A stretch of 34,160 nt of DNA from a virus. Its lineage: Duplodnaviria; Caudoviricetes. The notes beneath the pieces were generated by a model. It did no database searches. It was given only the letters and a program-made list of their open reading frames with translations, and was not told where the DNA came from. The position numbers were made by a program, and so were the translations under genes. The DNA lies in IMG/VR virus record IMGVR_UViG_3300037755_000726, positions 1 through 34,160 of that record, one strand, 5' to 3'. Position 1 is the first letter of the stretch. Each line of letters opens with the position of its first letter. This document shows positions 1 to 34,160 of the stretch, piece by piece.

Positions 1-228
1 GAGGTGCTGGCGCAGCGCCGCCACCATGTCGCCGGCCCGGTGATGGTGGACATCACCTGTAAGCGCCAGAACGCCGCCAGCGATATCGACAACCGCATAA
101 AGGCATGCCTCGACCTGCTGGTGGAGATGGATCTGATCGACGACGACAAGAACGTGCATGAGGTTCGTGCGCGCTGGGGCGACGTGGCCGGCGCCGTCGT
201 GACCATCGTGCCGGGGGCGCTGGCATGA
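1..228 (+). CDS. rusA: RusA-like Holliday junction resolvase (5' truncated by window edge)
   Basis: DIDNRIKACLDLL...IDDDKNV matches the RusA DxDNxxKxxxD...DD motif; frame is open to base 1. Confidence 0.8.
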   Translation, partial: EVLAQRRHHVAGPVMVDITCKRQNAASDIDNRIKACLDLLVEMDLIDDDKNVHEVRARWGDVAGAVVTIVPGALA

Positions 229-755
229 GAGAAAATCTCTGGACAAAGGCGGCCGACGCCAAGCTGTGCCGTCACTTCGCTGAGGGCCTGAGCGCCAGCA
301 AGATCGGCGAGGCCATGGGCCTGACCAAGAACCAGTGCATTGGCCGGCTGTATCGCCTCGGCCTCAAACGGCCCGAGAAGCAGCCGGCGCACCTGAGGCC
401 CAAGGCGCAGCGGAAACCTGCGGGCGTCGCGAGAGGCCGGCAGCCGAAGGCAACGCTTCCTATGCCTGCCGAGCTCGCCCCGGCGCCGCCGGCGATAAAG
501 GTAAAGCGCGGCAGGCCGGCGGAGAACCGCCACACGCCAGCGCCGCATCCGTCGACCCGCGCCCCGCGCCCGTCCGATTCCATCTGGCGGCCGCGCACCT
601 GCCAATTTCCTGAGGGCGATCCGCGCGAGCCGGACTTTCACTTCTGCGACGCGCCTATCACGCCAGACGGCCGCCCCTACTGCGACGAACACGAGGCGCG
701 CTGCTACACCAAATGGGTTCCCAAGCAACTGAGAGACGCAGGAGAAGCGGCATGA
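225..755 (+). CDS. gcrA: GcrA-family cell-cycle regulator homologue
   Basis: N-terminal WT..D..L...FAEGLSASKIGEAMGLTKNQCIGRLYRLGL HTH; C-terminal CQFPEGDP.EPDFHFC......PYCDEH..CY typical of GcrA. Confidence 0.9.
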   Translation: MRENLWTKAADAKLCRHFAEGLSASKIGEAMGLTKNQCIGRLYRLGLKRPEKQPAHLRPKAQRKPAGVARGRQPKATLPMPAELAPAPPAIKVKRGRPAENRHTPAPHPSTRAPRPSDSIWRPRTCQFPEGDPREPDFHFCDAPITPDGRPYCDEHEARCYTKWVPKQLRDAGEAA

Positions 756-997
756 AGATCAAGGTCAACTATCCGGGCTACTGGGCGCATGGCCGGGTCT
801 ACGAGGCCGAGCGCGAGGACCTGCTGGTGACGCGCCGCGGGTTCATGGGCGATCTTCGGCACTACGCCTGGGGTTCGGCGCCGGCCGCTGAGCACAACAC
901 CGACTCCATCCCCTGCTACATCATCACCAAGGAGGACGGCCAGAAGTTCGCCATCCCCTGCGCGCACGCTGTGGAGCTGGTGGCAGAGGCCGCATGA
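752..997 (+). CDS. Hypothetical phage protein (MKIKVNYPG...)
   Basis: ATGA overlap with gcrA stop, GGAG upstream, ATGA overlap with next gene. Confidence 0.7.
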   Translation: MKIKVNYPGYWAHGRVYEAEREDLLVTRRGFMGDLRHYAWGSAPAAEHNTDSIPCYIITKEDGQKFAIPCAHAVELVAEAA

Positions 998-1344
998 CCG
1001 TCCGCCGCAGCCTCACCCGCCGCGAGAAGGCGGCCATGATCGAAGCACAGCGGGGCTTGTGCGGCTGCGGCTGCGGCCAGGAAGTGACGATGGAGAACGG
1101 CGACGGCGAGCATGGCTTGGCTGTCGGCCTCGGCAACAGCGGCAAGCCCGATGCTGTCTGGCGCCGCGACTGCCACAAACCGAAGTCGGCGGCCGACCTG
1201 AAGATGATCCGCAAGGCCGACCGCCAGCGCAAGGCGCACAGCGGCGAGAAGAAACGCCGTGGTCGCCAGATCCCCAGCCGCCCGCTGACCGACCCCCATT
1301 TCCGCAAGCGCATGAACAGCAAAGTCGAGGCCCGCAATGAGTGA
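994..1344 (+). CDS. HNH-like/zinc-binding endonuclease-family protein (possibly degenerate)
   Basis: LTRREK....AQRGLCGCGCG...EH..A.GLG....DCHKPKS..D...I.K..R pattern of small phage HNH proteins; basic tail. Confidence 0.6.
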   Translation: MTVRRSLTRREKAAMIEAQRGLCGCGCGQEVTMENGDGEHGLAVGLGNSGKPDAVWRRDCHKPKSAADLKMIRKADRQRKAHSGEKKRRGRQIPSRPLTDPHFRKRMNSKVEARNE

Positions 1345-1564
1345 CAAGCCCATCAAACGCGCCCCCATTACGCCCGCGCAGAAACGCTTTCTGGAGGAAA
1401 TGAAGTCCGGTGGGCGGCTCATCCGGGAGGGAAACAGATTTTACCTCAACCACCGAGAGCTGATGAAAGGAACCATCATTTCGATGCTCCGAAAGCGCAT
1501 CATTCGCCCGGCGATAGACGGCGCGTTCGGCCGCTCGCAAACCTACCTGCTAGCGGACAAATGA
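1337..1564 (+). CDS. Hypothetical basic protein
   Basis: GAGG RBS; overlaps both neighbours. Confidence 0.65.
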   Translation: MSDKPIKRAPITPAQKRFLEEMKSGGRLIREGNRFYLNHRELMKGTIISMLRKRIIRPAIDGAFGRSQTYLLADK

Positions 1565-1956
1565 CCGACGACTCGAACATCACGCACCTTCACCCGCGCC
1601 CGCGCGCCGCGTGCACAGGCGAGGACACCGGCCCCGTGAAGCGCCTCGACGGACTGCGCCTCCCCGCCGACCTGGTGGACGGCGATGCGCTGGCGAAGCT
1701 GGGGCTGGGCCGCGGCATCCCCCACAGCGACGGCTCAACCCGAGTCGGCATCAAGACGCTGCGGGAACTGCGGGAGAGGGCGCGTGGCGTCGCCTCAGTA
1801 CAACTCGCGGCCGAACAGCATCGCAAGGCTGCCGGCCTACATTTGGCGGCGGCGGAAGATCTTGACCGGCTCGTCCGCGTCGAGAACGAAACGCTCGCCC
1901 GGCGGCTGGCAGAGATCATCGGCGACGGGCCGGATGAGCCGAAGGGAGCCGCATAG
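1561..1956 (+). CDS. Hypothetical protein
   Basis: ATGA overlap; N-terminal NITHLHPR and C-terminal KGAA are typical of phage small ORFs. Confidence 0.65.
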   Translation: MTDDSNITHLHPRPRAACTGEDTGPVKRLDGLRLPADLVDGDALAKLGLGRGIPHSDGSTRVGIKTLRELRERARGVASVQLAAEQHRKAAGLHLAAAEDLDRLVRVENETLARRLAEIIGDGPDEPKGAA

Positions 1957-1966
1957 GGGATGCTGC

Positions 1967-2263
1967 ATGGCGAGCATATCCGACCTGCTGGACCGGCACG
2001 ACATCAGGCTGAAGAGCCAGGCGCCGGGGAACCACAAATGCGTCTGCCCGAAGTGCAGCCACACCCGGCGCAACAAGCGCGACCCCTGCCTGTCCGTCTG
2101 GATCGGCGATCGCGAGGTCAAATTTCTTTGTCACCACTGCGGACACAAGGGCGCCGACGATGGGCGGGCTGAGCGAGAGGCACCTCAAACTGATCGAAAA
2201 CCGCGGGCTCGACCCCGAGATCGCATCTCGACTTGGAATCGAAACCTGCGCGGATCGTACTGA
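1967..2263 (+). CDS. Stand-alone primase zinc-binding domain (T7 gp4/Twinkle-type ZBD)
   Basis: ATG at 1967 after AGGGGA; CPKCSHTRRNKRDPCLSV...FLCHHCGHKG zinc ribbon. Confidence 0.8.
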   Translation: MASISDLLDRHDIRLKSQAPGNHKCVCPKCSHTRRNKRDPCLSVWIGDREVKFLCHHCGHKGADDGRAEREAPQTDRKPRARPRDRISTWNRNLRGSY

Positions 2264-3614
2264 CCTCGTCCGCATCCCCTACGTGGTCGGCGCCGATACG
2301 GTGAACTGGAAATACCGCACGCTCGACGGCGAGAAGCGGTTCCACCAGGACAAGGACGGCAAGAAGTGCTTCTTCAATTTCAACGTCATCACCGATGCCA
2401 GCCTCGCCAATGAGCCGCTGATCATCACCGAGGGCGAATTCGATGCCCTGGCGGCCCTGCAGGCGGGCTACGCGCGCGTTGTCTCAGTTCCCGATGGTGC
2501 GCCGGCCGAGGCCATCGGCGACGACGACAGGGGCGCCAAGTACTCCTACGTGCGCGATGCCGAGCCGGCCATGCGAGATATCCGGGAAATCATACTCTGC
2601 ACCGACAACGACGGGCCGGGCATCAACCTGATGAACGATCTTGCCGTCAGGCTCGGCAAGGCCCGCTGCAAATGGGTCGTCTACCCGAAGGGCTGCAAGG
2701 ACCTTAACGATGCTCTGCGGCTCTACGGGGCCAAGGGCGTCACCGAGACGCTCAAGCGGGCCCGCTGGGTCAGGGTGGACGGCATCTATCGCATGTCCGA
2801 ACTGCCGCCCATCTCCAGCGCGGCGGCGCATGACTGCGGCATGGCCGAGCTCGGGCGGCACTACAAGCTGCGCCTGGGTGACTTCGCCGTCGTCACCGGC
2901 ATCCCCGGCCACGGAAAAACCTGTTTCGTCACCGACCTCTGCTGCCGCATGGTGCAGGCGCACGGGTGGGACACGGCCTTCGCTGCCTTCGAGACGCAGC
3001 CGCAGATCGACCACCGCCGGATGCTGTCCACCTGGCTGCACCGCAAGCACCCGAACTGGCAGAGCCAGGCCGAGAAGGCCGAAGCGGCGACCTGGATCGA
3101 CCAGCATTTCAGCTTCATCTGCCCGAGCGACGACGACGACGCGACGCTGCCTTGGCTGCTCGAAAAGGCCGCCGCATCGGTGGTGCGCCATGGCGTGCGG
3201 ATCGTCGTCGTCGATCCCTGGAACGAAATGGACCACATGCGGCCGGACGGTGTCTCGCTGACCGAGTACACCGGCATCGCGATCAAGGAATTCCGGCGCT
3301 TCGCCAAGAAGTACCAAGTACATCTTATCGTCGTCGCGCACCCGACCAAGTTACAGAAAGAAAAGGATGGAAGCGTGCCGATGCCGTCGATGTATGACAT
3401 ATCGGACTCGGCCCACTGGGCCAACAAGGCCGACGTCGGCGTGATCGTCCACCGCAAGGATGAGATCAGCACAATCATCCGCGTTGCCAAGTCGCGCTAC
3501 CACGACGAGATCGGCGTGCCTGGACAGTTCGAGGCGCAGTTCGTCCGCGAACAGGGCCGCTACCTGCCGATCGACGACAGCAGCCGGGACCTGTTCCAGG
3601 GAGGCGCAGCATGA
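2160..3614 (+). CDS. TOPRIM primase + SF4 (DnaB/T7 gp4/Twinkle-like) helicase lacking the ZBD
   Basis: ITEGEFDAL, SVPDGA, CTDNDGPG, KDLND TOPRIM motifs; Walker A TGIPGHGKT; VVVDPWN; VAHPTK; DISDSAHWANKAD. Confidence 0.92.
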   Translation: MGGLSERHLKLIENRGLDPEIASRLGIETCADRTDLVRIPYVVGADTVNWKYRTLDGEKRFHQDKDGKKCFFNFNVITDASLANEPLIITEGEFDALAALQAGYARVVSVPDGAPAEAIGDDDRGAKYSYVRDAEPAMRDIREIILCTDNDGPGINLMNDLAVRLGKARCKWVVYPKGCKDLNDALRLYGAKGVTETLKRARWVRVDGIYRMSELPPISSAAAHDCGMAELGRHYKLRLGDFAVVTGIPGHGKTCFVTDLCCRMVQAHGWDTAFAAFETQPQIDHRRMLSTWLHRKHPNWQSQAEKAEAATWIDQHFSFICPSDDDDATLPWLLEKAAASVVRHGVRIVVVDPWNEMDHMRPDGVSLTEYTGIAIKEFRRFAKKYQVHLIVVAHPTKLQKEKDGSVPMPSMYDISDSAHWANKADVGVIVHRKDEISTIIRVAKSRYHDEIGVPGQFEAQFVREQGRYLPIDDSSRDLFQGGAA

Positions 3615-4291
3615 CCCCTCCCTGGATGCCATTTTACGTCGCCGACTACTTGGCCGACACCGGCCACCTGAGCACGGTGGAGCACGGTGCCTACCTCCTG
3701 CTGATCATGCACTACTGGCAGAGCGGAGGGTTGCCGGCGGACGACAAGAAACTTGCCCGCATCACCCGCCTGTCGCCGCGCGAGTGGGCTGCGGTCAAAG
3801 ACACCATCGCCGGCTTCTTCGACGCCAACTGGCGCCACAGTCGCATTGATCACGAGGTAGCAAACGCAGAGGATAAGATCAGCAAACGCAGTGCGGCCGG
3901 TAAGGCAGGCGCAGCGGCGAGGCATGGCAATCGCACTGGCAATCGCACAACAAACGCTAGCCAACCACAACCACAACCACAAACTCCTTCTACGGTTTCT
4001 AAAGAAACCTCCGAAGGGCGCAGCCGCGCCTCGCCGGTTGATCTCTCAGACCCGAACACCCGGCTCTACCACCGCGGCCGAGAGGTGCTTGGCAAGGCAG
4101 CCGGCGGCCAAATCACGAAGCTGCTGGCGGCGCTGGACGGCAGCGTCCCGAAAGCAACGGCTGCCGTCGAGACGGCATCGACCAAAGTCAGCCCTGGCGA
4201 GTATATCGCGGCCATCATCCGCGGCCGGCGCACCGAGGAAGACGAAGCCGCCATCCGCGAGCGCAACATCGCGTCTGGATTGTCGCTGTGA
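3611..4291 (+). CDS. DUF1376/YdaU-family putative replication initiator
   Basis: N-terminal PWMPFYVADYLADTGHLSTVEHGAYLLLIMHYWQ..G.LP.DD..LARI signature; low-complexity linker. Confidence 0.85.
   Translation: MTPPWMPFYVADYLADTGHLSTVEHGAYLLLIMHYWQSGGLPADDKKLARITRLSPREWAAVKDTIAGFFDANWRHSRIDHEVANAEDKISKRSAAGKAGAAARHGNRTGNRTTNASQPQPQPQTPSTVSKETSEGRSRASPVDLSDPNTRLYHRGREVLGKAAGGQITKLLAALDGSVPKATAAVETASTKVSPGEYIAAIIRGRRTEEDEAAIRERNIASGLSL
3859..3984 (+). repeat. Iteron-like repeats (RGCAAWCGCAS x4) plus CAACCA x3, candidate replication origin
   Basis: AGCAAACGCAG at 3859 and 3881; GGCAATCGCAC at 3926 and 3938; CAACCA tandem 3962-3979. Confidence 0.55.
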
Positions 4292-4305
4292 TCGGAGGAT
4301 CGACC

Positions 4306-4488
4306 ATGACCAACATCACCCCGCTCGACACCTTCGCGTCGTGGCACCATGTGGCCTACTTCCTGGCCTTCGAGATGCTGCAGGATGCCCCGCCGGCAGA
4401 CTATGATTGGCGAGCAGCATATCTCGCTCGTTGGACACCCGAGCAGGCTGCTCAAGAGGCGGTCGCACAGCATAGGAGGATGAAGTGA
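4306..4488 (+). CDS. Hypothetical protein
   Basis: GGAGG RBS 7 nt before ATG 4306 (alternative GTG 4288). Confidence 0.65.
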   Translation: MTNITPLDTFASWHHVAYFLAFEMLQDAPPADYDWRAAYLARWTPEQAAQEAVAQHRRMK

Positions 4489-4685
4489 GGGAGACAAAGC
4501 TGCCTGGGCTGAAGGCCGGACACCAGATGATCACACCGACTTGCCGGAAGAATCGGGGGATGACGCCAGCGTTCCTGGAGGCGGCAGAGCGGCTACAGCG
4601 GACATACGACAACTATGCCAGGGGCGAGGGCGCCGAGGGCGTGACTTGGCACTTGGTGCTGATGCGCGAGGAACCCAGCCCATGA
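4485..4685 (+). CDS. Hypothetical protein
   Basis: GTGA overlap, AGGAGG upstream. Confidence 0.65.
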   Translation: MRETKLPGLKAGHQMITPTCRKNRGMTPAFLEAAERLQRTYDNYARGEGAEGVTWHLVLMREEPSP

Positions 4686-5020
4686 CTGACAAACTCCTAC
4701 GCGCCGATGATGTGCTGGCGATGGTGGAGCGCATGATACTCCACTACGAAGAGTGTCGCCGTACCGCCTATGAGCTAGGTGGTAACGAGTGGCAATCTTG
4801 GGCCGCCGCAGCGGAAGCCTTGAACGATGCGCACCAAGAAATCCAGGCCCTCCCGCCCGCCACCCCTGCCGGTGAGGTGGCTGCGCTGCGGGAGGCGTTG
4901 GAGCCGTTCGCTGGGTTCGCAGATCGCGCAGAAAGCGATGCGCTGGACAGCGACTTTTGTGTTGTGAGGCTTGGCGACTGCCGGGCCGCCCGCACCGCCC
5001 TGGAGGGAAAGCCATCATGA
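4682..5020 (+). CDS. Hypothetical protein (MTDKLLRADDV...LREALEPFA...ARTALEG)
   Basis: ATGA overlaps at both ends; C-terminal LREALEPFA..D.R.ARTAL is common in alphaproteobacterial phage ORFs. Confidence 0.7.
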   Translation: MTDKLLRADDVLAMVERMILHYEECRRTAYELGGNEWQSWAAAAEALNDAHQEIQALPPATPAGEVAALREALEPFAGFADRAESDALDSDFCVVRLGDCRAARTALEGKPS

Positions 5021-5217
5021 CCGCCAAGCGTCAGGTCGAGGCCAGGTGGGCGGACAGCCGGGCGCAGCGATGGTTCTTCATGCCCCGCGCTGAAGCCGCC
5101 AGGCTCATCTGGAGGAACAAGCTGGCGGGCCACCGCTGTTACTGGCGGTACGGAGAAACGCACATCGAGTTTGACTGCGCCCACCTCGTGATTCGCAAGA
5201 TGGACCCCGCCCAATGA
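5017..5217 (+). CDS. Hypothetical protein
   Basis: ATGA overlaps; GGAGGG RBS. Confidence 0.65.
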   Translation: MTAKRQVEARWADSRAQRWFFMPRAEAARLIWRNKLAGHRCYWRYGETHIEFDCAHLVIRKMDPAQ

Positions 5218-5486
5218 CTGACCCGTTCTTCGAGTTCGAGCCCGGCTGGTTGCGGCGCGAAGTGGCGAGCGCCCAGCGCCTCATGACGCTTTGGGATCTG
5301 GTGTCTGTGCTCGAGGCGCCTGACGATGCCTTCTTCAAGTGCCTGGATGCCCTGAAGGCGGCAGAGGCGGCCATGTCAATCGTGGAGCCGCGCAGCAACA
5401 AGGCGCAGTACCTGGATGTGCTGGAGCAGGTGCGTGAGGCCATTCGAGGCTACCCCCACCCCCCAACAAAGGAGCCGACAGAATGA
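5214..5486 (+). CDS. Hypothetical protein
   Basis: ATGA overlaps at both ends. Confidence 0.6.
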   Translation: MTDPFFEFEPGWLRREVASAQRLMTLWDLVSVLEAPDDAFFKCLDALKAAEAAMSIVEPRSNKAQYLDVLEQVREAIRGYPHPPTKEPTE

Positions 5487-6049
5487 GCCGGATACACCGT
5501 GACGATGCGATTGAAGAGGCATATTGCTGCCCGTCCGAGCCCAAGGCCACACAGGCGCTCAAGGACTTGGTGCGCGACTACGGCGGCCACGCTTGCGCAG
5601 TCCCGAACTGCGAAATTCACCGACATGCATCCGACTGTGCGCTCCACAACGCGCCAGCGATGAAGCCCGGCCAATGCGACTGCGGCGCCACCCCCGAACC
5701 CCTCTACCCACAGGCAAGGGCCGTGCTGGAGGCTGGGTTGGCGCTGGACGACAACATGGGGCCCTACCGCACTCTCGTTGATCACCGGAACCGCGCCGGC
5801 CCTGCGGCTAACGAGGGATTGCGCCTGCTTATCGCGGCCGTCCTTGCCTACCGCGCCTCCACCCGACCAGAGGGCGTGAGGCCGGAGACACAGGAGTTGG
5901 GGACGCTGTTCCGGCACGTTGGCTGGGGCGACAACCTTGTGTTCACGCTGGTGAAGATCGCCAACGGTGATCTCCGATACATGGACAAATACCATCGCGT
6001 GTTTGAGTTCGAGCCAGATGACCGCATCATCCCCACCAAGGACCAGTAA
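5483..6049 (+). CDS. Hypothetical Cys/His-rich protein (HASDCALHNAPAMKPGQCDCG motif)
   Basis: AAGGAG RBS, ATGA overlap, Cys/His cluster. Confidence 0.7.
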   Translation: MSRIHRDDAIEEAYCCPSEPKATQALKDLVRDYGGHACAVPNCEIHRHASDCALHNAPAMKPGQCDCGATPEPLYPQARAVLEAGLALDDNMGPYRTLVDHRNRAGPAANEGLRLLIAAVLAYRASTRPEGVRPETQELGTLFRHVGWGDNLVFTLVKIANGDLRYMDKYHRVFEFEPDDRIIPTKDQ

Positions 6050-6396
6050 TGGACATGAGCACAGGGCTGCAGCACGTGAAAGACAGGGCGCTCGAGCGGC
6101 ATAATCTGGTGCTCACCACAGCCGATGTGCTTTACTTGGCCTGTCAATGTGAGGCAGGGCAAGGCCTCGTGGTTCGCCGCGCCGACGAGCGCAACCCGAC
6201 GATCCTCATCATCGTCATGATCCGCGGCGCAGCCTTGCCGGTCATCTTCGACCCAGCCCGAGGCCACATCGTCACCGTCCTCCCACGAGCCTACAGCCTC
6301 ACGAGCGGCCGGAAGCAAGGCAAGCCCCTCAAGAGATCCGCACGCCTCACCAGGCTCAAGCGCCGCCTCAGGAAGAGACACGAGGCAACGGCATGA
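6049..6396 (+). CDS. Hypothetical protein with basic C-terminus
   Basis: TAATG overlap; HVKDRALERH...IVTVLP pattern. Confidence 0.65.
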   Translation: MDMSTGLQHVKDRALERHNLVLTTADVLYLACQCEAGQGLVVRRADERNPTILIIVMIRGAALPVIFDPARGHIVTVLPRAYSLTSGRKQGKPLKRSARLTRLKRRLRKRHEATA

Positions 6397-6641
6397 GCGG
6401 GAAGGCAGCGAGGCGGCACGGCCGGCGCCAGCCCTACACGGCACGAGGGGTCAAGAGACTTCCCTGCTGCCGGTGCGGAGAGCCAGCGCACGCATCATGG
6501 TCGGCCTGCGCAGACCAGAACCTCAGCCGTCCCGTCTGCCTCCAATGCGACATAGCCCTGAATGAACTGGCGCTACGCTTCATGCGTGACCCTGAGTGGC
6601 GGCAGAAGATGGCGATGTACCGCCGGGCAAGGCCGCAATGA
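6393..6641 (+). CDS. Small zinc-finger protein (CCRCG...C.....CLQC)
   Basis: ATGA overlap; two CxxC pairs; last gene of the left operon. Confidence 0.7.
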   Translation: MSGKAARRHGRRQPYTARGVKRLPCCRCGEPAHASWSACADQNLSRPVCLQCDIALNELALRFMRDPEWRQKMAMYRRARPQ

Positions 6642-6741
6642 AGGGCAACACGAGAGAGGGGGATGCGTCCCGTAGGCGCGCTGGCCAGCCGGGCGCGGGG
6701 CGGGTTTCGTTGCGGATGCGTAACAAATCCATGCCCCCTGG

Positions 6742-6966
6742 TAAGTCATTGATCTTGTGTCCATGCTGCAGTGCGATTTACCATAATGCTAATTATCGGC
6801 GCTTGGTTATGCAACGATATCAATCACTTAGGGTTATGCTGCGGTGCACACAGGGCAGAATGCCCTACCTGATGCGCCCTCGTGCTGCGGTGCGGGGTGG
6901 AAACGCTGGTGTCTCCTAGAATATGCAGGTATATCAACGGCTTGGTGTCATGCTGCGGTGCACCAT
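6742..6966. promoter_or_regulatory. Array of IHF-like boxes and RTGCTGCRGTGC repeats upstream of terminase (candidate packaging/late control site)
   Basis: WATCAANNNNTTR at 6818-6830 and 6932-6944, near match on - strand at 6742-6754; RTGCTGCRGTGC at 6763, 6836, 6882, 6950. Confidence 0.55.
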
Positions 6967-7189
6967 GGGAATCATATCCGGTTCGGCACACCCCCCGGCC
7001 TGGGGCACGGGTCCAGGGGTCCCACGCTCTCACATCACACTTCAAAACAGCGCCGGTGGTCGGGTTGTTTCGGTCTATCGGGCCATCCTGCCTACCGGTG
7101 GTTGCGCAATTCGGGTTCCGAGAGGGTCTCGGCCCGTGATTTTTGGCATTTTCGCATCCTGACGTTGAAAAAGGGAGTTTGAGGCCCCG

Positions 7190-7717
7190 ATGCCGAAGGT
7201 TCAGACCAACGTTTTGACGCCCCGTGAGGCTGAGGCTGTGCGGCTTCACGAGGAGAAGGGGCTGACGTGGGCCGAGATGGCGGCCGTTACGGGGATGGGG
7301 GCGGCGAATTGCCAGGACGCGTACCGGAAGGCGTCGCGGAAGCTGAAGCGGATCAAGGAGGGGGAGCAGAGCGGGGCTGTGCTTCACGGGCGCAGCGAGG
7401 GGGAGGTGAAGAAGCTGGGGGTGGTGACGGACCAGATGATCAGCGAGCGGATGGACCGCATGATCATCAAGGGGCTGTACTACCTGGAGCACCATCCGGA
7501 GATTTGGGCGCGGGCGGGCGTGCGGGAGCTCACGCAGGCGATCGCCAGCCTGACCGAGAAGCGGCAGCTGCTGCGCGGGGAGGCGACGAGCATTGTGAGG
7601 CATGAGGACGTGCGGACGTTGGACGATCTGACAAATCTGGTGAAGAACGAGCTCGAGCGGCGGCAGCGGGCGATCGACGCGGACCCGCTGGTGGGGAGGC
7701 GTGGTGATGAAGGCTGA
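7190..7717 (+). CDS. terS: Putative terminase small subunit with N-terminal sigma-region-4-like HTH
   Basis: LTPREAEAVRL..EKGLTWAEMAAVTG HTH; EKRQLLRGEATSIV is TerS-like; directly upstream of TerL. Confidence 0.7.
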   Translation: MPKVQTNVLTPREAEAVRLHEEKGLTWAEMAAVTGMGAANCQDAYRKASRKLKRIKEGEQSGAVLHGRSEGEVKKLGVVTDQMISERMDRMIIKGLYYLEHHPEIWARAGVRELTQAIASLTEKRQLLRGEATSIVRHEDVRTLDDLTNLVKNELERRQRAIDADPLVGRRGDEG

Positions 7718-9359
7718 CCTGACGCCCGACCAGCTGCGGACGATGCCGCTGGAGCAGCTGCGGGCGCTGGCGGGCGACTTGGTGGCGCGCGGGGAGGGTC
7801 TGCGCAAGGAATGCCAGATGCTCTACTACATGCCGGCCAGCGACGCGGCGGCGCAGATCCATCTCTCGGGCGCGCGGATCATCGGGGCAGGGGGCGGCAA
7901 CCGGTCGGGCAAGACGGAATCGGTCCTGGCCGAGGCGGTCGCGCTGGCGACGGGGGTGCTGCCGCTGCGGTTTCACCAGGAGTTCCGGGCGAAGTTCCAG
8001 GGGCCGATCAACGTCCGGCTCTGCGTGAAGTCGCTGACCGCCACCATGCACCCGGTGATTTTGCCGAAGCTCAAATGGTGGGTCTGGACTGGCCTCCATC
8101 CCCAGGGGGGCGAGCAGGGCCATTGGGGCTGGGTGCCGAAGATGTGCCTGAAGGCGGAGAGCTGGGACAAGTCGTGGTCGGAGAAGCTGCGCACCCTGAC
8201 GGTGCTGTGCCGCGACCCGGACGATCACACCCGCGTCATGGGCGAGAGCCAGATTCAGATCCTCTCCTACGACCAGGACGTCGACGACCATGCGTCGGGC
8301 ACCTTTCACATCGTGATTTGCGACGAGCCGCCCCCCTACGCGATCTGGCGCGAGAACCAGGCCCGGACCCTCGACGTGAACGGGCGGATTTTTCTCAGCA
8401 TGACGTGGCCGGACGATCCCTCGATCCCGGTCGACTGGATCTACGACGAGGTCTACGAGCGGGGCCAGCCGGGTCCGCTGAAAGATCCCAACGTCGACTG
8501 GTTTGAGCTTCAGACGCTGGAAAACCGCAATCTGAACGCCGCGGCCGTGCTCGAGCAGACGGCCGGCTGGAGCGAGGAATCCAGGAAGGTGAAGCTGCAG
8601 GGCCAGCCGCTCCGGTTCTCCAACCGGATCCACCCGCTGTTCACCGATGCTCCGCAATCCTGGTGCTTCGCGTGCCAGAAGGTCTGCCTGCCGGTCGACG
8701 ACAAGTGCGGCTGCGTGCGGGAGAGCAAGGATATCGCTGCCTTCTGCCACCTGGAGCACTTCGAGGTGGCCGAGACCTGGCCGGTGGTCTTCCTGCTCGA
8801 TCCGCACCCGCGCAAGCCGCACATGTTCTGCTGGGTGTCGGTCGATCCCGCGGACGACTACTGGATCGTGCAGGAGGGCGAGATCGAGGGCGACGCGGCG
8901 GATCTGCGGGATTACGTCTTCGGGATCGAGGAATCCATGCGCCTGGACGTGCGCCTGAGGCTGATGGACCCCAACATGGGGCGGTCTCCCTCGGGCGCCC
9001 GGCGGGAGATCACGTGGCAGGACGAGTTTCAGAATGCCGGGCTGCAGATCGACCTGGCGGACGATAGCGAGGTTGGAAGAAAGCGCGTCAACCAGTACCT
9101 GAAGCCCGACCCGGCGACGCGCCGGCCACGGTTGATGTTCCATCCCCGCGCCGTGAAGGCGGCGACGCAGATGAAGCGTTTCGTGTGGGACGATTTCCGG
9201 CGCTCGGCGGACCGCGACGTGAAGCAGTCGCCAAAGCCGAAGTACGACGACTACCCGGCGATGCTGCGCTACCTGATGAACTATGAACCGAGCTTCCGGA
9301 TGCTGTATAGTGGCGCGCAGCGGATCGCCCGGCCCGGGACTCGCAAAGGAGCTTATTGA
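7707..9359 (+). CDS. terL: Terminase large subunit
   Basis: Walker A GGGNRSGKT, Walker B IVICDEPP, coupling motif SMT, nuclease LDPHPRKP and C-terminal DDYP; GGGAGG RBS. Confidence 0.92.
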   Translation: MKADLTPDQLRTMPLEQLRALAGDLVARGEGLRKECQMLYYMPASDAAAQIHLSGARIIGAGGGNRSGKTESVLAEAVALATGVLPLRFHQEFRAKFQGPINVRLCVKSLTATMHPVILPKLKWWVWTGLHPQGGEQGHWGWVPKMCLKAESWDKSWSEKLRTLTVLCRDPDDHTRVMGESQIQILSYDQDVDDHASGTFHIVICDEPPPYAIWRENQARTLDVNGRIFLSMTWPDDPSIPVDWIYDEVYERGQPGPLKDPNVDWFELQTLENRNLNAAAVLEQTAGWSEESRKVKLQGQPLRFSNRIHPLFTDAPQSWCFACQKVCLPVDDKCGCVRESKDIAAFCHLEHFEVAETWPVVFLLDPHPRKPHMFCWVSVDPADDYWIVQEGEIEGDAADLRDYVFGIEESMRLDVRLRLMDPNMGRSPSGARREITWQDEFQNAGLQIDLADDSEVGRKRVNQYLKPDPATRRPRLMFHPRAVKAATQMKRFVWDDFRRSADRDVKQSPKPKYDDYPAMLRYLMNYEPSFRMLYSGAQRIARPGTRKGAY

Positions 9360-9590
9360 ATGAACTCGCAGATGGGCGCCAAGACTTGTCAACACTGCAA
9401 GTGGTTCACTTGGAATGACGGCAAGACAGGAACTTGCTGGAGGTTCCCGCCGCAGCCGTTTCCCGTGGGGCCGAACCGCGTCAGCTCTTTCCGCCCGGCG
9501 GTGCAACCCGAGCATGGCTGCGGCGAATGGACGGTGGCGCTCGAAATAGCGCGCGAACTGCCTCCTCTTGCGCCGCGGAGAGTGCAGTGA
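9360..9590 (+). CDS. Small 4-Cys protein (TCQHCKWF...GTCWRFPP...CGEW)
   Basis: AAGGAG RBS; CxxC..C..PP...CGEW pattern of a common small phage protein family. Confidence 0.75.
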   Translation: MNSQMGAKTCQHCKWFTWNDGKTGTCWRFPPQPFPVGPNRVSSFRPAVQPEHGCGEWTVALEIARELPPLAPRRVQ

Positions 9591-9811
9591 CCGACGGGAT
9601 GGAAAACCTCGAGCCGGAATGCGCCATCTCCTGCCCGGGCTGCGGCGAGGTGAAATTCATCCTGCGCCGCCAGCCGACCGGGAAGAACGGCTCCTGCGCG
9701 CATGTGCTGGAAAAGCGCTCATCTCAGGACGATCACAAGCGCTGCCAGGCCTGCGACGTGCCGCTTGTGCGTGCCCCCCTGCCGGAAGGAGTCCGCGGTG
9801 GACGCCAGTAG
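9587..9811 (+). CDS. Small zinc-ribbon protein (CPGC...CQAC)
   Basis: GTGA overlap, GGAG RBS, two CxxC. Confidence 0.6.
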   Translation: MTDGMENLEPECAISCPGCGEVKFILRRQPTGKNGSCAHVLEKRSSQDDHKRCQACDVPLVRAPLPEGVRGGRQ

Positions 9812-9986
9812 CCCGACTGCCAGCGTGACGCGGGACGGACGGACCCCGCTCGAGGTCTTTGTCTGCCCGCTCTGCGAAACCCACCTGTGGCTGATCACCT
9901 CTGAGGAGCCCTCGCGGCCGATCTGCGCGTCATGCCACTGGACACCCGAGGATGGAGACGACGATGGCCCTGGCCGAAACCACTGA
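9798..9986 (+). CDS. Small zinc-ribbon protein (CPLC...CASC)
   Basis: AAGGAG 7 nt before GTG 9798; two CxxC. Confidence 0.55.
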   Translation: MDASSPTASVTRDGRTPLEVFVCPLCETHLWLITSEEPSRPICASCHWTPEDGDDDGPGRNH

Positions 9987-12339
9987 CGGCCGCGAGGTGC
10001 GCCGCACGCGCCGACGCCGCGACTTCAAGGTCGACAAGCAGGAGGTCGTCGACCGCGTGATGGAGTTTTTCGAGAAGGACGAGACCGACCGTTCCGTCGA
10101 GAAATCGCGCCGCCTGCAGCGCTACGCCAAGTTTCGCATGTGGACCGAGGGCAAGGATTGGCCCTGGTCCGATTCCTCCGACGTGGCGATGCCGGACATG
10201 ATGGAAAAGTCGCTGCGCATGCAGGACACGATTCACAATGCGGTGATGTCCTCCAGGCCAGTCATCGGCGCCAACGCTGTGCAGAAGTCCGATTCCCGCA
10301 AGGAGCGCTTCGTCGACCGGCTGATCGATTATCAGGTCTTCGTCGAGCAGCAGGGCGAGGAGCGCATCGGCGAGCTGGCGGAGGCCTTCGTCAACGACGG
10401 GGTGGCCTACGTGTTTCTGCCCTGGGTGAGCGAGACGCGCAAGGTGAGCGATGCCGAGCGATTCGACCCGATCCCGCCCGATCTGCTGCCGGCCGACTAC
10501 TTCCGCGCCATCCTGGGCCGGCGCTTCGGGCAGGCCGAGGCCTTGGCCAAAGGGGACGGCTGGGACTGGGACATCATGGCGGACGGCCGCGAGGTGCAGG
10601 TGGGCTTCTACACGACCCGCTCGGGTGAGGTCGAGATGGTCCGCCGCGAGCGCGTGACGGTCTACGAAGGCCCGCGCCTCATCCAGAAGGACTGGGATGA
10701 GGTGCTGTATCCGGCCAGGGCCGCGAACCTGCAACCCCCCGGCCCCTCCAATCCTCATGGTGCCGCGCACGTCATCCTGGTCGACTATCCGACCGTCGAT
10801 GAAATCCGAGCCCTGCAAGCCTCCGGCGTCTACAACCTGCTGACCGAGGAAGACCTCAACAAGCTGGAGGTCGCGGCCGACTCGTCGGGCGACAACCAGG
10901 AAATGCAGGAGCAGAAGGACACTCTGCAGGGCACCGATGGCTCGCATCAGCCGGACAAGAAGCGGATGGGCGGGCATCGCACGGTCACGCGCCTGCTGTG
11001 CTTCGACACCATGGACGTCGATGGCGACGGGCAGGCCGAGGATGTGGTCTGGTGGGTGATCCGGGAGACCAAGGCCCTCTGCCGGCGCAAGTTCATGACC
11101 GAGATTTTCCCGGCAGATCCGCCCCGCCGTCCGATCCGGCATCAGTCCTTCATGCCCGTCCGGGGCCGGGTGGCGGGAATCAGCCTCCTGGAGATGATGG
11201 AGGGCCTGCACGACGTGATGAAAATGGCGCTCGACCAGACGGTCGACGCCGGCACGCTGGCAAACGCGCCATTCGGCTTCTATCGGCCATCGGGAACCAT
11301 GAAGCCGGAAATCATGCGGATGAGCCCGGGCGAGCTCTACCCCATGCAGGACCCGCAGAGAGACGCCTTCTTCCCGCAGTTTCCGAACCGGGACCAGACC
11401 TTCGGATTCAACCTCGTCACCATGCTGAACGCCTTCGAGGAGCGCCTGACCACCGTGGGCGACCTCCAGCTTGGGCGGGTGCCGCAGGGCAAGGCCTCGG
11501 CGCTGCGGACCATGGGCGGCATGGCGATGATCCAGGGCCAGGGCGAGGCGCGCCCGGAGCGCATCCTCAGGCGCTTCTTCACGCTGCTGAGCGAAGTCTG
11601 GCAGGACATCCATGGCCTGAACAAGCACTTCATGCCGCAGGAAAAGCGCATCCGCGTCATCGGCATCAAGCAGGCCGGCGAGGACCCCTACCAGGAGATC
11701 CAGAAGGACGATGTGAGCGGCGCCTTCATCTTCGACTTCAAGGCCAACGTGCTCAATGCGTCGAAATTCGCCATGCAGAGCGCCATCGAGGCGCTGATGA
11801 GCACCTATGTGAGCGAGCTCGCCGTGCAGATGGGAATCATCGACCAGGAGGGCATCTACCGGCTGTTCCGCGAGTTCGGCTTCGCGCACGGGCAGGACCC
11901 GGACCAGTACCTGAAGGCGCCCAATCCCGAGGCGATGCGACCGCGCATCTTTGCCGAGGAGGCGCTGTCGATCATCATAGCCGGCGGGGTGCCGGATGGG
12001 GTGCCGGCGGAGGCTGGGGGCGCGATGGAGCATTTCCAGAAGCTGCAGGCCCTCATGCAGGAAGATTCGTTCGGCCTCCTCGGCGAGCAGCACCTGATCG
12101 TCTTCCGAGGCTACCTGGAGGAGCTGATGGAGAAGGCCGCGCAGCAGCAGGCCCTGATGCAGCAGGCCGCGGCCGCGGGCGCATTCCAGGCCGCGCAAGG
12201 CGGAGGAGCCCCCGGAGCGCCGGTCACCACCGGCCCGGCCGCGCCGCAATCGGCCGCCCCCCTGGGCCAGGGACAATTGAGCGACGAATCGCTGCCAGGA
12301 GCGGGCGGCGGCGGCGCGGCAGCCAATGGAGTTGGATGA
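9964..12339 (+). CDS. Portal protein (P22-like, ~790 aa)
   Basis: Size and position after TerL; DVDGDGQAED, GISLLEMMEGLHD..K..DQTVDAGTLAN, Q/A-rich C-terminal barrel; GGAG RBS before ATG 9964. Confidence 0.85.
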   Translation: MALAETTDGREVRRTRRRRDFKVDKQEVVDRVMEFFEKDETDRSVEKSRRLQRYAKFRMWTEGKDWPWSDSSDVAMPDMMEKSLRMQDTIHNAVMSSRPVIGANAVQKSDSRKERFVDRLIDYQVFVEQQGEERIGELAEAFVNDGVAYVFLPWVSETRKVSDAERFDPIPPDLLPADYFRAILGRRFGQAEALAKGDGWDWDIMADGREVQVGFYTTRSGEVEMVRRERVTVYEGPRLIQKDWDEVLYPARAANLQPPGPSNPHGAAHVILVDYPTVDEIRALQASGVYNLLTEEDLNKLEVAADSSGDNQEMQEQKDTLQGTDGSHQPDKKRMGGHRTVTRLLCFDTMDVDGDGQAEDVVWWVIRETKALCRRKFMTEIFPADPPRRPIRHQSFMPVRGRVAGISLLEMMEGLHDVMKMALDQTVDAGTLANAPFGFYRPSGTMKPEIMRMSPGELYPMQDPQRDAFFPQFPNRDQTFGFNLVTMLNAFEERLTTVGDLQLGRVPQGKASALRTMGGMAMIQGQGEARPERILRRFFTLLSEVWQDIHGLNKHFMPQEKRIRVIGIKQAGEDPYQEIQKDDVSGAFIFDFKANVLNASKFAMQSAIEALMSTYVSELAVQMGIIDQEGIYRLFREFGFAHGQDPDQYLKAPNPEAMRPRIFAEEALSIIIAGGVPDGVPAEAGGAMEHFQKLQALMQEDSFGLLGEQHLIVFRGYLEELMEKAAQQQALMQQAAAAGAFQAAQGGGAPGAPVTTGPAAPQSAAPLGQGQLSDESLPGAGGGGAAANGVG

Positions 12340-12731
12340 TGCTACCGAGCGCGCAAGAGCACTACCGGTCACGCGACGAACAGAGGTCGGTCGACCTCCA
12401 GGCACAAAGACGCCAGCTTACCCTGCTGGCCCAGGCCGAAGTGCTGGCCGGCAACATGACCCGGGTCCCGGAGTGGAACCTCTTTCTCTCCTACGTGTCG
12501 GCCGCCGCCGAGGAGTGCGAACGGCAGATCGATCTGCTGCGCACCAAGGTGTCGGACCCCATGGTGGTGCAGCATGACGAAGTGATGCGCCTGAAGGTGC
12601 TGCTCGAGGGCTGGCAGCAGCGCCGGCTCGCCTTCGATGCCGTCATGTCCCTTCCGAAAGACCTTCTGGACATGGGGCAGAGCGCCAAGGCGCTGCTGGA
12701 GCGCATGCCGGAACTGGAGAAAGCCTCTTGA
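12336..12731 (+). CDS. Hypothetical helical protein (post-portal)
   Basis: ATGA overlap with portal stop; MMLPSAQEH...ELEKAS. Confidence 0.75.
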   Translation: MMLPSAQEHYRSRDEQRSVDLQAQRRQLTLLAQAEVLAGNMTRVPEWNLFLSYVSAAAEECERQIDLLRTKVSDPMVVQHDEVMRLKVLLEGWQQRRLAFDAVMSLPKDLLDMGQSAKALLERMPELEKAS

Positions 12732-12913
12732 GCGCACGTCCCCGCATTCATGCCGCAGCGGACGCCCGGCCCCTGAAGCAGGTACCCTTGCCGCTGGCAG
12801 TCGCCATGGCGTTGGAAAGGTTTTTGGTTGACAGGAGGACAGGAAACCTGCAACTAAATATCCGTGACGGACAAATCCTTGGTCTAACCGTCGAGGAAAA
12901 GCTGTCCGTTTAA
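12728..12913 (+). CDS. Small DUF2292/YezD-like protein, candidate RNA-binding antiterminator
   Basis: TTG start after GGAG with TTGA overlap; C-terminal TGNLQLNIRDGQILGLTVEEKLSV fits the G-x-h-x-h-x-h-x-DG-x-h...EK pattern remembered for DUF2292. Confidence 0.6.
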   Translation: MSARPRIHAAADARPLKQVPLPLAVAMALERFLVDRRTGNLQLNIRDGQILGLTVEEKLSV

Positions 12914-12928
12914 GTCCAAGACCCAGTT

Positions 12929-12985
12929 AGGGCCATGGGACATCCCCAGCCCGCCACGGCATCGCCGCGGCGGGTTTTTGCGTTT
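12929..12985 (+). terminator. Antiterminator/terminator element, copy 1
   Basis: AGGGCCAT GGG ACATC CCC AGCCC overlapping hairpin CCCGCCACGGC-ATC-GCCGCGGCGGG followed by TTTTTGCGTTT. Confidence 0.8.
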
Positions 12986-13042
12986 GGGCGTAACAAGGCG
13001 GGCCGCCACCGTCAATTTGCGGGCGTAACACCGTGGGCCGCC
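12986..13042 (+). repeat. Direct repeat GGGCGTAACA-N4-GGGCCGCC x2 in the scaffold 5' UTR
   Basis: Copies at 12986-13007 and 13021-13042 (35-nt period), just upstream of the AAGGAG RBS. Confidence 0.75.
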
Positions 13043-13064
13043 GCCACGAAGGAGCAGAGTTCTT

Positions 13065-13850
13065 ATGGCAGACGATCTCGACGCGCCGATCGACGACGCG
13101 GAAGGCACCGATCACGAGGGCGATCCCATTGCGGGTCTGCGCTCAGCCGTTCAGGCCGAGCGCGGCAAGCGGCAGGAAGCCGAGCAACGCGAACGCGCCC
13201 TCGAAACCCAGCTCGCCGAACTTCGGGGGCGGGTCGACGGCATGGCCGCGAGCCAGACCAAGAAGGACACCGCTCAGCCGGAGATGACTTCCGCCCAGCT
13301 TCGACAGGCAGTCGAGGAGGGGCGCATCTCCGAGGACCAGGCCGAGGAAATCAAGTTCAAGCAGGCCGAGAAGCGCATCCGCGAGTCGGTCACCGCCGAG
13401 GTGCGCAGCGAGCATTCGGCCAAGGAGCTGGGGACCAGGGTCGGCGAGGAGATCGGCCGCTACAACGCCGTGGTGCCCGAAATCGGCGACAAGGCCTCGC
13501 CGCAGTTCAAGAAGCTGAAGACCGAGTTCGACTACCTGGTCGGACTGGGTCATGACCCCCGGGACGGGCGCACCGAGCTTCTTGCTGCCCGTGCTGCCTT
13601 CGGGCCCGTGCAGGCGCTCGAGAAGGCCGGCAAGCCGAAGGGCCGCGAGACCTGGCAGGACACCGGCGGCTCAGCCGAGGACGACCACGGATCGGGCGGC
13701 AAGGACGGCCCGCCGCGCGACATGCCGGCCAAGAACCGCGACTACTACCGCGATCAGATCGCCAAGGGCGCCTACAGCGGGTGGAAAGAGGTCGCGAAGG
13801 AATGGAGCTACAAGCCCAAGCACGGGCCGAAGAGCCGGAGGGCCGCATGA
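13065..13850 (+). CDS. Capsid scaffolding protein
   Basis: Acidic N-terminus, coiled coil (AVQAERGKRQEAE), position between portal and capsid. Confidence 0.75.
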   Translation: MADDLDAPIDDAEGTDHEGDPIAGLRSAVQAERGKRQEAEQRERALETQLAELRGRVDGMAASQTKKDTAQPEMTSAQLRQAVEEGRISEDQAEEIKFKQAEKRIRESVTAEVRSEHSAKELGTRVGEEIGRYNAVVPEIGDKASPQFKKLKTEFDYLVGLGHDPRDGRTELLAARAAFGPVQALEKAGKPKGRETWQDTGGSAEDDHGSGGKDGPPRDMPAKNRDYYRDQIAKGAYSGWKEVAKEWSYKPKHGPKSRRAA

Positions 13851-14140
13851 TCGCCATCGTGCGCAGCGAAAAAGAGATCACGCCGAGCCAGCGCCTCGCC
13901 TTCGGGGCGGCACCGGCGGGCCGGCGCGGCAAGTCGGCCGGCAGCCATGTGCTCGACCGGGTGGACCTGAAGAAGGCCATCACGCTCTGCCACGACTGCA
14001 TGCCGAAGTTCGATATCAGGCGCTACGGGTACACGACGAAGCGCAACCTGCCCCGAGTGCGCGGCCGTTGCGACGGCTGCCAGAACCATTGCGAGCAGGG
14101 CCACTTGCTGGTCCACCGCTCGCTCGCCGATAACACGTAG
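13847..14140 (+). CDS. Small zinc-finger protein (CHDC...CDGC)
   Basis: ATGA overlap, GGAGG RBS, two CxxC. Confidence 0.65.
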   Translation: MIAIVRSEKEITPSQRLAFGAAPAGRRGKSAGSHVLDRVDLKKAITLCHDCMPKFDIRRYGYTTKRNLPRVRGRCDGCQNHCEQGHLLVHRSLADNT

Positions 14141-14149
14141 GAGAAGGCA

Positions 14150-14860
14150 ATGGAATACGCCTACATGCTGGGCGGCGGCGCACCGCTCGCGATGAAGTAC
14201 CAGGTCAACGAGACGCTGGCCAATGCGGGCATCCCCGTGCTGGCGCCTGGGGCCGGAAACGCGGGGGTGCAGATCAGCACCACCAGCTCCTGGGCCAACG
14301 CGGTCGGCGTGACGCTCGACACGGCCACTTACGTGACCTCACAGCAGACCGATGGCACCTCCGCCGAGCGCGAGGTGACGATCATCATCAGCCCGCAGGC
14401 GGTCTTCCGCGCCCTGATGTCGGGTGGAGCCGCCGAGGGCACGGCGCTCTCGCTCTTCACTGTCACGACGGCCTCGACAAGCGGGCTCGACGTGATTACG
14501 GGCGACTCCTTCACCGACATGGATGACGGCGTGATCTGGGGCTACGACGGCGCCAACGCCGGGCAGAAGCGCTGCATCACCGTTGGCGATGGGACCGATG
14601 CGTCGGTTACGGTCCCCTTCGACCAGGACACGGCGGTGGGCGACAACTTCCTGGCGGCGCCGTACTGGTTTTTGAGCGACGTTGCCGCAAATATCGCGAC
14701 CACCACCAACCTCTACCAGGCCGACGCCTCCACGGCGGGCGGCACTGGCGGCGCGGCCACGATCATCGACATGGAACTGAACGATATCAGCGGGGAGGGG
14801 CGCACCAAGTCCTTCGTCCTCTTCATCTTCGACGATCACGCGCTTCGCGAGACCACCTGA
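14150..14860 (+). CDS. Putative capsid decoration/cement protein
   Basis: AGGAG RBS; G/T/A/D-rich beta protein immediately before the capsid gene. Confidence 0.6.
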   Translation: MEYAYMLGGGAPLAMKYQVNETLANAGIPVLAPGAGNAGVQISTTSSWANAVGVTLDTATYVTSQQTDGTSAEREVTIIISPQAVFRALMSGGAAEGTALSLFTVTTASTSGLDVITGDSFTDMDDGVIWGYDGANAGQKRCITVGDGTDASVTVPFDQDTAVGDNFLAAPYWFLSDVAANIATTTNLYQADASTAGGTGGAATIIDMELNDISGEGRTKSFVLFIFDDHALRETT

Positions 14861-14874
14861 GCTAGGAGACCACG

Positions 14875-15795
14875 ATGCCGGTTCCTCACACAACTGACTC
14901 CTTCGGCGACCTTCTGGACATTCGCTTCCAGAAGATCTTCGATGACCAGTTTCCGCAGCTCAACGACATGCTGCCGGAGCTGTTCTCATTCGAGCCCGAC
15001 AACGGGCGCATCGACATGCGCTTCTCGGAGGTATCGGGCTACGGCGATATCCCGGAGTTCGGCGGCTCGGTCGTCTACCAGTCGGCCGCGCAGGGCTACG
15101 ACACCACCATCACGCCGGTGGAGTTCGCCTCCGGTGTCCAGGTGGAGCGGCGCCTTTTCGACACGGACCAGTTCTCCATCATGAACCAGCGCCCGTCCGG
15201 CCTCGCCCGGTCGGCGCAGCGCACGCGCCAGAAGCACGGCGCGCGCCCGTTCAACAACGCCTTCTCGGTGGACCAGTACTTCTACAACAACTCCGAGAGC
15301 GTTGCGATGTGCAGCGCCAGCCACACCACCACGGTGCAGAGCGCCTCGACCGCCAGCGGCTTCGACAACCTGATCACCACGGCGCTCAGCGCCACCGCTC
15401 TCTCGGCGGCCCGTATCCAGATGCGCGGCTTCCGAGACGCCGCGGCCAACCGCATCGACGTCGAGCCTGACGAGATCCTCTTCCCGCCCGACCTCTACGA
15501 GGTGGCCTTCGAGATCAACAGCTCGATGGGCAAGGTCGACACCGCGGAGAACAACCGCAACGTCCACTTCGGCCGCTACACGATGAAGGAGTGGAACTAC
15601 CTGAACGACGCCAACAACTGGTTCCTGATGGACGGAAGCCTGCGCAACGAGTCGCTGAAGTGGTTCGACTCCGTGCCGGTCGAGTTCGCCATGGCGGAAG
15701 ACATGGACACCCTGGTGGCCAAGTGGCGCCTGTACACGGTCTACGGCAACGGTCACCGCGACTGGAGATTCATTCTCGGCGCCAACGTTTCCTGA
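14875..15795 (+). CDS. Major capsid protein (HK97 fold, Mu gpT-like)
   Basis: GYGDIPEFGG.V.Y, LARSAQRTRQK, LSATALSAARIQM..FRD, PPDL, YLNDANNWFL, DWRFILG. Confidence 0.85.
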   Translation: MPVPHTTDSFGDLLDIRFQKIFDDQFPQLNDMLPELFSFEPDNGRIDMRFSEVSGYGDIPEFGGSVVYQSAAQGYDTTITPVEFASGVQVERRLFDTDQFSIMNQRPSGLARSAQRTRQKHGARPFNNAFSVDQYFYNNSESVAMCSASHTTTVQSASTASGFDNLITTALSATALSAARIQMRGFRDAAANRIDVEPDEILFPPDLYEVAFEINSSMGKVDTAENNRNVHFGRYTMKEWNYLNDANNWFLMDGSLRNESLKWFDSVPVEFAMAEDMDTLVAKWRLYTVYGNGHRDWRFILGANVS

Positions 15796-15805
15796 GGAGG
15801 GCGCG

Positions 15806-16024
15806 ATGGACAAGGCCGACAAGGCTTGGCAGGCCGAAGCCGACCTGGACGCGCTGATCCGGTCCAAGGATATCGAGGCGGATCGGTCGCGGGTCAACCA
15901 GGCGCGGGAAGTGGCATCGCGCCGGGTTGAACAGTACGGCGAGATGGCGCGCAAGCTGGCGCCGTCCAATCTCGGGTTCAACAACACGGTCAAGGGCAGC
16001 AAGATGTTCGGAGGCAAGAAGTGA
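15806..16024 (+). CDS. Hypothetical protein (WQAEADLDALIRSKDIEAD..R)
   Basis: GAGGAG RBS; follows the capsid gene. Confidence 0.75.
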   Translation: MDKADKAWQAEADLDALIRSKDIEADRSRVNQAREVASRRVEQYGEMARKLAPSNLGFNNTVKGSKMFGGKK

Positions 16025-16254
16025 CCCGGACCTACGTGGTTGCCATCGCCGATGATGCCGGGCCTTGCGCCGCCGCGCTCGAGAGCCTGCTGTGCGATCA
16101 ACTGGCACCCGACCCCGCCCTGATGGCTGAGGCCGGCGTGGCGGTCATGAGAGGGGAAGACTTCGCGGCGCGGATCGAAGCCGACGCGCGGCACGCTCGC
16201 AAGGCCTGGAATTCACTCACGCGACCGAAGGAGAGGCGCCGTGCCAAACCCTGA
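16021..16254 (+). CDS. Hypothetical protein
   Basis: GTGA overlap, GGAGG RBS. Confidence 0.6.
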   Translation: MTRTYVVAIADDAGPCAAALESLLCDQLAPDPALMAEAGVAVMRGEDFAARIEADARHARKAWNSLTRPKERRRAKP

Positions 16255-16438
16255 CTCGGGCAACATGGACAGCCAGCTCGGCAACAAGCCCGCCGTGCAG
16301 AAGCGCAAGCCCTCCGCAGGCCAGCCGGCCGTGACGGAAAAGACCGCTTCATGGCCGGGATTGCCTGGAAAATCTGGGCCGAATCGTTCGGCCGGTGTGA
16401 CGAAACTGAAGATCCACGCCAGGAGCGAGGGTCTGTAA
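16241..16438 (+). CDS. Small basic, probably disordered protein
   Basis: AAGGAGAGG RBS before GTG. Confidence 0.6.
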   Translation: MPNPDSGNMDSQLGNKPAVQKRKPSAGQPAVTEKTASWPGLPGKSGPNRSAGVTKLKIHARSEGL

Positions 16439-16462
16439 CTCTGGGGACCGAGGAGCCGTAGA

Positions 16463-17398
16463 ATGGCACGCAACAAGACGCCTTTTCCCCACGCGCCTTT
16501 CAGCTTCGGGCTTGACCGCCCGACGACAGGCCGCGTGTTCTATGTGAATTCCGCCGCGGCGAACGCCTCTGACGGCAATCTGGGCGACAGCCCGGACCGC
16601 CCGCTGGCGACGCTGGACGGCTTCTTCAATCATCCGGACCTGACGGCGAACAACGGCGACACCTGCTACGTCATGCCGAATCATGCCGAGACGGTCACCG
16701 GCGTGGGCGGCATCACGGCCGACGTGGCGGGCGTCCGGGTGGTCGGCCTCGGCCGCGGCGCGCAGCGGCCCCGGTTCCTCATGGACGGCGCCACGACGGT
16801 CACTTTCGTGGTCAGCGCGGCCGATGTGGAGCTGGAGAACCTGGTCTTTGCCGGCGGGCACAACACCATCGCCACCTGCTTCAACGTGGACGCGCTGAAC
16901 TTCTCGGCTCTCAATCTGGAATTCGAGGACAACGCGGCCGACGAGCACTTTATCTTCTGCTTCGATGTGGGCTCGGCCACGGACGACACCTGCGATGGCC
17001 TAACCATCGTCGGCTGCCGGTATGTCACGGTCGACACTGGTGTCACCCACTTCATCAACCTGACGGGCAACACCACTGGCGCGGTCATCACGGACAACTT
17101 CTACTGCGCCGACGCGGCCACGGGCGCTCAGCTTCTTGTACAGGCGGCGGCTGACAGCTTGTTCGGCCTCCAGTTCCTGCGCAACACGCTCATCACCGGA
17201 GCGACTGCGGTGGATCTGCTGATTGAAAACGACCAGTCGGACAATACCGGCATCGCGGCCTATAACCTCGCGGGCCACCATGACACGGCGGCGGCTGTCC
17301 TGGTCGACTGCGACGGCATCCGGCAGTTTGAGAATTACTCGACCGCTTCGGATACGGCTTCCGGCGTGCTCGATCCTGACGCCGACACCGATACCTGA
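16463..17398 (+). CDS. Right-handed beta-helix (pectin-lyase-like) putative virion protein
   Basis: GRVFYVNS....SDGNLGDSPDRPLATL...NNGDTCYVMPNHAE N-terminus followed by beta-helix-like repeats. Confidence 0.7.
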   Translation: MARNKTPFPHAPFSFGLDRPTTGRVFYVNSAAANASDGNLGDSPDRPLATLDGFFNHPDLTANNGDTCYVMPNHAETVTGVGGITADVAGVRVVGLGRGAQRPRFLMDGATTVTFVVSAADVELENLVFAGGHNTIATCFNVDALNFSALNLEFEDNAADEHFIFCFDVGSATDDTCDGLTIVGCRYVTVDTGVTHFINLTGNTTGAVITDNFYCADAATGAQLLVQAAADSLFGLQFLRNTLITGATAVDLLIENDQSDNTGIAAYNLAGHHDTAAAVLVDCDGIRQFENYSTASDTASGVLDPDADTDT

Positions 17399-17898
17399 TG
17401 AAGATAGCCATCGTCGGGGCGCACCGGGCAAGCAAACTACGGGCGCCCTACGACGATCCAGAGTGGGAGATATGGTCTTGCTCGCCGAGAAACGAAAACG
17501 AACTTCCCCGACAGGACGTCTGGATCGAGATTCACTTGCGGCACAAACTTCAGAAGCAAGTCGAGTACTGCGCTTTTCTTGCCGGGCTGCCGCTGGTCTA
17601 CATGCAGGAGCAATACCCCGAGTTCCCCGGATCGCTCGCCTATCCGCTGGATCGGATGCTGAAGCGCTTCGGGCCGCGCCTCTTCTGCTGGAGCATCTGC
17701 TACATGATGGCGCTGGCCATCGACAGGGAACCGGAACGCATCGGTATCTGAGGCGTGGAGGCGAACAGGACGGAAGGCTACGGCGATCAGCGGCTTTGCC
17801 TGCAACATTTCATCTGGATCGCGCGGCGTGAGGGCATAGAGGTGTCCTGCCCCCCATACCTCGATGCCAAGCCGCTTCTCTACGGATACGATTACTAG
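17398..17898 (+). pseudogene. Maf/sialyltransferase-like Rossmann protein interrupted by an in-frame TGA at 17749-17751
   Basis: MKIAIVG...APYDDPEWEIW...SICYMMALAI...RIGI*GVE...Y.DQR...RREGIEV..P...LLYGYDY; frame stays open 48 codons to TAG 17898, just before the next RBS. Confidence 0.7.
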
Positions 17899-17906
17899 GA
17901 GCAGTC

Positions 17907-18833
17907 ATGATCGAGCTTTCTACCGACATTCCCCTGCATCCCCGGCAGGTGCACGACCTCCAGGAAGAGCGCAAGTCCAAGGAGCGCATGCTGGCCGCGC
18001 CGGAGTACATCCGCCGGCAGCTCGACAGCAACGGCGAGCAGGTTGCGCGCCGCATCCGGGCTATCGACCGCGTGCTTGACGATCAGGCACCCAAGCCGAT
18101 CCCGGCCACCGAGCTGGACAATGCCGTGAAGGCCGAGAAGGCGCTGCGCGCGAAGTGGACGCAGGGCATGCCGACCCAGGCCGAGATGCGCCGCAACCCG
18201 GCGGGCGCGGTGGACAAGCACATGGCCTGGGAAAAGCGCTGCAAGAAGGACGTGCTGGCGTGGAAGAACCTGCGCCGCCGCCTGCACGCGACCGGCATCT
18301 CGGAGCACTCGCTGGCGAACGAGAACGATGTGTCCAACGTCGAGATGTATCGTCCCACCGGTAGGTCCGACGGCTCTCACGAGCTCAACATGCACAACGA
18401 GCAGATCCAGGGGAAGACCTTCTTCGGCCTCGAGACGGCGGGTCCGGGCGCGGTCATGAGCGATGACCAGAAGGCCGTCCTGCAAGAGATCAATCCGGCC
18501 CTGATGGATCAGATGGCGCTCCTCACCACCGAGCAGCGCGCCGAGACGCTGAAGCTGGTCGACGAGGTGATGGCGCTGCGCAAGGCAGCCCCGCCCCCTG
18601 CCGAGCCGGCGCGCTACGGCGGGCCGAACAAGGACCCGCAGCACCGCGACAAGCGCGCGGCGGCCAAGGCCGGCGGAGCGAAGCGCCGCAAGGACAGCGA
18701 CACCTACAAGAACTCCGAGCTGGCGGCGCTGAGAGAGCGCTGCAAGGCCTACGGCATGAACACCTTCGGCATGACCAAGCTCGCCATGCGGGAGGCCATC
18801 GAGGCACGGGTGGCGCAGGAGGGCAGCAGCTAG
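17907..18833 (+). CDS. Hypothetical helical protein with C-terminal HeH/Rho-N-like motif
   Basis: AGGAG RBS; C-terminal ELAALRERCKAYGMNTFGMTKLAMREAIE. Confidence 0.7.
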   Translation: MIELSTDIPLHPRQVHDLQEERKSKERMLAAPEYIRRQLDSNGEQVARRIRAIDRVLDDQAPKPIPATELDNAVKAEKALRAKWTQGMPTQAEMRRNPAGAVDKHMAWEKRCKKDVLAWKNLRRRLHATGISEHSLANENDVSNVEMYRPTGRSDGSHELNMHNEQIQGKTFFGLETAGPGAVMSDDQKAVLQEINPALMDQMALLTTEQRAETLKLVDEVMALRKAAPPPAEPARYGGPNKDPQHRDKRAAAKAGGAKRRKDSDTYKNSELAALRERCKAYGMNTFGMTKLAMREAIEARVAQEGSS

Positions 18834-19868
18834 ATGGCGTTCCCTTTCGATTTTGAGGCCAACTTCGAGGCTGGCTCGACCGGCGAGTGGGATAGTGAAA
18901 CCGACACGTCCAGTCAGTTGGATGTAGCTCACTACTCTGAGCTTGCCCGCTTTCCCTGGCCCACGGCAGCGCCTTGGCAGGGTGCCTATTGCATGCGCGC
19001 CACGCTGTCGGGTGGCACGGCCGATGCCTTCGTGACCGAGGGCGACATTGACATCGCGGACACCGTGAACGCCTTTTTCGCCTTCCGCATCTGGTTCAGC
19101 CCGACCTTCGATGCCACGGCCAACGACACGGTGAACGTTTTCGAGCTGCATTCGACCGGCCCGGTTATCGAAGCCACCTTCGGCTTCCGCTACGTGGCGG
19201 CGACCGACGTGATCAACTTCGGCATCGGCGAGGTGGCCCCGACCAGCTTCGGCGCCGCGGAAATCGAGAAAGGCAAGTGGTACACGGTCGAGCTGGACGT
19301 CACCGTGGACAGCGCCGCCGGCACGATCGACCTCTACGTCACCAAGGAGGGCGAGCCCTACAGCAACGACGTGTTCGCCGCTCAGGTGGATAGCCTCGCT
19401 CAGGCGGCGGTGATCCAGGGCGTGCTCGGCGTGCAGGATCATCTGGCGACCACCACGGGGGTGATGCTGATAGACCACTTCGTCATGGACAGTGCGCGGA
19501 TCTACCCTGACCGCCAGCGCTTCCCGGATGAGATCCTGATCACCAAGTCCAGCCACGTTTTCATCGGACCCGGGGTTATCGACAACGTGACGCTTCTCTC
19601 AGGGGACACCACCGTCGACAATGTGCTGCGCGTCTTCGACACCGACGCGGCCGATACGGCGGACGCGGGCAACATCGTCTGCGAGCTGAAGAACACAGCC
19701 GCTGACGAGACGGTCGACCCGGCCGGTATGCCGGTCAGGATTTCGCGCGGCGCCTATGTGGAGCTGGCCGGCACCGACCCGCGCGCCCTGGTCAAAATCT
19801 GCTCCACCACCGCCCGTTCGCCGGCGACGATCCGGCAAATCGGCCTGCGCCGCAACTGGGTTCGCTGA
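18834..19868 (+). CDS. Putative virion protein with concanavalin/LamG-like beta-sandwich
   Basis: FEANFEAGSTGEWD N-terminus, GKWYTVELDV, IDHFVMD strands. Confidence 0.65.
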   Translation: MAFPFDFEANFEAGSTGEWDSETDTSSQLDVAHYSELARFPWPTAAPWQGAYCMRATLSGGTADAFVTEGDIDIADTVNAFFAFRIWFSPTFDATANDTVNVFELHSTGPVIEATFGFRYVAATDVINFGIGEVAPTSFGAAEIEKGKWYTVELDVTVDSAAGTIDLYVTKEGEPYSNDVFAAQVDSLAQAAVIQGVLGVQDHLATTTGVMLIDHFVMDSARIYPDRQRFPDEILITKSSHVFIGPGVIDNVTLLSGDTTVDNVLRVFDTDAADTADAGNIVCELKNTAADETVDPAGMPVRISRGAYVELAGTDPRALVKICSTTARSPATIRQIGLRRNWVR

Positions 19869-19880
19869 GGAGCGTGATGC

Positions 19881-20408
19881 ATGGCAAACCTGAGGCCAAT
19901 CAACATCCCGGCGTCCTTCTGGAACCCGCAGGAATTCATGCGGGCCACCAAGGACGGGCGCGCCAAGAAGATACTGTCGGAGATCATCGACAAAATCGAC
20001 GAGCTGAACCGTGCCGTCGAGCGCACCAGCGCGCTGAAAGAGGTCGATTCCCTGCTGATCAAGACCAGGGCGGACCGTGAGGCCGCCGCACACGCGCTCA
20101 AGAATGCGGAGGGGCGTGGCAAGGCTGCGCTGGCGAAGGCCCGGGAGGATGCAAAGACACTGGTCGAGGGCGCTGCGGAGAAGGTGGTGACGCTGCAGAA
20201 GGCCGCCATGGAGGACCGTGACGCGGCCGAGCGGGAGCGCTCCCTGGCGGCTGCCTGGTCCGTCGCGCTGGAGAAGCAAAAGGCAGAGATCGACGCCACG
20301 CACCAGAGACAGGAGGCCCGGCAGAGGTCCTTGACCGCGCGGGAGGCATCGCTGGCGCACCGCCTCGCGGTCCTGGAGACGGCCCTCCGCGAAGCGGCCA
20401 AGGGGTGA
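19881..20408 (+). CDS. Coiled-coil protein
   Basis: A/E/K/R-rich heptad pattern; GAGGAG upstream. Confidence 0.7.
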   Translation: MANLRPINIPASFWNPQEFMRATKDGRAKKILSEIIDKIDELNRAVERTSALKEVDSLLIKTRADREAAAHALKNAEGRGKAALAKAREDAKTLVEGAAEKVVTLQKAAMEDRDAAERERSLAAAWSVALEKQKAEIDATHQRQEARQRSLTAREASLAHRLAVLETALREAAKG

Positions 20409-20413
20409 TGACC

Positions 20414-23400
20414 ATGCGATTTCTCTTCGCCCTACTGGCTGTTCTCGTTCTTTCGTTCTGCGTTTCATGGTATGCGCAGGCGCAGGGCACCGATACGTGG
20501 TCCTGCTCTGGCGATGTGACGGTCCCGGCCGGCACGGCTGATACCGGCTTCACCGTGCCGCTGAGCTGCGCGCGCACATTCACGCCTCCGCCAGACAACC
20601 CGCCCACCGTCGCCAATCTCAGCGCCACCTGTGACGAGGAAGTGGCGTGCGCGGGCGACATCGGCGCAGCGGACGATAACGGCTTCGTGGTGTCCTGGGG
20701 TGTGGCTCCTGGCGTCTTCATCGGCAATGCGGACGGCTCTTGGTCTTGGCAGACGGTGGACGGCGACGGCCTGGCCACCTACGGCATTCCGGGCGAGGTC
20801 AGCGATGGCGTGAACCCGCCCGTTCTCTTCACGCTGCAGGTGACGGTCAACGACACCGTTCAGGCTCCTCCGCCGCCCGCCGGCAACCTGCAGGACATCC
20901 TCAACATGCCTGCCGGCTCCTGGCTGGCCTACGGTGATCCGTGGTCGGACCTGGAGACGAGCGGCGAGTTGCAGCAGGTCCGCGATAACTGCAACATCCT
21001 GCTGAGCAAGATTGTCACCGGCTGGCAGGGTTTGGCCTTCGATGGCCGCTATTTCTGGAACCTCGCCGGCCCGGGCCATGGGGATGGCTGCTTTAACGGC
21101 ATTGTCCGCTATGACCTGGAGACAGCGCAGCCCGAGGTGGCTCTCCCCCATCTGCCGCTAAACATGCCGATCTGCTGGGGTCCGTGGCTGAAGGCCAACG
21201 GGACGCAGGATTGCTACTACGAGCCCTATGCGACTACCACTCCGGCGCCGATCTGCGCCACCACGAGTGATCCCAATTGCGGTGGCATCCCCTTGCAGGA
21301 CCGCTTGGACGCGGGGCTTTCGGTGTGGCCTACGGCGGACGCTATCCTGGCGGAGACGGAAGGCCAGGAGACCTTCGGCGCCTTCCTGCGCCCGCGTTCC
21401 TCGCACGACTACAACAACACTATTTTCCTGGATGGCTATGTCTACCTGATGACCGGGCAGACCTATGGCGGCATCCGGGCGGACGGCCAGGTGTGGCGCT
21501 TCGCGGTCACCGACCCGGCCGGCACATTGGAGCGCCTGCCGAACCGCTGGAACACGGCGGCTGAAGAGCCCTACGGCGGCTACAACGCCAATCTGGTCTC
21601 GACACCGGGCGGTGTGTTCATGTTCAGCGGCGGCACGGTCTGCGAAGCCGATATGGTGGCGGGGACCTATGACTGTGCCGGTCATCCCATCAACGTCAGC
21701 AACACTGCCTCCATGGCTTGGGACGAGGGCCGCCAGGGTATTTGGGCGGTTGATTCGCAGTTCAGCCGGATTGTCTTCTACAGGCAGGACGCGGGCGGCT
21801 CCTGGGCCGCCGACCCGACCCTTGGCATTACCGATGCGTCGCTGTCCGGTACCAACGTGGGGCGCGCGGGCATCTGCCTAGTGCCCACGGATACCGGCGC
21901 CAATCCGGTTATCTGGGGCACCAGCGCGACGCTGCTGCGCTGGGATGGCACTGCCCTTACGACAGTGACCGGGCAGGTTGACCAGCCCGCCACCGCCTCC
22001 AGCACGGTGCTGAACAAGTGGCGTTGGAATGCCGACCTGGGCGTCTGCCTCGGGCTGACCAATTGGGACCGTGGCGTGGATGCGTGGCGACCGGACTTCA
22101 GCAACTGGCAGGAGGCCAGCCTGCCGCCGCCCGATCCGGATCCGCAGCCCGGCGACTGGCCCGTGTTCGCTGGCCATACCGTGGCGCCCGCTGCCTGGAC
22201 GCCTGCGGCCTGGAATGCGCCGATCGAGCGCCAGCCGGAAGCCCCCGACTACGACGCGCTCTGCCCTGGCCCGTGGGCTACGCTGGACTACCGCACCGAT
22301 GTGGACCTTGCGGGCAGCGCGGCGCAGATGCGCGGGCTGGTAAGCGCGGGCTTCCCGAATGTGCGGGTGTATCTCCACCCTCGTGAGGACGCTGCTGAGC
22401 CCTACAGTGCCGGCCTCGTATTCGACAAGGTGACGTGCGGGGAAGTGGTTGGCGTCCCTGCGAATGGCAACCGTCCGACCATGACTGCCGGCGTGGCCTT
22501 TCCCAAGATTGGGACGGGCCTTATCGCGCGGGGCATTGACTTTCAGAGCGGCAACATTGGGTGGGCCTGTCACCAGCCGACCCAATCCTGTCCAGTCTTT
22601 ACCGTGCTGCACGACAACCGGATTGGAGGCGCAGGCCTGCTAGGTGATTCAGACCCGGCCCTTCCGACCACCTATCTGGAGCTCCGCGGCAACATCTTCG
22701 GGCCGAACCTGGACTGGCACGGCATGTACCTTGAGCGCTCCATCGGCCAGCTCGTGGCGCTCAGCAACGTCTTCCATGCCTCGGGCAACGCCGGGCACGC
22801 GCTGAAGAACCTCGCCAACTACGCGCGCATCGAGGGCAACGTCTTCTCGAATGTGGACATCGACGGCCAGCCCCTATCGCGCAACGGCGTTGACGATGTG
22901 ATCGGCCTCTTTCCGCTGGATCACTACGCCTGCACGGACTCTATCATCCGCAACAACACCATCGTGTTCCGCACCTCGGGCAACGTCGCCACGCTGCTGA
23001 CCATGCGGGGGCGCAACGCTTGGGGGAACTGCGACAAGGGCCAGCGCCTCGCCGATGGCAGCCGGGAAGTGTTTCCGCCCGAGAGCGTCGAGTACCTGGA
23101 CGGCCCGACCTGGGATGCTATTGGCTTGGCAGCGCAGGAGTTTGCGAACGGCTATGCGGCAGCCTCGGCCGAGCCCTGGCTGTTCACGCATTTGATCGAG
23201 GGCAACACCTTCATCGTGTTTGAGGGAAAGGTGGGCGTGGTGCCCTACGCGCTGACGGTCCATTCCATGCGGCCCATTGCGGACAACACGGTAGAGGCTG
23301 ACCTGAAGGCGCAGTTGGAAGCCTTGCTGGCGTTCTGCACGGACAACCCAGACTTCGCGACCTATGACGAGTGTTGGTTTGCGAGCGCGAGCGAGGAAGT

Positions 23401-23680
23401 CCTCTACGTCCGCGACCACATCCCCCCGTCCTGGCACGACACGATGATGCACGGCAACGGACTTGGCCGGATCGAGGTGCCGAACAGCTTGCCTATTCGG
23501 GCACCCTCTAACTGGGTAGAGCGCACGGGCGTCTTCTGGGACGAGGCGCAGACCTACATCGCCTGCAATGCGGACGGGACGGACTGCGCGGAGCGCGGCC
23601 CCTACTCGATGGATATCGACCCGGCGGCCTGGGACGACGTGCCGCTCGCCAGTCCGCCGCGCGTCATCGCCCTACAGTAA
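20414..23680 (+). CDS. Large multidomain protein with Sec-type signal peptide (Ig-like, beta-propeller-like and beta-helix-like regions)
   Basis: MRFLFALLAVLVLSFCVSWYAQA|Q; Pro-rich linkers (PPPDNPP, APPPPAG, PPPDPDPQP); repeated GNVF/GNIF/NNTI beta-helix motifs; start could also be 20405 or 20408. Confidence 0.75.
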   Translation: MRFLFALLAVLVLSFCVSWYAQAQGTDTWSCSGDVTVPAGTADTGFTVPLSCARTFTPPPDNPPTVANLSATCDEEVACAGDIGAADDNGFVVSWGVAPGVFIGNADGSWSWQTVDGDGLATYGIPGEVSDGVNPPVLFTLQVTVNDTVQAPPPPAGNLQDILNMPAGSWLAYGDPWSDLETSGELQQVRDNCNILLSKIVTGWQGLAFDGRYFWNLAGPGHGDGCFNGIVRYDLETAQPEVALPHLPLNMPICWGPWLKANGTQDCYYEPYATTTPAPICATTSDPNCGGIPLQDRLDAGLSVWPTADAILAETEGQETFGAFLRPRSSHDYNNTIFLDGYVYLMTGQTYGGIRADGQVWRFAVTDPAGTLERLPNRWNTAAEEPYGGYNANLVSTPGGVFMFSGGTVCEADMVAGTYDCAGHPINVSNTASMAWDEGRQGIWAVDSQFSRIVFYRQDAGGSWAADPTLGITDASLSGTNVGRAGICLVPTDTGANPVIWGTSATLLRWDGTALTTVTGQVDQPATASSTVLNKWRWNADLGVCLGLTNWDRGVDAWRPDFSNWQEASLPPPDPDPQPGDWPVFAGHTVAPAAWTPAAWNAPIERQPEAPDYDALCPGPWATLDYRTDVDLAGSAAQMRGLVSAGFPNVRVYLHPREDAAEPYSAGLVFDKVTCGEVVGVPANGNRPTMTAGVAFPKIGTGLIARGIDFQSGNIGWACHQPTQSCPVFTVLHDNRIGGAGLLGDSDPALPTTYLELRGNIFGPNLDWHGMYLERSIGQLVALSNVFHASGNAGHALKNLANYARIEGNVFSNVDIDGQPLSRNGVDDVIGLFPLDHYACTDSIIRNNTIVFRTSGNVATLLTMRGRNAWGNCDKGQRLADGSREVFPPESVEYLDGPTWDAIGLAAQEFANGYAAASAEPWLFTHLIEGNTFIVFEGKVGVVPYALTVHSMRPIADNTVEADLKAQLEALLAFCTDNPDFATYDECWFASASEEVLYVRDHIPPSWHDTMMHGNGLGRIEVPNSLPIRAPSNWVERTGVFWDEAQTYIACNADGTDCAERGPYSMDIDPAAWDDVPLASPPRVIALQ

Positions 23681-23791
23681 GGGCGGCTCCTTGTCGTCCT
23701 TGCCCTTGCCGAGGCCGGGCCGCACCCACCAGAGGGCAACGACAATGGCGAAGAGAGCAACCAGTACCAGGACTTCGGCTAGTGCGGCCAT
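23672..23791 (-). CDS. 39-aa single-TM membrane micro-protein MAALAEVLVLVALFAIVVALWWVRPGLGKGKDDKEPPLL
   Basis: Below the ORF-track cut-off; GGGAGG RBS upstream on - strand; fills the gap; stop overlaps the stop of the convergent gene. Confidence 0.65.
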   Translation of the reverse strand: MAALAEVLVLVALFAIVVALWWVRPGLGKGKDDKEPPLL

Positions 23792-23866
23792 GTTTCTTCC
23801 TCCCTGGGTAGAGCGTAGCAACCCTGGCGGAGTCCTGGAAGACACAATTTCGGCTAGGAATAGTTA

Positions 23867-24574
23867 ATGGCCGTAGCATTCGATGCAGCCACAAATTCCG
23901 GGCTGCAGACAGTCGATTTCACTTTCGCGCATACGGCGGGCGTAGGGGTGCGCGGCGTGCTGGTCGGCGTAAGCCAGATCGCCCCCGCAGACCAGGTGGA
24001 CTCGACCGCCTACGGCGCGGCTACGCCCACTGCCGTAACCGGCTCGCCATCTGAGTTCGCCCTTGGCGAGGGCGGCACTGTCCACTTGGACTTTCTGGGG
24101 ACCAGTGTCCCCACGGGCGAGCAGACGGTCGCTGTCAACGAGACGGGCGGGGGCAACAAGGCCGGATTTGCGCTGACAGTTACCGCAGACGCAGACGTGG
24201 TGGTGCAGGACACTACTGTTCTGTCTGGCGAGGACGGCACGGGAGAGATTACCGGCACGTTGTCGCTGGGTGGCAATGTCTGTTTCTGCGGCGTGCTGGT
24301 GTGGAACGGCGCCAATGCGGTTGGCGGCTTCGCACCGCTGACTGGCTGGACTGACCGGGGCGAGGTTGACCTCGGCATTGAGTGCTGCTCGCTCTACACC
24401 TGCGACACCGTTGACGATCAAGACAAGCTCTTCGGCATCAACGCCGGGGCTAACACGTTCGATTACAACATGATCGGCTTCGCGCTGACCGAGGATGCGG
24501 GCGGAGGCGCTGCTAGCGTTGGCTCTGGCCTGACGACGGGCCTAAAGCTTGAAAGGCGGAGGCTGGTGGCATGA
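23867..24574 (+). CDS. Putative virion/tail-associated beta protein
   Basis: MAVAFDAATNSG..., G/T/V-rich; ATGA overlap with next gene. Confidence 0.65.
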   Translation: MAVAFDAATNSGLQTVDFTFAHTAGVGVRGVLVGVSQIAPADQVDSTAYGAATPTAVTGSPSEFALGEGGTVHLDFLGTSVPTGEQTVAVNETGGGNKAGFALTVTADADVVVQDTTVLSGEDGTGEITGTLSLGGNVCFCGVLVWNGANAVGGFAPLTGWTDRGEVDLGIECCSLYTCDTVDDQDKLFGINAGANTFDYNMIGFALTEDAGGGAASVGSGLTTGLKLERRRLVA

Positions 24575-25713
24575 CCATTAATTTCGGAGATGTCCCGGCC
24601 GGTGATACGCTCCCGGTCCCGTTTGCGTCCTATGATAGCAACGGCGCATCGGTGACTTTGACCGGCTTGGTCGTCACGGATATCGAAATTTACAAGGACG
24701 GCTCAGTAACGCAGCGCGCAAGCGACGCCGGCTACACCCTGCTCGACACGGACGGCATAGACTTTGACGGCGTCACCGGCATACACGGCTTTTCAATCGA
24801 CCTATCTGACAACACGGATGCGGGCTTCTACGCGGTCGGGTCGCGATATTTTGTGGTCGTGAGCGCGGTCACCATCGATGCTCAGACGGTGAATTTCATC
24901 GCCGCGACGTTCCGCATTGTGCCTGCCGAGGCATCTGCTGGCGTGCCTGACGTGAACGTTGCCAGCATCGACGCAAACGCCATCACGGCAACGTCCATCG
25001 CTGCGGATGCCATCACGGCGGCTAAGGTGGCAGCGGATGTACATGCCGAGGCTGCGGATGCGAATTGGGATGAGGCTGTTGCTGGCCACAGCACACCGGG
25101 AACGTTTGGGCAAGCTTACGACAGTGTGAGTATTGGTGTATTCATTGCTGATGATGCTATAGGCTCAGATCAGCTTCACTCTTCCGCCATAAATGAGATT
25201 GTGGATGCGACCTGGGACGAGTTGCAGAGCGCTCATGGTGGCGCCGGCACCTTTGGCGAGATCGCCACGGAGATAGCCGCCATCCTGCTCGACACCGCCG
25301 AGATCGGCGCCGCCGGTGCGGGGCTTACAGAAGCTGGCGGGACTGGCGACCATCTAACTGCCCTGGCGACGGCTGCGAACCTCGCGACCGTTGACGGCAT
25401 TGTGGATGCCATCCTGCTCGACACCGCAGAGATTGCGAACCTGAATGACATCTCGGCAGCCGATGTCAACGCCCAGATGGTTGACGTGATGGCTACGGAC
25501 ACGCACGCCCAGCCCGGCCAGGAGTCTCCGGCGGCCACCACGTCCTACAGCCTTATGCTCCGCTACCTCTACAAGATGATGCGGAACCGCAAGGAACAGA
25601 CCGCCGATACGTTCAGCCTCTATGACGATGCCGGGACCACGGTGGACCAGAAATCAGCGGTTAGCGACGATACATCTCTCGCGGTTCGTGACGAACTGGT
25701 GACGGGGCCGTAA
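24571..25713 (+). CDS. Fibre-like virion protein with internal repeats
   Basis: IDANAITATSIAADAITAAKVAAD; DxxWDE...H...GTFG x2; AILLDTAEI x2; C-terminal LYDDAGTTVDQK..VSDD. Confidence 0.7.
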   Translation: MTINFGDVPAGDTLPVPFASYDSNGASVTLTGLVVTDIEIYKDGSVTQRASDAGYTLLDTDGIDFDGVTGIHGFSIDLSDNTDAGFYAVGSRYFVVVSAVTIDAQTVNFIAATFRIVPAEASAGVPDVNVASIDANAITATSIAADAITAAKVAADVHAEAADANWDEAVAGHSTPGTFGQAYDSVSIGVFIADDAIGSDQLHSSAINEIVDATWDELQSAHGGAGTFGEIATEIAAILLDTAEIGAAGAGLTEAGGTGDHLTALATAANLATVDGIVDAILLDTAEIANLNDISAADVNAQMVDVMATDTHAQPGQESPAATTSYSLMLRYLYKMMRNRKEQTADTFSLYDDAGTTVDQKSAVSDDTSLAVRDELVTGP

Positions 25714-25716
25714 CGG

Positions 25717-26124
25717 ATGGCAGTAGATTCACGCCTGAAACGATTCACCATGATGCAGATGGCTGGCGAGTGCTGTGGCATTCCTCCTATGGTCCGGTTC
25801 ACGACTGGCCCGCTAGGCCCCGCTGCGCGCCTTATGGCCCTGTGGCTCTACACAGGCATCGCGGCCGATCCGCCGGCGGAGGAGGACGACGCGTCCGCAG
25901 CGCGCCGAATGCGCCAGATGCGGGCGATCTTGAACAAGAGGAACCGCAGGCGGTATAATCGCTGCACTCCTAGGGCCATCGGACAGACCGAGCCCCGGCA
26001 AGGCGGATCCCCGCCGGCCGGGGCTTTTGCTTTGAGGCGACCATGGGCACTGCTACGCAACCTACTGACTACTCGGATTTATACACCGATTTGCAGAATC
26101 GCATCCGCCAGCAGACCGGCGTGA
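25717..26124 (+). CDS. Small virion-associated protein (true C-terminus uncertain)
   Basis: MAVDSRLKR...WLYTGIAA looks protein-like up to RNRRR (~25953); the remainder crosses element copy 2 and overlaps the next gene by 82 nt. Confidence 0.55.
   Translation: MAVDSRLKRFTMMQMAGECCGIPPMVRFTTGPLGPAARLMALWLYTGIAADPPAEEDDASAARRMRQMRAILNKRNRRRYNRCTPRAIGQTEPRQGGSPPAGAFALRRPWALLRNLLTTRIYTPICRIASASRPA
25930..25959 (+). promoter_or_regulatory. Candidate sigma70 promoter TTGAAC-N18-TATAAT
   Basis: Perfect -10 box in GC-rich DNA, 12 nt upstream of element copy 2. Confidence 0.45.
25972..26033 (+). terminator. Antiterminator/terminator element, copy 2
   Basis: AGGGCCAT CGG ACAGA CCG AGCCC overlapping AGCCCCGGC-AA-GGCGG-ATCC-CCGCC-G-GCCGGGGCT followed by TTTGCTTT. 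Confidence 0.8.
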
Positions 26125-27065
26125 CTGCGACCCAGAATATCGCCAAAAGGGCCATCAATACCGCCCTGCACGACATGCATATCGGCTTCTCCGAGAAGCT
26201 GCCCTGGGCTGAGCGGACTGCCGAACTTGTTACGCAGCCGGAATATACGACCGGCACCGTGACGATCACGCAAGGGTCCACGACCCTGACCGGCACAGAT
26301 ACGCTGTGGGACACGGCCAACGCCTTCGGGGTGGACAACGTGCGCGTCGGCGGCAAGCTGGTCCTCGCCGGCGGCAAGGAGGTCTACGAGGTCTCCGCGG
26401 TAGCCAGCGACACCTCTCTGACACTCGCCACCCGCTACATCGGCGAGGACTTGGCGGCCGAGACCTACGTCTACTTCGAGGACGAATACGCGCTGGCGAG
26501 CGACTTCCTGCGCCCCGTCTCCTTCCGGTCCTTCGACATAAACAACGAGGTGGAGCTGATCGGGCGGACCGAGTTCCGCATGCGCTACCCGCGCAACAAG
26601 ACCACCGGCAAGCCCCGCGTCGCCACCCTGCTGGACAAGCCATTTTCCGGCAGCACCACGCCTGTCAGGAAAGTGCAGCTTCACCAGCCGCCCAATCAGG
26701 CCTTCATCCTGCCCTACGCCTACATCACGTCCAACCTGGCCGTCACGGCGGCCGGCGCCGCGGCGACGCAGCTGGTCAACGACACCGACGAACCAATCGT
26801 GCCGCTGCGCGCGCGGCATGCCATTGTGTACCACGCCCTCTACCACCACTACCGCGACCTGAAAGACGACACCCGCTCGCAGGAAGCCAAGGCGGAGTAT
26901 ACCGACATCATCACGCGCCTCGTCGGCGACCAGGAGATCGGCACCAGCCGGCCGCAGATCCGGCCCCGCGTCGGGCCCTACGCGAGGAGAGCCAAGGAGC
27001 CCTATGGGCGCAGGGGTGGGCGGCGCTTCATCACTGGAGATGCCTTCGACGAGAACCGCGACTGA
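26043..27065 (+). CDS. Head-to-tail adaptor (tail tubular A/P22 gp4-like) with inserted beta domain
   Basis: YSDLYTDLQNRI...AKRAINTALHDM...LPWAE, EYALASDF, DEPIVP...HAIVYHAL; insertion YTTGTVTITQGSTTLTGTDTLW. Confidence 0.7.
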   Translation: MGTATQPTDYSDLYTDLQNRIRQQTGVTATQNIAKRAINTALHDMHIGFSEKLPWAERTAELVTQPEYTTGTVTITQGSTTLTGTDTLWDTANAFGVDNVRVGGKLVLAGGKEVYEVSAVASDTSLTLATRYIGEDLAAETYVYFEDEYALASDFLRPVSFRSFDINNEVELIGRTEFRMRYPRNKTTGKPRVATLLDKPFSGSTTPVRKVQLHQPPNQAFILPYAYITSNLAVTAAGAAATQLVNDTDEPIVPLRARHAIVYHALYHHYRDLKDDTRSQEAKAEYTDIITRLVGDQEIGTSRPQIRPRVGPYARRAKEPYGRRGGRRFITGDAFDENRD

Positions 27066-28663
27066 TGGCCACTAAAGAACGCTTCGTCCAGCATCTCTTT
27101 GCCGGCGGATGGGCTACCGATTTCGGCGTTACTGCTTCGGTTCCATTCGAGGACGTGGTGCAGATCCCCTACCTGATCGACGCGGAAAACGTTCTCTACG
27201 AGCTGAACGGCGGCCCGCACAAGATGCCGGGAACGTCGCTTCTGGGCGTGGTTGATGATGTTGATCAGCCGGCCAATCCGATGAAAGGACTGTTCGATTT
27301 CTGGGTTACGGGCACGGCTGGCGCACCAACGCAACATCGCGTCGGCCACGTCGACACTCTAATTTTCAGGGACGACGCGGACGGCACCTTCACCAGCCTG
27401 TTCACCGGCCTTGAGGCAGGCCGGGTGCCCTCCTACGCGGTGTTGGAAGACGTGCTGGTGATCGCAAGCGACAGCACGTCGGATGTGCCGAGATCCTGGG
27501 ACGGGTCGACGGCGCAGAATCTGGCCGGCTCGCCGCCCAATTTCGCCTTCTCGGAGGCGCACAAGAACCGCATGTGGGCGTCGGGCGACGTGACCAATCC
27601 GTCCCGGCTGTACTACTCGGCACTGCTCGACCCGGAGGACTGGACGGGGTCAGGGTCGGGATCGATCGATATCGACCCGTCGGACGGCGACAGCATCACG
27701 GGCATTGCCTCGCACCTGAACGAGCTCTGGGTGTTCAAGGGACCCTACAAGGGATCGATCCATCGCATCGTCGGCTCCTCGCCTACTGGCGACGACGCCT
27801 TCGCGCGCGTGACGTTTACAAACGGCGTCGGCGCGGTGGGGCACAACACAATATTCCGCTTCGGCAACGACTTGGGCTTCATGTGGTCGGACGGCTCGAT
27901 CCGCAGCCTGTCGGCGACAGAGAAATTCGGCGATTTCTCCGAGGCGGCACTGTCGCGGCCGATAAACATTGGCTTCATCGACGCGAGAGTGAACCTCTCG
28001 CGACTGAAGCACGCCTGGGCGGCGGTTGACGACATTCGCGGAGTAGCTGTTTTCGCCATCCCGATCGATGCGGCGACCAATCCGAATGCCGTTATAGCGA
28101 TGGACTATCGGTTTGCTCCGCCGCGGTGGTCGTTCCTGTCGGACTTTGACGAAGTAACGGCCATGGCCTCAGTGGTGGACCAGACCAACAATGGCCGGCG
28201 CATTATCTTGATGGGCGGGAAGCAAGTAGACACTAGCCCGGCGGTGCACAAATGGGGTCAGCCAACGCGCTCGCTGGACGGAACCGCTATCTCGTTCAAG
28301 GTCACCACCCCGCACATGAATTACGGCCTGCCGGCCCACATGAAGACCATCACGGCGGCCTCGCTCGGCCTGGCGCCCAAGTCCGACGACACGGTCACTT
28401 TTGGCTGGCAGCGCGACAACTTTGCGCAGCAGACCGAGACCGTCACGCAGGGCGGCGGCGGAGCGGCGCTGGATTCCTTCATCCTCGATACCGACGTGCT
28501 TGGCGGCGCGAGCTTCGTTGACCGCTTTATGGAGCTGGTCGAGGGCGACGAGTTCCGCAGCGTGCGGTATCAGGTCACCCACTCGGCCAACAATGCCGAT
28601 CTCGAGCTTCATTCCATCGGCGCGCTGCTGAAGCTGCCCGGCCCGATTTCCCTGGAGAACTGA
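27065..28663 (+). CDS. Tail nozzle/stabilisation protein (tail tubular B/P22 gp10-like), 532 aa
   Basis: TGATG overlap; FAGGW, AHKNRMWASG...SRLYYSALLDPEDW, DGDSITGI, LWVFK, GVGAVGHNTI beta-propeller motifs. Confidence 0.8.
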   Translation: MATKERFVQHLFAGGWATDFGVTASVPFEDVVQIPYLIDAENVLYELNGGPHKMPGTSLLGVVDDVDQPANPMKGLFDFWVTGTAGAPTQHRVGHVDTLIFRDDADGTFTSLFTGLEAGRVPSYAVLEDVLVIASDSTSDVPRSWDGSTAQNLAGSPPNFAFSEAHKNRMWASGDVTNPSRLYYSALLDPEDWTGSGSGSIDIDPSDGDSITGIASHLNELWVFKGPYKGSIHRIVGSSPTGDDAFARVTFTNGVGAVGHNTIFRFGNDLGFMWSDGSIRSLSATEKFGDFSEAALSRPINIGFIDARVNLSRLKHAWAAVDDIRGVAVFAIPIDAATNPNAVIAMDYRFAPPRWSFLSDFDEVTAMASVVDQTNNGRRIILMGGKQVDTSPAVHKWGQPTRSLDGTAISFKVTTPHMNYGLPAHMKTITAASLGLAPKSDDTVTFGWQRDNFAQQTETVTQGGGGAALDSFILDTDVLGGASFVDRFMELVEGDEFRSVRYQVTHSANNADLELHSIGALLKLPGPISLEN

Positions 28664-28665
28664 CG

Positions 28666-30342
28666 ATGAACCGCAAGACCCTGGCCTACCTGCTGATCAT
28701 CATCGCCCTCGCGGTCACCTGGCAGGCGCCGCAGCTTGGCGCCGCGGTGTCGCGCCTGAAGACCTGGGCGTCCGGCGAGACGCTGACCGCCTCCGACCTC
28801 AATGCCGAGTTCAACAACGTCCTGAACAACGGCGAGGATCTGGGCTGGCCGGCAACCAAGGCCAAGGACATGGACGCCAAGCAGATATTGCTGGACGGCG
28901 ACCAGGACACGCACGTTCAGGCCAACACCGACGACCGGATCGATTTCGCGGTCGGCGGCTTCGATGGGCTGCGGATCGACGGCACGACGGCATCGAGCGT
29001 CAACGGCTTCGATCTCCAGACTCAGTCGACCGGCGTAGCGCCACAGATCGAGGCGCGCGGCGAGGCCAACATCGGGATTGAGATCCACGACAGCAACGGA
29101 AATGAAATGCTGTCGCTGACGGCCGTGGCGAGCGCGGTCAACGAGCTTCTCATCACCAACGCGGCGACCGGCAATGCACCGATTCTGCGCTCGATCGGCG
29201 AGGCCAATATCGGCTTCACGCTGTCGGACAGCAACAGCAACGAGGTTGTAACCGGCGCGTCGGTGGCCTCGGCGGTCAACCAGATCCGCATCGGCAATTC
29301 GATCACCGCGGTGGCGCCGTTCATCGAGTCGGATGGCGAGTCGAACATCGGTTTCCAGCTGCGCGACAGCAATTCGAATGAGGTCCTTATCGGCGCGTCC
29401 ACCGCCTCGGCGATCAACGAGGTGACGATCACCAACGCGGCAATAGGAACCGCCCCTTTGATCTCTGCGACGGGCGGGGATACCGACGTTTCAATCGAGG
29501 TGCGCTCGAAGGGGGACGGGGACATCAACCTGGCGCCGCAGGGCGTCGGACAAGTCCAGTTCAACGGGATCGATCTGGCGACCGTCATGCGCGGCCATAT
29601 CGCCGGCATGACCCTGTCCAACAACGGCGTTGACGCGGCTCACGACATCGACATCGCGGTGGGGGTGGCGACGGCGGATGACCAGTCGGCCATGATCGTG
29701 ATTGCTACTGCGCTCACCAAGCAGATCGATGCTGCCTGGGCCGTGGGCGACGACGCGGGTTGCCTGGACGGGACCGAGAGCGTCGGCGGCACGCCCGATG
29801 CGGACACGTGGTATCACGTCTATTCGATCCGGCGCTCGGACACCAACGTGCGCGACATTCTGTGCTCGGAAAACGCCTCCGCCCCGACCCTGCCGACCAA
29901 CTACGACCAGCAGCGCCGCATCGGCGCCGTGCTGACGGATGGCAGTGCCAACATTCTCGGCTTTTCTCAGGTCGGCGACGAATTCCTGTGGGACGCCCCG
30001 ATGCAAGACGTAGACAGTGCCAACCCGGGCACTGCCGCTGTGCTATCGACATTGAGTGTCCCTACGGGAATCCAGGTCTATGCGAATTTGGTCTTCACCC
30101 TGTTCGATCTCACGCCCGTCGCCAGCACCAACGGCATAATGACCTCCCCCGACCAGACAGACACGGACCCCAATACGATTCCTGAGATCTTTATTACTGC
30201 GGACGGCGAACAAGCCTTTCTCGCACGTCTCGCGAGAACCAACACGAGCGGTCAAGTTAGATTCCGCATATCAAATTCAGACGCCGGCGTCACCGTGCGG
30301 ATTGTCACGCATGGCTGGACAGACCCGAGGGGCAAGGAGTGA
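28666..30342 (+). CDS. Tail fibre-like protein with N-terminal signal-peptide-like segment and three 46-aa repeats
   Basis: MNRKTLAYLLIIIALAVTWQAPQLGA then RLKTWASGETLTASDLNAEFNN; GExNIG repeats at 29059, 29197, 29335 (138-nt period); C-terminal DTWYHVY...PTLPTNY..RRIGAVLTD. Confidence 0.75.
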   Translation: MNRKTLAYLLIIIALAVTWQAPQLGAAVSRLKTWASGETLTASDLNAEFNNVLNNGEDLGWPATKAKDMDAKQILLDGDQDTHVQANTDDRIDFAVGGFDGLRIDGTTASSVNGFDLQTQSTGVAPQIEARGEANIGIEIHDSNGNEMLSLTAVASAVNELLITNAATGNAPILRSIGEANIGFTLSDSNSNEVVTGASVASAVNQIRIGNSITAVAPFIESDGESNIGFQLRDSNSNEVLIGASTASAINEVTITNAAIGTAPLISATGGDTDVSIEVRSKGDGDINLAPQGVGQVQFNGIDLATVMRGHIAGMTLSNNGVDAAHDIDIAVGVATADDQSAMIVIATALTKQIDAAWAVGDDAGCLDGTESVGGTPDADTWYHVYSIRRSDTNVRDILCSENASAPTLPTNYDQQRRIGAVLTDGSANILGFSQVGDEFLWDAPMQDVDSANPGTAAVLSTLSVPTGIQVYANLVFTLFDLTPVASTNGIMTSPDQTDTDPNTIPEIFITADGEQAFLARLARTNTSGQVRFRISNSDAGVTVRIVTHGWTDPRGKE

Positions 30343-30344
30343 CG

Positions 30345-30743
30345 ATGGCAGCGGTCCGGCTCGCCACCAACGCCGATGGGCCGCGCATCGGCGAGCTGCT
30401 GACCGGCATGGGATTTAGAGACGCTCTAGACTGGTCGGACATTGCGCCCTACTGGCTGGTCGCGGAGGAGGAGGGGCGCATTATCGGGGCTGTGCAGACC
30501 GTGCTGGGAAAGCCGGTAGGTTGGATGGAGCTGCTCTCCATCGATCCGGGCCTCTCGCACAAGCGCAAGGCCATGGTGGTCAGGGCCTTGATCTATCGGG
30601 GGATGGCGCTCCTGCAGGGGGCGGGGGCGCAGATGGTCATGTTCTCGGTCCCCCACGAGCTGCGCAGCTACCGGGCCGTGCTGGAGCGCCGCGGCGGGGT
30701 TGTGGTCGGCGCTGGCAATATCATGGCAAAGCGGCTAATCTAG
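30345..30743 (+). CDS. GNAT-fold protein
   Basis: VRLATNADGPRIGELL, WLVAEEEGRIIGAV, LSIDP; lies between fibre and ejection genes. Confidence 0.7.
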   Translation: MAAVRLATNADGPRIGELLTGMGFRDALDWSDIAPYWLVAEEEGRIIGAVQTVLGKPVGWMELLSIDPGLSHKRKAMVVRALIYRGMALLQGAGAQMVMFSVPHELRSYRAVLERRGGVVVGAGNIMAKRLI

Positions 30744-30752
30744 CCGCGACAG

Positions 30753-30812
30753 AGGGTCATCTGGCATTCAGAGCCCGCCTCCCCATCCCCGGGGCGGCGG
30801 GCTTTTTGCGTT
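30753..30812 (+). terminator. Antiterminator/terminator element, copy 3
   Basis: AGGGTCAT CTG GCATT CAG AGCCC overlapping AGCCCGCC-T-CCCC-ATCCCC-GGGG-C-GGCGGGCT followed by TTTTGCGTT. Confidence 0.8.
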
Positions 30813-30823
30813 GGAGACGCCAA

Positions 30824-31996
30824 GTGAGCAGCAAGACCGAGGTCAAGACGCCGGCACCGACCGCGCAGGAGATCGCGCTCCAGCAGAAGCAGGTCGAGTT
30901 GGCCGAATTCCAGCTGGAGGAGCTGAAGCGCCAGCGCACCCAGCAGGAGCTTTTCGCCAAGGAGCTCGAGCCGCTCCTCAAGAGCCAGACGGAAGCGGCC
31001 CAAAAGGCGCAGGCGCAGCAGGACAAGATGGCGCCTATCCAGGAGGAGCTGCTGAACCTCGCCCTGGAGGACTTGCGCCGCGGCGGCAAGGCGACCCCGG
31101 AGCAGATCGAGCTGATCGGCCAGGCGACCGAGCAGGCCATCGCGGCAGGCTCCACCGATATCGAGCGGTTCCAGACCGACTCGCTGCAGCGCATCCGCGA
31201 CGAGCTGGCGCCCTCGCTGGGCCTCCGGCCGACCGATACGCCGATCCTGGACCGGGCCGGCCGGGTGGGCGCGGAGGCGGTGCGGCAGGGCGGCCAGCTG
31301 ACCGCCGGGCTGCGCTCGGCCCAGGCGCAGGCGGAGCTGAACTTCCCCCTGGCCCAGTCTTCGCTGCTTCAGCAGTCGGCCCTCGGCCAGCAGAACATCC
31401 TGGAGGCCACGCGGCAGTTCCAGGACCAGCTGCGCGGCCAGGCCTTCAACAACCGCCTCAACATGGCATCCACCCTCGGCGGGCTGGGCCTGCAGCTGGC
31501 CGGAAACCCGGCGGCGACGCTCTCGAGCGCGATCAACCCGATGGCGCAGACCCGGCTGGCCAACACCACGACGACGCAGGGCGGCTTCGGATTGAGCCAG
31601 TTCGCTCAGGGCCTCGGCGGGGCCGGCGGCCTGCTGACCGGCCTGAGCGCCACCGGAATTTTCTCTTCCCGCGACTACAAGACCGACAAGGCGCCGGTAT
31701 CGGAGGAGCGCATCCTGGACGCGGTGGAGCGCCTGCCGGTGGAGACCTGGCGCTACAAGGGCGACGACCGCATGCACGTCGGCACCTACGCGGAGGACTT
31801 CCAGGAGACCTTCGGCCTGGGCGACGGGCGGACCATCGACCTGATCGACGCCCTGGGGGTGATGACCGCCTCGGTTAAGGCGCTGGGCCGCAAGGTGAAG
31901 CGGCTGGAGGCGGCCGGCTTCGGGCTCAATGACAATGAGATTGAGTCCGACCAGGAAGAGGCCCGGGGCAGCGGCTTTGGACTGCGGGCCGCCTAG
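30824..31996 (+). CDS. Internal virion/ejection protein with C-terminal peptidase S74-like chaperone domain
   Basis: GTG after GGAG; Q/A/L-rich helical body; SSRDYKTD...LPVETWRYKG...HVGTYAEDF...G...ID.IDALGV..ASVKAL. Confidence 0.75.
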   Translation: MSSKTEVKTPAPTAQEIALQQKQVELAEFQLEELKRQRTQQELFAKELEPLLKSQTEAAQKAQAQQDKMAPIQEELLNLALEDLRRGGKATPEQIELIGQATEQAIAAGSTDIERFQTDSLQRIRDELAPSLGLRPTDTPILDRAGRVGAEAVRQGGQLTAGLRSAQAQAELNFPLAQSSLLQQSALGQQNILEATRQFQDQLRGQAFNNRLNMASTLGGLGLQLAGNPAATLSSAINPMAQTRLANTTTTQGGFGLSQFAQGLGGAGGLLTGLSATGIFSSRDYKTDKAPVSEERILDAVERLPVETWRYKGDDRMHVGTYAEDFQETFGLGDGRTIDLIDALGVMTASVKALGRKVKRLEAAGFGLNDNEIESDQEEARGSGFGLRAA

Positions 31997-32196
31997 GCGA
32001 AGGCGAAATGGAAGATGGCCGGAAAGACCAGGAAGATCACCAGGAAGGCGATGTGCTGACCGCGGGTGAAGGGCGGCCAGCGCTCGGCGGCAATCGCGAC
32101 GAAGGGCGCGGCCAGGATCGCGAAGGCGATGCGCAGCGCCAACCAGCCGAGGAAGACGGCGACGGTGCCGAGGACGATGGTCAGTAGAACGGTCAT
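31993..32196 (-). CDS. 67-aa multi-TM membrane protein, antisense to the late operon
   Basis: MTVLLTIVLGTVAVFLGWLALRIAFAILAAPFVAIAAERWPPFTRGQHIAFLVIFLVFPAIFHFAFA; shares a CTAG stop overlap with the upstream gene; fills the gap. Confidence 0.65.
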   Translation of the reverse strand: MTVLLTIVLGTVAVFLGWLALRIAFAILAAPFVAIAAERWPPFTRGQHIAFLVIFLVFPAIFHFAFA

Positions 32197-32222
32197 GGAT
32201 TGAAGATAGGACGGACGGGACA

Positions 32223-33779
32223 ATGGCACAAGTGGGCTTCGGCCTCTCTACCCCCAACGCGCTGCCGAGCGAGTCGTCCTTCTTCGGCCTGACCAGCGGA
32301 TCTGTGGCCGCTCCCGCGGCGCCCATGGCTGCCCCTGGAGCTCCACAGGCGGCGATTCCAGCTCCCCCGCCCCCCGCCCTGCCTGCGGCCACTCCAGCGC
32401 CCCAGCAGGCTGCCCCGGCGGCCCAGCCACGGCAGAAGCCCCTCATAGACTTTGACGAAAATCCCATCGGGGCTATCGGGATGATCCTGCAGGAGGTCAG
32501 CGCCGGCATGCTCGGCACCGAGGGGCCGATCGAAAAGAAGCGCAAGGCAGCCATCGAGCAGCAGGCGATGAAGCTGCGCATGACGGCTGCCACGGTCCAG
32601 GCGGTGGCGGCCTTCGGCGAGCTGTCGAAGAACGTCCCGGCCGGCAAGATGGATGAGGCTATCAGCCAGTTCGAGGCGACGGTAGGCCTGCCCGGCGTCG
32701 GCGACCTGCTGCGGGCCACGAAGTCCAAGGGTGTCGACGTTGGCGAGCTCTCCGGCTGGCTGGCAGAGGTGCCCGAGGCGGGGCCGTTCCTCTCCTCCAT
32801 GCTCCAGGCCGGCCTGATGACCCCGGAGGATGCGGTCGACTTCACCACCGAGTTCCTGGGGGACCGGCTGAAGGCGCGCACCGCGGTCGAGACGGCCGTG
32901 GTGACTCAGCAGGCGCTCATCCCCGGCAAGGTCGACGAGGCCGCCGCATTGGCCGCCATCAAGACGCCAGAGCCGACCGCGCTGCAGCAGGATTTGGAGG
33001 CGGCAGGCCTCGAGCCCGGCTCGCCCGCATTCCGGGCCGCAATCCTGGCGTCGCGCACCAAGCCGCAGGTGAGCATCCGCGAGGGCAAGCCCTTCGGCCA
33101 GGCCAAGGCGGAGGAGCGCCAGAGCGCCGCCATCGAGACCATCGGCATGGCTGCCGGGACCAAGGTGGCGACGCAGTCCATGGCCGAGCTGCTGGCCGCC
33201 GGGGTGGATACCGGCGCGACGCAGGGCGGGCGGATGCTGCTGAAGGCCTTCGCGGCCGACGTTGGCATGGACATCGACGCCGACGCGCTCGGCAAGCAGG
33301 AGGAATTCGACCGCCTGTCGAAGGACATCACGCTCAATTCGATGCAGCGCTTCAAGGGCGCCATGTCGGAGCGTGAGCTGGACTTCGGCGTCAACACGGT
33401 GGCGAACATCGGCAAGTCGGAGGAGGGCAACATCCGCGGCCTTGCAGCGCTCAGGGCCGGCTCAGAAATCGCGCTGGAGAACGCCGGCCGGCTGGCGGAG
33501 GCGGGCAGCGCCGAAGAGGTGCGCAAGGTCGAGATAGAGATCGCCAAGCGCAGCGCGGACCACATCAAGGCGCGCACGGCGGAGATTGAGACCGAGATTC
33601 GCGCACAGATCGCGGCCGCGCGCGCCGGGGTTTCCGCGGTGACGGTAGATAGCGTGAATGCCATGGACCCCGCCGAGCTGCGCTCCATGGCCAACCGCCT
33701 GGGTAATGACGGCCTCGCCAAGCTGGGCCAGGACGTGCTCCAGGCGATTATCGAAAAGCTGGATGAGCCGCCCCAATGA
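32223..33779 (+). CDS. Internal virion/ejection protein (P22 gp20-like position)
   Basis: Pro/Ala-rich N-terminus; helical; FKGAMSERELDF..ANIGKSEEGN motif typical of podovirus ejection proteins. Confidence 0.65.
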   Translation: MAQVGFGLSTPNALPSESSFFGLTSGSVAAPAAPMAAPGAPQAAIPAPPPPALPAATPAPQQAAPAAQPRQKPLIDFDENPIGAIGMILQEVSAGMLGTEGPIEKKRKAAIEQQAMKLRMTAATVQAVAAFGELSKNVPAGKMDEAISQFEATVGLPGVGDLLRATKSKGVDVGELSGWLAEVPEAGPFLSSMLQAGLMTPEDAVDFTTEFLGDRLKARTAVETAVVTQQALIPGKVDEAAALAAIKTPEPTALQQDLEAAGLEPGSPAFRAAILASRTKPQVSIREGKPFGQAKAEERQSAAIETIGMAAGTKVATQSMAELLAAGVDTGATQGGRMLLKAFAADVGMDIDADALGKQEEFDRLSKDITLNSMQRFKGAMSERELDFGVNTVANIGKSEEGNIRGLAALRAGSEIALENAGRLAEAGSAEEVRKVEIEIAKRSADHIKARTAEIETEIRAQIAAARAGVSAVTVDSVNAMDPAELRSMANRLGNDGLAKLGQDVLQAIIEKLDEPPQ

Positions 33780-34160
33780 GCGACAAGCCCATCACGCCCG
33801 CAGATGTGCTGAAAAGGACACAGGTAACCCCGGAGCAGATTCTGGCCAAGGCGCAGCCGTCCTTCGTCCAGAAGGCCGGGGAACTCACCAGCGCGCTGGG
33901 AAACCTCTTCAGCGACAACTTCGCACTCGGCTTCAAGGATGAGGTAAAGGCAGCCGGCGGAGCAGTAGGCACCATCCTCGGGCGCAATCTCGCGTCGATG
34001 GCAGGCGGGACACCGGACCCGGAGACGGCCGAGCTGGGCTTTACCGACCTGTTCACCCGGGAACTGCAGGGCTTCGAGACCGAGCGCACCAAGCACCGGG
34101 AGAAGCTGGGCGGCGTCGGCACGGCGGTGGAGATTGCCGGCGGGGTCTTGGGCGGCGGAC
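33776..34160 (+). CDS. Large ejection protein (3' truncated by window edge)
   Basis: ATGA overlap; MSDKPITPAD...DNFALGFKDEVKAA...EIAGGVLGG, open to the end. Confidence 0.65.
   Translation, partial: MSDKPITPADVLKRTQVTPEQILAKAQPSFVQKAGELTSALGNLFSDNFALGFKDEVKAAGGAVGTILGRNLASMAGGTPDPETAELGFTDLFTRELQGFETERTKHREKLGGVGTAVEIAGGVLGGG

What the first reader, a model, noticed from the sequence alone, without database searches (positions are those of the whole stretch)
12728..12985. DUF2292/YezD-like micro-protein directly upstream of switch copy 1: candidate trans-acting antiterminator
Seen: a 61-aa ORF with a weak TTG start coupled to the previous gene ends 15 nt before copy 1. Its C-terminus (TGNLQLNIRDGQILGLTVEEKLSV) resembles the uncharacterised DUF2292/YezD pattern as I remember it. 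Inference: it is the last gene expressed before the first terminator, so its product could bind all three elements and license downstream transcription as a delay or threshold switch. This would be a minimal protein-plus-RNA late-gene control, and no Q-like antiterminator is visible in the window.
Basis: inference. Interest (0 to 1): 0.85.

Follow-up and report, generated by a model that had tools for sequence, protein, structure and literature searches.

The report
Tiny phage protein gating three terminators
A 61-amino-acid gene of a sediment phage sits just before the first of three copies of a conserved short hairpin motif that overlaps a predicted transcription stop signal, and its product likely binds the RNA hairpin to let the virus-building genes be read, a switch for which my searches found no published description.

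Summary
The ORF (12728-12913, TTG start) is real: TTGA-coupled, with a Shine-Dalgarno, a synonymous-biased substitution pattern and 59 phmmer relatives of similar size. It misses the Pfam DUF2292 cut-off and is only remotely DUF2292-like (hhalign E 2e-5).

Three elements (12930, 25973, 30754) share a 23-nt bulged hairpin with compensatory changes, whose last 4 nt are the 5' arm of a predicted intrinsic terminator.

31 of 39 distinct gene loci carry the element just after the stop codon, but 29 of these built the model. Among 24 relatives picked by another gene, 4 have both gene and element and 20 have neither; the capsid tree reduces this to about two events. Some gene-less relatives hold a Com-like zinc finger and a different leader in the same slot. 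True DUF2292/YezD genes in bacteria are followed by a similar hairpin (5 of 13). The protein is predicted to be a homodimer.

Best reading: a LicT/RAT-like protein-RNA antiterminator with a new protein and RNA (about 0.65). Binding is untested.

The parts
12728..12913 (+). Small ORF, 61 aa, TTG start; remotely DUF2292/YezD/OscA-like; predicted alpha-beta-beta homodimer; candidate RNA-binding antiterminator
12339..12731 (+). Upstream portal-adjacent ORF whose TGA overlaps the TTG start (translational coupling inferred)
12930..12952 (+). Element 1, 5' module: outer stem P1 (12930-33 with 12949-52), 2-nt bulge ending in an invariant A, inner stem P2 (12936-39 with 12945-48), 5-nt loop
12949..12985 (+). 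Element 1, predicted intrinsic terminator (hairpin 12949-12975 plus T tract); shares 4 nt with P1; precedes the scaffold-like and capsid genes
12996..13048 (+). Second conserved motif in the leader of the 13065 gene: two GGGCCGCC(A/G)CC-containing repeats; role unknown
25930..25959 (+). Sigma70-like site TTGAAC-18-TATAAT, 13 nt before element 2
25973..26033 (+). Element 2 (bulged hairpin plus predicted terminator) before the SU10-type adaptor gene at 26043; lies inside the 3' extension of ORF 25717-26124
30713..30741 (+). Weaker sigma70-like site TGGCAA-17-TAATCT before element 3
   Evidence: own scoring, shuffle p 0.007
30754..30812 (+). Element 3 (bulged hairpin plus predicted terminator) before the gene block starting near 30821

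Best explanation
The 61-aa protein is likely an RNA-binding antiterminator: as a predicted homodimer it would bind the 23-nt bulged hairpin in the nascent RNA and keep its last 4 nt from pairing into the overlapping predicted terminator. Shown: gene, elements, covariation, overlap and linkage. Predicted: the hairpin folds first as the RNA is made, the terminator wins by 2.4-11.5 kcal/mol without protein, and the protein dimerises through its first strand. Inferred: the protein is made from the terminase-portal transcript that stops at element 1, accumulates, opens the scaffold and capsid genes, and acts in trans on the separately promoted leaders before the adaptor/tail genes (element 2) and the last gene block (element 3). 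This would give a delayed, coordinated late switch.
For: RNA geometry: P1's 3' arm is the terminator's 5' arm in all three copies. Prefixes ending after P1 fold into P1+P2, and forcing P1 costs 2.4, 4.2 and 11.5 kcal/mol. In 23 hand-picked copies 97.8% of cells pair, 5 of 8 pairs show two-sided changes and 0/500 shuffles reach this; RNAalifold returns the same structure. The bulged A is invariant, as expected of a binding site. Linkage: 31 of 39 distinct gene loci have a model hit next to the stop codon (29 are training rows). In 24 relatives chosen by the adaptor protein, the same 4 have gene and full element and 20 have neither (2 of the 4 were not in the training set). Complete record G019, nested in the gene-bearing clade, has no match for gene or element and shows no terminator at the slot. 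Slot swap: Com-like zinc fingers followed by a different stem and a terminator-like hairpin in L085, L087 and L103 (PHROG 6417 E 5.5e-7 for L085, PHROG 13819 E 6.7e-5 for L087, no Com-type hit for L103). Mu Com binds an RNA hairpin (PMC6483171). True DUF2292/YezD genes are followed by a like hairpin, overlapping a terminator-like stem in L118 and L137. Homodimer: ipSAE 0.70 vs best control 0.01, runs agree in 100% of contacts, pLDDT at least 88; the mark was reached by 20 of 30 solved homodimers and 1 of 23 single chains. N40, N44 (N/H) and R/K46 alternate with hydrophobic V/I41, L43, I/V45, which suggests an exposed polar sheet face (inference). G001 has one gene and four further element copies elsewhere, three of them distinct.
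Against: No binding or read-through data. The capsid tree needs only 2 changes for gene presence, so the phage co-occurrence is about two events, and gene and element are physically adjacent. Related phages have one copy only. G073 has a full element behind a near-consensus promoter but no detectable gene. In G001 the gene-adjacent element is a variant that differs from the trans copies. 3 of 39 gene loci have no adjacent element (L017, L040, L041), and L033 has the hairpin without a T tract. 8 of 13 DUF2292 loci show no clear hairpin, and in L113, L115 and L122 it is not followed by a terminator. The protein is only weakly basic (net +3).
Confidence: 0.65

Rival explanations
1. The protein binds the same RNA but promotes termination. 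The hairpin forms first and gives default read-through; the protein, once abundant, binds P2 or opens P1 and limits structural-gene output.
For: P1+P2 folds first in transcript prefixes, and the terminator wins by only 2.4-4.2 kcal/mol in copies 1 and 2. P2 is compatible with the terminator fold.
Against: The invariant A is bulged only when P1 is paired. A repressor made just ahead of the capsid genes would shut them early (inference). Copy 3 favours the terminator by 11.5 kcal/mol.
Confidence: 0.1
2. The element is a switch read by a host factor or another phage protein, or it is a kinetic attenuator that needs no protein. The small gene is a co-inherited neighbour with another role.
For: Orphan element in G073 without the gene. 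Only about two independent events on the capsid tree. Three gene loci without an adjacent element. The record is incomplete and encodes a GcrA-like regulator.
Against: The pairing recurs in distant bacterial DUF2292 loci. Joint absence in G019. Com-like slot swap with a changed leader.
Confidence: 0.15
3. The protein binds the hairpin but acts mainly after transcription (translation or RNA stability), as Mu Com does, and the overlap with the terminator is secondary.
For: DUF2292 hairpins in L113, L115 and L122, and the L033 copy, lack a following terminator. The Com-like proteins in the same slot resemble a translational activator (PMC6483171).
Against: In the window all three copies overlap a terminator-like stem, and in copy 1 the start codon lies about 110 nt downstream of the hairpin.
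Confidence: 0.1

Closest known systems
BglG/SacY/LicT antiterminators with RAT hairpins (PMC5393181, passages read)
   Same: A small dimeric RNA-binding unit (CAT is about 55 aa) and a short hairpin whose 3' end is shared with the 5' arm of an intrinsic terminator; protein binding would hold the hairpin.
   Different: No CAT or PRD family hit; stand-alone 61 aa with no sensor domain. The RNA is 23 nt with one 2-nt bulge and a 4-nt overlap, against 29-33 nt, two internal loops and a 6-10 nt overlap. It gates phage structural genes rather than sugar operons.
DUF2292 / YezD / OscA (PF10055, NF033785)
   Same: Size, a helix followed by G-x-V-x-I/L-x-I-x-D-G/S and a second strand; hhalign P 76.9, E 2e-5 over 48 columns; a similar downstream hairpin at 5 of 13 loci. 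oscA forms a transcriptional unit with the downstream sulfate-binding gene (PMC3596284, passages read).
   Different: Below both cut-offs. The RNA has a (C/U/A)A bulge rather than the GA/A internal loop, and models R1 and R2 do not hit the DUF2292 hairpins. No molecular function was found in print for the family.
Phage Mu Com with the mom leader (PMC6483171, abstract and section 18 read)
   Same: A tiny phage protein encoded next to its RNA hairpin target that frees downstream expression; Com-like genes occupy the same slot in relatives.
   Different: Com is a zinc finger acting on translation; the window's protein has no cysteine and its element overlaps a terminator.
pan RNA motif (RF01749; PMC2864571, passages and supplement hits read)
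   Same: A short stem with conserved bulged A, often tandem, proposed to bind a dimeric protein.
   Different: The Rfam model does not hit the window or the DUF2292 hairpins; pan precedes pantothenate genes.
Lambda Q and N phage antiterminators (recalled, no paper read)
   Same: A phage protein that opens late genes by terminator read-through.
   Different: Q and N modify the polymerase processively. Here each terminator carries its own competing hairpin, which points to local action.

Membership tests
DUF2292 (PF10055) | Score above the curated cut-off (22 bits) | tested here: not met
   No hit at E<=0.1 for the query; 4 of 59 aligned members at E<=1, best 0.046; window-like gene in G001 and G003 not hit
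DUF2292 (PF10055) | Remote profile homology to a true member | tested here: inconclusive
   hhalign P 76.9, E 2.1e-5, 48 columns, against one member; ESM Atlas top cluster 25% DUF2292 at score 0.81, a lead only
DUF2292 (PF10055) | Followed by a 4-bp inner hairpin with a 5' bulged A inside an outer stem (trait seen here, not part of the Pfam definition) | tested here: met
   Window family; DUF2292 loci 5 of 13; strict descriptor 2 of 10 vs 0.04 expected
OscA (NF033785) | NCBIfam model match | tested here: not met
   Query no hit; 2 of 59 members, best E 0.0076
BglG/LicT CAT-RAT | CAT RNA-binding domain and PRD domains | tested here: not met
   No Pfam hit for the query and no CAT/PRD family among member hits; 61 aa only
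BglG/LicT CAT-RAT | Antiterminator hairpin sharing its 3' end with an intrinsic terminator | tested here: met
   4-nt overlap in all three copies, predicted structures
BglG/LicT CAT-RAT | 29-33-nt RAT with two conserved internal loops | tested here: not met
   23 nt, one 2-nt bulge; no Rfam hit
BglG/LicT CAT-RAT | Dimer binds the RNA and raises read-through | not testable with these tools
   Dimer predicted only
pan RNA motif (RF01749) | Covariance-model match | tested here: not met
Mu Com zinc finger | C4 zinc finger | tested here: not met
   No cysteine in the window protein; Com-like genes replace it in relatives

The most novel reading that the evidence does not exclude
DUF2292-like microproteins are a widespread, undescribed class of dimeric RNA-binding antiterminators with a new small fold and a 23-nt target. 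Phages use them, interchangeably with Com-like zinc fingers, as a plug-in timer: one 61-aa gene plus a promoter-hairpin-terminator cassette that can be placed before any gene block. Orphan cassettes in bacterial chromosomes (G073) could report the presence of such a phage or mobile protein.
Probability: 0.45. Interest if true: 0.88.

Novelty: new variant of a known kind. Interest (0 to 1): 0.74.

Why it matters
It would give a first molecular function to the DUF2292/YezD/OscA group and add a late-gene control for phages that needs neither a Q/N-type factor nor a phage polymerase. A 61-aa protein and a 60-nt cassette, with three natural variants in one genome, make the idea directly testable by EMSA and in vitro transcription, and could serve as a very compact genetic switch. 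Other agents of this scan reached the same idea on other genomes, so within the scan this is a further, diverged instance rather than a first sighting. New here are the sub-cut-off protein family, the different bulge, the Com-like slot swap and the joint loss in G019.

Tried and rejected
Pfam, NCBIfam and PHROG membership of the query: no hit.
PDB by sequence: 0 hits. By fold: nothing at E<=0.001 or Z>=5, which is inconclusive for so small a model.
Rfam, whole window and element: none over threshold. The pan model was not met. Rhodopirellula-1 rows seen in the Weinberg 2010 supplement look different.
An exact DNA pattern scan of viral contigs gave 3 matches that read as chance, with no terminator or gene context.
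GenBank phages: no real relative. DUF2292 query in viral contigs: none. PF10055 in 15 gene-less relatives: 0.
P0003 and P0005 (long repeat proteins) and P0033 and P0042 (over 100 aa) were left out of A2. L057, L061 and L062 were dropped as false matches, L016 and L056 as cut at the contig end, and 15 loci as duplicates.
R1 hits in gene-less alphaproteobacteria: 9 genomes besides G001. I viewed 8; 7 are plain terminators that R2 does not hit.
The idea of a general promoter before gene-adjacent copies was rejected: most score like shuffles.
No RNA holder listed.
The first fold of L137 missed the element and was redone; its minimum-energy fold keeps the antiterminator form.
Literature searches (DUF2292; oscA; yezD; HmuP; Com; pan; antiterminator+prophage; RAT; PF10055; oscA+sbp) found no description of this protein-RNA pair. 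The library lacks most subscription papers, Viti 2009 on oscA was seen only as a citation, and bioRxiv supplements were closed.

Full report
Setting. The window is a linear virus record, about 69% complete, of a podovirus-like phage. It encodes a GcrA-like gene, a primase-helicase, terminase, an SU10-type portal (9952-12339), major capsid (14875-15795) and an SU10-type adaptor (26043-27065). The finding concerns the slot between the portal-adjacent ORF (12339-12731) and the gene at 13065, which I call scaffold-like from its position only.

The gene is real. ORF 12728-12913 starts with TTG overlapping the upstream TGA and has GGAG 8 nt upstream. Its closest relative (L058) keeps the TTG start and differs mostly at third positions (19/9/33; 25 synonymous, 18 non-synonymous codons). 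phmmer over 1.84 billion representatives gave 61 hits, 59 of them 46-111 aa; a profile search gave 127. The core is P22, F32, D-[RK]-[RK]-T-G-N-[VI]-x-L-N-[IV]-[RK]-D-G-x-I-L-G-x-x-x-E-E. AlphaFold gives a helix and two strands (pLDDT 75). ESMFold2 supports a homodimer through the first strand: score 0.70, best control 0.01, runs agree in 100% of contacts, pLDDT at least 88; the mark was met by 20 of 30 solved homodimers and 1 of 23 single chains.

DUF2292. The query has no Pfam or NCBIfam hit. 4 of 59 members touch PF10055 (best E 0.046) and 2 touch OscA (best E 0.0076). hhalign against one true member gives P 76.9, E 2e-5. It is therefore a remote relative, not a member.

The RNA. The three copies read GGGY-CA-UNNG-RCANN-CNNA-GCCC: an outer stem P1, a 2-nt bulge and an inner stem P2 whose middle pairs differ between copies yet stay paired. 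The closing GCCC is also the 5' arm of a hairpin followed by a T tract. Transcript prefixes fold into P1+P2; in the full element the terminator wins by 2.4, 4.2 and 11.5 kcal/mol. On 23 copies that I picked as well-fitting, 97.8% of cells pair, 5 of 8 pairs have two-sided changes, 0 of 500 shuffles reach this, and RNAalifold finds the same fold. The less tidy 30-row MAFFT alignment gave weaker support (83.1% paired). My scan finds 5 terminator-like sites on the + strand; copies 1-3 are the strongest, copy 1 is the first, and the other two lie inside genes. Rfam has no match.

Linkage. Three collection scans gave 59 loci. After dropping 3 false matches, 2 cut loci and 15 duplicates, 39 remain. 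31 have a model hit (E<=0.01) beside the stop codon, 29 of them training rows. 4 have variant hairpin-terminators by eye, 1 has the hairpin without a T tract, and 3 have none adjacent (L040 has one about 600 nt upstream, behind a promoter-like site). As a less circular test I took 24 virus records found with the adaptor protein. 4 have the gene, the same 4 have the full element, and 20 have neither, including all 6 near-complete ones. Two of the 4 were training rows, and about 12 of the 20 were seen to cover the slot. The capsid tree puts all gene-bearing phages in one clade with one nested exception (2 changes), so this is about one gain and one loss. The loss is informative: complete record G019 has no gene or element match and shows no terminator at the slot.

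Slot swap. In L085, L087 and L103 the slot holds a C4 zinc-ribbon ORF followed by a different stem and a terminator-like hairpin (in L087 the T tract is weak and my scan missed it). PHROGs calls L085 'translational regulator' (E 5.5e-7) and L087 gpCom (E 6.7e-5); L103 has no such hit. Mu Com binds an RNA hairpin beside its target (PMC6483171, abstract and section 18). Five relatives hold another protein of about 90 aa and no terminator there. L106 has a terminator and no small gene.

True DUF2292 genes. Of 13 loci (two are unannotated tblastn hits), 5 show GCY/UCU-GA-YNNG-loop-CNNR-A-(G/A)GC just downstream. In the Niallia YezD locus L118 the inner stem is the same UCGG/CCGA and the outer 3' arm is the terminator's 5' arm; L137 is alike. 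One locus is partial, one is cut by the contig end, one gene is truncated and five show nothing clear. The descriptor was widened after I saw L113-L115.

Related phages carry one copy only (12 gene-bearing virus records searched whole, all fragments of 18-56%), and none has the element before the adaptor. Copies 2 and 3 lie about 13 nt behind sigma70-like sites, as do the stand-alone copies in L040 and G073, whereas most gene-adjacent copies have none (my own scoring). Copy 2 lies within the 3' extension of ORF 25717-26124, whose homologue in L089 stops earlier, so ribosomes could mask it on read-through RNA (inference). Copies 2 and 3 are thus best read as lineage-specific promoter-leader cassettes controlled in trans. 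A bacterial parallel is G001: one gene and four further copies, although its gene-adjacent element is a different variant. Against strict dependence, G073 has a full element behind TTGACA-17-TATAAG and no detectable gene.

Mechanism and comparison. The layout matches LicT/RAT antitermination (PMC5393181, passages), with a different protein, a shorter RNA and no sensor domain. The gene lies upstream of the first terminator, so its own synthesis would not depend on it. Accumulation and dimerisation would then delay capsid, tail and later blocks relative to terminase and portal (inference). I put 0.65 on antitermination, 0.15 on another factor or none, 0.1 on promoted termination and 0.1 on post-transcriptional action. 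No Q-like family was hit in the 34 and 29 ORFs scanned, but the record is incomplete and encodes GcrA.

Novelty. Ten literature searches found no description of the pair (listed under Tried and rejected). Earlier agents of this scan proposed the same switch on other genomes; these are unchecked AI notes and not support. Verdict: a new variant of a known kind, interest 0.74.

Noticed in passing
window 12996-13048: Second conserved leader motif, two GGGCCGCC(A/G)CC repeats between terminator 1 and the 13065 start; a pattern match in 14 of 40 loci, one of them spurious. Possibly a translational operator of the scaffold-like gene.
   Followed up: partly
L085:2503-2800, L087:3038-3320, L103:2614-2900: Com-like zinc-ribbon genes with their own leader and terminator-like hairpin in the same slot; a candidate second antitermination pair.
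   Followed up: partly
L086:2415-2711, L093:3736-4002, L097:4042-4317, L099:2516-2785, L105:2666-2959: A third small protein family (about 90 aa, no Pfam or PHROG hit) occupies the slot in relatives that have no terminator there.
   Followed up: partly
G073:C1:4404670-4405050 (L126, L140): Orphan cassette: near-consensus promoter, full element and a short low-GC3 ORF of no known family in a chromosome without the small gene.
   Followed up: partly
L059:10001-18300 (G001): The small gene lies near a cluster that reads like type II secretion genes (by eye, not scanned); an element copy sits between that cluster and a predicted secreted-protein gene, and three more lie elsewhere in the genome.
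   Followed up: partly
L113, L114, L115, L122: DUF2292 genes followed by tandem hairpins and a porin-like gene (read by eye); L115 also has a c-di-AMP riboswitch upstream.
   Followed up: no
window 225-755: Phage-encoded GcrA-like regulator (Pfam E 1e-18), a possible second layer of transcription control and a hint of an alphaproteobacterial host.
   Followed up: no
window 6640-7190: Largely non-coding stretch before the small terminase-like gene, with a 42-nt imperfect direct repeat (6808 and 6922); candidate late promoter or packaging region.
   Followed up: no
window 12728-12913: The small gene has low GC3 (0.62 against 0.84-0.93 for neighbours), which fits low translation or a different origin.
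   Followed up: no
L017, L040, L041: Family members outside the capsid slot, followed directly by a ParB-like or helix-turn-helix-like gene (by eye) with no adjacent element.
   Followed up: no

Follow-up and report, generated by a model that had tools for sequence, protein, structure and literature searches.

We found that a phage contig carries three copies of a 24-nt RNA element, each overlapping a predicted intrinsic terminator ahead of virion genes, and that among its relatives this RNA is present or absent together with a small DUF2292/YezD-like gene. From the sequence and from structural modelling, it is probable that the small protein acts as an antiterminator by binding the hairpin, which would impose a threshold delay on the head, tail, and late virion blocks. 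The window, meaning the whole stretch of DNA analysed, comprises 34,160 nt of this contig, which is estimated to be 69% complete. The following features were used in the analysis:

12728..12913, + strand: small gene of 61 codons, with a TTG start overlapping the upstream stop; candidate RNA-binding antiterminator
12929..12952, + strand: copy 1, bulged antiterminator-type hairpin, the copy retained in relatives
12949..12980, + strand: predicted intrinsic terminator 1, its 5' base common to copy 1, before the scaffold-like and capsid genes
13065..13850, + strand: first gene behind gate 1, putatively scaffold-like from position and coiled-coil character, no family match
14875..15795, + strand: major capsid protein (PF25209, E 1e-11; phrog_371)
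25930..25959, + strand: sigma70-like promoter match TTGAAC-18-TATAAT, 12 nt ahead of copy 2
25972..25995, + strand: copy 2 hairpin, within the 3' part of the ORF 25717-26124
25992..26029, + strand: predicted intrinsic terminator 2, ahead of the gene for the head-tail adaptor
26043..27065, + strand: SU10-type adaptor, first gene behind gate 2 (PF24175, E 9e-7)
30753..30776, + strand: copy 3 hairpin, 10 nt past the stop of a weakly GNAT-like gene
30773..30808, + strand: predicted intrinsic terminator 3, overlapping copy 3
30824..31996, + strand: gene immediately past gate 3, encoding a virion structural protein that contains a Peptidase_S74 chaperone domain (phrog_8003, E 2.5e-19; PF13884, E 4e-8)

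The copies at 12929, 25972, and 30753 are present, exact and on the + strand, as the sequence-only reading had reported, and a pattern scan allowing up to two mismatches yielded five matches, versus 0.56 expected in shuffled sequences, the three exact ones being the three copies. The claim that their inner 3-bp stem varies yet pairs was borne out as well; three Watson-Crick stems would arise by chance at the GC content of the contig with a probability of about 8e-6, or 4e-4 with one given. Copies 1 and 2 are unchanged in contigs of a possible source run, and contigs from a second study cover copy 2 with one difference in 176 nt and copy 3, up to position 30802, with three differences in 151 nt; no RNA holder was found among the listed sequencing runs. 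As to the location of the copies before scaffold/capsid, tail, and ejection modules, profile matches support the capsid, portal, and adaptor assignments, and scaffold and ejection stand as positional labels.

The hairpin consists of two 4-bp stems separated by a 2-nt bulge (CA), the inner stem being a U-A pair followed by 3 bp and capped by a loop of 5 nt; this replaces the CAU/A internal loop first described. Over 34 aligned copies, the U-A column reads UA in 25, CG in 3, and UG in 3, and is unpaired in 3; the loop of L120 has 4 nt. In each copy the GCCC strand doubles as the 5' base of a second hairpin with a T tract behind it, and with four bases in common the antiterminator-type hairpin and the terminator are mutually exclusive; both points agree with the sequence-only reading, which had also called an ATC terminator loop conserved, a loop that proved variable in relatives. 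The terminators of the three copies are the three most stable + strand hairpin-plus-T-tract sites in the window (-34.5, -29.9, and -27.3 kcal/mol, the next-best site having -23.8 kcal/mol). A standard terminator scan listed part of copy 2 and missed the bulged copies 1 and 3.

The terminator fold is favoured over the hairpin by 2.4 kcal/mol at copy 1, by 5.5 kcal/mol at copy 2, and by 7.2 kcal/mol, or 9.3 with one extra 5' base, at copy 3. It is the minimum-energy fold in all 34 aligned copies, with a median gap of 7 kcal/mol; the gates are off by default, and the antiterminator would therefore need a stabilising partner. A ligand- or protein-stabilised antiterminator had been proposed, and RAT-like logic remains the best reading, with the partner most likely a protein and not a small molecule. 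A small-molecule riboswitch would also have an alternative fold overlapping a terminator, but we consider it scarcely credible for an element of only 24 nt with few invariant bases, variable stems and loop, and a strict link to one protein family. None of the three copies matched an Rfam 15 family at E<=5, which also speaks against a riboswitch and agrees with the earlier remark that the element was not recognised as a named RNA family.

Structured homologues overlapping terminators exist, and both folds covary; together with the Rfam result, this means that the sequence-only reading withstood the two computational tests proposed to refute it. Using a model-fitted alignment of the 34 copies, two-sided compensatory changes were found at 7 of 8 pairs, with 26 two-sided cells versus 8.6 in shuffles and 86.8% paired cells versus at most 62.6% when the alignment was slid; a plain MAFFT alignment also gave compensatory changes at 7 of 8 pairs, with 83% paired. 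The terminator base is 82% paired across relatives. Relatives carry one copy, ahead of the scaffold-like gene, and among 46 whole records searched for extra copies, 22 had one strong match each, two of these records being near-complete. Four further matches had E values of 0.005-0.006, and the one in L251 is not the element. Inspection and model searches upstream of the adaptor gene in relatives revealed no element, and copies 2 and 3, hence the three-copy layout, were found only in this lineage. Several candidates were discarded: an exact-pattern scan of viral contigs without the terminator gave 57 matches, none with all three inner pairs, attributed to chance; L022 has a terminator behind the pattern, yet no model match; and three loci from a hairpin-only pattern (L308, L310, and L312) are coding or antisense sites with no terminator and no small gene.

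The lack of copies 2 and 3 at orthologous places in relatives would fit a terminator cassette duplicated in one genome, or a DNA-level operator, with no switch at all. This is highly improbable, since the stems differ among the three copies with pairing kept, G-U substitutions in the stems fit RNA, every copy sits at a terminator on the coding strand, and the fold is retained across capsids as low as 53% identity.

Turning to the partner, the most likely candidate is the DUF2292-like product of 12728-12913. Among 78 dereplicated capsid relatives, the RNA was found in 26 of the 29 loci that keep the small gene and in none of the 49 that lack it, the former proportion arising partly by construction, as these loci served to train both models; relatedness among the loci also leads to shared traits. 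In all five loci held out of both models (L163, L253, L297, L302, and L304), the RNA follows closely on the gene. Conversely, L064, L080, L071, L101, and L125 have no small gene, no RNA, and no strong terminator at the slot, and they branch among gene-bearing relatives in the capsid tree, a quickly built tree that leaves 22 of its 75 inner branches open. In L077, L078, and L116 the gene is present with no RNA model match, and no terminator was found at the L116 slot.

A real antiterminator with another partner, such as a host RNA-binding protein, a virion protein like the scaffold, or a gene from the missing part of the contig (~69% complete), would make the small gene a mere co-traveller. The gene and the RNA are neighbours, so that one deletion takes both and could explain the joint losses. 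We nevertheless regard another partner as rather unlikely: the relatives without the RNA and the small gene have the same scaffold and capsid genes, the contig has no CAT, ANTAR, or NusG gene, and related hairpins lie behind PF10055 genes in bacteria of three phyla, outside the phage slot.

The small protein is DUF2292/YezD-like, 61 aa long, without cysteines or any added domain, and its predicted monomer is helix-strand-strand. DUF2292 (PF10055) we take to comprise the small proteins named YezD and OscA. The protein has 439 relatives at E<=0.001, and a profile-profile comparison (hhalign) matched it to PF10055 members with a probability of 95.9 and E 5e-9. The PF10055 profile match spans 45 columns at 94-96% probability, and both sides have the pattern G-x-V-x-hydrophobic-x-hydrophobic-x-DG in common. 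At the Pfam cut-off the window protein had no match to PF10055, and 1 of 125 family members passed (L081, 23.6 bits versus 22); these 125 gave no relevant family in NCBIfam. The top Atlas match, a lead only, is a cluster with 25% DUF2292 (score 0.81). Against 50,697 GenBank phages the small protein had no match, and the best capsid match was 33%. In a variant contig, all seven listed differences within the gene are synonymous third positions (one contig, depth 2.1, read by hand). A dimer was predicted with a score of 0.69 (best control 0.00), contacts agreeing 100% across runs and pLDDT of at least 88; 20 of 30 homodimers of solved structure and 1 of 23 monomers attained the mark used for this score. 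Structure searches with the protein gave nothing significant and no known RNA-binding fold (best Z 3.1), which does not imply a new fold.

In bacteria, a related hairpin was found within 300 nt downstream of PF10055 genes in 19 of 39 matches and upstream in 1, with 1.5 expected, under a rule written post hoc on sequences already seen, some of them near-duplicates; it was also found in 2 of 3 held-out cases. In place of the 2-nt bulge of the phage RNA, the bacterial form has a GA/A loop; RNA model R1 detected none of the bacterial hairpins, and Rfam 15 gave no match over those of 20 loci at E<=1. In the Pseudomonadota loci L284-286, L288, and L290, the hairpin has, by eye, no terminator behind it, suggesting that the PF10055 family may not always antiterminate. 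The protein could accordingly bind the hairpin in another role, namely RNA-end protection or marking, or translation, the terminators serving as leaky step-down signals. The inner stem of the hairpin is compatible with a closed terminator, so a protein gripping it alone would leave the terminator closed, and BglG, according to the available part of PMC12591593, has an RNA-stabilising role as well and binds RAT-like sites that lack a terminator. This role is unlikely for the phage element, in which the outer stem, the part of the hairpin that excludes the terminator, is kept and covaries (GAGU/GCUC in L066, CGGU/GCCG in L067 and L074).

Copy 2 sits within an ORF, with a promoter-like site ahead of it, which counts against the main reading. 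Sigma70-like sites near this copy are at chance level (two overlapping matches versus 2.5 expected), and only 2 of 33 copies have promoter-like sequence, by a loose pattern, in the 60 nt ahead of them. The position of copy 2, together with the starts of copy 1, 16 nt past the stop of the small gene, and copy 3, 10 nt past a stop, and with the upstream stop codon overlapping the element in L058, L059, and L142, would suit ribosome-coupled attenuation, in which a ribosome at the upstream stop covers the 5' strand of the hairpin and sets the fold with no dedicated protein. We judge this very unlikely, as the stop-to-element distance in relatives varies from 0 to ~70 nt, the upstream product is a conserved folded domain and not a leader peptide, and such a mechanism has no need of conserved bulge and loop bases.

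Under antitermination by the small protein, its predicted dimer would hold the hairpin shut, which would keep the terminator from closing and let transcription read on. Because the small gene lies upstream of its own gate, the protein would appear along with the terminase-portal transcript and build up until, past a threshold level, it opened the gates, making the switch a delay and not a feedback loop. No such gene adjoins copies 2 and 3, and the protein would therefore act there in trans.

Somewhat short of an even chance, in our view, is the wider idea that DUF2292-like proteins are an undescribed stand-alone RNA-binding antiterminator family of bacteria and phages, with three gates here graded at 2.4, 5.5, and 7-9 kcal/mol, for the head, the tail, and the last virion block in that order, and with the pre-head slot a swappable protein-plus-RNA timer, able to take a Com-like zinc ribbon, or else a third kind of small protein, in its stead. 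A Com-like zinc ribbon occupies the slot instead in 10 of the 78 relatives. Titles and abstract openings in the literature revealed no description of this RNA and no function for DUF2292/YezD, and searches for the RNA motif gave no match in eight supplements of PMC2864571 or in six supplement files of PMC10690425; the 8,495 IMG/VR candidates mentioned in the accessible portion of the latter could hold the motif unnamed. If true, our proposal would assign a role to a family of small proteins, so far uncharacterised, in at least three bacterial phyla and in phages, place a new protein-RNA pair beside the CAT, ANTAR, and HutP antiterminators, and reveal an undescribed way of timing virus assembly, in which phage late genes are timed by site-by-site terminator gates and not by a polymerase-modifying factor. 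A 61-aa protein with a 24-nt site would serve synthetic biology as a compact orthogonal switch, and two target sites far from the gene separate trans action from effects of translating the neighbouring gene.

The phage element, a short hairpin partly overlapping an intrinsic terminator, resembles the targets of BglG, SacY, and LicT, which, in the part of PMC12591593 available, are likewise short (~24-30 nt), partly overlap a terminator, and are off by default; a small dimeric domain of ~55-60 aa is the stabiliser there, as the small protein would be here. That domain, CAT, has four strands by the same partial account, whereas the monomer predicted here has one helix and two strands. BglG and SacY carry a PRD on the antiterminator, and the small protein has neither a PRD nor another sensor domain; the BglG/SacY/LicT group controls sugar operons via another RNA, whereas the targets here are phage virion genes. 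The CAT domain (PF03123) had no match at E<=0.1 in the contig (69% complete) or for the small protein, with controls detected. The remainder of the genome may encode a further regulator. Mu Com, an RNA-binding protein, is likewise a small phage protein that recognises its own RNA target and thereby turns on the late gene behind it, mom, as the small protein probably does with its target; it differs in being a translation activator with a zinc finger, whereas the protein here is cysteine-free and its target overlaps a terminator (PMC6483171, as far as its accessible text goes). ANTAR proteins (AmiR, NasR, EutV) likewise assist an alternative fold over a terminator at several sites per regulon (accessible part of PMC12591593), but their target is dual hairpins, whereas a single bulged hairpin was found in the 34 aligned copies. 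Neither the ANTAR domain (PF03861), for which no control genome passed the cut-off either, nor the NusG N-terminal domain (PF02357; LoaP, RfaH), for which controls were detected, had a match in the contig. Lambda N/nut, lambda Q/qut, and HK022 put also time phage genes by terminator read-through; they do so through a single modification of RNA polymerase that takes effect at a distance, whereas here every terminator has a site of its own that overlaps it, an arrangement suggestive of local control exercised site by site. The phage system is BglG/RAT-like in how it would work, without being a member of that group.

Three 24-nt hairpin elements, each overlapping a predicted terminator, lie on the + strand of the window, and this feature is real. 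The window is a linear, 34,160-base virus contig (65% GC; completeness estimate 69%). The recognised genes, all in + orientation, encode RusA, a GcrA homologue, primase-helicase, terminase, an SU10-type portal, capsid, an SU10-type adaptor, and further virion proteins. Its closest GenBank phage capsid shares 33% identity, and the GcrA homologue suggests an alphaproteobacterial host. The capsid-to-adaptor block (17400-25700) spans about 10 kb, compared with 2-9 kb in relatives, and its genes are mostly without a family match.

225-755, + strand: phage-encoded GcrA homologue (PF07750, E 1e-18)
12728-12913, + strand: small DUF2292-like gene
12929, + strand: copy 1, gate 1, before the capsid gene and the gene labelled scaffold-like by position
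25972, + strand: copy 2, gate 2, before the adaptor gene (tail block)
30753, + strand: copy 3, gate 3, before the last virion block

The sequence-only reading had placed the element at these three sites, and the sequence was found at all of them. Allowing up to two mismatches, the 24-nt pattern gave five matches in the window against 0.56 expected, and the three exact ones are copies 1-3. The same copies are the three strong sites of R1, a covariance model of the phage hairpin trained on all three of them, and no further site above 10 bits was found in the window. Folded alone, each copy forms two four-pair helices separated by a CA bulge, the second beginning with U-A and closed by a 5-nt loop; once the downstream bases are included, the terminator hairpin prevails. 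By stability, the three terminator hairpins are the top + strand hairpin-plus-T-tract sites in the window; a simple terminator scan reports just part of copy 2 among the copies. The copies are not an assembly slip, because contigs from a sequencing run that may be the source and from a second study carry them. Copy 2 is complicated by a promoter-like site, which lies 12 nt before it, and by an ORF (25717-26124, + strand, plausible start) that extends across the copy and its terminator into the adaptor gene, sharing 82 nt with it; among the differences listed for the aligned contigs, none is an indel within this ORF.

Scanned with the bare pattern, viral contigs gave only chance matches (all inner pairs in 0 of 57), and adding the terminator tail retrieved precisely the three nearest capsid relatives. 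Among loci gathered by capsid from overlapping sets (viral, best 80 of 106; metagenome, best 80 of at least 134; genomes, at least 6), many carry, 1.7-2.0 kb upstream of the capsid gene, a terminator whose 5' base bears this hairpin. In a plain alignment, 29 hand-picked copies showed two-sided changes in seven of eight pairs, with 83% of cells paired against at most 65% in slid registers, and terminator base pairing was also maintained. The model-fitted alignment of 34 copies again had two-sided changes in 7/8 pairs, with 86.8% of cells paired and 26 two-sided cells against 8.6 in shuffles, a control that takes no account of kinship. Relative L066 has GAGU/GCUC as its outer stem, and L067 and L074 have CGGU/GCCG; the terminator 3' strand matches too. 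The covarying structure overlapping terminators, proposed from the window's three copies, is thus borne out in homologues. The minimum-energy fold is the terminator in 34/34 copies (median gap 7 kcal/mol), which predicts a default-off switch. One strong R1 site is present in each of 22 of 46 whole records, two near-complete genomes among them; no record of the 46 has two, and no element precedes the adaptor gene in the relatives examined. The conserved gate is therefore copy 1; from this comparison, the other two copies appear to be additions of the window's lineage.

The small gene, the sole one of its kind in the contig, has 61 codons, a TTG start that overlaps the preceding stop codon downstream of GGAG, and a stop 16 nt upstream of copy 1. 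In 28 other loci a homologue sits at this position, and the profile matches 439 proteins at E≤0.001. In a variant contig (depth 2.1), all seven listed differences within the gene are synonymous third positions, as checked by hand. The monomer is predicted as helix-strand-strand (mean pLDDT 84), and a homodimer through the first strand scored 0.69, where the best control gave 0.00; the runs agreed fully, with pLDDT of at least 88. Of the solved homodimers, 20 of 30 attained this mark, compared with 1 of 23 monomers. The window's protein has no Pfam match, one relative passes the DUF2292 cut-off, and the family profile matches 20 members of PF10055 (DUF2292) with 94-96% probability; we regard the protein as DUF2292-like on the basis of the profile match rather than the cut-off.

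Dereplicating the 107 loci that extend at least 2.5 kb upstream of the capsid gene left 78, and among these the hairpin was found in 26/29 with the small gene and 0/49 without it; the 26/29 figure is partly by construction because most of the 26 had served to train both models. In the five loci in neither model's training (L163, L253, L297, L302, L304), which, where checked, all come from this same phage clade, gene and RNA are adjacent in 5/5; L300 also agrees but duplicates L092. L064, L080, L071, L101, and L125, placed among small-gene branches in a quick capsid tree, have a short gap without small gene, RNA, or strong terminator. Exceptions are L077, L078, and L116, which carry the gene without an R1 match; by eye, L077 and L078 each show a terminator bearing a reduced hairpin, and no terminator was seen at the L116 slot. 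Promoter-like sequences, also seen by eye, lie between gene and reduced hairpin (L077:3600-3660, L078:8045-8100).

In 10 of the 78 relatives, the slot holds a zinc ribbon gene resembling Com, the phage Mu RNA-binding protein (Pfam Com scores below cut-off), in place of the DUF2292-like gene; in most of these loci a terminator comes next, and the hairpins upstream of it are of other kinds.

L091, L095, L103, L105, L119, L133, L134, L169, L180, L222 (and L177): Com-like gene before the scaffold-like gene

By eye, L161:4195-4413 and L162:163-385 encode a third small-protein type, with a third hairpin (GCUU/AAGC base) 3' of the gene overlapping the terminator. The window's scaffold-like gene is preceded, 3' of terminator 1 and ahead of the ribosome-binding site, by a twin repeat (GGGCGTAA ... 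GGGCCGCC, twice; 12986-13055, + strand), conserved in L058, L059, L142, L163, and L151 and, by eye, L304; the repeat is a candidate translational operator of that gene.

PF10055 was present in 26/151, 9/201, and 2/201 genomes of three phyla. A related hairpin (YGA, a stem of four pairs, a loop of 4-6 nt, then AG; within 300 nt of the gene) was located downstream in 19 of the 39 matches examined and upstream in one, against 1.5 expected from shuffles, under a rule set after the sequences were inspected and with some rows near-duplicates; 2/3 later loci satisfied it. By eye, the hairpin mostly continues into a terminator in Bacillota rows and stands without one in several Pseudomonadota rows. 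The inner hairpin of L257 is identical, letter for letter, to that of copy 2. At L254, a SAM riboswitch (1290-1398) lies 5' of a DUF2292 gene that in turn has a hairpin and terminator after it, which makes two serial gates. Some Bacillota genomes (L269-L273, L283) encode DUF2292 proteins with two domains in tandem, which would fit a family working as dimers.

Rfam has no match over the three copies, in line with the sequence-only reading, and no family was found for the bacterial hairpins; no description was found in the papers and supplements searched. We favour RAT-like antitermination by the small protein as the best reading, for which we infer binding, read-through, and timing. Because the gene lies upstream of its own gate, we propose that the protein accumulates from the terminase-portal transcript; the gates would open once it exceeds a threshold. 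Computed terminator-versus-hairpin gaps are 2.4, 5.5, and 7.2-9.3 kcal/mol for copies 1, 2, and 3, and these model energies hint weakly at an opening order of head, then tail, then last block. In the published RAT logic, a dimeric 55-residue domain binds a 30-nt stem-loop partly overlapping a terminator (PMC12591593). No CAT, ANTAR, or NusG domain was found in the contig, so the system is not a member of CAT-RAT, the BglG/SacY antiterminator with its RNA target, yet it appears to work alike.
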